Translations under genes and position numbers: made by a program
Notes under the pieces: generated by a model
Databases searched by the model: none
What the model was told of the DNA's origin: nothing
Seen by the model: the letters and a program-made list of their open reading frames with translations, nothing else
In this document: one piece after another, positions 1 through 64,000 of the stretch
How the letters are laid out: every line of letters begins with the position of its first letter
Numbering within the stretch: position 1 is the first letter of the stretch
Source: Laspinema olomoucense D3c
GTDB taxonomy: Bacteria; Cyanobacteriota; Cyanobacteriia; Cyanobacteriales; Laspinemataceae
DNA: 64,000 nucleotides
Assembly (NCBI RefSeq): GCF_025370725.1
Contig: NZ_JAMXEZ010000006.1
Reading direction: 5' to 3' (one strand)

Positions 1-581
1 CGGCGTTCGCTATCCATGACATAGAGGTAATAAATAATTTCCGCCACTGGCGACAGGGTGCGAATCCGTTCCAGGGTTTGGCTGACGCTCATATTTTCCC
101 GGACGGAAATATATTCCGGGGTCATGATTCTCCCGGCAGTTCCCGATTCATAGCCCATTAGCAGGGCGGTGGACTGCCATTCCGTGGGAGACAGTTGTGC
201 CCGCAAGCGGCGCACGACTTTCGAGGGCAATTCATCCAGCAGTCGGGCGCGATCGTCCGGGGACATATTGCCAATGATATCTAGGACGTCCTGGCGCTTG
301 AAGTCTTCTAAAAGCACCTGTTGGACGCTGGTATCGAGATGTTCATAAACTTCCGTTGCTTCCTGTTTGGATAGCAAGCGAAAGGCGATCGCCTGCATCG
401 CTTCAGGCATTCCTTCGATCGCTTCGGCGATATCCACAGGTTGAACCGGGACTAAAATTGCTTTAGCCCCCTGGAGGTCCCCTTGTCTGAGCAGGGCTTC
501 CAGTTGCGATCGCACTAAGTCAGGTATTTCTCTCCGCGACAGGGTCCCGAGGGGAGAGGATATCGGTTGAGGTTCAGTCAC
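1..581 (-). CDS. mgtE: Mg2+ transporter MgtE, second paralog (N-terminal part only; gene continues beyond window start). Putative GTG start at complement 579..581.
   Basis: Reverse-strand translation of 1..581 gives ...LVRSQLEALLRQGDLQGAKAILVPVQPVDIAEAIEGMPEAMQAIAFRLLSKQEATEVYEHLD...MTPEYISVRENMSVSQ... It is collinear with and about 65% identical to the N-domain/CBS region of the complete mgtE at 697..2100. Nucleotide similarity between 1..560 and 1560..2100 is visible by eye. Confidence 0.7.
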   Translation of the reverse strand, partial: MTEPQPISSPLGTLSRREIPDLVRSQLEALLRQGDLQGAKAILVPVQPVDIAEAIEGMPEAMQAIAFRLLSKQEATEVYEHLDTSVQQVLLEDFKRQDVLDIIGNMSPDDRARLLDELPSKVVRRLRAQLSPTEWQSTALLMGYESGTAGRIMTPEYISVRENMSVSQTLERIRTLSPVAEIIYYLYVMDSER

Positions 582-696
582 GTTAAACTCCCTGGATCCA
601 GTCCGATCCCTATTCTATACAATTTAAGGGGACGCGAACTCGTCACCCCAGGCGAAACAGGGCGAGTCGAACGGGACCTCTCCAGTGGGTTCCCAG

Positions 697-2100
697 TCAC
701 TCCGCACCTCCCAAAAGCTGCTGTGCCACCGTTAAATAAATTAACACCCCCAGGACATCCACTGCTGTGGTAATAAAGGGCGCTGACATTAAGGTTGGCT
801 CAAATCCTAGGCGATCAAATAAAAACGGGAGGGCTGACCCGGCGAAGGAGGCGAGGAAGGTAATCGCCAGCAAACTCACTCCCACGGAAATAGCAACCAG
901 GAGATTTCCCGCTAGGAAATAGGCCCAAATGGTGACAATAAGCGACAGCATGATTCCTAACAGTGACCCGGCTGCCGTCTCCCGTCCAATCGTTCTCCAG
1001 ACTTTTCCTTCCCCAATTGCATTGATATTTAATCCGCGAATCACCACGGTGGAGGACTGTGCACCCACATTCCCCCCGGTATCAATTAATAAGGGAATAA
1101 AAGCCGCCAGTGTGACTACTTGTTCCAGAATATCTTCTCGGGCGCGAATCACGGCTGAGGTTGCTGTATTTGTAATTAATAAAATCAACAACCAAACCAC
1201 ACGCTTTCGCGCCACGGTGAATATATTGGTTTGAAAATAGTTTTCTTTGCCGCTTGCCACCCCACCGAGGGCATAAATATCTTTTGTGGTTTCGGCTTCC
1301 ACCACATCCATGACATCATCCACGGTGATAATGCCCACGAGACGGTGTTCGCTATCGACAACGGGCAAGGCTAGAAAATCATAGCGTTGAATTAATCGCG
1401 CTACTTCCTTGCGATCGGTTTCCGTGGAAACAAAGACGGGTTCTCGCCGGGTAATTTCTGATAGAAGTTGTTCCGGGTCCGAGACGACTAAATCCCGCAG
1501 GGAAATCGTGCCCATTAAGTGCCGAGAGGCATCGGTAACGTAAAGATAATAAATGATTTCACTGACATGGGCTAACTTTCTAATTCGGTCTAGGGCTTGG
1601 GCTACGGTGATATTTTCTTTGACCGCGATATACTGCGGGGTCATCATTCTCCCGGCGCTGTCTGGGGGATAGCCTAACAGCAAGGAGGTGGTTTGACGTT
1701 CCTGGGGACTGAGTTGTTCAAGGATGCGCTTGACGACTTTGGCGGGTAATTCATCAAACAACCGGGCGCGATCATCTGGGGACATTTTACCGACAATATC
1801 TAAAACATCCTGGCGTTTAAATTCTTCGATTAAGGCATATTGAATACTAGAGTCCAGATATTCATAGACTTCGATCGCCTCTTCTTTTGACAACAAGCGA
1901 AAGGCGATCGCTTGCATGGTTTCGGGTAATCCTTCAATCGCTTCGGCGATATCTGGCGGTTGCACCGGAACTAGCAAGGCTTTAGCACCTTTGAGGTTAT
2001 TTTGTTCGAGTAATGCCTGCAATTGCGATCGCACCAGTTCCCGCAATTCTTCTCGGCTTGTCCGCTGGACGGACGGCAATTCGGTATTATTATCATTCAT
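697..2100 (-). CDS. mgtE: Magnesium transporter MgtE. The true start is probably the internal Met at 2100 (MNDNNTELP...) rather than the ORF-track start at 2307.
   Basis: N-terminal MgtE_N domain, tandem CBS domains (MTPQYIAVKEN...VVDSEHRLVGIITVDDVMDV) and a C-terminal 5-TM MgtE domain (GGNVGAQSSTVVIRGL...). Alignment with Thermus MgtE starts near residue 70 of the long ORF. Confidence 0.85.
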   Translation of the reverse strand: MNDNNTELPSVQRTSREELRELVRSQLQALLEQNNLKGAKALLVPVQPPDIAEAIEGLPETMQAIAFRLLSKEEAIEVYEYLDSSIQYALIEEFKRQDVLDIVGKMSPDDRARLFDELPAKVVKRILEQLSPQERQTTSLLLGYPPDSAGRMMTPQYIAVKENITVAQALDRIRKLAHVSEIIYYLYVTDASRHLMGTISLRDLVVSDPEQLLSEITRREPVFVSTETDRKEVARLIQRYDFLALPVVDSEHRLVGIITVDDVMDVVEAETTKDIYALGGVASGKENYFQTNIFTVARKRVVWLLILLITNTATSAVIRAREDILEQVVTLAAFIPLLIDTGGNVGAQSSTVVIRGLNINAIGEGKVWRTIGRETAAGSLLGIMLSLIVTIWAYFLAGNLLVAISVGVSLLAITFLASFAGSALPFLFDRLGFEPTLMSAPFITTAVDVLGVLIYLTVAQQLLGGAE

Positions 2101-2841
2101 AAGCCACTCTCTAATCGGTTCTCTATTTCCGAGTGTGGTTGGGGGGTGTTTTCCCCAAGCGATCGGGTCTAATGCAGCGGAAATCGTGCAACAAAATCTC
2201 GGGTTTGTTGCGATCGCTGTTGCAGAATTCCCATTCATGATAGTCCCAAGCGCATCTAGTCTGCGATTGACCAATGGTTTGATTTCCATTGGCGATCGCG
2301 ACCCCAAATACTAACCGAAATCAGTAACAAGGACTTTAAATTTGCATCCGGAATTGGGTTAAGCTACCTGTTGGTTAGCCTAACCTTCACCCTTCGTTTA
2401 AATCTTTAAGCGATCGGTAATTCATGATTCATCTCCATTCCTAACATGACCGCCCTCTTACCCGGGGGTCACGAGATGAACCAGAAAACTCGCAGGTGGA
2501 GTCACACTAGGTCATTTCACTGACTAGACCGCCCGGTTGTGGAGAAACGGTCGAGGTTCATCTAAAGGCTCGTCAGCCATTGAGTCTGCCTGAGTAATCG
2601 TTGCAATACAACTACTACCAGAGCTTTCCACTTGAGTATTCCTTACTTGTTTAAGTTGCATTTAAGACCGGGAAGTTCAGAGAGTTCTGAAAGCCCTTTT
2701 TTTTTATACCACTCTTCAGAAAACAGGTCAAGCTTTTTTGGCTTTTTTTTACGGACCAGCTTTTCCCTTGTTTCCATTGGGTCAGCAGTTGGGTAGAGAT
2801 TGCCCCTACTTCTGACCCTTTGCTGAATTCTAAAACCCCCT

Positions 2842-2876
2842 ACAAAAACCCCTTACTTCTCCCTTGAAAAGGGGTA
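2842..2876 (-). terminator. Candidate intrinsic terminator for the antiporter gene ending at 2912 (minus strand)
   Basis: Minus-strand hairpin ACCCCTT...AAGGGGT (plus coordinates 2848-2854 / 2869-2875) followed by a U-run (plus-strand A5 at 2844-2848), about 40 nt downstream of the stop. Confidence 0.4.
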
Positions 2877-2911
2877 AATTCCCGAAAAAAATTGCTCTAA
2901 CTGTGATGATT

Positions 2912-4543
2912 TTACTCGCCGATATCTGAGTTTGATACCACCAAAACTGGAAGGCGGCCCCCCCGTAAAACCCCTTTTAAAACCGACTCTACTGCCACCC
3001 CTTCTCCCTCAGAATTAGGGGATTTCTCCACTACAATGGCGGTAACCGGATGAGCTTGCGACCAAGCCAGAATTGTTTCTACCACTGCACCTTTTTGGGT
3101 AACAAACTGATGACGAATATCCGCTAAAACTTCCTGAATTATCTCCTGAATTGCTTGAATTTCTCCTAAATTTTCTTCGGGGAACACATACAAAACAATC
3201 GCCTCTCCATGACTACGGCGAGCTAAATCTGCTGTTTGTTTCAAAACTGCCATAGCCCGAGGGGAACTCTCCACCACTGCCAAAAATAGAGTCCGACCCT
3301 CAACCGTCACTTTTGTTGGATCTACTGCTCCTTTTTTAAGCAATTTTGGAGCAAAAGTCGGAATTGCCCAAGCCCCCAAAGGAGCGGTCACTAAAATTGC
3401 CCAGGCGGCAACGGCTAAAATAATTTCACCCCCTTCAATGCCGTAGGCTAAAGGTAATGCACCCAAGGCCGCTTGTACTGTTGCTTTTGCTGAATTTCCG
3501 GGCAAGAGGAACAGTTTTTCTTGCCAAGTCCAATTACTTCCTACGGTGGAAAGTGTCCACCCCAGGGTTCTCCCGATTAATAAACCCACGGCTAAAATAG
3601 TCAACCCCGGTAAGAACATTTCTCCCAAAACTTGTAATTGAATACTGGCTCCCATTAACACAAATAAAACAATTTCTGCCACAATCCACAGGGTATTAAA
3701 TCCATTGCGGAGTCGGCGGGCTAGGGGTGCATCCAGTTTGATTAAAAAGAATCCCATCGACATCACGGCTAAATAACCAGAAAAGTAAGGAAATTCGCGA
3801 GCAGCAATCACGGTAAAGGCGGCTAAGACTGAGGTAATTAAAACATCGTGGACGGGATTTTTACTCCAGCTTTGCCGTTCTAGCAGGGAAACTAATAATG
3901 CGGCAGCTAAATAACCGGCAAGGGTTCCTAAAACTACCTGCATAATCGCTTGCAGGGGAAGTAAAACCAGTGGATGTAAGGCCAGACCCAAGAGGCGAAT
4001 TTCCGGCGTGGTTTCGCCTTGTTGTAGGAAATTTAACAGTAAACTGAAGAGTAGTAAGAGTACAACATCGGAAAGGGCAGACCCGGTTAAAATGGCATCG
4101 GGAATGCCTTTTTTGACGCCCCAACCCAATTGTTTGAGACGCAACATTCCCGGGACAATGACGGCGGGAGATTCGGGGGAAATAATGCAACCGAGGAGCA
4201 ACCCGGTTAAGAGGTCAAATTGGAAGAGAAACATAGAAGCAATGGCGATCGCCCCGGTTTCCAGGATAGCGGGTAAAATGCCCAATCGCAGGGCCACGCT
4301 TCCCTGTTGCGCCAGCTTATCGCGATCGAGTCCGAGTCCGGCTTTCATCAGGATAATCATCACCGCCAGGGTCCTTAAATCATCGGCAGCGGCGAGAATT
4401 CCCGGTTCTAGGCGATTTCCCACTTCCGGACCGAGGATGATTCCGACCAAAATCATGCCAATGAGCGGGGGTGCACCGAGGCGACGGGCGAATTGACCCG
4501 CAAAAAAGCCCATCCCTAAGATCCAAATGGTACTGATTAACAT
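2912..4543 (-). CDS. Na+/H+ (cation:proton) antiporter of the CPA1/NhaS type with a C-terminal universal-stress-protein (UspA) domain
   Basis: 543 aa: about 12 TM helices with Na_H_Exchanger-like motifs (GPEVGNRLEP, GIPDAILTGSALSDVV), then a soluble about 140-aa tail (TLFLAVVESSP...AIVLYVFPEE...VTAIVVEKSP...LPVLVVSNS) typical of Usp/adenine-nucleotide alpha-hydrolase. Confidence 0.8.
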   Translation of the reverse strand: MLISTIWILGMGFFAGQFARRLGAPPLIGMILVGIILGPEVGNRLEPGILAAADDLRTLAVMIILMKAGLGLDRDKLAQQGSVALRLGILPAILETGAIAIASMFLFQFDLLTGLLLGCIISPESPAVIVPGMLRLKQLGWGVKKGIPDAILTGSALSDVVLLLLFSLLLNFLQQGETTPEIRLLGLALHPLVLLPLQAIMQVVLGTLAGYLAAALLVSLLERQSWSKNPVHDVLITSVLAAFTVIAAREFPYFSGYLAVMSMGFFLIKLDAPLARRLRNGFNTLWIVAEIVLFVLMGASIQLQVLGEMFLPGLTILAVGLLIGRTLGWTLSTVGSNWTWQEKLFLLPGNSAKATVQAALGALPLAYGIEGGEIILAVAAWAILVTAPLGAWAIPTFAPKLLKKGAVDPTKVTVEGRTLFLAVVESSPRAMAVLKQTADLARRSHGEAIVLYVFPEENLGEIQAIQEIIQEVLADIRHQFVTQKGAVVETILAWSQAHPVTAIVVEKSPNSEGEGVAVESVLKGVLRGGRLPVLVVSNSDIGE

Positions 4544-4895
4544 GGCTCATGCTCCTGAACAGGTGTAGAGTGGCTGATCCAGGAGTGGATTGAGCACGCG
4601 CCCTACCTCCCGGCATTCAGCCCGGACAGGTAGGAGCCATCAGCCCTTCAGCCCCCCATCGGGATCGCTGAATCGGCGGTTATGGCGAGCTCCATCGCCT
4701 TCAATCTTAAATCAGCACTTAATATAGCATGAATTTCTGTAAGAATCCATAGATTGACTCATTTTTTTATGGGACAGAATCACTCAAAAATCATCCCCCT
4801 GCTGCCAGAATATCTTTCTGGAGGTAGAATCCACGGGAGGATTAAGTTTTGTAAAATTCAGAGCATAACGAGGGAATTTTACAGGAGTTTTTTTC

Positions 4896-6593
4896 ATGTC
4901 CCAGTACGATGTGATTATAATTGGAGCCGGTCATAATGGCTTAGTGTGTGCTGCGTACCTTTTAAAGGCGGGTAAAAGTGTTTTACTTTTAGAAAAACGC
5001 TCAGTTCCCGGGGGTGCAGCAACCACGGAAGAATCTTTACCCGAAGAAGCACCGGGGTTTAAATTTAACCTCTGTGCGATTGACCATGAATTTATCCATC
5101 TGGGGCCAGTGGTGGAAGAATTAGAACTCGAAAAATACGGATTAGAGTATCTGTATTGCGATCCGGTCGTCTTTTGTCCGCAACCGGATGGGAAATACTT
5201 CCTCGGACATAAATCCGTAGACAAAACCTGTAGTGAGATTGCCCGCTATAGTGAGCGCGACGCCCAGAAATATGGAGAATTTGTCCACTATTGGCAGCGA
5301 GTTCTCAATGCAATAACCCCCATTTTTAACGCCCCGCCTAAATCCATTATCGATATCACCGGCAATTATAATTTTGATAAAATTAAAGACCTTCTGTCTT
5401 TACTGGGAACCCCCGATAAAATCCTAGATTTTGCCCGAACCATGCTCAGTAGTCCTCAAGATATGTTAGAGGAATGGTTTGATACAGAAGTCGTCAAAGC
5501 ACCCTTAGCTAGACTCGCCGCCGAAATGAGCATTCCTCCCTCACAAAAGGGGATGTCTGTGGGTGCAATTATGATGGCAATGCGCCATCACCCTGGTATG
5601 GCAAGACCCCGAGGAGGCACCGGCGCACTCACTCAAGCATTAGTGAATCGAGTTACCAGTCTCGGCGGTGAAATTCTGTGCGATCGCGGTGTTGAACGAA
5701 TTTTAGTGGATAATGGTCGCGCCGTCGGCGTCCGCGTGGATGGAGGACAAGAATACCGCGCCAAAGAAGGGGTTATTTCTAATATTGATGCCAAACGAGT
5801 CTTTTTGGATCTGCTTGATCCAGGAGAGGTTAACGCCGCCGACCCCAACTTACGCGATCGCGTAGATCGTCGCATTGTGAACAACAATGAAAGCATCCTC
5901 AAGCTGGATTGCGCCCTCTCAGAAGTGCCCCGATTTGAAGCCTATAATCACCAAGATGAGTATTTAATTGGCTCGGTCGTTATTGCCGATTCCGTTCATC
6001 ATGTGGAAGAAGGTCATAGTCTCTGTCAACTGGGCGTAGTTCCTGATGAAAATCCCTCCATGTATGCGGTAGTTCCCACCGTTCTTGACCCCTCAATGGC
6101 CCCGGAAGGAAAGCATACCCTCTGGGTAGAATTCTTCGCCCCTTATCAGATTCATGGTGCAGAAGGAACCGGACAAAATGGTACCGGATGGACCGATGAA
6201 CTCAAAAACAAAGTGGCCGATCGCCTGATTGATAAACTGTCCGATTATGCCCCGAATCTCAAAAATTCAATTATTGCGCGCCGGGTAGAAAGTCCAGCGG
6301 AACTGAGCGCTCGCCTCGGGTCTTACAAGGGAAATCATTACCATATTGATATGACCTTAGACCAGATGATTTTCTTCCGCCCCCTGCCCGAAATTGCCAA
6401 CTACAAAACCCCCATTGATGGGTTATTTTTAACTGGGGCTGGTACTCATCCCGGTGGCTCAATTTCGGGGATGCCCGGACGGAACTGCGCCCGGGTCTTC
6501 TTATTCCAACAGCAACCCATGAGCCAAGCCTTAAAAGATGCGACCAATTCGGTCAAATCAATGGCCAGTTCTGTGTTTAATTTGTCCAGTTAA
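4896..6593 (+). CDS. Phytoene-desaturase-family NAD(P)/FAD-dependent oxidoreductase (CrtI-like, COG1233)
   Basis: N-terminal Rossmann dinucleotide motif DVIIIGAGHNGLVCAAYLLKAGKSVLLLEKR and C-terminal FAD-contact motif GLFLTGAGTHPGGSISG. AGGAG RBS 8-12 nt upstream of the ATG at 4896. Confidence 0.75.
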   Translation: MSQYDVIIIGAGHNGLVCAAYLLKAGKSVLLLEKRSVPGGAATTEESLPEEAPGFKFNLCAIDHEFIHLGPVVEELELEKYGLEYLYCDPVVFCPQPDGKYFLGHKSVDKTCSEIARYSERDAQKYGEFVHYWQRVLNAITPIFNAPPKSIIDITGNYNFDKIKDLLSLLGTPDKILDFARTMLSSPQDMLEEWFDTEVVKAPLARLAAEMSIPPSQKGMSVGAIMMAMRHHPGMARPRGGTGALTQALVNRVTSLGGEILCDRGVERILVDNGRAVGVRVDGGQEYRAKEGVISNIDAKRVFLDLLDPGEVNAADPNLRDRVDRRIVNNNESILKLDCALSEVPRFEAYNHQDEYLIGSVVIADSVHHVEEGHSLCQLGVVPDENPSMYAVVPTVLDPSMAPEGKHTLWVEFFAPYQIHGAEGTGQNGTGWTDELKNKVADRLIDKLSDYAPNLKNSIIARRVESPAELSARLGSYKGNHYHIDMTLDQMIFFRPLPEIANYKTPIDGLFLTGAGTHPGGSISGMPGRNCARVFLFQQQPMSQALKDATNSVKSMASSVFNLSS

Positions 6594-6746
6594 TGCGGAT
6601 TAATTGTTGAGTTTAAGATTTTCTGGACGAATCTAAAGACTTAACAAATACCCGGCTTTACCCGTCTAATGTGCTGATAAAGAGCTTGACTCAATCTCCG
6701 GTATCCTCCCCAAGACGGGAGGGATATGGCATCTCATTCTTCTAAG

Positions 6747-6778
6747 AAACCATAAACCGGAAGGTTTATGGTTTTTTT
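6747..6778 (+). terminator. Rho-independent terminator
   Basis: Perfect 12-bp stem AAACCATAAACC / GGTTTATGGTTT with a 4-nt loop, followed by TTTTT (6775-6779). It lies about 150 nt downstream of the oxidoreductase stop. Confidence 0.55.
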
Positions 6779-6849
6779 AGTGAAATCCTATTTAATCCAC
6801 AAATCGAAAGCATGATTTCTGGAGTTAGGGAGATAATTATTTATCTCAA

Positions 6850-8166
6850 TTGGTGGCTGGTTACGCTAATTTTTTGTTGCTTTCATCGATTAATAAAATA
6901 GGAGCGATCGCTTTGATAGACGTTTACATTTTCAATTTGCTGGCTATCGGTTTGTTACTGCTCTCAGTAACGGTATTTTCGGGGTGGATTAAGCGATTGC
7001 CGCTTTCTTATGCCCTGATTTATTTAGTTGTTGGTATTTTCATGGGTCCTTATGGAATCCGATTAATTATGGTGCGCCCAGATGCCAATTTTCTGGAGCG
7101 ATTGAGTGAATTAGTCGTAATTATTTCCTTGTTTAGTTGTGGGCTAAAAATGAATCGCCCGCTTAAGTTGTGGGCTTGGCAGACCACAGCCCGATTAATT
7201 GGATTTTTGATGCCAATTTCTATTGTAGCGCTCGCAGTGGTCGGGCGCTTATTTTTGGGCTTGGATTGGGGGGCGGCGATTTTACTCGGGGCAATTCTTG
7301 CTCCCACCGACCCGGTTTTGGCATCAGAAGTGCAACTGTCCCATGTTGAAGATAAAGATGAACTGCGCTTTGGCTTAACCTCTGAAGGGGGTTTAAATGA
7401 TGCCTTGGCTTTTCCCTTTGTTTATTTTGGGTTATATGCATTAAAAGATAGCAATGTCAATAACTGGATTTATCAGTGGTTAGTGATTGATTTAATTTGG
7501 GCGATCGCCGCTGGTATCGGCATGGGGATTTTCGTAGCGTTGGCCATTGTTTGGATCGAAAAACAATTGAATCGCGCTCGTCCCGTAGATGAACTCATGC
7601 AAGATTTTATTGCATTGAGTACCATTTTACTGGCCTATTCCCTAACAGAAGTGATTAATGGATATGGGTTTCTCGCGGTATTTGTTGCCGGAGTAACAGT
7701 CCGCAGAAGCTACAGCCGCGATTCAGAACGAACCGAGTCTCAACTGAGATTAACGGAACGGGTGGAAAAACTCCTAGAGGTGGTAACTATCTTGTTAGTC
7801 GGTTCTCTGCTGAGAATAGAACCGAGTTTACAGTTTGCTGGCGATGCGTTAATTGTCGCGGGATTTTTGTTGTTTATCATTCGTCCCCTGGGAACTTGGA
7901 TTAGTACCATTGGCTCCAATTTTCATCGTTCAAAACGGTTATTGATGGGGTGGTTTGGAATTCGGGGTGTAGGGTCAATCTATTATCTCACTTATGCGAT
8001 GGGCAAAGGCTTAGAAGGAGAAACTGGGGAAAAAATCGCTTGGATTGTTTTTCTAACCCTCATAATTTCGGCGATTGTGCATGGAATTAGTGCGACTCCG
8101 TTGATGAATTGGTATGAGTCGAAGGTCGAGAAAAGAAAGGTCACCCTCCGGGGCGATCTCCTCTGA
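6850..8166 (+). CDS. Na+/H+ antiporter, CPA1/NhaP family. Start uncertain: TTG at 6850 per the ORF track, or a later in-frame start.
   Basis: Polytopic membrane protein with Na_H_Exchanger motifs (LAPTDPVLASEV, LTSEGGLNDALAFPF, GWFGIRGVGSIYYL). Confidence 0.75.
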   Translation: MVAGYANFLLLSSINKIGAIALIDVYIFNLLAIGLLLLSVTVFSGWIKRLPLSYALIYLVVGIFMGPYGIRLIMVRPDANFLERLSELVVIISLFSCGLKMNRPLKLWAWQTTARLIGFLMPISIVALAVVGRLFLGLDWGAAILLGAILAPTDPVLASEVQLSHVEDKDELRFGLTSEGGLNDALAFPFVYFGLYALKDSNVNNWIYQWLVIDLIWAIAAGIGMGIFVALAIVWIEKQLNRARPVDELMQDFIALSTILLAYSLTEVINGYGFLAVFVAGVTVRRSYSRDSERTESQLRLTERVEKLLEVVTILLVGSLLRIEPSLQFAGDALIVAGFLLFIIRPLGTWISTIGSNFHRSKRLLMGWFGIRGVGSIYYLTYAMGKGLEGETGEKIAWIVFLTLIISAIVHGISATPLMNWYESKVEKRKVTLRGDLL

Positions 8167-8199
8167 TCCAGCAAATCTTCCCTCCCTGGAGGATGTTCT

Positions 8200-8233
8200 A
8201 TAGCTGCCCTAAATTTAGGGCAGCTATTTTTGT
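8200..8233 (+). terminator. Rho-independent terminator of the antiporter gene
   Basis: Perfect inverted repeat ATAGCTGCCCTAAA / TTTAGGGCAGCTAT (8200-8227) immediately followed by TTTTTGT, 34 nt after the stop at 8166. Confidence 0.7.
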
Positions 8234-8460
8234 AAAAACGTGATATTGAAGCAATCAATCCCCTACTCGAAGGCAAATTTAGGGCACAATTACTCAAGGG
8301 TTGGGCGAGGGAGACGCTTGATCCCCTGGTGTTCGGGAACTTTGGCCCAAATCCAGTCCAGAACCCCTTCTGTACTCAGTCCCTGGCGATCCTTCTTCGT
8401 ATAGATGCCAGATTTGTAGAAAAATGTTGCAATAAAGGTATTGTTACGGATTAAAGACCC

Positions 8461-9567
8461 ATGACCCAACGAGTTTTGATTATTGGCGGACGGGGACGGA
8501 TCGGCAGCAGCATTGCCCAAGATTTGCTCGCCCATACCGATGCAAAAATTACGGTAACGGGACGGGACACGACACCGGGAAAATCGGTGGATGAGACCCT
8601 GGGCGATCGCGTGCAGTTTCGGGCGGTACATTTAGACGATCGCGCCGAGTTGGAACAGGCGATCGCCGAAAGCGATCTCGTCATCCATAGTGCTGGACCC
8701 TTCCATCACCGCGATGCCCGAGTCCTCCAACTCTGCATCGATCGTGGCGTCAACTATACCGATGTTAGCGATAGTCGAGGATTCACCCGTAGGGCGCTGG
8801 CATTGCAAGACTCCGCAGAAAAAGCAGGCGTAACCGCCATTATTAATACCGGCATTTTTCCCGGAATTTCTAATAGTATGGTTCGCCAAGGAGTCGAACA
8901 ACTTCAAGAAGCCGATCGCATCCATTTAAGCTATGTTGTCGGTGGGTCAGGAGGTGCGGGAGTCACGGTCATGCGCACCACCTTTTTAGGCTTACAAAAC
9001 CCCTTTGATGCGTGGATTGATGGGGAATGGAAGCAGGTGAAACCCTATACCGATCGCGAAACCATCGAATTTCCTCCACCCTACGGCAAGGTCGGAGTTT
9101 ACTGGTTTGATATGCCTGAAGCCTTCACCTTACCCGACTCCTTCCCGGTCAAAACTGCTATTACCAAATTTGGCACTTCCCCAGATTTGTACAACCATTT
9201 AACCTGGATGGTGGCTAATTTATGGCCTTCCGCCGCCCTGAAAAATTCTGCCGTAGTGGAGTTTTTATCCCAAGTTAGCTACCGCATGACGGGAGTTACC
9301 GACAAATTTAGCGGGACCGGAGTGGCAGTGCGATCGGAAGTTAACGGACGAAACGCCGAGGGAAAACCCGCCACCTTTTGTAGTGCAGTAGTTCATAACA
9401 GCGCCGCTGTTGCCACCGGAATCGGCACCGGGACGATCGCCGAACTGATGCTGAAAGGAAAACTCACCAAACCTGGGGTATGGCCCGTAGAACAAGCCTT
9501 ATCCACTCCGTTGTTTGAATCAATTATGACAACTCGGGGAATCGAGATAGCTCATCATTGGTTGTAA
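8461..9567 (+). CDS. Saccharopine dehydrogenase NADP-binding-domain protein (saccharopine-dehydrogenase-like oxidoreductase)
   Basis: N-terminal Rossmann VLIIGGRGRIGSSIAQDL and a Sacchrp_dh-like fold. The gene is 33 nt upstream of an aldehyde dehydrogenase. Confidence 0.65.
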   Translation: MTQRVLIIGGRGRIGSSIAQDLLAHTDAKITVTGRDTTPGKSVDETLGDRVQFRAVHLDDRAELEQAIAESDLVIHSAGPFHHRDARVLQLCIDRGVNYTDVSDSRGFTRRALALQDSAEKAGVTAIINTGIFPGISNSMVRQGVEQLQEADRIHLSYVVGGSGGAGVTVMRTTFLGLQNPFDAWIDGEWKQVKPYTDRETIEFPPPYGKVGVYWFDMPEAFTLPDSFPVKTAITKFGTSPDLYNHLTWMVANLWPSAALKNSAVVEFLSQVSYRMTGVTDKFSGTGVAVRSEVNGRNAEGKPATFCSAVVHNSAAVATGIGTGTIAELMLKGKLTKPGVWPVEQALSTPLFESIMTTRGIEIAHHWL

Positions 9568-9599
9568 GCTGTCCCTATCTATCTTAGCCCGGATTAACC

Positions 9600-11087
9600 A
9601 TGCACACTTGCCTGAATTATATTGATGGTCACTGGTTGCCCCCCGCCTCTGGGGAAACGATGGAAAGTCGTAATCCCGCCCACTGGCGCGAACTGGTTGC
9701 CACCTTTGGGCGATCGGGCGATATTGATATAGAAATGGCCGTGACTGCCGCCCGCCATGCTTATCGCACTTGGCGACGAGTTCCGGCACCCGAACGGGCC
9801 GAATTTTTATACCGCTTCGGGGAATTATTGTGCGATCGCAAAGCCGAACTCGCCTATTTAATGAGCCAAGAAATGGGAAAACCCCTGACTGAAGCCAATG
9901 GAGATGTCCAAGAAGGCATTGACTGCGCCTTTTATTATGCCGGAGAAGGTCGCCGTCTGTTCGGGCAAACCACCACCTCGGAAATGGATAATAAATTTGC
10001 CATGACTGTGCGAATGCCGATCGGCGTCTGTGGTTTAATCACCCCTTGGAACTTTCCCATTGCCATTCCCTGTTGGAAAGCCATGCCTGCCTTAGTCTGC
10101 GGCAATACCATCGTCCTGAAACCGTCGGAAGATACTCCGGCGGTGACTCACTTGCTGTTTGAAGTTTTCCATGATGCCGGATTTCCCCCGGGTGTCGTTA
10201 ACCTGGTGCATGGGTTGGGAGAAGAAGCGGGAAAAGCCTTGGTAGAACATCGTGACGTCAATTTAATTTCATTAACCGGGTCCTCACAAACCGGCGCAGA
10301 AGTGGCGGCAATCTGCGCCAAACAGCACAAGCGGGTTTGTTTAGAACTGGGAGGAAAAAATGCCCAGGTGGTGATGGAAGATGCAGATTTAGAATTAGCC
10401 TTGGAAGGCGCAATCTGGGGCGCTTTTGGCACGAGTGGGCAACGGTGCACCGCTACCAGTCGCCTCCTGCTGCATCGGGATATTAAGGATAAGTTTACCA
10501 AAATGCTGCTAGATCGCACTCGGGAACTCCGTTTGGGTCCCGGAACAGACCCCCATACCGACATCGGGCCGATTGTCAATGCCACACAACTGAATACGAT
10601 TGAAGAGTATATCGATGTCGCACATCAAGAGGGAGCGAAGATTTTAATCGGTGGCAATCGCACAACTGCCGGAACCCTCACGGGAGGATTCTTTTTTGAG
10701 CCAACTATCCTGGATGAGGTAACGCCCAATATGCGGGTCGCGCGGGAAGAGATTTTTGGTCCGGTGGTGGCGTTGATAGAAATTTCTTCCTTTGAGGAGG
10801 CGATCGCCATTCTCAATGATACCTCCTACGGTTTATCTTCCTCGGTTTATACTCGCGATGTGAATCGGGCCTTTCAAGCCATACGGGATATTGAAGCCGG
10901 AATCACTTATATTAACGGTCCTACCATTGGTGCCGAGGTCCATTTACCCTTTGGAGGCGTCAAACAAACCGGCAACGGACATCGTGAGGCGGGGGCAGCG
11001 GCCCTGGATGTGTTTACGGAATGGAAAACCGTCTATGTAGACTTTTCCGGACGCTTACAGCGGGCGCAAATCGACAATCGCGGGTGA
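9600..11087 (+). CDS. NAD(P)+-dependent aldehyde dehydrogenase
   Basis: 495 aa with the ALDH catalytic Glu motif (LELGGKNA) and catalytic Cys motif ([13 protein letters not shown]), plus GxGxxG-like cofactor loops. Confidence 0.9.
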
Positions 11088-11243
11088 TTGGATGGGAGAT
11101 AACTCCCGGATGAGTCGGGGAGGAGAATCAAATCAGAACAATTCTGTCCCGGACCGATTTGGCCTACAAATGGGCTATGATGACTTCTGGGCTAAGTGCC
11201 TTTTGAATCATTCGTTTTTGAACTCAAAACCGTAGGAGTAACG

Positions 11244-11825
11244 ATGTCTAATCCCCCCAAAATTCTCGCTTTTGCCGGAAGTGCTCGCGAAGCGTCATTT
11301 AATAAAAAACTCGTGCAAATTGCGGCCAATGGCGCGAGAAAAGCCGGTGCAGAGGTCACTTATATTGACCTGCGAGATTTTCCCATGCCTCTGTTTGACC
11401 AAGACTTAGAAGCAGCGGAGGGAATGCCACCCTATGCGCAGGAGTTGAAATCTCTATTCTTTACTCACCAAGGCTTGTTGATTGCTTCTCCGGAGTATAA
11501 TAGCACCATTAGTCCCCTGCTCAAAAATGCGATCGACTGGGTATCTCGTCCCGCGCCGGGGGAACCCATGCTGGCAGCTTTTTCAGGCAAACTCGTGGGA
11601 ATTATGAGTACCTCTCCGGGTGGTTTGGGGGGATTACGGGGTTTAGCTCAACTGCGCGAAATCCTGGCGAATATTAGTATGGTTGTGGTACCCCATCAAA
11701 TAGCCATTCCTCAAGCATTTGAAGCCTTTACGGAATCGGGAACATTAAACGACCCCCAAAAGCAAGAAGCGGTGGAAAATATCGGTGCAACAGTAGCACA
11801 AATGTTAACCAAATTAAACGCTTAA
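11244..11825 (+). CDS. NADPH-dependent FMN reductase family flavoprotein (ChrR/SsuE-like)
   Basis: Flavodoxin-like fold with motifs KILAFAGSAREASFNKKL and LIASPEYNSTISPLLKNAIDW. AGGAG 6 nt upstream of the ATG at 11244, so the longer ORF-track start at 11196 is unlikely. Confidence 0.75.
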   Translation: MSNPPKILAFAGSAREASFNKKLVQIAANGARKAGAEVTYIDLRDFPMPLFDQDLEAAEGMPPYAQELKSLFFTHQGLLIASPEYNSTISPLLKNAIDWVSRPAPGEPMLAAFSGKLVGIMSTSPGGLGGLRGLAQLREILANISMVVVPHQIAIPQAFEAFTESGTLNDPQKQEAVENIGATVAQMLTKLNA

Positions 11826-11845
11826 GTTGATAAAAACCCGCGTAT

Positions 11846-11883
11846 CAAAACCGGATTCATCTCTCCGATTGAATCCGGTTTTG
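11846..11883. terminator. Bidirectional intrinsic terminator between convergent genes
   Basis: 14-bp perfect stem CAAAACCGGATTCA / TGAATCCGGTTTTG with a 10-nt loop. A T-run follows on the plus strand (within the stem end) and GGGTTTTTA follows on the minus strand. It sits between the stops at 11825 (+) and 11900 (-). Confidence 0.6.
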
Positions 11884-11899
11884 ATACCTGGATTGGGGA

Positions 11900-14245
11900 T
11901 TAAAGTTCAATAATTTTTCTAATTAAGCGTAATAAATCGCGGGTTTTATAGGGTTTGGATAAATAGCTTGGGGAACTATTTTCTCCCGATTCTGAGAAGG
12001 GAAGATTGCTGACGAGTCCGCTCACGGCTATAATTTTAACCGAGGGATTAATTTTTTGGAGGGCTTTTAAAGTGAGTGCTCCATCCATTAATGGCATCAT
12101 CATATCCAGAATTACCACAGCAATTTCTGAGGACCGTTGACTGTAGAGAGAAATGGCCTCCATACCATCAGCGGCAGTTAAAACTTTATAGCCAAATTTT
12201 TGCAGGAGAGCTTGGGCAATTTCGCAGATGGCAACTTCATCATCTACGACTAAAATTAACTCACCTGCTCCAAAAGGGAGTTCGGTGGGTTCTGAAATGA
12301 GAGCTTGAGTTCCCTGAATTGCAGGCAAATACACGGTAAAGGCGGTGCCTTTACCCACTTGGCTAGAAACCAATAAAAACCCGCCATGATTTTTAACGAT
12401 GCCTCGAACTGTCGGCAATCCTAATCCTGTGCCTTTTCCTAATCCTTTGGTGGTAAAAAAAGGTTCAAATAATCGCTCTAAAATTTCTGGAGAGATGCCG
12501 GTTCCGGTATCTCTAACCGTGAGTTTAATATAAGAGCCAACTTTAGCCTCGGGGTCTAGGATTAAGTCGGATTTGGTGAGGATGATATTTTGCGCTTCAA
12601 TGGATAAAATGCCGCCGTTTGGCATGGCATCGCGAGCATTGACGGACAAATTCATCAGGATTTGATGGAGATGAGTTGGGTCCCCAGAAATTAACCAGAG
12701 TTTGGGGTCGATCGCCGTGGAAATTTCAATGGATTTGGGAAAAGTTTCGCGGGCGATCGCCGTAATTTCATCAATTAGGTGTTTGAGTTGGAGCAGGGCG
12801 CGATCGCCATCTAACCCTTTAGCAAATGAAAGCACTTGTTTGAGGAGGTCCGCGCCGCGCAAGGTATTAATTTCCAGCATAGAAATTAAGCGCATTTGCT
12901 GGGCGTTTAACGGGAACATTTGGAGCAGTTGCACCGCCCCCAAAATAGGGGTGAGAATGTTGTTTAAATCATGGGCAATGCCACTGGCTAAGGTGCCGAT
13001 ACTTTCCAGGCGTTGGGCGCGCAAAAACTGGGCTTCTAGCTGTTTTTTCTCGGTAATATCCGTATTCACCGCGAGGATGGAATAGGGGCGATCGCGCTCG
13101 TCCCGCACCAGGGTCTGGCGACTGGCAACAATGATAGATCTACCTGCTTTGGTGACTTGTTCTAACTCTCCGTGCCATTCGCCAGTGGTGAGGACCGTTT
13201 GCTCAGCGCTTTTGAGTTCTTCAGCGCTTTTAACATCAAAAAGGTGACTGCTGGTTTGGGCGATCGCTTCCTGGCGGGTCCATCCGTATAATTTTTCTGC
13301 CCCTTTATTCCAAAATAGAATATTTTGCTCAAGGTCTTTGACCCAAATTGCATCGGTGGCAACGTCCAGGAGAGCTGCCTGCTGGCGCACCTGTTCTTCG
13401 GCGCGTTTACGCTCAGTGATATCATATAACGCCCCAACAATTTCTTCACCCTGCTTCTCTCCCTTGCAAATCAGCTTCATTTCATCCCGCACCCATCGAT
13501 AGCTGCCGTCGGGATACTGGAACCGATACTCACTCAGGGAATAACCCGTCTGGTACAACTGTTTGAGGCTGGAGAATAGCTCCGGTGTATCATCCGGATG
13601 AATGCGATCGCGCCAAAACGAAGAGTCCCCTAAAATTTCTTCCGGTCGATATCCCAAATGTTCGAGAATATTCTCACTCACAAAGGTGGGACAATAGGGG
13701 TGATCAGGGGGGCAGGTATAAATCACCGCTGGACTAGAGGACAACAAGTATTGAAGCTGGGTTTGGGTAGCCATCAGCGCTGATTCAGTCCGTTTTAATT
13801 CTTTAATTTGATGTTGGAGTTCTGACTCCCGCAGGACCCGTTCTGTGACATCTTCAATGGTGGCGATCGTGCCAATCACCTGGGATGCTTCTACAATGGG
13901 AGCAATTTTCGCACTTTGTAGCATATAAGGCACTCCCTTATAAACATCCCCCGGGAGCATCGGTAACAAAAACCCATGTAAGCGCTGAGAGAGGAGGGCG
14001 ACTTGTCCCGCTAGAGCTTGGTAAAAAAATCGATCTAATCGCCGGTGCTTTAATTCCGGATAAATTTCGAGTAAATTTCTACCCACCACCCGATTCACAT
14101 TCAACCCACTATAAAGTTCCAGCCAATGATTCCAACTTTGGATATTCAACTCTGCATCGGTCGTAAATATCCCTCGGTCTGCTAAGTCATTGACCCAATG
14201 AAGGAGATCCTGATCAGAAGTGGGAGGGTCGGTGAAACTGCTCAT
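11900..14245 (-). CDS. PAS-domain sensor hybrid histidine kinase (PAS x2-3, HisKA, HATPase_c, C-terminal REC)
   Basis: 781 aa. PAS signatures, HisKA H-box (GIAHDLNNILTPILG), N/G1/G2 boxes (NLSVNARDAM, DTGTGI, GTGLGL) and a C-terminal receiver (LVVDDEVAICE...ILDMMMP). Confidence 0.85.
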   Translation of the reverse strand: MSSFTDPPTSDQDLLHWVNDLADRGIFTTDAELNIQSWNHWLELYSGLNVNRVVGRNLLEIYPELKHRRLDRFFYQALAGQVALLSQRLHGFLLPMLPGDVYKGVPYMLQSAKIAPIVEASQVIGTIATIEDVTERVLRESELQHQIKELKRTESALMATQTQLQYLLSSSPAVIYTCPPDHPYCPTFVSENILEHLGYRPEEILGDSSFWRDRIHPDDTPELFSSLKQLYQTGYSLSEYRFQYPDGSYRWVRDEMKLICKGEKQGEEIVGALYDITERKRAEEQVRQQAALLDVATDAIWVKDLEQNILFWNKGAEKLYGWTRQEAIAQTSSHLFDVKSAEELKSAEQTVLTTGEWHGELEQVTKAGRSIIVASRQTLVRDERDRPYSILAVNTDITEKKQLEAQFLRAQRLESIGTLASGIAHDLNNILTPILGAVQLLQMFPLNAQQMRLISMLEINTLRGADLLKQVLSFAKGLDGDRALLQLKHLIDEITAIARETFPKSIEISTAIDPKLWLISGDPTHLHQILMNLSVNARDAMPNGGILSIEAQNIILTKSDLILDPEAKVGSYIKLTVRDTGTGISPEILERLFEPFFTTKGLGKGTGLGLPTVRGIVKNHGGFLLVSSQVGKGTAFTVYLPAIQGTQALISEPTELPFGAGELILVVDDEVAICEIAQALLQKFGYKVLTAADGMEAISLYSQRSSEIAVVILDMMMPLMDGALTLKALQKINPSVKIIAVSGLVSNLPFSESGENSSPSYLSKPYKTRDLLRLIRKIIEL

Positions 14246-14282
14246 TTTACTAAGCCCTTGTTGACAGCTAACTATTACTCCA

Positions 14283-14927
14283 TTATGAAGAAAAAGAAAC
14301 GTTATGGGGTTCTATTTCCGCCTTGGCCCAGGTATCAATTTCTTCAAGTAATTTTTCTAAAGAAACCACACTCAATACCATCACTAAATACCCCTGAATT
14401 GAATTTTCCTTCATCCGAAACCCGGTATAAACCACCATTGCATAACGCATTTCCGCCTTACCAATGCTCAGAGAATGCAGTAACCCATCTAAGGCTTCTA
14501 AATGTAAACGAGGAACGGAAAAGGAGATTTGCATTTGTAACAAATTCCCGAAAACGCTCAGACAGGCGTTGAGTAAAATATTGCCAATTTCCGTCAGCAC
14601 TTCTGCCGCCGAGGCATCGAGGCGATCGCGATGGAGAGCCTGTTCAGGAGTCACTAACTCCGTCAGTTGCACCGCGCCGTCATAATTCAACAATAACAGG
14701 GCATTTCCCGAAACCCGTCCAGTAAAAATTTGCTGGACCGTGGCAATTTCCCCTTTAATAAACGTACCCAGTTTAGCGCTGAGTTCTTCAATGGGGTGAA
14801 GGGAAACCTGGGGAACCTCTAGTAAAACCCGATGACCTGTCAGTTCCGAGAGAGCCGCAGCCGTACGCGCGAAACCCATATTCAGCAGTTCGCTTAAGGC
14901 ATCCTGTTGGGCTTCTGTCAGCTTCAT
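14283..14927 (-). CDS. CheC-like CheY-P phosphatase (CheC/CheX/FliY family)
   Basis: 214 aa with both halves of the duplicated CheC signature D/S-x3-E-x2-N-x22-P: DALSELLN(x22)P and SAAEVLTEIGN(x22)P. Its start overlaps the stop of the upstream CheY-like gene (ATGA at 14924-14927). Confidence 0.65.
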   Translation of the reverse strand: MKLTEAQQDALSELLNMGFARTAAALSELTGHRVLLEVPQVSLHPIEELSAKLGTFIKGEIATVQQIFTGRVSGNALLLLNYDGAVQLTELVTPEQALHRDRLDASAAEVLTEIGNILLNACLSVFGNLLQMQISFSVPRLHLEALDGLLHSLSIGKAEMRYAMVVYTGFRMKENSIQGYLVMVLSVVSLEKLLEEIDTWAKAEIEPHNVSFSS

Positions 14928-15301
14928 CCTACCCCTCCCGGGATTCCTTTGAGGACCTGATTTACAGTATCCAGAACCGCCTCGGGATTATAGGGTTTAG
15001 TCAGATAACCCATTGCTCCGGCTGCCATCACAGAAGTCCGGGTCAGTTCTTGCAGGTCAGCAGTCGCCATGACGATGCGGGCGCGATCGTCGAAGGCGCG
15101 TAATTTTTCGAGCACTTCGGTTCCCTGCATATCTGGCATGGCTATATCCAGTAAAACAAGATCGGGTTTCTCTATATAGTAACTCTCAATGCCCATCAAT
15201 CCATCTTTGGCCTCAATAATCAAGTGGCCTTCAGTCTGGAGGATGCGTCGCAAGATTCCCCGGGAAAGGGTAGAGTCATCAACAATCAAAATTTTTGCCA
15301 T
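14924..15301 (-). CDS. Single-domain CheY-like response regulator. Start taken at the internal Met MAKILIVDD; the ORF-track start is 15334.
   Basis: Receiver motifs: ILIVDD (acidic pocket), LVLLDIAMPDM (phospho-Asp), T at 'MATAD' and K at 'YLTKP'. There is no output domain. Confidence 0.8.
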   Translation of the reverse strand: MAKILIVDDSTLSRGILRRILQTEGHLIIEAKDGLMGIESYYIEKPDLVLLDIAMPDMQGTEVLEKLRAFDDRARIVMATADLQELTRTSVMAAGAMGYLTKPYNPEAVLDTVNQVLKGIPGGVG

Positions 15302-15460
15302 TGCCTTGCGTCCTGGTATCGGATTGGCAGTCAAGCTCTAACCCTGGATTGAGGGAACTCACTTTAGAGTGGGTCCGCTTCATTTCCGCCCCAATTTGTT
15401 CATGCCCTGATCTTAACTCTGAATGGGAAGGGTGGATAGCGGTATCTTCAAAGTTCTCTT

Positions 15461-18400
15461 TCACAGGGTCGAGGCTAATTGAGCGAGGACTTTAGCTAAT
15501 TGGGCCGGTTCTACAGGTTTAGAGAGGTGTTTTTGAAAGCCTGCCAGGAGGGATTGAGCACGGTCCTCCTCTGAGGCAAAGGCAGTCAGAGCGATCGCCG
15601 GAATATGACTGTTGCTGTCACCTTCATGCTGCCGGATTTGGTGAATTAAGTGATATCCGTCTTCTCCAGGCATTCCAATATCGCTGACTAAAACATCAAA
15701 TTTGAATTGGTCCATCAGGGCGATCGCCTGGGAAACCGAAGTCACCACCCGAACCCGCACCCCATAATCTGTCAGCATCGCTTCCATTAAGTCTCCTGTA
15801 TCCGGGTCGTCATCCACCACCAACACCTGTAACCCATCCAGGGCCCACAGTTCACTCGATACACCGTCTTCCCGGGAAAAGGAAGTCTCATCGCCCTCGT
15901 CTTGTGGCGGTTTTGGCAGAATGGGTAACTGGACAATCAAGGTGGCTCCTTGGCCTTCGCCCTCACTCAAAGCCTCGACCTGGCCCCCGTGGAGTTCCAC
16001 TAGATGACGGACGATGGTCAATCCCAAGCCTAATCCACCATAGGCGCGAGTTGTAGAACTATCCGCTTGGCGGAATCCGTCAAAAATATGGGGGAGAAAG
16101 TCTGGATTGATGCCAATTCCCGTATCCTGAACCTGGAGGGTAATAAAGGAATCCGTCTGGGCGATCGCCACGGAAACTGAGCCTCCGCTAGGAGTAAACT
16201 TGACCGCATTAGACAATAAATTCCAAGCCACTTGCTGCAAGCGATCGCTATCTCCCGAAACCAAGGCGATCGCCGGGTCAAAGTTGAAATCAATATGAAT
16301 TCCCTTAGCTTCAGCCGTGGGAAGCATCGTATCCAGGGCAGCTTCCACAAGAGGAATTAAATTAACGGGACGCAGTTGTAAGCGAATTTTACCGCGAATG
16401 ATCCGGGAAACATCCAGGATATCCTCGATCAGATTAACCTGTTGTTTGGCATTGCGCTCGATGGTTTCTAATGCTTTTATCTTCGTGGTTTCATTGAGCT
16501 GGCGAGTGCGAAGCAACTGGGTCCAGCCCAGAATCGAATTGAGGGGCGTGCGAAGTTCATGGGAAACAATCGATAAAAACTCATCCTTGATTTGATTGGC
16601 TTTAACTAATTCTTCCGACTGTTGCTGCTGGAGGATGAGCGCTGCTTCCAGTTCGCGCTTATGGAAAGCCAGTTCCGAGGCGAGGACTTCTACATCAGAG
16701 CTTTGAGAGGTTAACTCCTGCTGTAACAAATCCCGCACCCGTTTAATGGAGATCGCATTCCCCACCCGCGCCCGCAGTTCTTCCACAGAAAAGGGTTTCA
16801 TCAGATAATCTTGCACCCCTTCGCGCAATAACTGTACCCGCAAATCATCATCATCTTTCGCCGTCAACATGATAATTGAAACATTGGCGAAATCGGGATT
16901 GCTGCGTAATAAAGACACCAGGCGATCACCCCCTATTTCTGGCATCATCACATCACTGATGATTAAATCTGGATTGAGGGTGAGTGCCTGTTCCAATCCT
17001 TGCTCCCCATTGAACGCTGTAGCAATTTGATAGTCCCGTCCCAAGATATCGCAGACAAAGCGATTCATTTCCGGGTTGTCTTCGACAATTAAAACCAGGG
17101 GTCGAGGGTCATTCGGGACCAGAATCCGGGGAGATGTCTCCACTTCTAGCTTCAGTTCCGCGATCGCCGCTTCTGCCAGATCATCCCACAGGGAAGATTC
17201 TGAAGCCGTCTTGGGGATATCTGGAAAAACCTCCATCGGAAGCTGGACGGTAAACATCGCCCCCCCTAGAGGTGCATCCGCAACCGTAATAGTTCCCTGA
17301 TGAAGTTCTACAAATTCCTTGACAATCGCCAACCCCAACCCAGTCCCGCCAAAGCGACGGGTGCTCCCTCCTTCAATTTGGCTAAACCGCTCAAAGATGG
17401 TTTCCCGCCGTTCCTGGGGGACCCCTGGACCACTATCTTGGATGGCGATCGTCACCGGCTTATTCTCCCCCTCGGCTAGAGAGAGAGAACAGTCAATTTT
17501 GCCACCCAGGGGTGTGAACTTAAACGCATTGGAGAGTAAGTTTAAAACCACCCGCTCGATTTTTTGGCGGTCCAATTGGGTCCCCAAGGACTCCGGAGTC
17601 TGGACGGTTAAGTTAATCTCCCGTTCAAAGGCTAATGCATCAAAGTTCGCCGCTACTTGGCGGATCAAACTGGCTAAGTCCAGAGGAACTGCTGCGAGTT
17701 CCATTTTGCCAGCTTCTAGCTTAGAGATATCCAGGAGATCATTAACCTGTTTGAGCAGCATTCGGGCATTGCGTTCGATTACGAGCAAGTCCCGGCGTTG
17801 TTCGTCCAAAAGTTGGCGATCGCCGATCAACTTCTGAGTCGGACCTAAAATCAACGCCAGGGGGGTCCGCAATTCGTGACTGACATTGGCGAAAAATTGG
17901 CTTTTGAGTTCATCCAGTTGCTTAAGTTGACGATAGAGCGCTTGCAGTTCTTGGTTTGCCCGTTCCAGATTCAAGCGGCGTTCTTCAGACATCTGAGCCG
18001 AGTCCAATAATTTTAACGCTCTGGGGATTAACGGGGGTAAAGAAATTGCTGTGGTAACTGAGGCGAGGGCAGTGAGCAATTTGACATTTCCTGATAACCA
18101 GTAGGTGGGATTCCACAAGGTCCATACCGCTAGAAAATGGGTCATGCTACAAGCGATGATAAAGGCACCGAAGGCCAAAAACATCCAATGAAAGGGGATA
18201 TTGCGCCGCGCTTTATAAACGAAATAAGCAAGGCTGGTAGATATGGCAACATAGGATATCCCAATCAGGCTATCTGAGGTAATATGAAGCCAGACTAAGG
18301 AGGGCTTCCACAGATAACAATGGCCGTGGGGGATAAAACCCTCCTTGGCGAAGAGATTCCTCAGCAGGTCGGGCCATAGGAGGAGAGTTAAGAGGGCCAG

Positions 18401-18532
18401 GAAGCTTAATATTATACCCCTCCCTAATAAGATTTTTTGGGGCTGGCTACTGTGGGTTTGGGGGGATTTTGTTAATCCTTGTCCCTCAGCCTCTGGATGG
18501 AAAGTTGCCAGATTAAAATTAGATTGTTTCAT
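15461..18532 (-). CDS. Hybrid sensor histidine kinase with an N-terminal ethylene-binding domain (ETR1-like, 3 TM). Architecture is EBD, HisKA-HATPase, REC, HisKA-HATPase, REC.
   Basis: Residues about 85-175 align position-by-position with the Arabidopsis ETR1 ethylene-binding domain (SD..I.I.Y...I....YFV.K....P..W....FGAFI..C...TH....W...). The copper-ligand Cys and His (ETR1 C65/H69) are conserved as C-x3-H in IIACSMTHFLAVWT. Two complete kinase cores follow (HELRTP H-boxes and G-boxes) and two receivers (LVLIVEDN..., VLVVDDDPDT...). Confidence 0.8.
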   Translation of the reverse strand: MKQSNFNLATFHPEAEGQGLTKSPQTHSSQPQKILLGRGIILSFLALLTLLLWPDLLRNLFAKEGFIPHGHCYLWKPSLVWLHITSDSLIGISYVAISTSLAYFVYKARRNIPFHWMFLAFGAFIIACSMTHFLAVWTLWNPTYWLSGNVKLLTALASVTTAISLPPLIPRALKLLDSAQMSEERRLNLERANQELQALYRQLKQLDELKSQFFANVSHELRTPLALILGPTQKLIGDRQLLDEQRRDLLVIERNARMLLKQVNDLLDISKLEAGKMELAAVPLDLASLIRQVAANFDALAFEREINLTVQTPESLGTQLDRQKIERVVLNLLSNAFKFTPLGGKIDCSLSLAEGENKPVTIAIQDSGPGVPQERRETIFERFSQIEGGSTRRFGGTGLGLAIVKEFVELHQGTITVADAPLGGAMFTVQLPMEVFPDIPKTASESSLWDDLAEAAIAELKLEVETSPRILVPNDPRPLVLIVEDNPEMNRFVCDILGRDYQIATAFNGEQGLEQALTLNPDLIISDVMMPEIGGDRLVSLLRSNPDFANVSIIMLTAKDDDDLRVQLLREGVQDYLMKPFSVEELRARVGNAISIKRVRDLLQQELTSQSSDVEVLASELAFHKRELEAALILQQQQSEELVKANQIKDEFLSIVSHELRTPLNSILGWTQLLRTRQLNETTKIKALETIERNAKQQVNLIEDILDVSRIIRGKIRLQLRPVNLIPLVEAALDTMLPTAEAKGIHIDFNFDPAIALVSGDSDRLQQVAWNLLSNAVKFTPSGGSVSVAIAQTDSFITLQVQDTGIGINPDFLPHIFDGFRQADSSTTRAYGGLGLGLTIVRHLVELHGGQVEALSEGEGQGATLIVQLPILPKPPQDEGDETSFSREDGVSSELWALDGLQVLVVDDDPDTGDLMEAMLTDYGVRVRVVTSVSQAIALMDQFKFDVLVSDIGMPGEDGYHLIHQIRQHEGDSNSHIPAIALTAFASEEDRAQSLLAGFQKHLSKPVEPAQLAKVLAQLASTL

Positions 18533-18790
18533 AAGGGGTTAATTCATGAACATCAGGAATTTTTTTCCGAAGCGTGTTCGGAATTGAGAAGGGTTAAATT
18601 TATGGAGTCTGATCTCCCATAAATTATCTTCCACACTCAAACCGTAGGGATCGGTTTTAATTCTGAGTAAATTGGGAGAGGCTAATTTTAAGAAAATAGG
18701 GGTCCGGCAAACCGTGCTTCCCTCAGTTCAATTCTAGCCTTGAAACATTCAGAACTTCTCAGGATCAAGCGTAAATCTGAAATTCGGGGA

Positions 18791-21700
18791 TTAGATTAAG
18801 CCGGTTTGTTGGGCGATTTCGGCGAGGGCAGTTGCTAATTTCAAGGGTTCCACAGGTTTAGCAACATGAAGATGAAATCCGGCTAAAAGGGCCTGTTGAC
18901 GATCTTCTTCCCGAGCGAAAGCGGTCAAGGCGATCGCCGGAATGGGCTTAGAGTATCCCGCCTCGCGCTGGCGAATTTTGCGGATCAAACCATAGCCGTC
19001 TTCATCGGGCATTCCGATATCGGAAATCAAGATATCATGGCGCGATCGCTCGGTGGCGGCTAGGGCTTCGGCAGCAGATAAAACCACCGTCGTCTTTACT
19101 CCATATTCCGCTAGGACTTGAGCAATTAGCTCTCCCGTATCGCGATCGTCATCCACCACCAGCACCTGTAAACCGGCGAGGTTAAAGGAGTGGTTCCCCA
19201 TTGTTTTTTTGTCCCAAGTCAGGGAATCGGGATCCAAAAGAAGGTTCTGGGAGACCCCGATAGGGAGGGCCACGGTAAAGGTTGAACCTGTGTCTTCTCC
19301 CTGGCTGAAGGCATGGACGGTTCCCCCATGCAGTTCGACCAAATAGCGCACAATGGTTAAGCCCAGACCGAGACCCCCGTGGGTGCGGGTGGAGGAACTG
19401 TTGGCTTGGCGAAAGCCCTCAAAGACGTGAGGCAGGAAGTCCGGACTAATTCCCATCCCCGTATCCTGCACCCGAAACTCCATGTAATCGCCCACCCGCT
19501 CGATCGCCACCGTCACCCGTCCGCCATTGGGGGTGAATTTTACGGCATTGGAGAGCAGATTCCAGACCACTTGATGGAGGCGGCTACTATCCCCTAAAAT
19601 GGGCTGTCCGTTTGAGTTGAACTGGGTGTGGATTTCAATGGATTTGGCTTCCGCTGCCGGAGTCAGGGTGGCGATCGCTTGTTCCACCAGAGTTTCCAAA
19701 TACAACGGAACTCGGGTCAGGCGAATCTTCCCGCGCACAATCCGGGAGACATCGAGGATATCATCAATCAGGTTCACCTGATGCTTAGCATTCCGTTCGA
19801 TGGTTTCCAGGGCTTTTTGTTGCGTCTCTTCCTTCAGGGTGCGAGAACGGAGCAATTGCGCCCAGCCGAGAATGGAATTCAGGGGAGTTCGCAATTCATG
19901 AGAGACGATCGCCAAAAATTCATCCTTGAGTCGGTTGGCTTTTTCGGCGCGATCGCGGGCTTGTTCCTGGGCCTCATAGAGGTTGGCCCGGTCAATGGCC
20001 AGGGCCACGCGATCGGCCACCAGTTGCAGCAAATAGACATCTTCTGCCATGAATTCTCGCGGCGACTCGGTACTGATATGGATCACCCCGAGTACCCGGT
20101 CTTGTAAGAGCATCGGTGCGCCCATAATTGACTCTATTTTTTTGTGTCGGAACAGGGGACTAATCACTTGAGTATGAGCATCGCGCTCAATCCGCATCGG
20201 TTGCCGAGTCTGGGCAATTTTTCCCGCGAACCCTAGGCCCATCGGGATCGGGATACTGGTTGAGAGGGGTTCGTCTAAATCTAAGCCTTTTGTGGCGGTA
20301 ACGATCAGGGCCGTTCCCTCTTCGTTGACCAATAAAATTACCGCAGCATCCACTTGTAAGACAGCGGTGAGGCGATCGAGCAACTCTTCGAGCAGATCAT
20401 GGAGAGACAAAGGGGCGATCGCCACATCCACAATCGCTTGTAACCGATGCACCATAGTCGTCGCCCGTTCTGACAAAATTCGGGCCGCTTTCTCCCGTTC
20501 CAACAACTCCATGCGCTCTTGCTGTGCCTGCTTGCGTTCGTGAATGTCCGTATTTGTCCCAAACCACTTGACAATCTCCCCCTGAGAATCTCGCATGGGC
20601 ACCGCTAATCCCAGATGCCAGCGGTAAGCGCCATCGCAACCCCGACGCATTCTGGCTTCAATTTCATAGGGTTGTCCGTTTTCCAAGCAAACGGTCCACT
20701 TTTTGCGACATTCGGCCAAGTCGTCGGGATGCACGATAGGCTCCCATCCCCAGCCTAAAAGTTCCGTCGGGCTCAAGCCGGTGTACTCACTCCAGCGGTG
20801 ACTCAGGTAATCTAGGGTCCCATCCGGGAGGGCGGTCCAGACCATTTGCGGAATCGCTTCACTCAGGAATCGATAATACTGCTCGCTGGCTTCGGCTTGA
20901 GTTCGGGCGGCTTGTTCCAGTTGCAAGAGTTGAATCCGTTCCGCTTCCGCCTCTTTGAGGGGGGTAATATCGATCGCCGACCCGATGAACCCGAGTAAAT
21001 TGCCCTCGGGACTTAACCGGGGAACCCCAGTTTCTAGCATCCACCGATAGGCTCCATCGGCTCGTTGTAGGCGGTATTCTTGGGTAAAGGGTTGGCTTGC
21101 CTTCACTGCTTGTTGGTAACTCAAGACGCACTGGACCTGCTCCTCGGGATGGATCCGGTCCCGATGGTTGAGGCCAGGGTCTGCTTCTAGTAATGCCCCA
21201 ATGAAGTTTAATCCCCACTTATTTAAAAAGGTCCATTGTCCCTGGCAATCGGCTACCCACAACAGCACCGGGGCCGTATCTGCCATATCCCTGAACCGTT
21301 TTTCACTATCGCGCAAGGCTTCCTCGGCCTGTTTCCGTTGGGTAATATCGTAGCGGATGGCCAAATATTGGAAGGGCTTTCCATGACTATCTAAAAACGG
21401 TACAATTACTGTATCCACCCAATAATAAGTCCCATCTTTGGCCCGATTCTTAATTTCTCCTCGCCACACTTCCCCCTGCGCAATGGTCCGCCAGAGATTG
21501 AGAAAAAATTCTTTAGAATGATAGCCGGAATTGATCAACCGATGGTTTTGTCCAATCAATTCTGTTTGGGAATATTTAGAAATTTCCAGAAATTTTTCGT
21601 TAACATATTGAATTGTTCCTTTAGCATCAGTGGTGACAACAATCGCTGATTTATCTAACGCAAATTGGAAATCGGATAATTCTTTCAAGGTTTGTTGGAG

Positions 21701-22897
21701 GTCGGCTTCTGCCCGTTTGCGAGCGCTGATGTCCCGCACTGATGCCATCCATCCTGAGTGACCCAAATAGAGTGTCGGTTGAATAACTGCTTCTAGGATC
21801 ACCGTTGTCCCATCTTTTTTGATCCCCATCACTTCCGATGCTCCCTCCTGTGTCCATCGGCAGTCGTCCAACATTAACTCGACTGTCTCCTCGGTAAAAA
21901 TATAGGCTAAGGGCCTTCCTACCAGTTCGTCCGGGTCATATCCAAATATCTTTTCCAAGGAGGGATTTACGGCAATCATGCGATCGCCCTGATAAAATAA
22001 AATCCCTTCCACTGTTGATTCAGCGAGGGTTTTAAACCGTTGTTCACTGGCTCTGAGTGCCGCCTCTGCCTGCTTGCTTTGGGTGATATCCCGGCTAATT
22101 TTAGAGAAGCCGTAAAGATTACCTTGGTTATCGTATAAAGGCGTAATTACTTCATGGACCCAAAAGCGGGTTCCGTCCTTTCGCCGTCGTTCTCCTTCTT
22201 GTTCCAACCGTCCCTGTTCTACTGCCTGTTTTAAGTCTCGTTCCGGTTGACCTTGGGCCACTGCTTCGGGGGGATAAAAGCAGGAAAAATGTTGTCCAAT
22301 AATTTCCTCGGCTGCATAGCCTTTGAGGTGTTTTGCTCCCAGATTCCAGCTATTTACTCGTCCATCGGGCCCAAGCATATAAAGTCCATAATCTTCGATG
22401 CCCTCTACCAACAACTGAAACTGTTGTTCGCTTCGCCGAAAAGATTCAAGATGTCTTTGAGCGATTCTGGCACTTTGGGCGCACTGTTCTTTCTTTTGTT
22501 GCAATGAACCGATGGCGATCGCAATTGCCGAACCTTCCAGCAGAAATAAAATTAACCGGAATGTTTGGCCCGGACTGCTTTCTATTTGGGGATAAAGCGG
22601 AGATAAAAATAAGTAACTGCTGGCTAATCCAGCCCCCAGGGTGGCCATCAGTCCCGCTTTCGTACCCCCAAACCAGGCACTAGCCATAATCGCTGCAAAA
22701 TACACCAAAAATGGGCTTTCCCGTAAGATTAAGGGTGCTAGGGCGCTTTTAACCGCCGTGGCGAGGGTGACACTGATGAGGGCAATGCCCAGTGGGTGCA
22801 GGAATTGTAGCAATGGCCTTGAATGCTGGTTTCTGGGATAGCAAAGCTGAGGCAGTTTGCTAAACAGACGCAGGAGGACAGATGGACTGATTTTCAT
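18791..22897 (-). CDS. Large multi-sensor hybrid histidine kinase: KdpD-like TM (DUF4118) N-terminus, multiple PAS/PAC domains, GAF, HisKA, HATPase_c, REC. Exact start uncertain.
   Basis: 1368 aa. The N-terminal 4-TM region resembles the KdpD sensor TM domain. There are about 5 PAS/PAC repeats (GxxExRxRxKDG-type PAC motifs recur), a GAF-like segment, H-box AIVSHELRTPLNSILGW, and a C-terminal receiver VLVVDDDRDT...ISDIGMPDEDG. The C-terminal kinase+REC module is about 65% identical to that of the 15461..18532 kinase. Confidence 0.85.
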   Translation of the reverse strand: MKISPSVLLRLFSKLPQLCYPRNQHSRPLLQFLHPLGIALISVTLATAVKSALAPLILRESPFLVYFAAIMASAWFGGTKAGLMATLGAGLASSYLFLSPLYPQIESSPGQTFRLILFLLEGSAIAIAIGSLQQKKEQCAQSARIAQRHLESFRRSEQQFQLLVEGIEDYGLYMLGPDGRVNSWNLGAKHLKGYAAEEIIGQHFSCFYPPEAVAQGQPERDLKQAVEQGRLEQEGERRRKDGTRFWVHEVITPLYDNQGNLYGFSKISRDITQSKQAEAALRASEQRFKTLAESTVEGILFYQGDRMIAVNPSLEKIFGYDPDELVGRPLAYIFTEETVELMLDDCRWTQEGASEVMGIKKDGTTVILEAVIQPTLYLGHSGWMASVRDISARKRAEADLQQTLKELSDFQFALDKSAIVVTTDAKGTIQYVNEKFLEISKYSQTELIGQNHRLINSGYHSKEFFLNLWRTIAQGEVWRGEIKNRAKDGTYYWVDTVIVPFLDSHGKPFQYLAIRYDITQRKQAEEALRDSEKRFRDMADTAPVLLWVADCQGQWTFLNKWGLNFIGALLEADPGLNHRDRIHPEEQVQCVLSYQQAVKASQPFTQEYRLQRADGAYRWMLETGVPRLSPEGNLLGFIGSAIDITPLKEAEAERIQLLQLEQAARTQAEASEQYYRFLSEAIPQMVWTALPDGTLDYLSHRWSEYTGLSPTELLGWGWEPIVHPDDLAECRKKWTVCLENGQPYEIEARMRRGCDGAYRWHLGLAVPMRDSQGEIVKWFGTNTDIHERKQAQQERMELLEREKAARILSERATTMVHRLQAIVDVAIAPLSLHDLLEELLDRLTAVLQVDAAVILLVNEEGTALIVTATKGLDLDEPLSTSIPIPMGLGFAGKIAQTRQPMRIERDAHTQVISPLFRHKKIESIMGAPMLLQDRVLGVIHISTESPREFMAEDVYLLQLVADRVALAIDRANLYEAQEQARDRAEKANRLKDEFLAIVSHELRTPLNSILGWAQLLRSRTLKEETQQKALETIERNAKHQVNLIDDILDVSRIVRGKIRLTRVPLYLETLVEQAIATLTPAAEAKSIEIHTQFNSNGQPILGDSSRLHQVVWNLLSNAVKFTPNGGRVTVAIERVGDYMEFRVQDTGMGISPDFLPHVFEGFRQANSSSTRTHGGLGLGLTIVRYLVELHGGTVHAFSQGEDTGSTFTVALPIGVSQNLLLDPDSLTWDKKTMGNHSFNLAGLQVLVVDDDRDTGELIAQVLAEYGVKTTVVLSAAEALAATERSRHDILISDIGMPDEDGYGLIRKIRQREAGYSKPIPAIALTAFAREEDRQQALLAGFHLHVAKPVEPLKLATALAEIAQQTGLI

Positions 22898-23263
22898 TAT
22901 GATTCAGAGGAGTCTGGATCTTGGGGATGGCACTTTCAAGGCGGGAACAGGAGAACGTTAAGAAACCACTTCATCATAAAGAGAGGTGCTTTTTTCCTTT
23001 TTTTGTGCTAAGCCCAGGTTCCGATTTAACCTCAGCCTCTTTTTCGTTCTATTCCTACCATTTTAGAATTTGGACTTGATTTCTGGGGAAAAAACCGATA
23101 AAACCCACTTAACCCGGATTTTTCAAGTAAATATACTTAGTTTGACTCATTCTATTTTCTCCTTTAATTGCTGTGAAGTCAACTCCAATTGCTACCCGGT
23201 CAACTGTAATTACATTAGAATTTCGTCGAGTAGGCATTAGTAAATCCTAAGAGTGGAAAGGCG

Positions 23264-24577
23264 ATGGATGAAATTTTAACGGCCCAATCCTTACCTCGGA
23301 GGCCCTATTTGGTCACCCCCTTACCGGGACCCCGCGCCCAAGAACTGGTCCAGCGCGATCGCGCCGTCACCTCTCCCTCCTATACCCGAGGATACCCCCT
23401 AGTCGTAGCCCGAGGAGAGGGCTGCTCGATCCAGGATGTGGATGGCAATGTCTTCCTTGACTTTACCGCAGGCATCGCCGTAACCGCCACAGGACACGCT
23501 CATCCCCAGGTGGTGCAAGCGATTCAAGCTCAGGCAGCCCAGTTGCTACATATGTCGGGGACCGATTTTTACTATGAACCAATGGTGGAACTGGCGGAAC
23601 AGTTGGTAAAACTTGCCCCATTTCCCGCCGGTGCCAAGGTCTTTTTCAGCAATTCCGGGGCGGAATCCAACGAAGGGGCGCTCAAATTAGCCCGCTATGC
23701 TACGGGTAAGTCTCAGATTGTGGCTTTTCTGGGGGCTTTCCACGGGCGCACCTTCGGCGCGATGTCCCTCACGGGTTCAAAGGCGGTGCAACGTCAAGGA
23801 TTTGGGCCATTATTACCCGGAATCACCCATATTCCCTACGGCACTCATGCCAGCTTAGATTACCTGGAGTTTCAACTGTTTAAGACGGTGTTACCCCCGG
23901 AGGAACTGGCGGCGATCATAGTTGAACCGATTCAAGGGGAGGGGGGATATTTGGTTCCAGAAGATGGATTCCTCGCCCGAATTCGCGAGATTTGCAGCCG
24001 CCATCACTGTTTGATGGTGGTGGATGAAGTACAATCGGGCATGGGTCGCACGGGCAAGTTGTTCGCGGTGGAACATTGGAATGTTATGCCCGATATCATT
24101 ACCCTGGCGAAAGGGATTGCTAGTGGATTACCCCTGGGGGCAATTCTCGCTCGTCCGGAATTGATGACCTGGCCCCCGGGTTCTCACGCTACTACCTTTG
24201 GCGGGAATCCGGTTGCTTGTGCCGCAGCTAATGCGACGTTACAGGTCCTCACGCAAGGGGCGATCGCCAATGCCACTCAGATGGGGGAGTTATTACAGGA
24301 GGGGTTGAGGAAATTAGCCATACCCTATCCCCAACTCTCACAACCGCGAGGGAAGGGGTTAATGGTGGCGGTGGATTTACTGGATAAATCCGGTGGTTTT
24401 GACCCGTCCTTACGCGATCGCGCGATCGATGAGGCATTCTATCACGGACTTTTACTGCTGGGTTGTGGCAAATCTGCGATCCGCTTTTGTCCCCCTTTGG
24501 TGGTTGATGCTGAACAAATTCAGGTGGCGTTAGAGATTCTCGATGCCTGTTTCGCCAAACTGTTTGCCACACTCTAA
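23264..24577 (+). CDS. Class-III PLP-dependent aminotransferase (GabT/ArgD/LAT-like omega-aminotransferase)
   Basis: 437 aa. Class-III aminotransferase architecture with the PLP-lysine region in the [16 protein letters not shown] context (the lysine at TLAKGI is the likely Schiff-base Lys). Confidence 0.8.
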
Positions 24578-24730
24578 CGCCTTGGGGTTGCTGCATAGGG
24601 TTACAGGGACAAGAAACAGGGTTTCTTAACCACAATGTTGGGGATTACTGAGATCTTGCACCCGTTGCAACAACCGGCGGGGGTTTAAACGATTGGCGGT
24701 GTTTATCTCACAATTCCTGGAGGGATTCCG

Positions 24731-25693
24731 ATGAAACAAGCATTAGTCGCCCAAGCGCTATGGCATCAACTCTGGCTAGACTACAGTCACCGTGTTCCCT
24801 ACGCCCGAATTTATGAGGGGGTCATCTCGGAAGCGGGGGGAACTGTTGCGAATGATCATATCGCCTTTCGGTCCCTGGCCCTCTCTATTGAAACGGCGAT
24901 CGGAACGGTAAATTTAGGCATTCGTCACCTGGAACAGGTTCTCGATGGGTTGGGTTATGTGCAAATGGGACAGTTAGCTTTTCCTACCCAACACCTCTAT
25001 GCGCGTCACTATCGCCATCCACAACAGGACGAGTTTGATTTGCCGAAACTGTTTATCAGTGAGTTAATTGTGGATCAGTTGCCGCCGGAGGTGCGATCGC
25101 CTCTGGAAGAGACGGTACAGTGGGGTTTAGATATAGAGGGACTATTAGAGTGCCAGTCTGCTATTACAGACTTAAGGGCGATCGATACTCACCCCACAGA
25201 ACCTCACATTTTGGCCCAGCGACTCAAATGTCTGTTTGTTCGTCCCTGGATGCCTCCGTTGCGATCGCACCTGGAAACAGTCAATGCCGTGAGTCAGTAT
25301 GGGGCCTGGGTCTTGCTGCATGGCTATGCCGTCAACCATTTTACCGGCTATGTGAACCGCCAAAATACCCCCGCCTACCCAGATATCGAAACCACTGCGC
25401 AAGCACTTCGCAATCGAGGGGTTCCCATGAAAGCTGAGATTGAAGGAAGTGCTCAAGTCGGGTTACGTCAAACTGCAACCCAGGCGATACAGGAATCTGT
25501 CACTATCCGCAGTCGGCCCGAGGGTCCTTTTGTGCAAATTCCTTGGACTTATGCCTATTATGAAATTGCCCAACGATTTGCGATCGCACCCACCCCGGGA
25601 CATCCTGAACTCTTTCAAGGGTTCCTAGGCCCCAACGCCGCCCAACTCTTTGAAATGACCCGTTCCCAGGGAACCATCACCCCTCGGGGGTAG
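24731..25693 (+). CDS. DUF1338-family protein, possibly a 2-oxoadipate dioxygenase/decarboxylase (HglS/YdcJ-like). Assignment from memory and needs an HMM check.
   Basis: 320 aa soluble protein with conserved His-containing segments (NDHIAFRS, ...HGYAVNHFTGY...). Size and motifs are reminiscent of the DUF1338 VOC-like metalloenzyme family. It sits 154 nt downstream of the aminotransferase on the same strand. Confidence 0.4.
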   Translation: MKQALVAQALWHQLWLDYSHRVPYARIYEGVISEAGGTVANDHIAFRSLALSIETAIGTVNLGIRHLEQVLDGLGYVQMGQLAFPTQHLYARHYRHPQQDEFDLPKLFISELIVDQLPPEVRSPLEETVQWGLDIEGLLECQSAITDLRAIDTHPTEPHILAQRLKCLFVRPWMPPLRSHLETVNAVSQYGAWVLLHGYAVNHFTGYVNRQNTPAYPDIETTAQALRNRGVPMKAEIEGSAQVGLRQTATQAIQESVTIRSRPEGPFVQIPWTYAYYEIAQRFAIAPTPGHPELFQGFLGPNAAQLFEMTRSQGTITPRG

Positions 25694-26193
25694 CTTTGTA
25701 AAATTTTTGCATAAATTCGGTTAACGGTAACTTTCAATACAGTTTTGCCCGGGGGCTTTTGCTAAAAATTATTAAATAGAAAGCATTACAGAACTAAAAA
25801 CTGTTGCTAACGGTAAAGTAGAGAACTTAATCCTTGATTGGATTCTGATTTGAATTGACGAATTTAAACCTGGATTCAAAAGAATTGAGTCAACCTCGGA
25901 GTGGTTCTGTTTCTAAGTTTCACGTTCAATGCTTAGAAACAGTTGTTGGTTACACGGCGGGATAAAAGCCCGAAAGATAATAGCAGGTTTCCTGTTACTA
26001 TCTTTCGGGCTATTTGTTTCGCTATTCTCCTTGTTTGTAGTAACCACTTTATACGGAATCCGGTTTTTAAAGGTCTGCAAAAACCCGCAGGCTGAAGCCT
26101 GGGGCTATACGGACAAAGCCCGCCTGCGCGGGCTCAAGAAAAAACGACTTTTGACAACCGGATTTGGTAGAATGGGTAAGTCCTACCATTTGT

Positions 26194-27927
26194 TTAAAAT
26201 AGAAAATATCGCTGGGCCAAGGGCAACACTTGGGCGGGTTCACAGGTGAGTAATTGACCATCCGCCCAAACTTGATAGGTTTCTGGATCGACTTCAATAT
26301 AGGGCAGGGTCTCATTTAATTTCATATCCCGTTTCCCGATTTTCCGCGTGTCCGAAACGGCGATCGCCTGTTTTCGCAATCCTAACTGAGTTGGTATTTC
26401 TAACTCCAATGCCGCTTGGGAGACAAAGGTAAAAGATGTCGCCGTCCGCGACCCTCCAAAACTGGCAAACATGGGCTGAGAATGGATGGGTTGTGGAGTG
26501 GGAATACTGGCATTAGCATCTCCCATTTGGGCGTAGGCGATCGCCCCGCCTTTGAGGACGAGTTCCGGTTTCACCCCAAAAAATGCCGGACGCCATAAAC
26601 ATAAATCCGCCAGTTTGCCTTCTTCAATCGACCCCACATAATTAGCAATCCCGTGGGTAATTGCGGGATTAATTGTATATTTAGCAATATAACGCCGCGC
26701 CCGGAAATTATCATGTTCTGTGGTACTGGGAATCGCATCTTTCCGGTCATCCGCAGACAAAAACCCCCGTTGTACCTTCATTTTATGGGCGGTTTGCCAA
26801 GTGCGAATGATGGTTTCTCCCACCCGTCCCATTGCCTGAGAATCAGAGGAAATCATACTAAACGCCCCGAGGTCATGTAAAATATCCTCGGCAGCAATGG
26901 TTTCCCGACGGATGCGGGATTCGGCAAAAGCGACATCTTCTGGGATGCTGCGATCGAGGTGATGGCACACCATCAGCATATCCAGATGTTCTTCTAAAGT
27001 ATTGACTGTATAAGGTCGGGTTGGATTGGTGGAAGAGGGCAGCACATTTTTTTGGCCGCAAACCTTGATAATATCTGGGGCGTGTCCTCCGCCCGCCCCT
27101 TCCGTATGGTAAGTATGAATAGTGCGGTCTTTAAAGGCGGCAATGGTTTGTTCTACAAATCCGGCTTCATTGAGAGTATCGGTATGGATAGCAACTTGCA
27201 CATCATATTCATCAGCAACGGTTAGGCAAGTATCGATCGCCGCTGGAGTGGTTCCCCAGTCTTCGTGTAATTTTAATCCCATTGCGCCCGCGAGAACCTG
27301 TTCCACGAGGGCGCGGGGTCTGCTGCTGTTGCCTTTTCCCAGAAACCCCAAATTCACCGGGAAGGCATCGGCAGCTTGTAACATCCGGTGAATGTTCCAA
27401 GGTCCGGGGGTACAAGTGGTAGCATTTGTCCCGGTAGCGGGTCCGGTTCCACCGCCTAACATGGTGGTAATTCCCGAGGCGATCGCTACCTCAATTTGTT
27501 GGGGACAAATAAAGTGAATATGGGCATCAATTCCCCCGGCTGTGAGAATCATCCCCTCCCCGGCGATCGCCTCGGTTCCTGGACCAATAATAATATCAAC
27601 ATCATCTTGGATATAAGGATTTCCGGCCTTTCCAATTTTAAATATTTTGCCATCCCTGATTCCTACATCGGCTTTCACGACTCCCCACCAATCGAGAATC
27701 ACCGCATTGGTAATTACTAAATCTACCGCCCCGTTATCATTGGCAATGGGGGATTGTCCCATACCATCGCGGATGACTTTTCCCCCGCCAAATTTCACTT
27801 CATCGCCGTAGGTGGTAAAGTCTTGTTCAACTTCAATAAATAATTCTGTATCTGCTAACCGGATGCGATCGCCCACCGTTGGGCCGTAGGTTTCCGCATA
27901 AGCGCGGCGGTCCATTTTATAACTCAT
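26194..27927 (-). CDS. ureC: Urease alpha subunit
   Basis: 577 aa starting [34 protein letters not shown]... with the urease Ni-ligand regions ([23 protein letters not shown], carbamylated-Lys region). ureA and ureB are not adjacent. Confidence 0.92.
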
Positions 27928-28104
27928 TGATGTTCCCTCACTCCATTCTCGCCCATCATTTCAGGGTTCCAATTAGTTTATCCCATTTGAGGGAGAATTA
28001 AACAGGCATTAGTACGCTTGATAACAGCCTGGAGTAAAACAGGGGAATAAAGCTACCCAAATTCCCAGGAATCGATGACATCAACCGGGCGATCGAGACG
28101 CAGA

Positions 28105-28143
28105 TTTCAGAGTAAACACCCCACACCCTTGAGGGTGGGGTGT
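28105..28143 (-). terminator. Candidate terminator hairpin downstream of the CHAT gene
   Basis: Imperfect GC-rich inverted repeat ACACCCCACACCC...GGGTGGGGTGT about 45 nt after the stop at 28187, with a short U-run on the minus strand. Confidence 0.35.
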
Positions 28144-28186
28144 TCGTCACCCTCCGAAAATCCGATGGGTATCCGTCCTAATCGGG

Positions 28187-36683: not shown

Positions 36684-39161
36684 TTAAAACGGACAGTCCC
36701 CTGAGTCACGGCGGGCAGTTTCTAACAGGATGCGCTGTTCGGACCGGGCGATCGCCTGATGGGTACGGACGATCGCCTCGGGTTCGACGGAAATTGCATC
36801 AATTCCCCAGCGCACCAAAGTATCAATGGTTTCCGGATACCGGGTGGGTGCGCCTCCACAAATCGCACAAGGAATTCCTGCTGCTTTTGCCATCTGTATC
36901 AGTTGATGAATGGCACTCATGACTGCCGGGTGACGGGGGTCAAACACCTGGGACATTTGTTGATTTTCGCGGTCTGCGGCGAGGAGTAACTGGGTTAAAT
37001 CATTGGTGCCGATGGAGATTCCCTGGACTCCCGCTTGCACATAATCGGAGATTAAAAATAAGGCAGAAGGTACTTCCGCCATAATCCAGAGTTGGAAATC
37101 CCGAACGCTGTCGAGTTTGAATTGTTGGACTCGATTCCGGCAAAATATAAATTCTTCGACGGTTCGCACAAAGGGAATGATTAAGCGCAGGTTGGTTAAT
37201 CCCTCCTGTTGTAGTTTGGCTAGGGTTTCTAGTTCTAAATCAAATAATGCCGAATCGAGGAGGTAGCTAAATGCGCCATGTACCCCCAAGGTTTGGGCGC
37301 TACGATTGGGGTTGATGCTGGTTTGTCCGGGCGATCGCATTGCGGGAAGATCGTACCCGCGCAAATCTAAGGACCGATAAAATACCGGACGGGGAAAGAA
37401 AAATTCGGCGACGCGCTTTAAGGGGTGGGAAATTCGGTGGATAAACTCCTGGTTTTTGTGGCGATCGCGCCATTGGTAGGGGTCTTCGGATTGGAAAATT
37501 TCCAGGGCCATCATTTCCGATCGCAATAAACCCACTCCATCTAAGTAGGTTTCAGCAATTCGATCTAAGGAACTCGGATGAGACAGATTCACCATCAACT
37601 GAGTGGCGGTGGGAAAGGGTTGGGTGAAGGAAGGGGTTAGGGAGTCAGAGTCGGGTAAAGGCATCGGATGAGGTTCTAAGATAACAGAGGCAACAGGTTG
37701 AGGCGATGGCGCCGGACTGGGTTGGACGGTTCCCCCAGGGAGTACAAAGATTTCGCCGGTATCGCCATTAACACAAATTTCCGTGGCGGTGGCGATCGCT
37801 TGGGTGACTTTGGCAGCCCCCACTACGGCAGGAATGCCAAATTCTCGGGCGAGAATTGCCGCATGACTGGTCATTCCCCCGGATTCGGTGACGACTGCCG
37901 CTGCTTGGCGGACGATATGCAGCCAATGGGGGGCTATTTCTGTGGCAATCAAGATCCGTCCTGGGGGGATATTTTCCCAGACTTCCGTTACCGACGTCAT
38001 GCAATAGGCTAATCCCACGGCGACTCCTTTGGCAGCCCCTGTTCCGAGGATAATCTGTAGCATCTCTTCTCCCTCGGTTGCCGTTACTGGGGCAGATTTT
38101 GGGGCAGGAGGTGGGTCTAAAGGGGGTGGGATTTCCCATGAGGGGAAGGGATTTCCCACTTCCACTCCGGTGATATAGATCTGTTCTGGGGACTGTTCTG
38201 TAGCTTTGGCAAGGGTCCATTCTAGGATGAAATTCCGGTCTAAGTGACTGCCGAGGTTGCGGGCGATCGCTCCCAATTTGGCCACTTCCGGGGGTTTGAG
38301 GGAAAATTCCTGTTGTTGTTCGTCACTCACCAAATAGGGTTGAAGACAACTGTAGGGACTCAGCAAGCTGGTTTCCAAGGTTAAATCATTGGATGGGGTG
38401 GAGTTTAACCTAAGATCATAACCGAGGTGTTTGTTCCCCAGAATTTGGGCGATCGCCTCCCCATTGTTAGACTGGATTTGATACCAATCGGGAATTGCCT
38501 GTCCCAGTTTAATCGCCAGGGCCAATCCCCAAGTGGCTTGAATTTCACAGTGCGCTTGGGTATAGGTGAGGGTTCCGGAGGTAATGGCACTGTGTAGGGG
38601 TTGCACCAAAACCGCCAGATTCAGTGAACGCAGTTCAATGCGCGATCGCTGCCAATATAATAAACTTCTTGCTCTAAACAACTCTGCCCAAGTTTGTAGT
38701 ACCCCCAGGGCAATTTCCTCGGGATCGCACAGGCAAACATAGCTTTCCACTAACCCGGAAAATTTGACCGGAGTGGGGGTATTTTTGGGCAGGGTGACGC
38801 TAGGGGACAGGATTAACCCCGGGGAACTCAGTTGTTCCGCTGCCATTGCCAACTCGTTGATCCACTGCCTGGGTAACTCTGCTGCCATCATTTCTTCCCG
38901 GATATGTTGGGCGATCGCCTTAAGCTGTCGGGTATCATCTACATTCAGATGCACCGAGGAACTCAGGAGCTCGGCAAACAGAGGTTCTTCCCAAGGATAG
39001 GTTTCTAGAAATTCTCGCAATGCAGGGGCCGCCAACACAAATCCGGGCAGCACAGGATAACCCTGTTGCGCCATCTGACTTAAATAAAATGGATTGTCCC
39101 CTACTAAATACCGTTGTGAGGGGTGAATTTGGTCCAGCCAGTAAAGGTGATCCACAATCAA
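36684..39161 (-). CDS. Phosphoenolpyruvate-synthase-like PEP-utilising enzyme: PPDK_N ATP-grasp, phosphohistidine mobile domain, PEP-utilising TIM barrel
   Basis: 825 aa. Phosphohistidine motif GGMTSHAAILAREFGIPAVVG and C-terminal motif ISIGTNDLTQLLLAADR. Confidence 0.75.
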   Translation of the reverse strand: MIVDHLYWLDQIHPSQRYLVGDNPFYLSQMAQQGYPVLPGFVLAAPALREFLETYPWEEPLFAELLSSSVHLNVDDTRQLKAIAQHIREEMMAAELPRQWINELAMAAEQLSSPGLILSPSVTLPKNTPTPVKFSGLVESYVCLCDPEEIALGVLQTWAELFRARSLLYWQRSRIELRSLNLAVLVQPLHSAITSGTLTYTQAHCEIQATWGLALAIKLGQAIPDWYQIQSNNGEAIAQILGNKHLGYDLRLNSTPSNDLTLETSLLSPYSCLQPYLVSDEQQQEFSLKPPEVAKLGAIARNLGSHLDRNFILEWTLAKATEQSPEQIYITGVEVGNPFPSWEIPPPLDPPPAPKSAPVTATEGEEMLQIILGTGAAKGVAVGLAYCMTSVTEVWENIPPGRILIATEIAPHWLHIVRQAAAVVTESGGMTSHAAILAREFGIPAVVGAAKVTQAIATATEICVNGDTGEIFVLPGGTVQPSPAPSPQPVASVILEPHPMPLPDSDSLTPSFTQPFPTATQLMVNLSHPSSLDRIAETYLDGVGLLRSEMMALEIFQSEDPYQWRDRHKNQEFIHRISHPLKRVAEFFFPRPVFYRSLDLRGYDLPAMRSPGQTSINPNRSAQTLGVHGAFSYLLDSALFDLELETLAKLQQEGLTNLRLIIPFVRTVEEFIFCRNRVQQFKLDSVRDFQLWIMAEVPSALFLISDYVQAGVQGISIGTNDLTQLLLAADRENQQMSQVFDPRHPAVMSAIHQLIQMAKAAGIPCAICGGAPTRYPETIDTLVRWGIDAISVEPEAIVRTHQAIARSEQRILLETARRDSGDCPF

Positions 39162-39289
39162 GTAAGCATTCGGACATCCTCTATCATAGTCTGGGTGTCT
39201 CCCTTTTGCATGGATTGCAAAAACCTGGTTAACTCCGAGGAAGGGGGCTAAGATAAAAATTTAGTGTAGGAAAGGGAGGTTAGGACCGA

Positions 39290-39967
39290 ATGGGAAATTG
39301 GGCGGCATGGATGAAAGGGTGGGTAAATTTGTTTTTGAAACCTAACTGTCCTTTGTGCGATCGCCCGGGAAAACCGCTTCTGTGTCCCGCTTGCGATCGC
39401 CAGTTGCAGCGCCAAAAATTCTCTTTGCAGCAACGGTTATTAAAGGAAACCCCTCCGGTATTAATTTGGGGTCGCTATGGCGGGGTGATGAAACGGGCGA
39501 TCGCGGTGATGAAGTATCAAAACTGCCCGGAACTCGCTCAACCCCTGGGGTACTCTCTGGCTGAAACTTGGTTACAGTCCCCCCTGGCAAAAGCGCAGGG
39601 ACTCACGGTGGTTCCCATTCCCCTCCACCCCGCAAAGCAACGAAAACGGGGATTTAATCAGGCGGAATTACTGGCAAAAAGCTTTTGCGAACTGACGGGA
39701 TATCGTTTAGAACCTCGGGGTTTAGAACGAGTGCGAGATACAGAGGCGTTAAATCAATTATCCCCCGCACAACGCAGGCAAACTCTCGCCAATTCCATGA
39801 CGGTGGGGGAGGGGTTGCGCCGCAGGCAGCCAAAACAGGGGGTGATTTTGCTCGATGACATTTATACCACAGGGGCAACTTGTCAAGAAGCTATCACAAC
39901 TTTGTCCACCGCCGGGATTCGGGTATATGGGATTGCGGCGATCGCCACGACTCAGCCTTTGGATTAA
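39290..39967 (+). CDS. comF: ComF/GntX-family phosphoribosyltransferase-domain protein with an N-terminal double zinc ribbon
   Basis: 225 aa. CPLCDRPGKPLLCPACDRQL zinc ribbon and a C-terminal PRTase motif VILLDDIYTTGATCQE. Confidence 0.75.
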   Translation: MGNWAAWMKGWVNLFLKPNCPLCDRPGKPLLCPACDRQLQRQKFSLQQRLLKETPPVLIWGRYGGVMKRAIAVMKYQNCPELAQPLGYSLAETWLQSPLAKAQGLTVVPIPLHPAKQRKRGFNQAELLAKSFCELTGYRLEPRGLERVRDTEALNQLSPAQRRQTLANSMTVGEGLRRRQPKQGVILLDDIYTTGATCQEAITTLSTAGIRVYGIAAIATTQPLD

Positions 39968-39968
39968 C

Positions 39969-40901
39969 CTATCCTGCTTTGATTTTCCCCTCCCGGAGAA
40001 ATTCCTCGAAGGTGAGGCGACTGGGTAAGGCGGATTGAGCACCGGGTTTGGTTACTGTTAAGGCACCAGCGGCAGCCCCCCATCTGACAGATTCGGGCAA
40101 GGGCAATCCCTGGGCGATCGCCACTGCCAATGCGCCATTAAAGGCATCCCCTGCCGCTACGGTATCCACGGCTTCCACCTCAAAGGCAGGCACAAAAAAC
40201 TGCTCTTCTCCCCTAGCACAAAGCACCCCTTTTGCTCCTAACTTGGCGATCGCTGTTTTGACTCCGCGTTTTTGTAATTCGGTGAGGGCTTCCCGGGCTG
40301 TTTCTATATCTCTCACGGCAATTCCGGTGAGGATACTCAGTTCGGTTTCATTGGGGGTAATGATATCAATCACGGAATACAATTCTGGGGGTAGTTCTCG
40401 GGCAGGGGCTGGGTCTAAAATAACCGGAATTCCGGCATTTTGAGCTTTTTTAGCTGCTGCCAGAACGGAGGATAGGGGAATTTCTAATTGTAATAATAAT
40501 GCTGCCGCATCGGGTAATAAATCAGTGAGGCGATCGCAGTCTGACTCATTGATGCGATCGTTTGCCCCGGGGACAATCACAATGGTATTTTCTCCCGTAT
40601 CTTCGACGGCGATCGTGGCAATTCCGGAAGCCGTGTTTTTATCAATGAAGATGCGATCGCACTTCACCCCGGATTGTTGCAAACTCTCCAGGAGTTCCTG
40701 TCCAAAACTATCCCCCCCCACCCGTCCAATCATAAATGTTGTCATCCCCAATTTCGCAGCAGCAACCGCTTGATTTGCACCTTTCCCACCGGATGCAGTA
40801 AAAAAGCTAATTCCCCTTAAAGTTTCACCGGGTTTCGGCAGACGGTGGCTGCGGGTGACTAAATCCAGATTGATACTACCGAACACCAGAATATTATTCA
40901 T
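39969..40901 (-). CDS. rbsK: Ribokinase (PfkB family)
   Basis: 310 aa. N-terminal FGSINLDLV...GGKGANQAVAAAKLG and C-terminal anion-hole motif VDTVAAGDAFNGALAVAIAQG. Confidence 0.85.
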   Translation of the reverse strand: MNNILVFGSINLDLVTRSHRLPKPGETLRGISFFTASGGKGANQAVAAAKLGMTTFMIGRVGGDSFGQELLESLQQSGVKCDRIFIDKNTASGIATIAVEDTGENTIVIVPGANDRINESDCDRLTDLLPDAAALLLQLEIPLSSVLAAAKKAQNAGIPVILDPAPARELPPELYSVIDIITPNETELSILTGIAVRDIETAREALTELQKRGVKTAIAKLGAKGVLCARGEEQFFVPAFEVEAVDTVAAGDAFNGALAVAIAQGLPLPESVRWGAAAGALTVTKPGAQSALPSRLTFEEFLREGKIKAG

Positions 40902-40967
40902 CGTTTCCCTTTCCCTTCACCTAGACCGCTAATATTTTAGCATTAAGCCTGTCCCTTGATTTTAAAT

Positions 40968-41459
40968 TTAATTATCTTCTTGGCCTTGGAACAATTCTAA
41001 TAAAAACTTTTGAGACTTCTTAGCCTCTGGAAAAAATGCAATTCTGGGTAACGCTAAACCCAAAATTAACATTCCCATCGGCATTAAAAAGGCCAGATTA
41101 AAAATCTCCTTGAATAGGCCTTCTCCCAGAATCATCAAGGCTACTACTGCCAGCATAATCAGCCATAAAGACATAAAAATAATCACAAAAGGGTGCAGTT
41201 TTATTTCTATTTTGATTTGACTGCCTCTACCGTGGGCCTGAATTTGACCTTCAATTTCAGGTAAAAAAGAATTGCGGTTGTAGATAACTCGGTAAATCTT
41301 AAAAGAGTGTTCGGCAATTTGTCCCTGGTACGGTTTTTTCGACCTACGCCAACGGAACTGGATTGGGTTGGAGGTAGGTGTCACCACTTCACTTAATTTT
41401 TTGAGAACCTCTTCGGGACTCAGATAAGTCGTCATCGTAAACCGTTTAGAAGGAAACAT
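40968..41459 (-). CDS. Small conserved hypothetical membrane protein, paralog 1 of 3 (about 100-aa soluble N-domain plus two C-terminal TM helices)
   Basis: 163 aa, MFPSKRFTMTTYLSPEEV...PYQGQIAEHSFKIYRVI...SQIKIEIKLHP then 2 TM. About 55% identical to paralog 3 and about 30% to paralog 2. Confidence 0.7.
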   Translation of the reverse strand: MFPSKRFTMTTYLSPEEVLKKLSEVVTPTSNPIQFRWRRSKKPYQGQIAEHSFKIYRVIYNRNSFLPEIEGQIQAHGRGSQIKIEIKLHPFVIIFMSLWLIMLAVVALMILGEGLFKEIFNLAFLMPMGMLILGLALPRIAFFPEAKKSQKFLLELFQGQEDN

Positions 41460-41635
41460 CTGCTCACCATTAGGGGTTGTTTTTTACAATTATCGCATAA
41501 TTTATCGAATTTGAAGCGGGATTAAATTCAGCCTATATTTGCTCATTTATAAACTTAAATATTCCGTATTTTAGGGACAGAATAAAAAAACATTTTTAAG
41601 TCAAATTGGAGAAATCATCTCCACGTTATAGTTTA

Positions 41636-42118
41636 TCACTCTTTCAAAAAATTCATTAAAAATTTTTTGGAATGGTGAGCCATGACAATGAAAGTAATCA
41701 TCGGGATTGCTAAACCCGCTAAGAAAATCGCAATCGGGCTGAAAAATACTGCAAAAGATGGGCTTTTAAGCATCATTAAAGAGACCCAAGTTGCTCTTCC
41801 CGCAGTTATTAGCCATATTCCAAAAAAAATCATAACCCCTGGATGAATTTTAATTTGGATATCGATTTGACTCCCGCTATTATGTTCCCTAATCTGGCCA
41901 TCAAGTACCGGGAAAAAAGACTCACGATAGCGATCCGAACTGAGATGGTAGATAATTTTTGAAATTTGAAAAGAGTCTTGATGGATTTTTCCGCGATAGA
42001 GTGGAGTGATACTTTTCTCCCCTATCTGATAGTCTGTGTCCACAATTCCCATTAATTTTTCCCGAACTTGGTAGGGTTTTAGTGGGCTTTGAATAGTAAC
42101 TTTTTGATAAGTCAACAT
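41636..42118 (-). CDS. Small conserved hypothetical membrane protein, paralog 2 of 3
   Basis: 160 aa with the same architecture and motifs (PLYRGKIHQDSFQISKIIY...SQIDIQIKIHP, 2 TM). Confidence 0.7.
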   Translation of the reverse strand: MLTYQKVTIQSPLKPYQVREKLMGIVDTDYQIGEKSITPLYRGKIHQDSFQISKIIYHLSSDRYRESFFPVLDGQIREHNSGSQIDIQIKIHPGVMIFFGIWLITAGRATWVSLMMLKSPSFAVFFSPIAIFLAGLAIPMITFIVMAHHSKKFLMNFLKE

Positions 42119-42204
42119 TTTTTAATTTTCACCACTATGTTGTAAAAGTATTTACAGCTTTTTTAGTGATAGAGGCATACAATTTTGCCTCTATCACTCT
42201 TAAA

Positions 42205-42690
42205 TTAAAAATTTTCACTCCCTTGAAACAATTCCATCAAAAACTGTTTAGACTTCTTAGCTTCCGGGATAAATCCAATCAAGGGTAACACTAAACCAAA
42301 AATGAACATTCCCACAGGCATTAAGAACAAAGGGTGAAATTCTTCAAACAGGACCGCTAAAAACATCAAGGCAGCTTGTCCAACTATACCCAGCCAAACG
42401 CACATAAAAATCAAAACAGCCCGGTGCAGTTTCATTTGAATTTCGATTTTACTGCCTTTAGCTTGGGCGTGAATTCGCCCCTCAATCTGGGGTAAAAAAG
42501 AATTGCGATAGGAAATGATTCGAGAAATTTTGAAAGAATGTTCACCGATTTGTCCCTGGTAGGGTTTTTCCGGCCTTTTCCACCGCACCGGGACCCATTG
42601 AGGGGGAGGTTCCACAACTGCTATTAATTTTTCCTGGACTTCATGGGGACTGAGATAAGTGGTCATTGTAAACCTTTGAAAGGGAAACAT
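42205..42690 (-). CDS. Small conserved hypothetical membrane protein, paralog 3 of 3
   Basis: 161 aa, MFPFQRFTMTTYLSPHEV...PYQGQIGEHSFKISRII...SKIEIQMKLH then 2 TM. Confidence 0.7.
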   Translation of the reverse strand: MFPFQRFTMTTYLSPHEVQEKLIAVVEPPPQWVPVRWKRPEKPYQGQIGEHSFKISRIISYRNSFLPQIEGRIHAQAKGSKIEIQMKLHRAVLIFMCVWLGIVGQAALMFLAVLFEEFHPLFLMPVGMFIFGLVLPLIGFIPEAKKSKQFLMELFQGSENF

Positions 42691-42805
42691 ACGTTCACCT
42701 CTAGTGGGTTAGTGCTACAATTATGCCATAACTTAGAGCCATTAATACCCAATCCGGTTGTGATAGGTCTATAAATACCCCACCCGATCGGGTGCGGGTA
42801 TTTAT

Positions 42806-44599
42806 TTAGTCCAAGCCCCTATCTTCCAGCATCCCCCGGAATTTGTGTTTGCGGGCGTGGATTTGTAGCAATTCTTGACGATAAGTTTTCCAGCGGGTCC
42901 ACTGCTCTTTTTGAATATAAGCTGCCCGCACTTTTTTCAACCAGTCGATCGCCTGATTATAGAATTCAGATTTTTTGCGATCTAAAATCGATTCGGCAAG
43001 GGGTTGCGCCGTTTCAATCACCCAGTCTGGACGGTGTTTAATCGCCGCATCCATGACCCGATGCACCAACTCTATCTCATAGGAACCAAAGCCTTCTACG
43101 GCGGCGATCGCCTCATCAATTAACCCTTCACTTAGGAAAATATCTACTTTAACCTCAGTTTTGTTCCAAATTTTATGTTCCCTCAGAGAATTTAATAAAT
43201 TGGGCTGGTATTTGAACCAATTTTCACCGGCTAATTCTTTTATTTTAAAATAATCCCTCGAAGTAGGGTTATCGTAAAAAGCGGATTTTCTCGCCTCCAG
43301 TTCTACCTCAGTATTTCCTAATTCTTCCGCTAAATCAGCGGTCCAACTGGCCAGTTTATATTGGGAATCTCCCCGTAATTTTAGCCCCATTACCCCGACT
43401 TCCAGGGCTGGGCTAACTTCCCCATTACTGCGTAAGGTTTGCCCCAGGGATAAGGCTTCTTCCATTGTTTTCATTTGGGTCCGGGCGGCTTCCATTGCTT
43501 CCGTAGTTCGTCCTAAACTGCCCAACATGGTAAGATATTGTTTGATTTTGCCTTGGGCTTTAGCCAGGTTCAAATACTCCTGATATCGCTCTTGCCGATC
43601 CAGAATTTTTAAGCGAATTAATACCAAATCCGGGAAAGCATTGGGGGAAGAATTTTCCGCTATTCCTGGTTCGGATAGGGTTCCTTGGAGGGCTTGTACC
43701 AAATGCGGTTCATCCCATCCTTCGCTGAGGGATTCTAAGCTGAGGGGAAATTCGGTACTCCACTCCTCTTGGAGGATTTTTAAGCGCGATCGCCACTGTT
43801 CCACTTCACGGGAACTGAGGGATTCGCTGAGAATCGCTTCGGCGATCGCCTCATCCACTGCTGTGACAATTTCATCGGACTCAATCCCATACTGTTCCAC
43901 CCGGTCCCAATCGGCTGCACAAGCTGAGGCAATAGCTTCTAACACGATTAAAGCATTATAACTTTCCCCAATTTCTATTAATCCTTGAATATTATCAATT
44001 AAATCTAACAACTCCTCGGTTACCGGGTCATCTTCACCGTCTAAGCTTTCAAAATACCGCATCCCTTCATATAAAATATCCCGCGCCTGCTGACGAAAAG
44101 GAGCCGGATTGATAGGGGAAGGACGCTGATTATTGGGTGATTGTATTGGACTGATTATTTCATTATTTAAGGTAATGTAATAGTCAATTTCATCAATAAT
44201 TTCGGGTCTTTGTTTAACTAACTCTTGCACTAGACCTTGGATTTGGGCCCGGTTGAGCTGAGCGAGCAATTGCTCCAAAGTCGGACGCTCTTGAATAGTT
44301 TCTGGTTGCCGCATTACCACCAATAAGGTAGCGACAATATGTTCACACCATTCAGACTTATCATCAGCACAAGAACAGGTCACCGAGGTCAAACAGCCCT
44401 GCTCAAACCCCACCCGAACCCGATAGGGTTGGTCTGCATTATCCATCACTTCGGCATTGAGTAAATTGCCTCGCCGAGTCACGGAGGTTACATTGCCCGC
44501 TTCATAATCCGACTGGCCTTTGCTAAACAATGCAGGGGCAGATTTCTGGCGAATGAGGCGATCGGTCAAGTCAGGAGTTTTAGACATAAAGCAATCCAA
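42806..44599 (-). CDS. SWIM-zinc-finger-domain protein with a long alpha-helical C-terminal region; function unknown
   Basis: 597 aa. N-terminal CxC...CxH SWIM signature (TSVTCSCADDKSEWCEHIVATLLVV). Confidence 0.65.
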   Translation of the reverse strand: MDCFMSKTPDLTDRLIRQKSAPALFSKGQSDYEAGNVTSVTRRGNLLNAEVMDNADQPYRVRVGFEQGCLTSVTCSCADDKSEWCEHIVATLLVVMRQPETIQERPTLEQLLAQLNRAQIQGLVQELVKQRPEIIDEIDYYITLNNEIISPIQSPNNQRPSPINPAPFRQQARDILYEGMRYFESLDGEDDPVTEELLDLIDNIQGLIEIGESYNALIVLEAIASACAADWDRVEQYGIESDEIVTAVDEAIAEAILSESLSSREVEQWRSRLKILQEEWSTEFPLSLESLSEGWDEPHLVQALQGTLSEPGIAENSSPNAFPDLVLIRLKILDRQERYQEYLNLAKAQGKIKQYLTMLGSLGRTTEAMEAARTQMKTMEEALSLGQTLRSNGEVSPALEVGVMGLKLRGDSQYKLASWTADLAEELGNTEVELEARKSAFYDNPTSRDYFKIKELAGENWFKYQPNLLNSLREHKIWNKTEVKVDIFLSEGLIDEAIAAVEGFGSYEIELVHRVMDAAIKHRPDWVIETAQPLAESILDRKKSEFYNQAIDWLKKVRAAYIQKEQWTRWKTYRQELLQIHARKHKFRGMLEDRGLD

Positions 44600-44755
44600 T
44601 CTGATAGAAAATAGAGAAATTGACGGGTTGTTAAAGAATCAAGATAGCGTATCCTCATCCGTTTACAAAACAGGAATCGCCATTTTCTCTAATTCCTATC
44701 ATATCCAGGGATGCTCTAACTCGCAAGACTCATTTACAGATATTCACAACTACTA

Positions 44756-47434
44756 TTATTCAATGGGTTGACACTCAGGCGATCGCAACCCGGGAAAAGA
44801 AACGCTTCCCTCGGGTATCGCCGCCATTAACTCAATTGTTCCTTGCGCATTCCGTCGCCAAGCAGTCGCTTCCTGGAGTGGGGAAGACGGATTTGTAGAG
44901 GAAGGGGTGCGACGGCGAGGAGGTTCAACGGTAACCGTTTCCCCCTCTAAATCTTGGAAAAAGTTGCGTAAATCATGCCAAATCGGTTGGGTTTGGAGGG
45001 GTTGAGTCGGGTCCGTGGGTAATCCTCCTCGTCCCGAAATGGTAAAAGAATTCTCATCGGATAAGGCACAACCCACAAAGTTATTATCCCTCGCTTGACC
45101 CAGCATTTCGGGTAATTCTACTAATCCCGTGGAGGGATTAACATCAGGGGTATTAATTGTGACACTGCCGCTAAACTCCGCCCCGAGTTCGGAGGTGGCG
45201 GTAATATCACTTTGTGGCGTGAGTTCTGTGCGAAAATTAGTCCCCAAGATGCCTTGGGCGGCGATCGCCACGCGACCCCCAAAACTGGCGCTGGAATTCG
45301 CTGTAATATCACTATTCTCTACGGCAACTAACGTATCTGTAGCGATCGCAATATTCCCTCCCGTCCCACTCCCACTGGCATTTGTGGTAATTCCCCCTTG
45401 GTTACGCAACCGAATATCCCGCGATTCAATAAAAATATTCGCTTGATCCCCTTGCACCGTTTCTGCGGCGATCGCAGCATTGTTAACCACAATCTGCCGC
45501 CCCACAATTTCAATATTCCCGGCGATTCCCGTCTTCTCACTACTGGCCGAAATGATGGCGCGATCGCCTAAAATTAACTGTCCCGTCTGCAAGCGCATCG
45601 TCCCCGCATTCCCCGTCTCTGTAGAAGCAGCAAAAATTCCTGTAGGAAATAGGATTCCAGACTCATCCGGGAAGAAAAATCCCCCCTCTATTGCCGGAAC
45701 TGCACCGGATAAAACAATCGCCTCAGTTGCCAAAATCTCCAAATTTCCCCCATCTCCAGCGCCAAATGTACCCACACTAATCTGTGCGCCATCCCGCAAA
45801 ATCAACCTCGGAGTTTCAATCCGTAAATTATCTCCATTCCCTTCTCCCAAAGTATCACTAAAAACAATCACCGGATTGCCAACGCGATCGACTCCCCCAA
45901 ATTCCATCACTTCCGTTGCCTGCAAAAGCACAGGACCGCCATCCCCCGCCTCAAAGGTGGTACTACCCACATTCGCCCCATTCAGAATCCGTAATACTGC
46001 CGTCTCAATCTCTAAACTTCCCGCATTTCCCATTGCCTCCGGGTCTACGGTACTTTCCGCCCCTGTGGGCCTTAGCACATCGTTACTGGAATTCAATCCA
46101 TCAAAAACCACCGACTCCAAGGCGCGAATTACCAGGGGTGCACCATTTCCCTGACCCCGGGTTCCCGTGATCATGCCTGCCCCATCTTTGACCAACACAG
46201 AACCCGCCTGAATCTCAATGCCGCCTGCATTTCCGACCCCTTCGGGTGCTACATCTGCCGAGGCGATGGTGATGAAATCTTCTCTCCCCTGTCCATCGAA
46301 TACCACGGACTCGCGGGCGGTAATTTGCAGTTTACCGCCATCCCCTTCCCCGGATGTGCTAGTAGAAATTATCGCACTTGTGGCGGAAAAGGTGGTAGTA
46401 TTCAAAGTGATGTTACCGCCATCGCCAACCCCGTTGGGTTGGACTTCATTGGCGATCGCACTCTCTCCAGTCAGCAGAATATTTCCCCGGGCGTCAATAT
46501 CGATATCTCCTGCTTGTACACCCGGTGTTCCTGACCCTGGCGCAATCCCCCCGCGAATCTCAGACTGCCCTGAAATCAGCAGATTCTCGACTTGAATGGC
46601 GATACTTCCACCCCCTGCACCGGCCACATCCACTCGCGCCCCATTCGTGAGATGGAGTGGCGATCGCTCGACGGTTTCCGGCAGTTTGAGTGCGTTTCCC
46701 CCTGGTAATTCCACGACTCCCGCCTCGGAGATTCCCCCCAAAGTCACAGTTCCACCGGGAACCCGTAATTGTCCCCCCTCCAGGGTAATCTCACCCCCAA
46801 CTAGGGTTAAAGTTTGATTCGGCAGCACAGTTAGAACCGAATCCCTCACAAAGATGCTCTCGGGATTGGGTCCATATTGTAACCCGATGGGGACATTAAT
46901 GCTCAAAATAGGGGATGAATCAGGATTGGTGGCGCTAAAGGCGCGATCGTCAGGAAATAACACACTGTGGGCGGTACTCCCGACAAAAGAACCGCCTAGA
47001 TTCAGGGTGGCATTCGGTCCGAAGGCAATGCCACTGGGATTAATTAAAAATAAATTCGCCCTGCCATTAGCGGCGATCGCCCCATCAATTTGGGACAGTT
47101 TGCCTCCGGTAATGCGAGTAATAATATTAGCGATAGTGGTGGAATTATTAAAAAGTGCAGCAGTTCCCGTCGGGATAGAAAATTCCTGGAAACTATGGAA
47201 CAAATTACTACCGGCAGCAGTTCCCCCCTCAATCGTGAGGGTATTGCCGTTGATCTGAACCCCCGAAGGATTCGGAAGGGTATTATCCGGTATAACCTGC
47301 GCCTGGAGGGATTTGTGTCCTAAACCTCCGTCCAAAAATAGCAAGGCACTCATCAAGCTAAAAATAGATAGATAATAATGACCCCAATACATCACGGTTT
47401 GGCAACTCCTGACTCTACTATTTTTCTTGATCAT
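44756..47434 (-). CDS. Two-partner-secretion exoprotein (TpsA) with a filamentous-hemagglutinin-type N-terminal TPS domain and a long beta-helical repeat region. Start uncertain; possibly the internal Met MYWGHYY...
   Basis: 892 aa. Signal-like N-terminus, TPS-domain motifs (NTLPNPSGVQINGNT, FHSFQEFSI, LFLINPSGIAFG), then Gly/Asn/Thr-rich beta-helix repeats. Confidence 0.75.
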   Translation of the reverse strand: MIKKNSRVRSCQTVMYWGHYYLSIFSLMSALLFLDGGLGHKSLQAQVIPDNTLPNPSGVQINGNTLTIEGGTAAGSNLFHSFQEFSIPTGTAALFNNSTTIANIITRITGGKLSQIDGAIAANGRANLFLINPSGIAFGPNATLNLGGSFVGSTAHSVLFPDDRAFSATNPDSSPILSINVPIGLQYGPNPESIFVRDSVLTVLPNQTLTLVGGEITLEGGQLRVPGGTVTLGGISEAGVVELPGGNALKLPETVERSPLHLTNGARVDVAGAGGGSIAIQVENLLISGQSEIRGGIAPGSGTPGVQAGDIDIDARGNILLTGESAIANEVQPNGVGDGGNITLNTTTFSATSAIISTSTSGEGDGGKLQITARESVVFDGQGREDFITIASADVAPEGVGNAGGIEIQAGSVLVKDGAGMITGTRGQGNGAPLVIRALESVVFDGLNSSNDVLRPTGAESTVDPEAMGNAGSLEIETAVLRILNGANVGSTTFEAGDGGPVLLQATEVMEFGGVDRVGNPVIVFSDTLGEGNGDNLRIETPRLILRDGAQISVGTFGAGDGGNLEILATEAIVLSGAVPAIEGGFFFPDESGILFPTGIFAASTETGNAGTMRLQTGQLILGDRAIISASSEKTGIAGNIEIVGRQIVVNNAAIAAETVQGDQANIFIESRDIRLRNQGGITTNASGSGTGGNIAIATDTLVAVENSDITANSSASFGGRVAIAAQGILGTNFRTELTPQSDITATSELGAEFSGSVTINTPDVNPSTGLVELPEMLGQARDNNFVGCALSDENSFTISGRGGLPTDPTQPLQTQPIWHDLRNFFQDLEGETVTVEPPRRRTPSSTNPSSPLQEATAWRRNAQGTIELMAAIPEGSVSFPGLRSPECQPIE

Positions 47435-47808
47435 TACAGAAACTCCAGGTTAATCCCGGATAGGCGGCACTTCGGTGAAAGCAGAGGGGGCGTTTCTATG
47501 ATTTATCCCAGAGTTGTAGAGCATTTTCTGCGGGCGATCGGTCCTATTAATTAAAGGGAATAATGGCGATCGCCTAGAGTAAGGGTTTTGTCATTCTCCC
47601 TTGAACTCGGATTTCCCCTCACCTATCTCAGTCGGGTATCCGGCGCGACTCTTCCCCAGGACAGATGTCAGTTCTTACTCTCGTATTATAGCGTGGAATG
47701 CGTATTCCAAAAACCGCCGTACCCGTTATCACGGAATCCGGGCAGTTCTTGAGGTTTACTCTTTTATATTAAGGGGTCGATCTACCTGCTTAAATCGGTA
47801 GAATCCAA

Positions 47809-49065
47809 TTGACTGAGGTTTTAGAGTTGATGATTAACTTAACCCATATTCTCACCCTCCTATCCATCGTGAGTCTGATCGGGGTCGCCAGTTGTACCGC
47901 CCCCTCCGGCGCATTGCTAGAAAATAGCACCACCGGACCCGGAAACCGGCCCCAGGAACAGGCCCAAGGGGTTTCCGCCCCCAGTGGCGAGGCCGCTTGC
48001 ATCCTGGTAGAAAATGGGTTTGGTCCTCAAGGGCAAGTCAATGTTCGGGCAGAAGAGGTGGTAAATGGGCTCGATGTTCCCTGGGGGATTGGGTTTTTGC
48101 CCAATGGGGATATGCTGGTAACGGAACGACCCGGACGGGTGCGATTGGTCCAAAACGGTCAACTGCGGCCCGAAGCAATCGCCAATATTACCGTTACGGC
48201 GCGGGGTGAGGGGGGACTGCTGGGAATTGCCATCCATCCGGATTTTGCCACTAATCGATTCTTTTATATTTATTATACTGCCGATACGACCAATGACTCA
48301 TCAGTCAACCGGGTTGAACGATGGCAACTTGCCGCAGATGGGTTAAATGCCAGTCGCGATCGCGTGATATTGGACAATATTCCCGTCGCACAATACCACA
48401 ATGGCGGACGGATTCGCTTTGGACCCGATGGAATGCTGTATATTGGCACAGGAGATGCCCGCGAACCCGACTTATCCCAAGATGTCAGCAGTCTCGCCGG
48501 TAAAATTCTCCGGGTCACCCCCGAGGGCGATGTACCCCCGGATAATCCATTTCCGGGTAATCCGGTCTATATTCTGGGTATTCGCAATACTCAAGGATTT
48601 GATTGGGTGAATGAGACAACGTTGCAAGTCACGGATCATGGACCCAGTGGGGAATTAGGCAGACGAGGCCATGATAAACTGAGTGTCGCACAAGCGGGGG
48701 ATAATCTGGGGTGGCCGACCCTGGAACGCTGTGAATCACAGACGGGATTAGTCACCCCTTCTCTCGTCTGGCGAGAGGCATTACCTCCGGGAGGTGCGGC
48801 TATTTATACAGGAACGGCGATTCCGGAATGGCAAGGGAATTTAATCATTGCTTCTCTGCGATCGGAACATTTGCAGCGGGTGGTTTTTGACCCGCAATCT
48901 CCCCAACAAGTGCAACAGCATGAAGTGTATTTGCAAGGGGAGTACGGACGACTCCGAGAGGCGATAATTGGACCCGATGGTGAACTTTATGTCACCACCA
49001 GCAATTGTGATGGTCGCGGCGGTTGTCCCTCAGATGGGGATAAAATTCTTCGGATCACTCGCTAA
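47809..49065 (+). CDS. PQQ-dependent soluble aldose sugar dehydrogenase (YliI/Asd-like beta-propeller), lipoprotein-type signal
   Basis: 418 aa. Signal peptide with a lipobox-like LIGVASC, and motifs PWGIGFLPNGDMLVTERPGRVRLV and HNGGRIRFGPDGMLYIGTGD. Confidence 0.75.
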   Translation: MTEVLELMINLTHILTLLSIVSLIGVASCTAPSGALLENSTTGPGNRPQEQAQGVSAPSGEAACILVENGFGPQGQVNVRAEEVVNGLDVPWGIGFLPNGDMLVTERPGRVRLVQNGQLRPEAIANITVTARGEGGLLGIAIHPDFATNRFFYIYYTADTTNDSSVNRVERWQLAADGLNASRDRVILDNIPVAQYHNGGRIRFGPDGMLYIGTGDAREPDLSQDVSSLAGKILRVTPEGDVPPDNPFPGNPVYILGIRNTQGFDWVNETTLQVTDHGPSGELGRRGHDKLSVAQAGDNLGWPTLERCESQTGLVTPSLVWREALPPGGAAIYTGTAIPEWQGNLIIASLRSEHLQRVVFDPQSPQQVQQHEVYLQGEYGRLREAIIGPDGELYVTTSNCDGRGGCPSDGDKILRITR

Positions 49066-49102
49066 AGTTTAATCAGATTCATCAATTAGAGATTCTATTA
49101 CC

Positions 49103-49870
49103 ATGACACATAAGAAAAAATGGCGTTTTGGTTCAGTTTTGATGGGATTTATAGCTGTATTTCTGCTAATTGCTTGTCAGGGAATGAGCCAAACAAACCT
49201 GTCTCAAACTCCACCAACGACCACCACTCCTGGAAACGAAGTGAGGGCTTCTCCGGCTGAATTACCCCCATTGCCTTACCCCTATAATGCCCTAGAACCC
49301 CATATTGATGCTCAGACGATGGAGTTACATCATGATAAGCATCATGCCAGTTACGTTAGTAATTTAAACAAGGCATTAGAAAATAATTCCAATTTGCAAA
49401 ACCAAAGCGTTGAGGCATTAATTCGCAATTTAAATCAGGTCCCAGAAAATATCCGCACAGCCGTTAGAAATAATGGCGGAGGTCACGTCAATCATTCCAT
49501 GTTTTGGGAAATTATGAGTCCCAATGGCGGGGGAGAACCCACCGGCGCGATCGCTCAAGCCATTAACGAAACTTTTGGCAGTTTTAAGACCTTCCAAGAG
49601 CAATTTAATCAAGCAGGAACCAGTCAATTTGGCAGTGGGTGGGTTTGGTTAGTTCGCAATGCTCAAGGCCAACTAGAAATTACCAGTACCCCGAATCAAG
49701 ATAGTCCCCTCATGAATGGACAATATCCCATCATGGGGAATGATGTCTGGGAACACGCCTATTACTTGAACTACCAAAATCAGCGGGGGGAATATTTAAA
49801 AAATTGGTGGAATGTCGTCAATTGGGAAGAAGTGAACCGACGCTTTGAACGCGCTTCTCAAGCTAGTTAA
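49103..49870 (+). CDS. sodA: Fe/Mn-family superoxide dismutase with an N-terminal membrane anchor/signal (likely MnSOD)
   Basis: 255 aa. N-terminal hydrophobic segment then an SOD fold: [44 protein letters not shown]. The anchored N-terminus resembles cyanobacterial membrane-bound MnSOD. Confidence 0.8.
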
Positions 49871-50041
49871 TTCCTTAACCCCCTCTCTCTCAAACCCAAG
49901 GATTTTAACGGTTGTGTTAGCAACTCGATAGAGTGGGTCAGTAATTTTAAAACCTAACACATCCATTCCATTCCAGCGGTTCAGTGGTAATGCGCTGAAC
50001 CCTCATCCGGTTCCCTCGTTTATAACTTACCTAATTTTAAC

Positions 50042-52213
50042 ATGAAAGTCACTGTAGAACCTCCTTTTTTAACCATTAATCATGGCAGCATATTTATGGT
50101 GTCCGAACTGGACGGACAAATTCAATGCGACAAGTTTCAAGGAATTTTTGCTGATGATACCCGGTTTTTAAGTGAATATGCCTGTTTTATAGACAATACG
50201 TCCTGGATGCGGCTCACCTCGTCAGTCACGCGCTATTACGCCAGCAAAATTTATTTAACTAATCCCGCCATTTCCAGCCAAAATGGAGAAATTGCTAAAG
50301 GCGCGCTATCCTTAACCATCGCTCGGACTGCCGAACATGGAATTCATGAAGACCTAGATATTACCAATCATAGCCTCAAAGCCGTAAAGTTTCATTTGGA
50401 TTTAGAGATTAATTCCGACTTTGCGGATATTTTTGAAGTCCAATCCGGGGAATTCGTGCGCCGAGGTCAAATTGAAACCGACTGGGATAAAAAAGAGTAT
50501 AAACTTCGCCATACCTATAATAATGGAGATTTTTATCGATGCATGATCGCCCATTGGGATAACCTGACATCACCCCCGCATTATGCGAATGGTCGAGTTA
50601 CCTTTCAAATTGAATTAGAAGCGGGTGCAAGTTGGCACGCTTGCTGTTGCTATACCCTGATTGATAACGAACACTGCCACAAACCCATTTCTTTGTGCTA
50701 TGACGAAGCCATTAAATCCGATGTAAATACCGAATTGCAACAGTTGCAGCGGCAGTGGCAGGATGTCTGCACAACGATCGCCACCTCAAACGAGGATCTC
50801 AAGCGACTGTACTGCCAGAGTCTCGAAGACATGAGTGCGATGCGCCTCTATGACTACGATATGGCTCCCGATGTGTGGCTACCCGCAGCAGGAGTTCCCA
50901 AATATGTGGCGCTATTTGGTCGCGATAGCTTAACTGCCAGCTTGCAAAATCAGATTATTCATCCCGGGTTTGCCCGAGGTGCACTCCAAAAATTAGGGCA
51001 GTTTCAAGCGAAGGAATATAGTGACTGGCAGGATGCACAACCGGGAAAAATCCTCCATGAACTGCGTCAGGGGGAGTTGGTTTACTTGAAAAAAAGTCCG
51101 CGATCGCCTTATTATGGGGCTGCCGATACCACCCCTCTCTATACAATTGTCCTCCACGAAACTTGGAAATGGTTAGGGGATGACTCTCTCTTAAAAAATT
51201 ACCGCGATGTCGCCCTCCGCTGTTTGGACTGGATCGATCGCTATGGTGATCTGGACAAAGATGGCTTCCAGGAATATCAAGTGCGCTCAGAAAAAGGCAT
51301 CGAAAACCAATGCTGGAAAGACTCCGGAGATTCAATCGTCTATCCCGATGGATCACAAGTCAAATCCCCAAAAGCCCTGTGCGAACTCCAAGGCTATGTC
51401 TTTGATGCTTGGATGCGAATGGCAGAAGTCTTTGAGGCACTCGGTGAGAAGGATAGCGCCACCGAATTACAAGGTAAAGCCGAAAAACTGCGCGTGCAAT
51501 TTGAAGAACGCTTTTGGTGTGAAGACTTGGGATTTTATGCCTTAACCCTAGATCCAGATAAACAGCCGGTAGGCTCGATCGCCTCAAATCCGGGTCATTG
51601 CCTCTGGAGTGGCATCGTCAGCCCAGAACGCGCTCAACGGGTGGTTAAACGGCTGCTAGAACCCGATATGTCCAGTGGTTGGGGAATTCGCACCTTGTCC
51701 TCAAATCATCCCTCTTTTAACCCCTTTTCCTATCATCTCGGGTCCGTCTGGCCCCATGATAACGGCATCATTGCCCTCGGCTTCAAACGCTATGGCTCCC
51801 ATGAAGCCGTTGCAAGCGTAGCAGCGGATATTTTCGAGACAGCCAGCCATTTCGCCTGCTATCAGATTCCCGAAGTCTATGCCGGAACAAAGCGCCAGAT
51901 AGGAGCATTTCCCGTCCCCTATATTGAAGCAAATATACCCCAAGCTTGGGCCGCCGGTTCCGTCTTTCACCTAATCCAGGCCCTATTGGGATTACAAGCG
52001 AATGCACCCCACGGCTGCTTATATGTTGATCCCTATTTGCCCGATTGGTTACCGGACTTGACCCTGTGCGGTTTAGAGGTGGGAGATTCCTCCATAGACT
52101 TACGGTTTTGGCGCGAAGGCGATCGCACTTGCTGGGATGCCTCGGTCCGTAGTGGCACCATTTCGGTCCAGCAAAAAGCATGGCAACCTTGGGCGATCCC
52201 TGTATCGGTATAG
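50042..52213 (+). CDS. Amylo-alpha-1,6-glucosidase / glycogen-debranching-enzyme-family protein (GDE_N plus GDE_C six-hairpin glycosidase)
   Basis: 723 aa. N-terminal motif typical of the cyanobacterial family (LTINHGSIFMVSELDGQI...GIFADDTRFLS) and a C-terminal (alpha/alpha)6 region. Confidence 0.7.
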   Translation: MKVTVEPPFLTINHGSIFMVSELDGQIQCDKFQGIFADDTRFLSEYACFIDNTSWMRLTSSVTRYYASKIYLTNPAISSQNGEIAKGALSLTIARTAEHGIHEDLDITNHSLKAVKFHLDLEINSDFADIFEVQSGEFVRRGQIETDWDKKEYKLRHTYNNGDFYRCMIAHWDNLTSPPHYANGRVTFQIELEAGASWHACCCYTLIDNEHCHKPISLCYDEAIKSDVNTELQQLQRQWQDVCTTIATSNEDLKRLYCQSLEDMSAMRLYDYDMAPDVWLPAAGVPKYVALFGRDSLTASLQNQIIHPGFARGALQKLGQFQAKEYSDWQDAQPGKILHELRQGELVYLKKSPRSPYYGAADTTPLYTIVLHETWKWLGDDSLLKNYRDVALRCLDWIDRYGDLDKDGFQEYQVRSEKGIENQCWKDSGDSIVYPDGSQVKSPKALCELQGYVFDAWMRMAEVFEALGEKDSATELQGKAEKLRVQFEERFWCEDLGFYALTLDPDKQPVGSIASNPGHCLWSGIVSPERAQRVVKRLLEPDMSSGWGIRTLSSNHPSFNPFSYHLGSVWPHDNGIIALGFKRYGSHEAVASVAADIFETASHFACYQIPEVYAGTKRQIGAFPVPYIEANIPQAWAAGSVFHLIQALLGLQANAPHGCLYVDPYLPDWLPDLTLCGLEVGDSSIDLRFWREGDRTCWDASVRSGTISVQQKAWQPWAIPVSV

Positions 52214-52352
52214 TCATCCCAACTCCTAAGCTAGATCAACCCCAGGCGGAAAACCTGTGGGTTGATTAGCTATCTTAATCGTCTCTGTCCAGTTCTAAAA
52301 CTTAGTATAAAATATCGCCCTTGAAGTGCGCCCATCCTCAATTAATCGCACT

Positions 52353-52991
52353 TTACAGAATTTCTTCACCGCCACATAACGACAAAATTGTATTAATAAA
52401 AGCCTTGAGTTCTGAACAAACCTCGATAGACTCCATCAAATCGTTTTCCTCTAAAATCTTTAAACCATCCCGAGTTTTACTATAACTTCTGGGGGATTTG
52501 CCTTGCTCAAAAATTTCTTGAATATGTTTCGAGGGCGGTTTCTGATGATTCACTTTCTCCGGATTGCCGCTAGGAACAGATTTATTATGTTTGGCTAACT
52601 TTTGAATGGTCGGCCAAAACAGTAACAGCCATGCCTCAAAATCATGTTGTGCAGCGTGGGGATAAAAGTTCGGATTGTTTCCTACCCATTCTTTCATTTT
52701 TTGTTTAGCATCGGCTGCATTTTTAAAATCCTCGGTTCCAGTATAAACGTCGGTTAAGGCAATCACTGCATCATAAGCATCCTTGCCACTCAGCAGCTTT
52801 TCTACGTCACTTTTAAGTTTGTCTTTTTTCGGAATCCGTCCATGATAAGGTTTTGGCTGTAATTTAGGCATTTTTCCGGGTAAACGGGAATTCAGAAAGC
52901 GCCGCAAACTCGGTATCAAGGCTTTTTCAGTTGCGCCTTCAACTAAAATAGCAATTTTCACGATCGCCCTCCGATGATATTCATCGCCCAC
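52353..52991 (-). CDS. DUF4276/RloB-like Toprim-domain protein (putative nuclease partner of the upstream ATPase)
   Basis: 212 aa. Toprim-like signature: conserved Glu in IAILVEGATE near the N-terminus and an Asp cluster DAYDAVIALTDVY. Its start overlaps the ATPase gene end by 34 nt. Confidence 0.6.
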   Translation of the reverse strand: MGDEYHRRAIVKIAILVEGATEKALIPSLRRFLNSRLPGKMPKLQPKPYHGRIPKKDKLKSDVEKLLSGKDAYDAVIALTDVYTGTEDFKNAADAKQKMKEWVGNNPNFYPHAAQHDFEAWLLLFWPTIQKLAKHNKSVPSGNPEKVNHQKPPSKHIQEIFEQGKSPRSYSKTRDGLKILEENDLMESIEVCSELKAFINTILSLCGGEEIL

Positions 52992-54103
52992 AGTTCATCT
53001 AAACTATACTCTTCCAACCATTTCTCTAAATCTAAAGAATCCGCCCAAGTCATGGTTGTGAAACCCTCTTCATCTGCATCGCATACCAGCACTTCGTCTG
53101 GTTGCAAAAATCGGATCAGGCGATCAGAATGGGTGGCAACAATCAGTTGAGTTCGTTTCGATGCCTCTCGCATCACATCCACCAGCAATCGCAACAATTC
53201 CGGATGCAAGCTGACTTCCGGTTCATCGATAAGCGTTACAGCAGTTAAATTCGGACTTTGCAGTAGGGTGACTAACCACAAAAACCGCACCGTCCCCTCG
53301 GAAAGTTGATGCATATAAAGGGGATGCGAAAAATTTTTCTCCTTCCAAGTCAATGCCAATGTGCCTGCTGCTACTGGGGGAAAACTCAAGCGTTCAAAAC
53401 TAGGAAAGGCAGCAGACAAAGTATCGCTTATCAGTTCAAATCGATCCGGGTCTGTTTCCCGTAAATTATAAAGGCAGGAAACTAAATCTTCCCCCCGATT
53501 TCCGGGTAAAGTTGCGGGACGCATCGCTTGCGGTAATCGCACGGGACTGGTAGGCGATAAATTCAATTCCCAAGCTCGATAAAAGCTACAGGAGGCTAAT
53601 TGCTTCCGCACCGCTTCCGCTTCTTGGTACATTTTAGGAACTTGTGAAAGGGAGGTTTCTAACGGATTATGTTCCCAATTTGGACGGACCGGAACCTGAT
53701 TGTTATTAGCAAAATATTGAACATTTAAACCGCTGGAATTTATGTAAGTAAACAACAAAGGCGATCTAGTAAGAGATTCCTGCTCTATTTCATAAAATTG
53801 TTGGCCTTTAATGTCTAATTTTAAAAAATAGTTAAACTGTCCATATTTTTCTAAAAAAACTGATGGAACCACGCGAAAACTATCAGCCTGATCTCGCGTC
53901 AATATATCACCCAGCCCCCCAAATTCAGAAATTTTTGACTGTAACTGACCTTTTGCAGATTCTGATAAAAGGGAGAACATTTCCAAAAAAGATGTCTTCC
54001 CCACTCCGTTGGCCCCGATGATGACCGTTAAAGGTCTCATCTCGACTTGGACTGAGCGTAAGCGACGGAAACCGTAAATCTCTATTTTTTCAAAACCATT
54101 CAT
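52958..54103 (-). CDS. ABC-type AAA_21 family ATPase (OLD/RloA/AbiLi-like)
   Basis: 381 aa. Walker A GANGVGKTS at the N-terminus, ABC-signature/Walker B/D-loop near the C-terminus (LTLIDEPEVSLHPEL), H-loop ATHSD. Confidence 0.75.
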   Translation of the reverse strand: MNGFEKIEIYGFRRLRSVQVEMRPLTVIIGANGVGKTSFLEMFSLLSESAKGQLQSKISEFGGLGDILTRDQADSFRVVPSVFLEKYGQFNYFLKLDIKGQQFYEIEQESLTRSPLLFTYINSSGLNVQYFANNNQVPVRPNWEHNPLETSLSQVPKMYQEAEAVRKQLASCSFYRAWELNLSPTSPVRLPQAMRPATLPGNRGEDLVSCLYNLRETDPDRFELISDTLSAAFPSFERLSFPPVAAGTLALTWKEKNFSHPLYMHQLSEGTVRFLWLVTLLQSPNLTAVTLIDEPEVSLHPELLRLLVDVMREASKRTQLIVATHSDRLIRFLQPDEVLVCDADEEGFTTMTWADSLDLEKWLEEYSLDELWAMNIIGGRS

Positions 54104-54383
54104 AATAGGTTGGTTAGTGGGTCATGTTTAAGATCCCTTTTACATTTGCAAAATCTTACCACATTCATCGGGTTGTTGTAAAATTTTTATGTTTTTGTAA
54201 AGAGTGGCAGGAGGTTGACAAAATTTGGTCCGATTAATTTAGATGGTTAACCCCTTGATTTAGGCCCGATCGCCCCCTCCCTTACTATCTCCTCAATTCT
54301 CCCATACTGAATACCAAATCTCTGTACCTCTCTAGTGAAAATTCACTCTACAATTATAAGAAACCTATAGAACGATCGCAGAA

Positions 54384-55787
54384 ATGTTTCAAGCAACCCG
54401 CCGACGGTTAGCGATTTGGTATGCGGCACTCACAGCAGTGTTGCTGCTGGTGTTTGCTACGGGATTTTATGTGTATGTGCGGAGTACCTTAATCGATCGC
54501 ATTGATGACACCCTCAAGCACGTTGTGGAAGTGGTGGAACGCTCGCTGGCGATCGATGAAAACCCCAACACCGGCCAATATACCGTAAATGTTGTCGCCA
54601 GTTTCCGCAACAATGCTAAAACCGTCGAAGATGACCATATCGATTTAGAATGGTTTAGTCCCACTGGGGAATTATTGTGGTCTACCCTTTGGGAACCTTT
54701 AAAAATTCCCCTGCACCCGAAAAAAAATGGGGAAACGGTACAACTGTCGGGAGGACAACTCCTGCGCCAATTCACCGATCGCGTAGAAATTGGACGGCAA
54801 GTGGTAGGATATTTGCGAGTCAGTCATCCCTGGTTTGAAGTGACCAAACCGATTCGGCAATTAATTATTGATTTAAGTTTGGGAACCTCCCTCATGGCAA
54901 TTGCCATTAGTGCGATCGCCTGGTTACTGTCAGGATTAGCCATGAAACCTGTGCGGGATTCTTACCAGCGTCTCAAACAGTTTACCTCCGATGCCTCCCA
55001 TGAACTCAGAAACCCGATCGCCACGATTCAAACAAATGTGCAAGTAGCCCTTGCGGACCCGGAATTAGATTCACCAATCCATCGCCAGCAATTACAGCTA
55101 GTCGAACGCTTGACGCGCCGTATGGGACGATTGGTGGATGATTTGCTCTTTTTAGCGCGACAAGATAGCGGCATAGTGAAAGTGAGGAAACAACCTGTGC
55201 CAATGGATGCCTTATTGATGGAAGTAATGGAGGAACAAGAGGCGATCGCCGCCGAAAAAGGCATTGAATTAGTATTAGAAATTATTGATCCGCCCGATAG
55301 GGGCAATCACGCCCTCTCCCCCCTTATGGATCCAGAAACTGAACCGGGACTGGATTTTACCATCCCCGGAGATTGGGACCAACTGGCGCGACTGTTTACG
55401 AATTTAGTCAGTAATGGATTGCAATACACCGCGAAAGGGGGCCAAATTGCCATCACCTTAGAATGTAGCGGGGTGAGCAATCGCCCGAGTGCCAATAGCG
55501 GTGTCCAAGTTACGGTGAAAGATAGCGGAATCGGCATTCCGGCAGAGTCGGTGCCTCATATTTTTGATCGCTTTTATCGAGTGGACCCGGCGCGGAGTCA
55601 TGAACCTCACCAGTCGCCGGAATGGGGTTCTACGGGGTCTGGATTGGGACTGGCGATCGTCCGGGCGATCGTGGAAAATCATCACGGTTGGATTCGGGTA
55701 GACAGTCAGCTTAATCTCGGCACTACCGTTAGCGTTATCCTTCCGCTCTCCAAACCCGACCCAGAAAAACCGCATCCCGAGGCATAA
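54384..55787 (+). CDS. Membrane sensor histidine kinase (2 TM, periplasmic loop, HAMP, HisKA, HATPase_c)
   Basis: 467 aa. H-box TSDASHELRNPIATI, N-box LVSNGLQYT, G-boxes DSGIGI and GLGLAIV. Confidence 0.85.
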   Translation: MFQATRRRLAIWYAALTAVLLLVFATGFYVYVRSTLIDRIDDTLKHVVEVVERSLAIDENPNTGQYTVNVVASFRNNAKTVEDDHIDLEWFSPTGELLWSTLWEPLKIPLHPKKNGETVQLSGGQLLRQFTDRVEIGRQVVGYLRVSHPWFEVTKPIRQLIIDLSLGTSLMAIAISAIAWLLSGLAMKPVRDSYQRLKQFTSDASHELRNPIATIQTNVQVALADPELDSPIHRQQLQLVERLTRRMGRLVDDLLFLARQDSGIVKVRKQPVPMDALLMEVMEEQEAIAAEKGIELVLEIIDPPDRGNHALSPLMDPETEPGLDFTIPGDWDQLARLFTNLVSNGLQYTAKGGQIAITLECSGVSNRPSANSGVQVTVKDSGIGIPAESVPHIFDRFYRVDPARSHEPHQSPEWGSTGSGLGLAIVRAIVENHHGWIRVDSQLNLGTTVSVILPLSKPDPEKPHPEA

Positions 55788-55852
55788 AATAGCAAAGGAC
55801 AGAGCGAATCTGAAGGATATAATCGCTCTGATTCCCCTGCGATGTTTCTTTG

Positions 55853-56266
55853 CTAAACTTCGATTTGTGACTGCCCCGTGCAGATTGCACAGGAGCATCC
55901 CAGTGCATCTCGGATCGGGTCACTTCCGGATCCCTGAGCAATTAAAGCCCCCTGATGGCGGATTTCCGGACTCATCCATACCGATGCTAAGTTGCCGGAA
56001 ACTTGAGACAGCAGACTCGGATGTAGGGGAATGGCGATCGCCCCGGATGGAGCAATTTGCGTCACCTGAGCCACAGGTTGGCTCAGATTAGCCATCCCCA
56101 AGAAAGGTTGCGCCGCAGCGAGGATGGAAGTAATCGCTAACGTTAACGCTAAACTGAGGGCCGGAGCAAGTTTAAATCGAATCATAAGTTCTGCTTGTGC
56201 AAGTGGAGTGTCTTGAGTTGGGATGATGTTTAAGCTGGCCATTTGTTCCTTCCACGATAGCATCAA
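55853..56266 (-). CDS. Hypothetical small protein with a signal-peptide-like segment (weak call)
   Basis: 137-aa ORF convergent with the kinase gene. It has a hydrophobic stretch (LAPALSLALTLAITSILAAAQP) but no recognisable domain. Confidence 0.25.
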   Translation of the reverse strand: MMLSWKEQMASLNIIPTQDTPLAQAELMIRFKLAPALSLALTLAITSILAAAQPFLGMANLSQPVAQVTQIAPSGAIAIPLHPSLLSQVSGNLASVWMSPEIRHQGALIAQGSGSDPIRDALGCSCAICTGQSQIEV

Positions 56267-56354
56267 ACCCTCCGGAGTGACTACCCTGTACCTGCCTCTC
56301 TATGTGGCCCGGATCCCCCTTGCCCCGTTGAATATTTAGCCGTTGCCACCCCGG

Positions 56355-57014
56355 TTATCTTGGACGATAAGATCCAGGAATTTTTTTGGCCAACCCTTGG
56401 GCAAATTCTTTCTCGAACTCAAAGGCTTCTACTTCTAATTTATTATTTCTGTAGATTTCTCCGGCTTTTTTATATTCTTTAAAATAGTGATAGCCAAAAT
56501 TTCCTAAGCTGCCGAGTTGTTCGTGCTGCTGGCAGTGGATTAGTTCGTGGGAGAGCAGGACCAGTTGCTCGAAGTCCTGTTCTTTCATCTCCTTCTTAAT
56601 ATAAATGGTGTTTCCATAAACTTGAGCGTTGGATTCACCCACATTAATTTTGAAACTTGCCGCTACCCAATCTTCCATTAAAGTAGCATTATAAACCACT
56701 TTCACCCGATCCACTAAATCGCCAAAATGGGGGCGTAAATATTGTTTTTGAGTCTCAGTTAAAGCTTGCGGTTCAGCATTATTGGAACTCATCACTTCTG
56801 CGGCTGCTTGATAAGCCACCGCTCCAAATTGACCCCAAGCTTCTTCAGGCATTTCTTTAGGAACTTGTCCCCGGCAAATCTGGCCTCCGAGGGTTTGGGC
56901 ATCTGGGCAAGTGTGGCTTTCTGGATTAATCATGGGATTACTGAAGGCTCCGAAACCCACGGTTACGAATCCCAGACAAGCACCAATTAAGTTGACTTTA
57001 CGGGAGGTGAGCAT
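56355..57014 (-). CDS. Secreted DUF4157-like zinc-metallopeptidase-motif protein
   Basis: 219 aa. N-terminal signal/TM and HExxH at SHELIHCQQHEQ with conserved surrounding hydrophobics, as in the DUF4157 family. Confidence 0.55.
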   Translation of the reverse strand: MLTSRKVNLIGACLGFVTVGFGAFSNPMINPESHTCPDAQTLGGQICRGQVPKEMPEEAWGQFGAVAYQAAAEVMSSNNAEPQALTETQKQYLRPHFGDLVDRVKVVYNATLMEDWVAASFKINVGESNAQVYGNTIYIKKEMKEQDFEQLVLLSHELIHCQQHEQLGSLGNFGYHYFKEYKKAGEIYRNNKLEVEAFEFEKEFAQGLAKKIPGSYRPR

Positions 57015-58305
57015 AACCTGAATACTGAACTTCTCTAGGGTTATTCTTGGCGGACTTTGACGCTCCCGGAACTCTGGTTCTTATCACGGTTAACCCCCTC
57101 TAAAATTTGCCAGATTAAAAGCGCCGGTCTTGAATATTTAAGCCGAGATCGCCGGGGTAAAAGTTCCCTAAATAGGGGGGAATAGTCTAGGATGCGTGGG
57201 GAGCGATCGCCCTTGGAAATAGTTTACCCGGTTTTTCATTGAAAATTGATCCGTTTTTTGGCTGGGTTCCCCCAGGTTTCCCAAATGAAATTCCAGATAT
57301 CTCACCGAGGATCAAGTCCTACCACTTACCAGTTCGATGCAGTTGCCGGGAAATTTTCTCGGCTCTTGCCCAAGAATTGACTCGGTTTGGACGCTTCAAT
57401 TCCTCGGAGGGCAGCGGATCCCTTAAAGGGTGGGGTTTGAATCTCACCCACCGGAAGGAATGCCTCTGGGCTTCTATTTTTTGGGCTTTAAGAGCTTGCT
57501 CTCTTCGGCGGTTAAAACATCCTCAGGGGGTTGACATTGTTGATCGATTTACCCCGTAGAGATATCCCATCCCACTGCTCCAAAAAAGTAATTTTGGCTA
57601 CAATTGACCGTTAATTCCATCGGGCGATCGCTTTTACTGTCCCCTCTTTTAACTATATTTCTAGGCAAATTTACCCTATTTAGATTACCCGACATTCTCT
57701 GCATTCTAACCCTCGCCCGAGGCAATCAAGGGTGAACGGTAATCGGTTCATGGAATCCCTGTAGGCTTATAAGTTACCTCCCCTGCTTTCCTCCCCAGAG
57801 AATCTCGTCTAAGAAAGCTGCCTTTACCGGCCGGTTAAGGCTCAAATTTGAACAACTTTGGACCTCATCCAACCCGGTTGATAGGGATTGGCTACAGGTC
57901 TACAATCGAGGTCATAACTCAGTAGGTTGCAATCAACCTTCAATGCAGGCGCTGTCCCCTAAAGTTAATATTTCATGTCTAATCCCTGGCTCTCGGTTTT
58001 GGGGGTTCAAGTCAATTCAAAAATGTTCACAGCCGATTATTTTAACAGTCAACCGAGCAAATTCCTACCCCAAAGATTGCCCTGACTCAGGCATTTTTGA
58101 GTCAGGGCCGGGGTCCTTGCGCTGGCTTGGGACTGGAGAGAAACCCAGCAGCGCCTTTAACTAACACCCAATAACGACTCCCATCGTTATACCAACCTGA
58201 AAAAACGACTCAAGTCATACTCCTCAACTGAAACTTGTACAGACTCCGGGGTTCTTGCTCCGAAATCGGAGCATTCTTGAGCTCTCCCATAAGTTCCTGC
58301 TGGGG

Positions 58306-59373
58306 TTAACGACACCGCGCTGTTTTGCCATCGGGTAAAATAGCGTCACAAATTGTCCCTTGGGTAAAATCTACATTCTCAATCCCAATCTGAGTGAGAT
58401 CCGCCCCTCGCAGATTAGTGCCGGTGAGTTCGACATTGCGGAAGGTGGCACCCGTGAGGATTGCCCCCTCTAGGTCCGCACCCGAGAGAATCGTCCCCTC
58501 TAAGCTGGCTCCCTGAAGCTGGACATTTCTGAGCTGGGTATTAATCAAAATCGCTTCATTGAGAATAACCCCATGCATATCCGCATCTAATAAATCAGCA
58601 CCGGAGAGGTCCGCCTGGGTTAACAAGGCCCCTCGTAAGTTACTGGTGCTGAGGTTAGCATTTCTGAGACTGGCTCCTTGCATCTGTGCCCCTTGCAGGA
58701 ACGCTTGCCGCGCACTGGCTCCACTGAGATTGGCACTATTGAGGATGGCCCCACTGAGGTTGGCATTGTTGAGGGTCACCCCGAAGAGTTCGGCACCTGT
58801 GAGATTGCTCCCCTGGAGTTGAGCACCATTGAGGTTCGCTTGCTCAATGTAGATGCGGCTGAGATCTGTCCCGCTTAAATTGGCTTCGGACAAGTCTGCA
58901 TTCGCTAGGTTAATTAAAAATAAAACTGCACCCACGAGCTGACTCTGAGATAAATTCGCCTCAGTGAGGTTGACTCCGGTTAGATTGGCCCCTCGAAGAT
59001 TGACTTTGTGTAAGTTGGCCCCCGTGAAGTTGGCCCCAGTCAGATTGGCCCCTCTCAAATCGGACCCTTGGAAATTGGCATTCGTTAGGTTAGAACCGCT
59101 CAGATCGGCACCGGTGAGGTCGGTATTACTCAGGTTGGCATCGGTCAGAATACAGGCTTGGCACTGATTGGTTTGCATCAAGCGCATCACCCCGGCAGAA
59201 TCTTGCGATCGCCCCGGAATAGCTAGGCAAACCACAGCTAACACAATGATAAAAACTCCCATCCATCGGTAAATTTGCCCTATTCGTAAACTCAATTTGT
59301 TGTTTTTGATGATTCGTGGATTTGCCATTCGTGGGGCCACCTCTGGAGTCCCGTAGAAAATCTTAATGCTCAC
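58306..59373 (-). CDS. Pentapeptide-repeat protein with an N-terminal TM anchor
   Basis: 355 aa. About 50 consecutive A(D/N)LxG-type pentapeptides (ANLSGANLTGANFTGANL...). Confidence 0.85.
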   Translation of the reverse strand: MSIKIFYGTPEVAPRMANPRIIKNNKLSLRIGQIYRWMGVFIIVLAVVCLAIPGRSQDSAGVMRLMQTNQCQACILTDANLSNTDLTGADLSGSNLTNANFQGSDLRGANLTGANFTGANLHKVNLRGANLTGVNLTEANLSQSQLVGAVLFLINLANADLSEANLSGTDLSRIYIEQANLNGAQLQGSNLTGAELFGVTLNNANLSGAILNSANLSGASARQAFLQGAQMQGASLRNANLSTSNLRGALLTQADLSGADLLDADMHGVILNEAILINTQLRNVQLQGASLEGTILSGADLEGAILTGATFRNVELTGTNLRGADLTQIGIENVDFTQGTICDAILPDGKTARCR

Positions 59374-59510
59374 CAGAGGGTGATTCTAATCGATGTCTGA
59401 CCCTGTAGCACCCTATCTGCTCCTAGTCTATCCCCTGGGATGTAAGGGGTCAGTGGGTGAAGATTTTTCCAGTCCCAGGGGAGGGGAAAATCGCTAGAGT
59501 CCCTCTGATT

Positions 59511-60440
59511 TTATCGATCGCCGGGTTTAAGTCGAAAAATATAGACGAATTTTCGGCGATCTGCCGGGATAATTTTCTTTAAAATTCCCTCGACTTCGGC
59601 TTTGGTCCCACCGCTGGCGATCGGCATTTCTTCAAACAGGGCAATCCAGCCCTTTTTTATCCCTATTTCTCGCCAGCGTGCCTGATAAATTTCGGCGTAC
59701 AACCGCCCCATTTCTTGGTAATAGGTAACTTTTAAATCTACACTTTTTTGGACTAATTCTTGTATTTGAACTTCATAAGTTTTTCGATTCTCTTCACTCT
59801 GTAGATAAAATTTTAGGAGTTCGCCGTGGCTCAGAGGGCTGAGTTGATGATCGGGCTGAGGTGCTGGGGGTGGTTCCGCTGCTGCAACTTCCGTCAAGGA
59901 GGCGATAATTCCAAATTTTTCAACGGCATGATGATAGGTTTCACTCAGACTCCCTTTAATGCTTAAACCTAAATAAAAGGGATAGGGTTGTAAGGTTCCA
60001 TCATAGATAATTTTGTTTTTAAAGGGTAAGAGTACCGTTTCCACCATCACCGGCAAAACACTCCCCACCAGTTCGGGAAAGGGACAATCCAGGGCTAACA
60101 CGCCGTAGGCTTTACTGGGAGGGCGATCGGCAATTAACACCGCATAATTTTGGTGATAACTATAAATATAAAATCTTCCCGAAATAAAATTGTGCCAACT
60201 GGAAACAATTTGCAGTAAATCTGGAGCAATTTTCAGGGGGTTTTCTTCGGCAAATAAATCAAAGAGGTAGGGATGAGTATAGAGTTGCTGGCGGAGTTCA
60301 TTAACCTGTAACGGCGTCAGTTCTGACATTTCCTCTGAACCACAGCATCCGGCAAAAAGACCAAATTTTTGATTAACATAAATTAAGATGGAATAGTATA
60401 GATGGTAAAATAAATCAATATCTGAATCGGCTAATTGCAT
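59511..60440 (-). CDS. Hypothetical protein
   Basis: 309-aa ORF with no recognised domain and a Pro-rich internal linker (AAEPPPAPQPD). Confidence 0.5.
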   Translation of the reverse strand: MQLADSDIDLFYHLYYSILIYVNQKFGLFAGCCGSEEMSELTPLQVNELRQQLYTHPYLFDLFAEENPLKIAPDLLQIVSSWHNFISGRFYIYSYHQNYAVLIADRPPSKAYGVLALDCPFPELVGSVLPVMVETVLLPFKNKIIYDGTLQPYPFYLGLSIKGSLSETYHHAVEKFGIIASLTEVAAAEPPPAPQPDHQLSPLSHGELLKFYLQSEENRKTYEVQIQELVQKSVDLKVTYYQEMGRLYAEIYQARWREIGIKKGWIALFEEMPIASGGTKAEVEGILKKIIPADRRKFVYIFRLKPGDR

Positions 60441-61299
60441 AATAGAACCCCTCGATTTTATCCTGGGTGGCTTCTTTCTTTTACTATAGCCCGCCTATCC
60501 TGCTTCAGAAACTCTCGGTTGAGGATTAGGGCCCACAGAAGTAGGAACAACCTGTAATGCTAAATTTCCCGTCAACACCGGATCTCTACCTCTGGTCTTC
60601 CCCCCAGACGCGGGAGATAGCAGGTCTAAATCATTCTGACCCTAAAATTAATCCGGTGGAGCATTTTACTCCCTACTACAGCAAGATGCTGCCCCACCGG
60701 AGTGGAATTGGAGAATTCCTACAAGACTGGCGATAGACAGCGGCGCAGAAAATTTTTTCCCTCTCTTGACAAGGGTGTAACATGGATGTATTATGTGAGT
60801 AGCAAAAGCGTAAATTTTTAAATTGCCATAAATTTGAAATGGGGGCGATCGCCTTGCTTATAGAAGTCTACGCTGACCGTGTTTGCTCCAGACATCAGTT
60901 TCCATCGAAAGCTACGCGATCGCCATGCTGTCAATGGATGACTCGGACCAAAGGAATCTATCAGAATTCTCAGGAGGAGACCCAGGGAATGAGAAGAATC
61001 ACTCAAACGGCTCACCCAGGTCATTGACTCAGCGATCGCCCCTATTTTTGTTAACATCCTATTCGTAGGTACTTTATGAAAAAAATCATCTTCATTTCAG
61101 AACTTTGGCCTCACCAATCTGGTACCAATGTAAGGAAATAATTACTTGAATCAACAGAAAATAAGCGTCCCCGGTTATTTATGTGATAAATCCAAATGTT
61201 TTCTAAGGGCCGCTTTCAATAAAGCGTTAATTTTTCCCAGGCATTACAGCCTTAGTGCAAACTTTCAGTTCAGTTAGGCGAGCAAAACTCACTTAAATT

Positions 61300-62526
61300 A
61301 TGGCATTCAGTAACTTTGACCACGGAAACGAGCTTCGCGATCGCAACCCCACCCAAGATCGGGGATTGCTGGGAGCGGGTTGGCGACCCTTATCCCGGGA
61401 CTTTGATTGGAGTTATTTTTTCCATCTCGCCTCTAAAGACCCCTGGGAATTAGCCCACAAAACCTTAGATTTTAGTAGTGATATTGCCGATGCGTTAGGG
61501 CGTCAAAATTTTACGTGGTGGGCGAATATTTTAAATGTATTTTCGGAATACACCCGAGGCGATTTTAATGAGTTTTGGGATTACATTACTCCCCCACCGG
61601 CGGGACCCAATTGTCTCAGCGCAGATATGATCACGGCAGAAACCCCCGTTGTTCAATTCGTCAGCCGGGACAGCATCCCGATTGATTACGTCCTCAAACG
61701 CCTCCAAGAGATTACCGTTTGCAAAGTCCTGGACCTTTTAGGTCGTCCCGATTTGATTACCCAATATTACCTAGAACGGTATTTTTATTATCCCATCGAG
61801 CGGTTTTCCACTTGGGAGCGCATTCAAACAATGGGGATCGTTTATGCCTATTGGAAAAAACAGAACATTTGGCTACAAATCGACCCCCTGGGGCGCATTC
61901 AAAATACGGGCCGCAACCAATTTCAATATACGCTGATCGCCGATGATTTGCGATCGCTGATTAACAAAGCCACCTACAATCTAGCAGTCATGCTCAGTGG
62001 CTATCAAAGCCGTGTGGGTCAAGTTCAGAGCGAGTTTCCGATTCGCACCTTTCCTGCTGATATTCAAGGGTTTAGCGATCGCGTCCAAGAGGCCATCTTT
62101 ACCCAACCTCAACTCGCCGTCCTCGTTCATGGCGCACCAGGAACAGGCAAAACAGCTTGGACCCAAGCCGTTGCCAAAGAAATTCTAGTTCCCTTGGGAT
62201 ATGTGATTTTTATTCTGGACCATGATGCCGTAGAAAATTTCGTTCCCCCCAGTTATTTAGAAAAAATTTGCATCATTATTAATGAAGCAGATAACCTCGC
62301 CCAAGACCGGGGAAGCGAAGCCGCCCAACACAGTAATAAAACTGAACATATCCTCAGCTTACTCGATGGCACTTTATATCAAAGTGTCTTAGAGCCCGAG
62401 GGGATTAATGCTCAACAAAAGCTGGTGTTTTTAATGACTTGTAACACCACCGAACGATTAGATCCGGCTGTATTACGCAAAGGACGGATTGATTTAATCT
62501 ATGAATTTGTAACTCAATTTGTTTAA
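61300..62526 (+). CDS. AAA+ ATPase (classic AAA clade) with an uncharacterised about 270-aa N-terminal domain
   Basis: 408 aa. The C-terminus has Walker A GAPGTGKT, a degenerate Walker B IIINEAD and the second region of homology with arginine finger DPAVLRKGRID. The N-terminus is rich in aromatic residues and matches no family I recognise. Confidence 0.7.
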   Translation: MAFSNFDHGNELRDRNPTQDRGLLGAGWRPLSRDFDWSYFFHLASKDPWELAHKTLDFSSDIADALGRQNFTWWANILNVFSEYTRGDFNEFWDYITPPPAGPNCLSADMITAETPVVQFVSRDSIPIDYVLKRLQEITVCKVLDLLGRPDLITQYYLERYFYYPIERFSTWERIQTMGIVYAYWKKQNIWLQIDPLGRIQNTGRNQFQYTLIADDLRSLINKATYNLAVMLSGYQSRVGQVQSEFPIRTFPADIQGFSDRVQEAIFTQPQLAVLVHGAPGTGKTAWTQAVAKEILVPLGYVIFILDHDAVENFVPPSYLEKICIIINEADNLAQDRGSEAAQHSNKTEHILSLLDGTLYQSVLEPEGINAQQKLVFLMTCNTTERLDPAVLRKGRIDLIYEFVTQFV

Positions 62527-62630
62527 GGAATTTTACGGGAATGATAAAATGGAAAAGTGGGGCGATCGGCCCCACTTCTTCTACATTCCTAGAATAAAAA
62601 CCAGTTTCGGGTTACGTCTTATCGAGTTAC

Positions 62631-63104
62631 TTATTCTTTGGGAGAAACCTCGATATCAGGATTCGTGCAAAAATCTATGGCAGTCGCCATGCCTTCTGTC
62701 CCATCTTCACTGCGAGTAAAGACATCATAGAGACACGGGTCTCCATCTTTCCAGTCTTCATCGGCCCACTCAAATTGATCCTTACCCCCCGGTTCGATGG
62801 GCTCGACTAGGATACTGTCGCCCCATGCGGTCTCGTCAGTATCATCGACATAAAGTTCGGTAATCGGGCTACCTGTATTATTAGTAACCGTAAATTGATA
62901 TTGAGCGCTGCTCTCCTCAGTCTCCTCTTGAGCACTGCTCTCCTCAGTCTCCTCAGCTTCCTCAGCGCGGACGACTGTAGTAGTCACCAGAGGTAGGCAT
63001 AATGCCAACCCAATGAGCAGAGAACGGAAGGACAGATTAACCATAAAGTTTGAGTTCATTATACACCCTCCTTGAGGGCCTACTGAAAATGTGTTAAATG
63101 ACAT
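62631..63104 (-). CDS. Small secreted acidic protein with a duplicated EETEESSAQ motif
   Basis: 157 aa. Signal peptide (LLIGLALCLPLVTTTVVRA) then an acidic repeat and a C-terminal domain. Confidence 0.5.
   Translation of the reverse strand: MSFNTFSVGPQGGCIMNSNFMVNLSFRSLLIGLALCLPLVTTTVVRAEEAEETEESSAQEETEESSAQYQFTVTNNTGSPITELYVDDTDETAWGDSILVEPIEPGGKDQFEWADEDWKDGDPCLYDVFTRSEDGTEGMATAIDFCTNPDIEVSPKE
62905..62958. repeat. 27-nt direct repeat x2 inside the acidic secreted protein gene
   Basis: AGCGCTGCTCTCCTCAGTCTCCTCTTG / AGCACTGCTCTCCTCAGTCTCCTCAGC. Confidence 0.8.
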
Positions 63105-63360
63105 TCTATCATTCCTTTTCCATTTGTCAATCCCCTTTTCTAAAAAACAGTCAGGCTGGAAAGAAAGGATTTGGATCCTGCCCTCAGCTAAAAGCCAAAA
63201 TCAGAAATGCCCCAAAGTGTGCTTCGCAATACTTTTCCACAGAAATATTATTCCAGGAACACCCAGGAGGCTATCGGGGAACTATAATTTCTGTAGAACT
63301 TCAATAATTTTTTTATCCCTTTCTCAGGTTTTTACTTATTAACGGAATTCAAAAAAATTA

Positions 63361-63909
63361 ATGAGCCAAAATTCTCAATTAATTAAAATTAGTAAATATC
63401 TCAGCTATCACTTGCGACACCATCCCGAGGAAATCGGATTAGAACTGGAACCCGGGGGCTGGGTTGCGGTGGAAGCCTTATTAGCAGCAGCACAAGCTCA
63501 CCAGTACCCCATCACCCGATCGCAACTGGATTTAGTCGTAGAAACGAACAATAAACAGCGCTTTTCCTTCGATTCCACCGGCACTCGCATTCGGGCGAAT
63601 CAAGGGCATAGTATTCCGATAGATTTGCAACTCAAACCCCGTTGTCCGCCGGATATCCTCTATCATGGCACGAGAGATCAAGCGGTTGAGTCAATTCTGG
63701 CCCAGGGATTACAAAAAAAAGCCCGCCATCATGTTCATTTATCTCCCGATATTGACACCGCCAGACAGGTGGGAATGCGTCACGGTAAACCTGTGGTATT
63801 CATCATTAAAGCTGCCGAAATGTACCAAAATGGGCATTTATTTTACTGTTCCGATAATGGAGTTTGGCTGGTGGATGAAGTTCCGCCAGAATATCTGGTT
63901 TTGGCCTAA
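63361..63909 (+). CDS. kptA: RNA 2'-phosphotransferase (Tpt1/KptA family)
   Basis: 182 aa: KISKYLSYHLRHHPEEIGLELEPGGWV...RIRANQGHS...HGT...HVHLS... matches the KptA H-R / H-G-T / H-h-H-L signature. Confidence 0.85.
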   Translation: MSQNSQLIKISKYLSYHLRHHPEEIGLELEPGGWVAVEALLAAAQAHQYPITRSQLDLVVETNNKQRFSFDSTGTRIRANQGHSIPIDLQLKPRCPPDILYHGTRDQAVESILAQGLQKKARHHVHLSPDIDTARQVGMRHGKPVVFIIKAAEMYQNGHLFYCSDNGVWLVDEVPPEYLVLA

Positions 63910-64000
63910 ACCGAACTTCAATGAAACAGGGCAAGCTCATCTAATTTGGTATAAATTGTACTTGACAAAAAAGCAATTATAGGGTTTGCCCCATTTAATG

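Follow-up and report, generated by a model that had tools for sequence, protein, structure and literature searches.

Among the closest described counterparts of the gene set analysed here is the HglS-dependent catabolism of 2-aminoadipate and D-lysine in P. putida, which employs the aldehyde dehydrogenase AmaB, the class-III aminotransferase PP_4108, HglS itself (PP_5260) and the D-2-hydroxyglutarate (D-2HG) dehydrogenase PP_4493 (Thompson et al. 2019/2020). Genes for DUF1338 proteins, the family of HglS, lie beside lysine aminotransferases in M. tuberculosis and Rhodococcus, their neighbours in other Actinobacteria include aldehyde dehydrogenases and transaminases, and their position beside aldehyde dehydrogenases and aminotransferases in cyanobacteria has already been noted (Thompson et al. 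2019). Production of 2-hydroxyglutarate (2HG) from 2-oxoadipate (2OA) is reported for HglS, for YdcJ and for two plant homologues. The arginine four residues after the first metal-binding His (Arg74 in HglS, Arg64 in FLO7) binds the distal carboxylate of 2OA and dictates the specificity for this substrate, and conversion of 2OA into 2HG has been predicted for all family members with that arginine (PMC7286885). Among class-III aminotransferases, PH1423 and TK2101 act as omega-aminotransferases on ornithine and lysine, and 2OA also serves TK2101 as an acceptor (PMC9986279). Our literature search found no description of cyanobacterial lysine catabolism by the route outlined below.

Gene layout in Laspinema olomoucense

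The window, a stretch of 64,000 nucleotides from L. olomoucense D3c, holds the following features between positions 8461 and 25693.

8461-9567, + strand: saccharopine-dehydrogenase-superfamily NAD(P) oxidoreductase (SDH-like), 368 aa (ORF call, Pfam)
9600-11087, + strand: NAD(P)-dependent aldehyde dehydrogenase (ALDH), 495 aa, core gene 1 (ORF call, Pfam)
11196-11825, + strand: NADPH-dependent FMN reductase, ArsH-like, 209 aa (PF03358, 149 bits)
11900-22897, - strand: block of five signalling genes, inserted within the module in Laspinema (Pfam domains)
22898-23263, no strand: divergent intergenic region of 366 nt between the DUF4118 kinase and the aminotransferase (sequence)
23264-24577, + strand: class-III (omega-type) PLP aminotransferase (AT), 437 aa, core gene 2 (ORF call, Pfam)
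24731-25693, + strand: DUF1338/HglS-family Fe(II) oxygenase, short form, 320 aa, core gene 3 (ORF call, Pfam)

The four genes to which a sequence-only reading of this DNA had drawn attention (SDH-like, ALDH, AT and DUF1338) were all located where it had placed them, with intergenic gaps of 32 nt (SDH-like/ALDH) and 153 nt (AT/DUF1338), within one base of the claimed 33 and 154 nt. Its description of two gene pairs separated by signalling genes was likewise correct. Between the pairs lie about 12 kb with the FMN reductase gene and five minus-strand genes, which by their Pfam domains encode a PAS hybrid kinase, a CheC/CheX-like protein, a receiver, an ETR1_N double hybrid kinase and a DUF4118-PAS-GAF hybrid kinase. 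A strong terminator-like hairpin at 8200-8227 stands ahead of the SDH-like/ALDH pair. The divergent region at 22898-23263 is presumed to be the promoter region of AT-DUF1338; within it, sigma-70-like matches occurred on both strands only at chance frequency, and neither an NtcA consensus nor an Rfam element was found.

The FMN reductase scored 70 bits on the ArsH model, far under the cutoff of 292. Its orthologues adjoin the module at two other loci (L003 and L013, 80% identity), and at a further one (L014, 65% identity) the gene directly follows that for the ALDH. This reductase was seen beside the module in a few lineages only.

Family membership of the three core enzymes

The AT matched PF00202 (Aminotran_3) with 414 bits and exceeded the cutoff of NCBIfam NF004426/PRK05769 (623 versus 552 bits), and it shares about 50% sequence identity with P. 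horikoshii PH1423 (PDB 7VNO, 368 bits). By these profile scores it belongs to the archaeal ornithine/lysine omega-aminotransferase family PRK05769, which also contains racemases and enzymes that prefer GABA or ornithine. By analogy with PH1423 and TK2101, we propose that it may act as a lysine epsilon-aminotransferase and/or as a 2-aminoadipate:2-oxoglutarate aminotransferase. The actinobacterial lysine aminotransferase LAT was absent among its 56 PDB matches at E<=1e-60. Assignment as a P. putida-type 2-aminoadipate transaminase was rejected (NF049976, 307 versus 650 bits), and the scores on GABA-transaminase models (356-363 bits) fell well under the cutoffs.

The ALDH is a clear PF00171 (Aldedh) protein (576 bits), and its translation shows the catalytic motifs ELGGKN and GQRCTA. 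The HMM comparison did not bear out the earlier expectation of an ALDH7-type aminoadipate semialdehyde (AASA) dehydrogenase: the protein reached 388 bits on the ALDH7/P6C (AASA) dehydrogenase model NF050084, whose cutoff is 730, and eight other ALDH families scored higher. The best match was the alpha-ketoglutaric semialdehyde dehydrogenase of GucD type (NF042993, 544 versus 770 bits), with 2,5-dioxovalerate dehydrogenase also scoring below its cutoff (NF052305, 524 versus 750 bits) and models of succinate-semialdehyde dehydrogenase (SSADH) giving 384-388 bits, again under their cutoffs. Judged by these profiles, 2-oxoglutarate-semialdehyde dehydrogenase (KGSADH) is its nearest family, yet the protein falls below the cutoff and is not a member. 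Several of its orthologues are named 2-oxoglutarate-semialdehyde or 2,5-dioxovalerate dehydrogenase by JGI.

The product of the last gene proved to be a DUF1338 protein, as had been claimed, with 89.6 bits on PF07063 (HGLS), where Pfam's gathering score is 25; being a short form, the protein matches only part of the profile (positions 47-298 of 386). Its sequence matches in the PDB were 3LHO (1e-26), rice HglS 6W1K (1.6e-13) and 3IUZ (5e-11). An AF2 model (pLDDT 82) was compared with solved structures by Foldseek and matched 3IUZ/3LHO (E 1e-17, TMq 0.62-0.70), 6W1K (rice HglS-2OA, 7e-15), P. putida HglS 6W1H (likewise a 2OA complex, 3e-11) and YdcJ 2RJB (1e-10), followed by HPPD and HMS; the model thus has the HglS fold, a VOC-type beta-barrel. 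Conservation of the metal ligands, which the sequence-only reading had named as a check, was found: H43 (in DHIAFR), H203 (NHFT) and E278 (YYEIAQR) do not vary among 16 cyanobacterial sequences and correspond in the alignment to DH, NH and E of 6W1K and 3LHO, so that the predicted His-His-Glu metal triad is kept. R47, equally invariant in the 16 sequences, aligns with the DHfAFR arginine of 6W1K. In sequence and modelled fold the protein has every hallmark of a 2OA-to-2HG synthase, and this activity is predicted for it.

Linkage of the genes across cyanobacteria

We collected 82 cyanobacterial DUF1338 loci and clustered all flanking ORFs. The only recurrent partners of DUF1338 were the AT and the ALDH; no other gene family occurred at more than 9 of the 82 loci. 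An AT orthologue lies upstream of DUF1338 on the same strand in 69 of the 82, with a gap of less than 500 nt in 63, and ALDH orthologues (72-78% identity) lie upstream of the AT-DUF1338 pair, again on the same strand, in 32; the contiguous order ALDH-AT-DUF1338 was found at 11 loci. The AT-DUF1338 pair is present in Anabaena variabilis and Nostoc. Since this pairing recurs across cyanobacterial orders and that of other flanking genes does not, it is far beyond chance, and ALDH, AT and DUF1338 form a conserved gene module of filamentous and pleurocapsalean cyanobacteria. Urease genes were seen near the module in three Oscillatoriales lineages.

The sequence-only reading had joined the two Laspinema gene pairs into one set. 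This holds for ALDH, AT and DUF1338, which are contiguous in many genomes, and fails for the SDH-like gene. In Laspinema the module has been split by the inserted FMN reductase gene and the five signalling genes. Elsewhere the interval between ALDH and AT is mostly free of the signalling block, the genes being contiguous or interrupted by unrelated inserts; the DUF4118-PAS-GAF kinase is the only block member that recurs between ALDH and AT (Microcoleus FACHB-672, 57% identity).

In a reciprocal test with 80 metagenomic loci of AT relatives, both of the two relatives with at least 70% identity were followed by DUF1338, as against none of the 78 with at most 62% identity. An ALDH match was present at 15 of the 80 loci, mostly directly upstream of the AT. 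From this pattern, an older AT+ALDH pair that oxidised omega-amines appears to have acquired DUF1338 in cyanobacteria.

Proposed route, alternatives and known systems

From the observed gene identities, family membership, conserved active-site residues and conserved linkage, we arrive at a reading that we hold to be somewhat better than an even bet, namely that the module turns lysine into 2HG via AASA, 2-aminoadipate and 2OA, with the substrates and step order as we infer them. The AT would take the epsilon-amino group off lysine to give AASA/P6C, and the ALDH would oxidise this to 2-aminoadipate. Transamination of 2-aminoadipate would then yield 2OA, possibly through the same AT, because a member of its archaeal family accepts the 2-oxoadipate/2-aminoadipate pair. 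The DUF1338 protein, as an Fe(II)/O2 enzyme of HglS type, would convert 2OA and O2 into D-2HG and CO2, and an unlinked dehydrogenase would return 2HG to 2-oxoglutarate. In sum, both lysine nitrogens would end in glutamate with no need for a 2-oxoacid dehydrogenase complex, which to our knowledge cyanobacteria lack. Against this reading stand the ALDH, which is not orthologous to the known AASA/P6C dehydrogenases and scores best on KGSADH models, and the AT, whose family is broad in reaction and substrate and which is close neither to actinobacterial LAT nor to the P. putida-type transaminase. Furthermore, no lysine riboswitch, lysine transporter or D-2HG dehydrogenase was found linked to the module, and the three genes are dispersed in some genomes.

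The evidence agrees better with an aminotransferase-initiated (LAT-like) entry than with the saccharopine-type entry from which the locus had taken its earlier label. In the latter, the SDH-like protein would open a saccharopine-type route, or would itself be a lysine 6-dehydrogenase, and feed AASA to the ALDH, with the distant AT and DUF1338 finishing the route; this we regard as highly improbable. The two genes do lie close together on the same strand behind the hairpin, the protein matched PF03435 (Sacchrp_dh_NADP) with 82 bits (gathering score 25.1), and its predicted fold falls in the superfamily of saccharopine reductase, the SDH domain of AASS and the L-lysine dehydrogenase of P. horikoshii. 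However, the C-terminal domain PF16653 stayed below threshold (25.4 bits, gathering score 31), phmmer matches in the PDB reached only E 1.6e-5 to 5.6e-4, and the best Foldseek matches of the model (pLDDT 70, low confidence in region 197-242) were carboxyspermidine dehydrogenases (1e-16), ahead of L-lysine dehydrogenase 3ABI (3e-15) and saccharopine reductase 1FF9 (4e-14), all of these nearest structural matches being only 13-19% identical. The SDH-like gene was found at none of the 82 DUF1338 loci, including the 32 with ALDH. In Microseira wollei and Planktothrix FACHB-1355 it and the module are on separate contigs, and elsewhere it stands beside CrtO or unrelated genes. Its adjacency to ALDH is confined to the Laspinema lineage; it is kept in a relative with a 74% identical SDH-like protein (locus L090), but there it sits inside a wider CrtO-antiporter syntenic block and hence represents shared ancestry, not independent recurrence. 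Within the window, no lysine-ketoglutarate reductase (LKR) of AlaDH/PNT type was found among the larger ORFs scanned with Pfam, the unscanned ORFs being shorter than about 310 aa. Assignment as a true saccharopine dehydrogenase was rejected on the sub-threshold domain, the distant matches and the unconserved linkage; the gene is a local neighbour outside the conserved module, and a saccharopine-type route is therefore unlikely. For annotation, the name 'saccharopine dehydrogenase' gives no ground for inferring a saccharopine pathway here.

Two further alternatives were weighed. In one, AT and ALDH could jointly oxidise omega-amino acids in general (GABA to succinate, or ornithine to glutamate), with DUF1338 acting on another 2-oxoacid or in an unrelated role. 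ALDH-AT pairs without DUF1338 in diverse non-cyanobacterial metagenomic contigs favour it, as do the closest characterised AT relatives, which prefer ornithine and also accept GABA, the scores on GABA-transaminase and SSADH models and the nearby urease genes. We nevertheless consider it unlikely: those scores are well under the cutoffs and under those of other families, the urease adjacency is confined to related lineages, and the tightest linkage of all, that between AT and DUF1338, is left unexplained. The DUF1338 protein retains the arginine to which the distal carboxylate of 2OA binds, and catabolism of GABA or ornithine provides no substrate for such an enzyme. Slightly less likely still is a route to the same end product in which an unlinked oxidase or transaminase removes the alpha-amino group of lysine, the AT converts 6-amino-2-oxohexanoate into 2-oxoadipate semialdehyde, and the ALDH oxidises this to 2OA for DUF1338. 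It would make a 2-aminoadipate transaminase unnecessary and would suit the ALDH, whose best-scoring families, also those of the JGI names, act on the C5 homologue of 2-oxoadipate semialdehyde; yet the scores lie under the equivalog cutoffs (544/770 for the best), no alpha-deaminating enzyme is linked, and the intermediate undergoes cyclisation to P2C. The order AASA, 2-aminoadipate, 2OA is the simpler match for the gene order ALDH-AT-DUF1338, and we know of no described pathway with the alternative order of steps.

Returning to the lysine-to-2HG reading, we put forward a more specific form of it tentatively, as a possibility that we would not yet back: a minimal, CoA-independent nitrogen-salvage route from lysine to 2-oxoglutarate in cyanobacteria, encoded by one three-gene operon, in which a single archaeal-type AT takes both amino groups, a KGSADH-like ALDH replaces ALDH7, and a short-form HglS bypasses the 2-oxoacid dehydrogenase step. 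If the lysine reading is true, it would explain how both lysine nitrogens and the carbon skeleton can be recovered by organisms that have no dehydrogenase complex for 2-oxoglutarate or 2-oxoadipate. It would also bring a major photosynthetic phylum into the range of HglS chemistry and reveal non-orthologous replacement at the ALDH and aminotransferase steps. The module also offers three concrete, widely conserved genes for study in tractable strains.

Like the P. putida system, the cyanobacterial set comprises an ALDH, a class-III aminotransferase and a DUF1338 oxygenase; its DUF1338 protein has the fold of HglS and keeps both the HHE triad and the specificity arginine, although it is short (320 aa) and only about 16% identical to HglS of P. 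putida. The AT is not a PP_4108-type orthologue (307/650) nor the ALDH of AmaB/ALDH7 type (388/730), and the three cyanobacterial genes form one cluster with no linked D-2HG dehydrogenase or pipecolate oxidase. In Actinobacteria, DUF1338 likewise stands beside a predicted lysine (class-III) aminotransferase (M. tuberculosis, Rhodococcus opacus), but the components are non-orthologous, the cyanobacterial AT being of the archaeal type PRK05769 and the ALDH nearest to KGSADH. PH1423 and TK2101, from the same NCBIfam family as the window AT, transaminate L-/D-Orn and L-/D-Lys, and TK2101 accepts 2OA; unlike the window AT, they serve proline and ornithine metabolism without linkage to DUF1338. The saccharopine pathway of plants and animals (LKR/SDH = AASS, ALDH7 and, in plants, HglS/FLO7) differs in that the window has neither LKR nor a bona fide SDH and its ALDH is not ALDH7, whereas the proposed downstream intermediates AASA, 2-aminoadipate, 2OA and 2HG are the same, and the last enzyme and rice FLO7 (6W1K) are members of one family.

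Linkage of ALDH, AT and DUF1338 across cyanobacteria

The sequence-only reading had placed four genes of a saccharopine-type lysine degradation set in two co-oriented pairs. The positions and families of all four were borne out by the ORF coordinates and Pfam, which also assigned the genes lying between the pairs.

Genes of the two pairs and of the interval between them (Pfam families)
8461-9567 (+), SDH-like, saccharopine-dehydrogenase-superfamily oxidoreductase, 368 aa
9600-11087 (+), aldehyde dehydrogenase (ALDH), 495 aa, 32 nt after the SDH-like gene
11196-11825 (+), NADPH-dependent FMN reductase, between the two pairs
11900-22897 (-), five signalling genes between the two pairs: PAS hybrid kinase, CheC/CheX-like protein, receiver, ETR1_N double hybrid kinase and DUF4118-PAS-GAF hybrid kinase
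23264-24577 (+), class-III aminotransferase (AT), 437 aa
24731-25693 (+), DUF1338 protein, 320 aa, 153 nt after AT

An alignment of 16 cyanobacterial DUF1338 proteins, used as the query against one genome per GTDB species, gave 304 loci, of which the best 80, with up to 10 kb per side, were used together with four loci fetched earlier. The loci were compared by tblastn with the window proteins and by all-against-all clustering of every flanking ORF. Among 82 loci (best 80 of 304 included), only two families recurred around DUF1338, namely AT and ALDH. In 69 of the 82, AT lay on the same strand as DUF1338 and upstream of it, with 72-79% identity to the window AT; where the gap between the two was measured (68 loci), it was below 500 nt in 63. 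ALDH, likewise upstream and co-oriented, was found in 32 loci (72-78% identity) and was present in 25/54 non-Laspinema loci with 9 kb or more of sequence upstream; the three genes were contiguous in 11 loci (for example those labelled L024, L025, L036, L052, L066, L073 and L083). Among the loci named in their record titles are Nostocales, Pleurocapsales, Chroococcales, several genera of Oscillatoriales (e.g. Laspinema, Microseira, Argonema) and Leptolyngbyaceae. Since no flanking family beyond the three core genes occurred in more than nine of the 82 loci, we take the linkage to reflect function and not inherited synteny. ALDHs and aminotransferases in cyanobacterial DUF1338 neighbourhoods had been the subject of a brief, one-sentence remark (Thompson et al. 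2019).

In other genomes with ALDH and AT apart, the intervening genes are unrelated and specific to the lineage (Uma2-like, toxin-antitoxin, HTH and small VOC proteins). A search of these variable inserts for a transporter, a regulator or a D-2HG (2-hydroxyglutarate) dehydrogenase found no recurring gene. Given the conserved linkage and such separated pairs, Laspinema carries this same module in two parts about 12 kb apart. The proposal that the two gene pairs belong together thus stands for ALDH, AT and DUF1338 but not for the SDH-like gene, which occurred in 0/82 loci (best 80 of 304 included).

Reciprocally, metagenomic contigs were searched with an AT alignment (80 loci). The two AT relatives of at least 70% identity were each directly followed by DUF1338, while among the 78 relatives of 49-62% identity, whose contigs vary in G+C content, none had DUF1338 nearby. 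An ALDH match was present in 15 of the 80 AT loci, mostly directly upstream of AT; the remaining matches lay downstream and were weaker (34-38% identity). Judged by their identity of 52-64%, four upstream ALDHs are probably orthologues of the window ALDH. Pairing an aminotransferase with an ALDH is the classic way to turn an omega-amine into a carboxylate by oxidation. Because ALDH-AT pairs without DUF1338 occur among the 49-62% relatives, AT plus ALDH seems to be an older unit that was joined by DUF1338 in cyanobacteria, which favours AT acting first as an omega-aminotransferase feeding ALDH. Stand-alone pairs of this kind were seen on contigs L093-L098, L115, L122, L148 and L165 (AT 50-62% identity); the genes flanking these non-cyanobacterial pairs were uninformative.

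Regulation and surroundings

An Rfam scan of 8000-26500 at E≤1 revealed no lysine riboswitch and no other convincing element. Sub-threshold matches to the Guanidine-I riboswitch (25902-25978, +; 25 bits vs a gathering score of 63, E 0.72), which overlaps the start of a 106-aa ORF, and to CRISPR-DR28 (26112-26135, +; 32.4 vs 35 bits, E 0.018) are probably due to chance; the same scan gave one snoRNA match. The NtcA consensus GTA-N8-TAC was not enriched upstream of ALDH, AT and DUF1338 over all loci (1, 1 and 0 occurrences vs 1.6, 3.5 and 2.4 expected) and was absent from the intergenic regions of the window. Counts of promoter- and terminator-like matches were at shuffle level, and the sole strong hairpin (8200-8227) follows the antiporter gene.

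The DUF4118-PAS-GAF kinase gene is divergent from AT, and a 57% identical copy lies between ALDH and AT in Microcoleus FACHB-672. A role as a dedicated sensor was not established, as the kinase recurs beside AT only in that strain. The FMN reductase gene follows ALDH in the homologous locus L014 and is close to the module in L003; the placement of both genes is a lineage-level feature. The ETR1_N kinase (15461-18532, -) combines an ethylene-receptor-like domain (121 bits), two HisKA/HATPase modules and two receivers in one protein of 1023 aa.

Genes downstream of the module
26194-27927 (-), urease alpha subunit, beside the module; also in the homologous loci L004 (1-1601) and L014 (about 2476)
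28187-30199 (-) and 30230-31288 (-), neighbours of the Major Vault Protein homologue: a 670-aa CHAT-domain protein and a 352-aa ORF without a Pfam match
31619-34267 (+), Major Vault Protein homologue, 882 aa; Vault repeats 223 bits, MVP shoulder 186 bits, Vault_2/3/4
40968-42690 (-), 42806-44599 (-) and 44756-47434 (-), three consecutive ~160-aa ORFs, a 597-aa ORF without a Pfam match and an 892-aa two-partner-secretion (TPS) domain protein

Adjacency of the urease alpha-subunit gene to the module was seen in Laspinema, in Microcoleus FACHB-672 and in an uncultured relative; Nostocales and Pleurocapsales do not show it. A urease role in the module was set aside as likely lineage synteny, being confined to Laspinema relatives, L004 and L014. 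The flanking CrtO, cation/proton antiporter and urease alpha-subunit genes fit what is typical for a cyanobacterium.

Candidate enzymes of the module

The last gene of the set was confirmed as DUF1338. Its product scored above the Pfam gathering score and matched 3LHO, rice hydroxyglutarate synthase 6W1K and 3IUZ in sequence. A good structural model (pLDDT 82) matched all solved DUF1338 structures, among them rice HglS and P. putida HglS in complex with 2-oxoadipate; HPPD and hydroxymandelate synthase came next. The metal triad H43, H203 and E278 and the arginine R47 are invariant in the 16 aligned cyanobacterial proteins and line up with their counterparts in 6W1K. For P. putida HglS, specificity for 2-oxoadipate and an essential role of the arginine have been shown; the reaction is shared by E. 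coli YdcJ and two plant homologues, and the activity was predicted for all DUF1338 members that retain the arginine (Thompson et al. 2020, PMC7286885).

AT scored 623 bits with NCBIfam NF004426/PRK05769, above the curated cutoff of 552. It is about 50% identical to the P. horikoshii protein of PDB 7VNO, which, to judge by the depositor's naming style, is PH1423. In a published table (PMC9986279), PH1423 is an ornithine delta-aminotransferase acting on L- and D-lysine as well, and T. kodakarensis TK2101 is an Orn/Lys omega-aminotransferase with 2-oxoadipate among its acceptors. Racemases are also found within this family, so the family does not fix the specificity of AT.

ALDH carries the catalytic Glu and Cys motifs, and its closest solved relative is an ALDH from Thermus. 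The sequence-only reading had asked whether it belongs to the ALDH7/AASADH subfamily; the ALDH7/P6C-dehydrogenase type was rejected (388 vs 730 bits). The best scores, both below the cutoff, were for 2-oxoglutarate-semialdehyde dehydrogenase (KGSADH; 544/770) and 2,5-dioxovalerate dehydrogenase (524/750). ALDH lies equally outside the succinate-semialdehyde and betaine-aldehyde dehydrogenase subfamilies, whose models scored lower or likewise below cutoff.

Proposed route and its alternatives

In the proposed route, AT would convert lysine and 2-oxoglutarate into aminoadipate semialdehyde/P6C and glutamate, and ALDH would oxidise the semialdehyde to 2-aminoadipate. Transamination with 2-oxoglutarate would then give 2-oxoadipate and glutamate; this step may fall to AT once more, in analogy to TK2101, or to an unlinked transaminase. 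DUF1338 would turn 2-oxoadipate and O2 into 2-hydroxyglutarate and CO2, and an unlinked dehydrogenase would return 2-hydroxyglutarate to 2-oxoglutarate. The common gene order ALDH-AT-DUF1338 matches the second to fourth of these steps. To our knowledge, cyanobacteria lack the 2-oxoglutarate dehydrogenase complex, which makes a CoA-independent exit from 2-oxoadipate physiologically sensible.

The sequence-only reading had the SDH-like protein initiate the route. Its N-terminal domain passed the Pfam threshold but its C-terminal domain did not (25.4 vs 31 bits), and solved saccharopine dehydrogenases matched it at E ~1e-5. A medium-confidence model (pLDDT 70) had its best matches in carboxyspermidine dehydrogenases, followed by P. 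horikoshii L-lysine dehydrogenase and, after it, saccharopine reductases, all at 13-19% identity. Given the domain score, these weak matches and the lack of an AlaDH-type lysine-ketoglutarate reductase among the Pfam-scanned ORFs of the window, the saccharopine label is unsupported, and the protein belongs to the saccharopine-reductase superfamily in the broad sense only. Its homologues form a well-conserved cyanobacterial family (~366 aa, 65-74% identity between genera) with varying contexts: in a Microcoleus genome (L085, 4098-7095) the gene comes directly after one for a CrtO-like ketolase, in Funiculus and Phormidium it has unrelated neighbours, and in Microseira wollei and Planktothrix FACHB-1355 it does not share a contig with DUF1338. 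Adjacency to ALDH was found in one further case, L090, a relative with a 74% identical SDH-like protein; as synteny with the window extends there over the entire CrtO-antiporter-...-SDH-like-ALDH block, this reflects shared ancestry and not independent recurrence. A lineage-specific role of the SDH-like protein in making aminoadipate semialdehyde is very unlikely. As in L090 (1914-11104), CrtO (4896-6593) and the SDH-like gene share a neighbourhood in Laspinema; the recurring proximity to CrtO may be no more than synteny, or else a clue to what the SDH-like protein actually does.

That AT and ALDH form a GABA- or ornithine-type pair with DUF1338 unrelated to it would agree with the ornithine activity of PH1423, and appears unlikely in view of the linkage of AT to DUF1338. 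An alpha-first order through 2-oxoadipate semialdehyde would fit a KGSADH-like ALDH; we regard it as distinctly unlikely. The sequence-only reading is partly supported: a module with 2-hydroxyglutarate as its end product is plausible, and entry through saccharopine is not.

The module gives a directly testable route in a poorly defined part of cyanobacterial metabolism, and our literature search found no paper testing this DUF1338 neighbourhood in cyanobacteria. DUF1338 genes adjoin lysine aminotransferases in actinobacteria (Thompson et al. 2019), which supports the proposed route. With 307 bits against a cutoff of 650, the window AT is not orthologous to 2-aminoadipate transaminase of the P. 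putida type. HglS chemistry and HglS-dependent catabolism of lysine and 2-aminoadipate are already known; the cyanobacterial module would represent an uncharacterised version of this pathway, with ALDH and aminotransferase components non-orthologous to the known ones.

Follow-up and report, generated by a model that had tools for sequence, protein, structure and literature searches.

The ethylene-binding-domain (EBD) kinase of the filamentous cyanobacterium Laspinema olomoucense and the CheY-like and CheC-like proteins encoded beside it are best explained, with a probability of about 0.7, as parts of two separately inherited signalling modules that lie side by side in the Laspinema/Oscillatoria acuminata lineage. 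The first would be a bacterial ETR1-type membrane sensor kinase, and the second a trio comprising a CheY-like receiver, a two-site CheC-type phosphatase and a PAS-HK-REC kinase. All features described below lie on the minus strand of the window, i.e. the whole 64-kb stretch of DNA that was analyzed, and the three open reading frames that drew attention to this region were confirmed there with their lengths of 1023, 136 and 214 aa.

An ETR1-type sensor with a tandem kinase-receiver core

The EBD dual hybrid histidine kinase (15461..18532, 1023 aa), which is 100% identical to the NCBI entry 'ATP-binding protein [Laspinema olomoucense]', has the domain order extra N-terminal TM helix, EBD, HK1, REC1, HK2, REC2; Pfam recovers ETR1_N along with two copies each of HisKA, HATPase_c and Response_reg. 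The extra hydrophobic helix (about residues 30-52, 18377..18445) is marked by a hydropathy peak and an AlphaFold helix at residues 30-52. The EBD proper, with its three TM helices, occupies residues 79-175 (18008..18298), where ETR1_N (PF25487) is matched over profile positions 2-97 of 97 with an E-value of 2e-35 and 121 bits (cutoff 27), a significant score that bears out the original domain call. BLASTP and MAFFT alignments to Arabidopsis ETR1 pair D87 with D25, Y94 with Y32, I97 with I35, I125 with I62, C128 with C65, H132 with H69 and K151 with K91, and the placement of the Cu-ligand Cys and His in the C-x3-H of IIACSMTHF, aligned with ETR1 C65/H69, holds in both. On these alignments the N-terminal region qualifies as a true ethylene-binding domain of the ETR1 type, its Cu ligands in register.

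One departure had been missed by the first-pass annotation: the equivalent of ETR1 Pro36 is Ser98. D87, Y94, I97, S98, I125, C128, H132 and K151 are all invariant in the 120 closest homologues (Ser at the Pro36 position in 120/120), and Ser also occupies this position in 119 of the 150 nearest 50%-cluster representatives. According to PMC6586836, which cites Wang et al. 2006, Pro36 is one of seven ETR1 residues reported essential for ethylene binding, and this seven-residue criterion was applied in PMC6682694 and PMC11819568. Because Pro36 is replaced by Ser, ethylene is less secure as the ligand than had been stated; its binding by this kinase is plausible, and ethylene or some comparable small unsaturated molecule is the probable ligand. 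A further conserved feature, the P-H-G-H-C-Y motif (residues 68-73, 18314..18331), lies just N-terminal of the Pfam EBD boundary; in 40 homologues P68, H69, C72 and Y73 are invariant, and G70 and H71 are at least 90% conserved.

It is conceivable, though we think it the less likely option, that the EBD of this subfamily responds to something other than ethylene: a different alkene, for example, or copper status, redox state or some further cue that dissolves in the membrane or depends on Cu(I). This alternative bears on the ligand alone and leaves the wiring untouched. The uniform Ser runs against the seven-residue criterion, reports on the validated binders SynEtr1, GeiEtr1/2 and AzoEtr1 describe all seven residues as retained, and the additional invariant HGHC motif stands just before EBD helix I. 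However, the remaining six binding residues and Lys91 are invariant in the subfamily, the Cu ligands and the Asp25-Lys91 pair, the basis of high-affinity binding (PMC10266040), are intact, and the tested ETR1 mutation was Pro36 to Ala, not Pro36 to Ser. Moreover, with Ser so widespread at this site, it may be no more than the usual residue in bacteria.

The linker between EBD helix III and DHp helix 1 (residues 176-209, 17906..18007) is helical in the model and has no Pfam hit; in particular, Pfam found neither GAF nor PAS there, between the EBD and the first kinase. The AlphaFold model shows, with moderate confidence, a single helix at residues 144-236 in which EBD helix III passes without a break into the H-box (His219), in keeping with the direct helical connection to a tandem kinase-receiver core that had been proposed. 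Three units of this core were delineated with Pfam: kinase core 1 (HisKA and HATPase_c, about residues 210-440, 17213..17905), receiver 1 (the first of two receiver stretches, about residues 478-595, 16748..17101) and kinase core 2 (about residues 645-872, 15917..16600). Their key residues, namely His219, Asn335 and Asp366 in core 1, Asp527, Thr557 and Lys579 in receiver 1, and His658, Asn775 and Asp803 in core 2, are invariant across 95 homologues. Receiver 2 (residues 903-1016, 15485..15826, with Asp951), delimited by Pfam, the family alignment and the architecture classes, is present in only 17 of these 95 family members. Every predicted catalytic residue of the tandem HK-REC-HK-REC core is intact. 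The architecture had been regarded as unusual, which was not borne out: the EBD-HK-REC-HK(-REC) family is widespread, falls into three length classes and counts over 100 close cluster representatives among cyanobacteria, and its EBD-HK-REC-HK core is common in filamentous forms. No member of the subfamily was found in the literature searched.

We propose that ligand bound in the membrane alters autophosphorylation of HK1 at His219, and that HK1 then phosphorylates its own receiver at Asp527. Receiver 1, positioned directly before the second kinase core (His658), would gate that core, and in this lineage HK2 might hand the phosphate to the terminal receiver (Asp951) or to another partner.

The CheY-CheC-kinase trio

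The longest CheY-like open reading frame (14924-15334, 136 aa) opens with a TTG at 15334, but the true start is probably the ATG at 15301, which lies in a start sequence, ATGGC(A/C)AAAAT, conserved across genomes and yields a single-domain response regulator of 125 aa (14924..15301). Pfam Response_reg (E 1e-25) and its closest PDB relatives, the true CheYs 6ER7 and 1TMY, agree with its description as a CheY-like receiver. An ATGA stop/start overlap joins this gene to that of the CheC-like phosphatase (14283..14927, 214 aa, two active sites), and the translational coupling suggested for the pair thus has a real overlap behind it. The CheC-like protein scores 31.6 bits with Pfam CheC (cutoff 22), and its family profile matches Thermotoga maritima CheC (1XKR/2F9Z) over the full length with E 6e-16; against the NCBIfam CheC equivalog it falls far below the cutoff (80 bits versus 250). 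The two D/S-x3-E-x2-N-x22-P sites, at D9/E13/N16/P39 and E109/E113/N116/P139, are invariant in 14 homologues, so both halves of the CheC signature noted at the outset are present. By profile and motif it is a genuine two-site CheC relative. FliY was rejected as an identity since there is no FliN domain, and a CheX-like protein since there are two sites.

The third gene of the trio follows after 37 nt and encodes a PAS-PAS-HK-REC hybrid kinase of 781 aa (11900..14245, domains from Pfam). Right after its stop is a strong hairpin with a U-run (11830..11894; MFE -35.3 kcal/mol, z -6.7, with 0/200 shuffles as stable), which is likely a (bidirectional) terminator closing the trio unit. At the other end, a conserved non-coding block (15302..15420) lies directly upstream of the cheY-like ATG: roughly 115 nt there are nearly invariant in 7 Laspinema/Oscillatoria genomes, and the 40 nt past the EBD-kinase stop vary among genomes, with a 130-nt insertion in one (L009). 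An Rfam search with the block returned no match, and we consider it a candidate for the trio's own promoter or 5' leader.

A survey of 80 CheC loci from Cyanobacteria, Acidobacteriota, a Gemmataceae MAG and an Anaerolineales MAG revealed the reach of this linkage. A receiver lies directly upstream of CheC at 78 of the 80, and a same-strand PAS-HK-REC kinase like the 781-aa protein directly after it, again at 78. At 56 of the 80 loci che genes precede on the same strand, and the trio there closes a complete che operon at its 3' end (CheA/CheW/MCP/HEAT/CheR/CheB, then the trio), as in Aulosira, where Pfam gives REC-CheA-CheW-MCP-HEAT-CheR-CheB-CheY-CheC-PAS.HK.REC. Arthrospira has the trio alone amid metabolic genes, and no CheD, flagellar or che genes were found elsewhere in the 64-kb window. 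The trio thus appears to be the ancestral 3' tail of a CheA-CheW-MCP-HEAT-CheR-CheB operon, which in Laspinema would persist as a detached tail equipped with a separate conserved leader and terminator. Its PAS kinase (or a distant CheA) would phosphorylate CheY, and CheC would strip the phosphate.

Linkage between the proposed modules

Among the 80 CheC loci an EBD kinase adjoins the trio only in L001, L008-L012, L014 and L082, all from Laspinema or Oscillatoria acuminata. At 11 other EBD-kinase loci (2 close orthologues and 9 more distant) neither CheY nor CheC was found beside the kinase; EBD kinases without an adjoining trio occur in L002-L007, L088, L089, L169, L170, L171 and the P0054 contig, and one MAG has its EBD kinase (L004) on a different contig from its trio (L027). 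The close orthologues in L088 (82% identical) and L171 (87%) have the same flanking genes, with the trio missing. BLASTN collinearity with L088 jumps from window position 15471 to 11828, exactly around a 3.6-kb segment (11829..15470) holding the leader, cheY, cheC, PAS kinase and terminator, and L171 displays the identical gene order minus the trio. These comparisons indicate that the trio arrived beside the EBD kinase in the Laspinema/O. acuminata lineage only. Phormidium sp. CCY1219 (L015) has a distinct EBD kinase, 564 aa long, ~1.2 kb past the end of the trio's kinase; this protein also carries the P-H-G-H-C-Y motif, and its position could point to a functional link instead of shared synteny.

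The first-pass annotation had joined the EBD kinase, CheY and CheC into one dedicated ethylene phosphorelay, in which CheC terminates the signal and motility or phototaxis is the output. The EBD, its direct helical coupling, the CheY-type receiver, the two-site CheC-type phosphatase and the coupled genes all stand, but a dedicated ethylene-to-CheY pathway is not supported because CheY and CheC belong to a separate three-gene module. We regard such a relay as improbable, even though the genes share a strand with a gap of 126-159 nt and no predicted terminator-like site between the EBD kinase and cheY, so that read-through is possible, the arrangement recurs at seven Laspinema/Oscillatoria loci in addition to the window's own record, a second EBD kinase lies near the trio in L015, and ethylene alters phototaxis in Synechocystis and Geitlerinema via EBD receptors (PMC6682694). 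Against it, the adjacency is limited to one shallow clade, the trio is missing from both close orthologues and the nine more distant loci, CheY-CheC is tied to its downstream kinase almost throughout the survey and ancestrally to CheA, and the trio has its own conserved upstream block.

The EBD kinase's more persistent neighbor is instead a DUF4118-PAS x5-GAF-HK-REC kinase of 1368 aa (18791..22897, Pfam), located 258 nt upstream on the same strand and adjoining it also in L001, L004, L088 and L171. This makes five signalling genes in a row on one strand, with metabolic genes of the opposite orientation on either side, and the five could constitute one operon with several sensors converging on a single CheY and CheC as the common reset. 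HK2-REC2 of the EBD kinase shares 59% identity with the HK-REC at the C-terminus of this upstream kinase, the only promoter-like site outside coding sequence precedes the first kinase and the only strong terminator follows the last, though such consensus scans are weak evidence either way. This arrangement nevertheless seems a long shot: the trio forms a clean indel in the comparison with L088 and L171 lacks it as well, and therefore the other two kinases function without it, while the 258- and 126-nt gaps and the separately conserved cheY leader leave room for internal promoters. With two modules as the preferred reading, the EBD kinase could still signal to CheY by cross-talk, but the comparative evidence points elsewhere.

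Comparison with known systems

Like Arabidopsis ETR1 and ERS1, the 1023-aa kinase has a three-helix N-terminal EBD of the same Pfam family followed by a histidine kinase (and a receiver, as in ETR1), and it keeps the equivalents of Asp25, Tyr32, Ile35, Ile62, Cys65, His69 and Lys91. Unlike them, it has no GAF between EBD and kinase, Ser in place of Pro36, an extra N-terminal TM helix, two kinase cores and two receivers, and an HGHC motif where they have the Cys4/Cys6 pair. It is an EBD-histidine-kinase two-component sensor like SynEtr1 (UirS/PixA, slr1212), GeiEtr1/GeiEtr2 (Geitlerinema PCC 7105) and AzoEtr1 (Azospirillum). The cyanobacterial receptors SynEtr1 and GeiEtr1/GeiEtr2 affect phototaxis (PMC6682694), and AzoEtr1 has an overlapping response-regulator gene downstream (PMC11819568). 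In all of these, a single kinase is separated from the EBD by PAS, GAF or cyanobacteriochrome modules, and the full set of seven binding residues is reported as present, whereas the 1023-aa kinase has a direct helix, a tandem core and Ser for Pro36. Fungal Tco2-type HK-REC-HK-REC proteins likewise have two complete kinase-receiver units per polypeptide, with an unrelated sensor region and lineage; unlike them, most members of the EBD-kinase family have no second receiver.

The CheC-like protein shares two E-x2-N-x22-P active sites with CheC of Thermotoga maritima and Bacillus subtilis (PDB 1XKR, 2F9Z), and the Glu/Asn catalytic mechanism is established for the CheC/CheX/FliY family (PMC3035606). 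It differs from these in that its second site opens with Glu rather than Asp or Ser, and in being paired with a PAS hybrid kinase. In gene content the ancestral operon of the trio, CheA-CheW-MCP-HEAT-CheR-CheB-CheY, resembles Che7 of Myxococcus xanthus. Che7, an alternative cellular function system, is associated with a HEAT-repeat protein (PMC9040617). Unlike Che7-type operons, the che operons surveyed here end in CheC and a PAS-HK-REC kinase, and Laspinema retains this tail only, detached from any CheA or MCP.

An ethylene-binding-domain kinase within a five-gene signalling block

The five consecutive minus-strand signalling genes, delineated as ORFs and classified with Pfam, encode a 1368-aa kinase with DUF4118, five PAS, GAF, HK and REC domains (18791-22897), the 1023-aa kinase with an ethylene-binding domain (EBD; 15461-18532), a small CheY-like receiver (14924-15334), a CheC-like protein (14283-14927) and a 781-aa PAS-HK-REC kinase (11900-14245). 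The block is flanked by oppositely oriented metabolic genes, with an aminotransferase and HGLS on one side and an FMN reductase and an aldehyde dehydrogenase on the other. The reading best supported by our analysis is that two modules lie side by side here, namely the EBD kinase and a detached trio formed by the cheY-like, cheC-like and PAS kinase genes.

Elsewhere in the window, an 882-aa homolog of the eukaryotic Major Vault Protein (31619-34267, plus strand) was recovered with the Pfam Vault repeats (E 2e-67), MVP shoulder (2e-55) and Vault_2/3/4 models, and a CHAT-domain protein is encoded nearby at 28187-30199. At 4624-4708 on the minus strand, upstream of the ORF at 2912-4543, Rfam identifies a fluoride riboswitch (RF01734; 51.9 bits, E 1.7e-11). 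A full-length Rfam match to the Helicobacter 5' ureB antisense sRNA (27486-27776, plus strand, 93.9 bits) runs antisense to the urease alpha gene (26194-27927) and is most likely explained by conservation of the urease coding region, not by a genuine sRNA.

The N-terminal region of the EBD kinase matches the Pfam ETR1_N model (PF25487) over profile positions 2-97 of 97 with 121.3 bits (cutoff 27; E 2e-35), and BLASTP aligns it with the N-terminus of Arabidopsis ETR1 at E 2e-17. The reference used was what we take to be the ETR1 N-terminal sequence, in which D, C, H and K stand at their published positions, and which itself scores 115.7 bits against ETR1_N. Both the BLASTP alignment and a MAFFT alignment with 120 homologs place D87, Y94, I97, I125, C128, H132 and K151 of the kinase opposite ETR1 D25, Y32, I35, I62, C65, H69 and K91, and all seven are invariant across the 120 homologs; the Cu(I) ligands are therefore correctly aligned. 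This includes an invariant counterpart, D87 and K151, of the Asp25-Lys91 pair of ETR1, whose role has been described (PMC10266040). In an AlphaFold model of residues 1-300 (pLDDT 68, moderate, and used for secondary structure only) three membrane helices span residues 77-108, 115-140 and 144 onward, with an extra N-terminal helix at 30-52; hydropathy gives strong support for helix II and weak support for helices I and III. A P-H-G-H-C-Y motif at residues 68-73 (window 18314-18331, minus strand), just ahead of helix I and outside the Pfam model, is conserved in 40 homologs (P68, H69, C72 and Y73 invariant, G70 and H71 at least 90% conserved) and is shared with the EBD kinase of locus L015 from Phormidium sp. 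CCY1219; it could serve as a further site for metal handling or dimerisation. With 8253 representatives at E <= 1e-3, the EBD superfamily is large. A sequence search of the PDB with the EBD gave no match because, to our knowledge, no EBD structure has been solved.

Downstream of the EBD, Pfam recognizes two HisKA, two HATPase_c and two receiver domains and finds no domain in the stretch that joins the EBD to the first kinase core; in the model an uninterrupted helix (144-236) carries the phospho-accepting His219. The first-pass annotation was right in recognizing an EBD with three transmembrane helices, in identifying the Cu(I)-ligand Cys and His in the C-x3-H of IIACSMTHF (C128 and H132, in helix II), and in having the EBD connect directly to the kinase module. 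Across 95 homologs no substitution is seen at His219, Asn335, Asp366, Asp527, Thr557, Lys579, His658, Asn775 or Asp803, so that the two kinase cores and receiver 1 appear functional. We rejected an artefactual two-gene fusion as the origin of the 1023-aa ORF because the HK-REC-HK core is continuous in all 95.

This architecture is not rare. An exact-sequence look-up of the window kinase gave no match, but one cluster representative is 100% identical to it, and most relatives are proteins of about 870 aa with the order EBD-HK-REC-HK, to which a terminal receiver has been added in 17 of 95 cases, the window kinase among them; a further class of 1300-1400 aa has PAS/GAF domains inserted ahead of the second kinase. 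The second kinase-receiver unit (15485-16600) shares 59% protein identity with the C-terminal kinase-receiver unit of the adjacent 1368-aa kinase (18791-19990, also minus strand), which suggests paralogy or domain exchange between the two neighbors. A metagenome scan with the kinase alignment was driven by the generic H-box pattern SHELRTPL, its matches being ordinary histidine kinases, with an EBD in a single locus (L089). We propose that the ETR1-type membrane sensor drives a two-tier intramolecular relay, in which HK1 would phosphorylate REC1, REC1 would gate HK2, and HK2 would feed REC2 or another partner. The domain order and the intact residues are direct observations, from which we infer the direction of control.

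The CheY-CheC-PAS kinase trio and chemosensory operons

The best relatives of known structure of the small receiver are true CheY proteins, and the conserved start of its gene is the ATG at 15301. The CheC-like protein scores 31.6 bits against the Pfam CheC model (PF04509; cutoff 22), and a profile of 14 of its homologs recovers Thermotoga maritima CheC (1XKR/2F9Z) over the full length, residues 1-184, with E 6e-16. The D/S-x3-E-x2-N-x22-P motif, in which the catalytic roles of the Glu and Asn are established for the CheC family (PMC3035606), occurs twice, as D9-E13-N16-P39 and E109-E113-N116-P139; the first position of the second site is Glu, and all residues of both sites are invariant in the 14 homologs. 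Accordingly, the initial description of a stand-alone CheY-like receiver beside the kinase and of a CheC-like ORF with both signature halves holds up against these profiles, and the ATGA overlap of the two genes is real. Against the NCBIfam model for CheY-P phosphatase CheC (NF041093) the protein obtains 80.3 bits, far below the equivalog cutoff of 250, and it is a distant member of the CheC family and not an ortholog of the characterized CheC. A literature search for CheC in non-chemotaxis two-component cassettes returned nothing specific.

To place the trio in context we fetched 80 of 272 genomic loci found to encode relatives of the CheC-like protein. A small receiver lies directly upstream of CheC in 78 of them, the two exceptions being at contig ends, and a same-strand homolog of the 781-aa PAS kinase comes after CheC, again in 78. 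In 56 of the 80 loci che genes are present upstream on the same strand; these take in nearly all Acidobacteriota loci whose upstream flank is long enough, one Gemmataceae MAG, one Anaerolineales MAG and several cyanobacteria. The locus from Aulosira (L023:1257-12601) illustrates the complete arrangement by Pfam: REC-CheA-CheW-MCP-HEAT-CheR-CheB-CheY-CheC-PAS.HK.REC. Unlike these 56 loci, the 64-kb window contains no che genes detectable with tblastn. Among the closest cyanobacterial relatives of Laspinema the trio is likewise detached from che genes; in Arthrospira, for example, its neighbors are unrelated metabolic genes. CheC sequences share about 60% identity among Cyanobacteria, Acidobacteriota (Blastocatellia, Pyrinomonadaceae) and the Gemmataceae and Anaerolineales MAGs (loci L016-L087), an unusually high value across phyla.

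In this gene order the trio forms a conserved tail at the 3' end of a CheA-CheW-MCP-HEAT-CheR-CheB operon, a tail that is itself uncharacterized and unusually well conserved across phyla. In the window it would represent such a tail after detachment, with the PAS kinase as its constant partner and CheC predicted to dephosphorylate CheY; the gene linkage is directly observed, and the biochemistry would be that of the families concerned.

Probable independent histories of the two modules

Oscillatoria acuminata PCC 6304 has an identical five-gene arrangement. In 11 other EBD-kinase loci neither CheY nor CheC is found nearby. Among the 80 CheC loci, those with an EBD no more than 10 kb from CheC come solely from the Laspinema/O. 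acuminata clade and Phormidium sp. CCY1219, so that linkage of the dual EBD kinase to CheY and CheC is confined to that clade and is not conserved across lineages. Two of the 11 loci, L088 and L171 (Phormidium pseudopriestleyi FRX01), are decisive: they encode kinases 82% and 87% identical to that of the window and share its flanks, running from the aminotransferase through the DUF4118 and EBD kinases to the FMN reductase, the aldehyde dehydrogenase and a saccharopine-dehydrogenase-like gene, without the trio. BLASTN of L088 against the window is collinear except for a jump from 15471 to 11828; the roughly 3.6 kb between these positions, which holds leader, cheY, cheC, PAS kinase and terminator, is thus cleanly present in the one and absent from the other. 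A further MAG carries its EBD kinase (L004) and its trio (L027) on separate contigs.

The proposal of one dedicated ethylene-CheY-CheC phosphorelay is not supported by these comparisons, as the linkage is seen only in Laspinema and O. acuminata and the trio is tied to its PAS kinase in 78 of the 80 sampled loci and absent from L088 and L171. It might survive as lineage-specific cross-talk, for which L015 offers a weak hint. There the dual EBD kinase is absent, and another EBD kinase near the trio, of 564 aa and with the canonical Pro36 (L015:11219-12913), begins about 1.2 kb beyond the trio kinase, in the same syntenic neighborhood and past an opposite-strand FMN reductase; this recurrence may reflect shared ancestry or a functional link. 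We consider such a relay improbable. The co-location of CheY and CheC with the EBD kinase is, on comparative grounds, probably a local genomic accident and not a new pathway, and comparison of the trio across genomes thereby corrects an attractive but misleading gene-neighborhood inference.

The transcription signals bear on how the two modules might be expressed. Since consensus scans of the spacers detect neither a terminator nor a promoter, read-through from the EBD kinase into cheY is possible. Across seven Laspinema/Oscillatoria genomes the 40 nt after the EBD-kinase stop are variable, one 130-nt insertion being tolerated, and the approximately 115-nt non-coding block before the cheY ATG (15302-15420, minus strand) is almost invariant; because of this difference the block may be a separate promoter or leader. 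Alternatively, it may be an unknown regulatory RNA; neither the spacer nor the block has an Rfam match. When cheY upstream regions from more distant genomes are aligned, nothing is convincingly shared apart from the start codon and perhaps a -10-like TA-rich hexamer. A very stable hairpin with a U-run (-35.3 kcal/mol, z -6.7) directly follows the PAS-kinase stop, on account of which the transcription unit is predicted to end after the third gene of the trio and not after cheC. There is a slim chance that in Laspinemataceae an orphaned chemosensory output tail was captured directly downstream of the ethylene-receptor-type dual kinase and is expressed by read-through from that gene. If so, a Cu-dependent membrane gas sensor would set CheY phosphorylation and CheC would control the lifetime of CheY~P, so that ethylene or an alkene could guide gliding with neither MCP nor CheA.

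The Pro36 position and comparison with known ethylene receptors

A passage of PMC6586836 citing Wang et al. 2006 lists Pro36 of ETR1 as essential for ethylene binding, and a seven-residue criterion from the Binder laboratory (D25, Y32, I35, P36, I62, C65, H69) has been applied to GeiEtr1/2 and AzoEtr1 (PMC6682694, PMC11819568). The EBD kinase has six of the seven residues, with Ser98 at the position of P36. Serine occupies this position in 120 of 120 close homologs in the MAFFT alignment; among the 150 nearest 50%-cluster representatives the residue is Ser in 119, Pro in 19, Ala in five, Thr in four, Gly in two and Leu in one. By every sequence test except Pro36 the protein is a member of the EBD family. 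A large uncharacterized cyanobacterial subfamily carries Ser at a site considered essential for ethylene binding in ETR1, which makes ethylene binding by the Ser36 branch a simple matter to test.

Bacterial ethylene receptors form a small, active field with few characterized proteins; our literature search found no paper on this EBD-kinase subfamily and nothing specific linking Laspinema to ethylene. In ETR1, SynEtr1, GeiEtr1/2 and AzoEtr1 a GAF, PAS or cyanobacteriochrome module intervenes after the EBD, whereas the window kinase is devoid of any such module. It differs from these receptors also in its tandem kinase core and in the Ser at the Pro36 position, and represents an uncharacterized cyanobacterial subfamily in which the EBD is coupled directly to that core.

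Follow-up and report, generated by a model that had tools for sequence, protein, structure and literature searches.

Two adjacent, co-oriented genes lie within a 64,000-nucleotide stretch of contig NZ_JAMXEZ010000006.1 from the cyanobacterium Laspinema olomoucense D3c (the whole stretch is hereafter termed the window). A preliminary description, made from the sequence without database searches, read their products, an ABC-type AAA_21 ATPase and a separate Toprim-like protein, as an OLD nuclease split in two and as a putative antiphage module, possibly a novel variant. The locus therefore raises the question of whether the pair is such a module and, if so, whether it represents a known or a new kind of system. 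The split architecture was recovered in our analysis, and the antiphage role stands as a putative one. Novelty was not borne out, as the architecture is that of a catalogued candidate system: profile matches and gene order identify the pair as a stand-alone cyanobacterial member of the HEC-01 candidate family, an ordinary further member and no new kind of system. The features discussed are collected in Table 1.

Table 1. Features of the gene pair and its surroundings; nucleotide positions refer to the window and residue positions to the ATPase.
Feature	Position	Strand	Details
GDE-like glycosidase gene	50042-52213	+	flank, convergent with DUF4276 gene
Stem-loop ATCAACCCCAGG / CCTGTGGGTTGAT	52235..52266		between convergent DUF4276 and GDE-like genes
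DUF4276 protein, HEC-01B type	52353..52961	-	202 aa from GTG 52961
Longest-ORF version of DUF4276 gene	52353..52991	-	212 aa from first in-frame GTG
Coupling junction	52958..52972	-	GGAGGG 52972-52967, 5-nt spacer, then GTGA
Upstream extension of longest ORF	52962..52991	-	10 codons, MGDEYHRRAI
ABC-type (SMC/RecF-like) ATPase, HEC-01A type	52958..54103	-	381 aa, ATG start
Walker A	G30-S38		GANGVGKTS (G30-A-N-G-V-G-K36-T-S38), ATPase
ABC signature-like motif	L267-G270		L267-S-E-G270, ATPase
Walker B	I292-E296		I292-D-E-P-E296, ATPase
D-loop	S298-P301		S298-L-H-P301, ATPase
H-loop	T324-S326		T324-H-S326, ATPase
Divergent intergenic region	54104..54383		280 bp, between ATPase gene (-) and histidine-kinase gene (+)
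Histidine-kinase gene	54384-55787	+	flank, divergent from ATPase gene

Extent and coupling of the two ORFs

Both ORFs occur where they had been placed, on the minus strand at 52958..54103 and 52353..52991, and the motifs quoted for them were all found: GANGVGKTS (residues 30-38) and LIDEPEVSLHPEL (residues 291-303) in the ATPase, ILVEGATE and IALTDVY in its partner. The ATPase is 100% identical to the NCBI entry "AAA family ATPase [Laspinema olomoucense]". The 34-nt overlap reported between the genes proved to be an artefact of choosing the longest ORF, the starts of homologues and a ribosome-binding site giving 4 nt instead. MKIAILVEG forms the N-terminus in nearly all 41 DUF4276 homologues of alignment A1, three of which carry extensions similar to that of the longest ORF; the nearest database proteins are 202 aa long, and the gene callers applied to relatives use the same start; and a GGAGGG ribosome-binding site stands 5 nt before the GTG, the junction reading ...GGAGGG CGATC GTGA AA.... 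Because these homologue N-termini, gene calls and the GGAGGG site agree, we chose the 202-aa start, whose GTG (52961-52959) overlaps the ATPase stop TGA (52960-52958) in a 4-nt GTGA. Gene calls in the 20 related loci (L001-L012 and L034-L038 among them) all show this 4-nt overlap too. Since a start/stop overlap of this length is typical of translational coupling, we take the DUF4276 gene, whose likely extent is 52353..52961, to be coupled to the ATPase gene; the 10-codon extension at 52962..52991 is probably not translated.

Family assignment of the two proteins

The Pfam family AAA_21 matches the ATPase at 136.6 bits against a cut-off of 27 (E 2.4e-39), and PF14103 (DUF4276) matches the second protein at 110.5 bits against 30.2 (E 1.6e-31), covering profile positions 1-191 of 192; both scores lie so far beyond their cut-offs that a chance match is excluded. 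DUF4276 is also the family that the preliminary description had named in advance for this ORF. Other Pfam families above cut-off on the ATPase are AAA_15 (7.4e-23), SMC_N (42.7 bits, cut-off 40) and ABC_tran (25.9 bits, cut-off 25).

Interrogation of the PADLOC database with the ATPase retrieved HEC-01A model PDLC04175 as the top match (E 2.5e-72, 242 bits, residues 4-380 of 381), with nine more HEC-01A models also matching; AbiLi (3e-26) and mad3 (1.4e-21) are far weaker. For the DUF4276 protein the top match is HEC-01B model PDLC04188 (E 8.4e-19, residues 7-205 of the 212-aa version), with five more HEC-01B models matching, and the best score, 66 bits, is moderate. Adjacent, co-oriented genes, one matching HEC-01A and the other HEC-01B, are thus all present.

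Residues of the Walker A, signature-like, Walker B, D-loop and H-loop motifs are invariant or nearly so among 35 ATPase homologues, and by this measure the catalytic motifs of the ATPase are intact. Its relationship to the solved ATPases PtuA, OLD and GajA is a distant one in sequence (E about 1e-6). The AlphaFold2 model of the ATPase, built from a shallow alignment of the 35 homologues, is of low confidence (pLDDT 53.4, pTM 0.39).

Predicted fold and conserved residues of the DUF4276 protein

Across 38 DUF4276 representatives of 30-60% identity, E8, G9, E12, D71 and C182 are invariant (202-aa numbering), and T11, L69, A104, E109, W111, P134, E135, P143, Y160 and K162 are nearly so. The Toprim-like Glu noted earlier is E8, and its invariance upholds that part of the proposal; the accompanying "Asp cluster" does not stand, as IALTDVY holds one Asp, D71, and no DxD, the position two residues beyond D71 never being Asp in the 38 aligned representatives.

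The AlphaFold2 model of the DUF4276 protein is confident (pLDDT 91.8, pTM 0.88) and predicts an OLD-like Toprim core at residues 1-123, with a four-stranded alpha/beta arrangement (beta1 2-8, beta2 33-39, beta3 65-72, beta4 99-105), followed by a C-terminal helical domain at residues 143-195. Of the features by which we judged OLD membership, a Toprim fold with a C-terminal helical domain is thus present in the prediction. When the model was compared with the PDB by Foldseek, places one to five were taken by the C-terminal regions of the class 2 OLD nucleases of Burkholderia pseudomallei and Xanthomonas campestris, the best match being 6nk8_A (E 7.6e-5, TM 0.57) with essentially the whole target aligned; two methods gave the Toprim C-terminal regions of the OLD family as the best structural match. 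PDB sequence searches with DUF4276 profiles A1 and A2 returned no meaningful match, and OLD-like_TOPRIM (PF20469) reached 16.3 bits, below its cut-off of 23.2, aligning to the beta1-Glu segment alone. The predicted structure is thus the sole ground on which we would relate this protein to OLD.

In B. pseudomallei OLD, metal A is bound by E400, D455 and D457 and metal B by E404, T506 and E508, and K562 of the helical domain completes the site (PMC6755086); the HEC-01B nuclease has been reported to share the OLD metal site (10.1101/2024.01.29.577857). The i, i+4 spacing of E8 and E12 equals that of E400 and E404, and D107-x-E109, following beta4, is spaced as T506-x-E508; D71, at the end of beta3, is placed opposite D455, and K162 lies in the helical lobe, as does K562. 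We infer this residue mapping from motif spacing and the overall fold of the model.

Genomic neighbourhood

Beyond the two immediate flanks (Table 1) lie genes for a SOD, a glucose/sorbosone dehydrogenase and a two-partner-secretion exoprotein. PADLOC scans of the surroundings, covering ten proteins encoded within about 15 kb, turned up no meaningful defence match, and no paralogues of the pair occur within the window.

The 280-bp divergent region upstream of the ATPase gene presumably holds the promoter of the pair and is largely conserved among Laspinema relatives. A consensus scan located sigma-70-like matches on its minus strand at 54182-54153 and 54130-54102, in numbers not above chance (six sites against 4.6 expected); a terminator consensus scan was likewise at chance, and Rfam gave no match in 51500-55000. 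At the other end, the stem-loop at 52235..52266 is conserved in four loci (L013-L016) and forms the principal hairpin when the 3' region is folded (z -2.14); it is possibly a transcription stop shared by the two convergent genes, with no U-run after the hairpin. The pair is also bracketed by a 15-nt, 87% inverted repeat (52337-52351 / 54228-54242), which we rejected as a mobile-element end: the match is short and imperfect, rich in A and T, and poorly conserved among relatives.

Dispersal among lineages and evolution within Laspinema

Searches with the DUF4276 protein retrieved 3,467 clusters at 90% identity (E<=1e-3) and, from an exhaustive representative library, 431 clusters at 50% identity. 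The close relatives (62-74% identity) are mostly cyanobacterial, with others in Acidobacteria and Ca. Ozemobacter. The pair is intact, with its 4-nt overlap, in 20 of 20 related loci, which share no conserved third gene and whose flanking genes differ by lineage; at 53-74% identity it occupies unrelated neighbourhoods in Oscillatoriales, Nostocales, Acidobacteria and Ca. Ozemobacter. Divergence of the ATPase and of the DUF4276 protein co-varies across loci, the non-cyanobacterial copies having an ATPase more diverged (53-64% identity) than the nuclease (64-68%). In three lineages, small toxin-antitoxin cassettes (TacA/TacT, zeta, ParE) adjoin the pair or lie within a few kb (L010, L034, L038). 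These gene orders mark the pair as a stand-alone cassette. No relatives of the DUF4276 protein were retrieved from 50,697 phage records or from IMG/VR scanned with alignment A1, PHROGs holds no family for it, and in PLSDB plasmids, interrogated with the ATPase only, all relatives fall below 30% identity.

Within the Laspinema clade, all four other genomes sampled (L. olomoucense D3b, L. palackyanum D2a, Oscillatoria sp. HE19RPO and a related MAG) carry the pair at this same site. Identities of the paired proteins are 89-97%, against 87-99.6% for the flanks; dN/dS is 0.09-0.21 for both genes, which by this estimate are under purifying selection, and dS is similar to that of the flanks. The fixed site and flank-like divergence argue that the pair is no recent insertion; of the earlier statement that it was inserted without other defence genes, the lack of defence neighbours thus held, and "inserted" was an overstatement. 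The GC content of the pair (0.40-0.435) is below that of the window (0.48). We regard this as a weak sign of foreign origin, given a dS like that of the flanks and an equal GC (0.436) in the adjacent SOD gene.

Proposed function and competing explanations

The reading that we favour, and hold with moderate confidence, is that the pair is a self-contained operon of HEC-01 type in which the ATPase acts as sensor and regulator and the separately encoded OLD-type Toprim nuclease as effector. The mechanism that seems most likely is modelled on OLD, Gabija and PARIS, and within it we infer that the two proteins form a complex, what triggers them, which nucleic acid (DNA or tRNA) is the substrate, and that the pair serves in defence. 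ATPase and nuclease would form a complex in which the nuclease is held inactive by the ATPase; a phage or foreign-DNA cue would alter the nucleotide state or oligomeric assembly of the ATPase, and the nuclease would thereby be released or licensed. Nucleic acid would then be cut by a two-metal site composed of E8 and D71 (metal A), E12 with D107-x-E109 (metal B) and K162 of the helical domain, halting infection, possibly at the cell's expense.

Counted for this reading were the family matches, the conserved junction, the conserved ATPase motifs, the confident nuclease model with its OLD-like residue spacing, the cassette-like distribution, the purifying selection on both genes, and published work that places the family in Hma and MADS and reports one positive defence test. 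Counted against it were the lack of any defence gene within about 15 kb; the fixed chromosomal site and flank-like evolution, which are atypical of fast-turnover defence genes; and the lack of phage copies together with plasmid relatives, from the ATPase query, below 30%. The missing Toprim DxD and a negative published test likewise weigh against our favoured explanation, as do the low confidence of the ATPase model and a residue mapping drawn from spacing and overall fold. Defence activity of HEC-01 is as yet weakly documented, and two published tests disagree: one representative gave no protection against BASEL phages in E. coli MG1655 (10.1101/2024.01.29.577857), and for a cold-seep homologue, protection of E. 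coli B against one or more of T4, T5 and T7 was reported (10.1101/2024.09.26.614923).

Several of these observations would suit a chromosomal housekeeping ATPase-nuclease engaged in DNA repair, replication, chromosome maintenance or RNA processing and not in immunity, with parallels in SbcCD/RecF-type ABC ATPases or the archaeal OLD-family Cran1; a precedent comes from an archaeon, in which an OLD-family ATPase functions in the cell cycle and has no part in defence (PMC12796447). The same two flanking genes in all four other Laspinema-clade genomes, with the identities and flank-like dS given above, strong purifying selection on both genes, unusually high conservation across cyanobacterial orders (69-74%), the absence of defence neighbours, phage copies and close plasmid copies, and the negative defence test all fit this explanation. 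We nevertheless consider it unlikely, though it merits weight, because neighbourhoods differ wholly by lineage and in three of them include nearby toxin-antitoxin cassettes, as is typical of accessory genes; because the copies in Acidobacteria and Ca. Ozemobacter, at 64-68% identity, point to horizontal transfer; because the pair is absent beside the orthologous GDE gene in three cyanobacteria (L017, L018, L020); and because the family is represented within defence loci of the Hma and MADS types and one defence assay was positive. A narrower form of the idea, that the mainly cyanobacterial HEC-01 subclade is a domesticated split-OLD enzyme serving DNA or RNA maintenance, like archaeal Cran1, and is no immune system, also seems to us unlikely.

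An addiction cassette resembling toxin-antitoxin systems, with the nuclease as toxin and the ATPase as antidote, selfish and without a dedicated anti-phage role, would account for the compact, translationally coupled two-gene layout, for the spread to unrelated loci and phyla, and for the classical modules that adjoin the pair or lie within a few kb of it in the three loci named above; PARIS formally behaves as a type II TA system (PMC13064643), and the Pfam text for AAA_21 reads "putative AbiEii toxin, Type IV TA system". Such behaviour is, however, compatible with defence, PARIS doing both, and pure addiction is hard to square with stable vertical descent at a single chromosomal site that lacks mobile-element hallmarks. 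A gene order of large ATPase first and small nuclease second, together with the size of the ATPase, better fits a sensor than a simple antidote; we think this explanation quite improbable. Far less probable again is that the pair is a detached part of a larger system linked to methylation, whether MADS Mad3/Mad4, a type I R-M RloA/RloB accessory or Hma, with its partners elsewhere. Its basis would be weak similarity to mad3 (the PADLOC match given above and NCBIfam MAD3 at 89.1 bits), RloB and AbiLii, and a literature that ties DUF4276 and RloB to MADS and type I R-M loci (PMC12065111). The MAD3 score is far under its 420-bit cut-off, however, the second ORF has no Mad4-type match in PADLOC or NCBIfam, and genes for a methyltransferase, a helicase or restriction are absent from about 10-15 kb around the pair, both here and in each of the 20 related loci. 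Gene context has thus largely refuted this possibility already, and with it the restriction-modification setting that the preliminary description had allowed for, no R-M genes being found near the pair.

Should the favoured HEC-01-type operon be active in defence, it would add a cyanobacterial, chromosomally stable example to the split ABC-ATPase/Toprim immune modules, and a class-2-OLD-like nuclease without DxD would be useful for understanding how a separate ATPase gates OLD-type nucleases. Its value in practice is modest: the architecture is already covered by PADLOC and both genes by NCBI annotation, and the questions of mechanism and defence role belong to HEC-01 generally and are not raised specifically by the Laspinema locus.

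Comparison with known systems

Several characterised systems join an ATPase of this type to a Toprim-like protein. In MADS, the DUF4276 homologue Mad4, a component of that defence system, pairs with the AAA ATPase Mad3; DUF4276 and RloB are both classed in the Toprim superfamily (PMC12065111). MADS membership was rejected on the MAD3 score and the absence of other mad genes and a methyltransferase. AbiL (AbiLi/AbiLii) and RloA/RloB likewise combine an AAA_21-type ATPase with a small Toprim-like protein of the same superfamily, so that the earlier label "AbiL / RloA-RloB-like" holds as a resemblance; as a statement of membership it fails, with RloB at 21.2 bits against a cut-off of 31.5 and AbiLii at E 5.9e-4.

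PARIS is the best-understood mechanistic template for such a pair. It too is a split pair, of the ABC ATPase AriA and the DUF4435 Toprim nuclease AriB, in which an AriA scaffold sequesters AriB until a phage protein triggers its release, whereupon tRNA is cleaved. The AriA match on our ATPase (PDLC02980) is coextensive, in residues and in model length, with that of the generic AAA_21 model of Pfam, and PARIS membership was rejected because DUF4435/AriB gave no match at E<=1 in Pfam or PADLOC.

The OLD family (class 1, P2 Old and Ts OLD; class 2, Bp and Xcc OLD and Gabija GajA) shares with the pair the combination of ABC ATPase and Toprim nuclease, and the ATPase-regulated DNA nicking and degradation of OLD and Gabija serve as a model for it. 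The class 2 C-terminal region, helical lobe included, gives the best superposition on the predicted DUF4276 structure, and the E-x3-E motif and helical-domain Lys are common to both. OLD proteins differ in being single polypeptides, whereas here and in all relatives two ORFs are separated by an intervening stop, and in having the second Asp of DxD that the DUF4276 protein lacks. Gabija itself was rejected: no UvrD-like GajB helicase lies within 10 kb, and the gene downstream is the convergent GDE-like glycosidase.

HEC-01, described as Hma-embedded candidate 1, an ABC ATPase with a TOPRIM partner found inside Hma systems (PADLOC-DB v2; Payne et al., 10.1101/2024.01.29.577857), has the same two adjacent genes, an ABC ATPase (HEC-01A) and a TOPRIM/DUF4276 protein (HEC-01B). 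In contrast to that setting, the Laspinema pair is free-standing among housekeeping genes, outside any Hma system, and belongs to a highly conserved, mainly cyanobacterial subclade.

Mosaic Identity and Intergenic Features of the Locus

Comparison of window positions 47809-57014 with the related loci of Laspinema olomoucense D3b (L015) and L. palackyanum D2a (L013) revealed a mosaic pattern of identity along the region. Identity to D3b is 97-99.6% (dS 0.04-0.07) for the HEC-01-type ATPase and DUF4276 gene pair as well as for the histidine kinase and the 219-aa protein, whereas the adjacent GDE-like glycosidase and SOD genes reach only 92-94% (dS about 0.26-0.27); for GDE the L. palackyanum copy is nearer, at 96% identity. 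This mosaic, together with the contrast in dS, suggests from sequence comparison that a homologous-recombination breakpoint lies between the DUF4276 and GDE-like genes.

These two genes are convergent, and the interval separating them contains a stem-loop of 12 bp with one bulge, conserved in all Laspinema relatives within an otherwise variable spacer. It may represent a terminator common to both genes, though it lacks a U-run. A 15-nt inverted repeat (87% complementary, including ATTAAT) flanks the two-gene module, an arrangement probably due to chance.

Neighboring ORFs

An additional ORF of 469 residues, with a hydrophobic segment at its N-terminal end, occupies the interval between the ATPase and histidine-kinase genes in L. 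palackyanum and is present neither in the window nor in the other relatives compared. The 219-aa ORF is conserved among Laspinema relatives and had no Pfam match among precomputed calls. Farther away, a 597-aa ORF adjoining an exoprotein gene shows a partial match to PADLOC PDC-S62 (E 2.5e-14, residues 11-143); the two ORFs probably constitute a two-partner-secretion pair rather than a defense system.

Coordinates of features in and around the two-gene module (window positions unless indicated)
Feature	Position	Strand	Attribute
597-aa ORF	42806-44599	-	
892-aa exoprotein gene	44756-47434	-	TPS-domain, filamentous-haemagglutinin-like
Stem-loop	52235-52266		
Inverted repeat	52337-52351 / 54228-54242		
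DUF4276 C182 codon	about 52416-52418		
219-aa ORF	56355-57014	-	HELIHCQQHE (HExxH, zinc-metallopeptidase-like)
469-aa ORF (L. palackyanum)	L013 10269-11678		

An Invariant Cysteine in the DUF4276 Protein

Throughout the sampled DUF4276 family, C182 (202-aa numbering) is invariant; it belongs to a C-P-E-L-K motif within the helical lobe at the C-terminus. The OLD active site as described offers no obvious counterpart to this residue.
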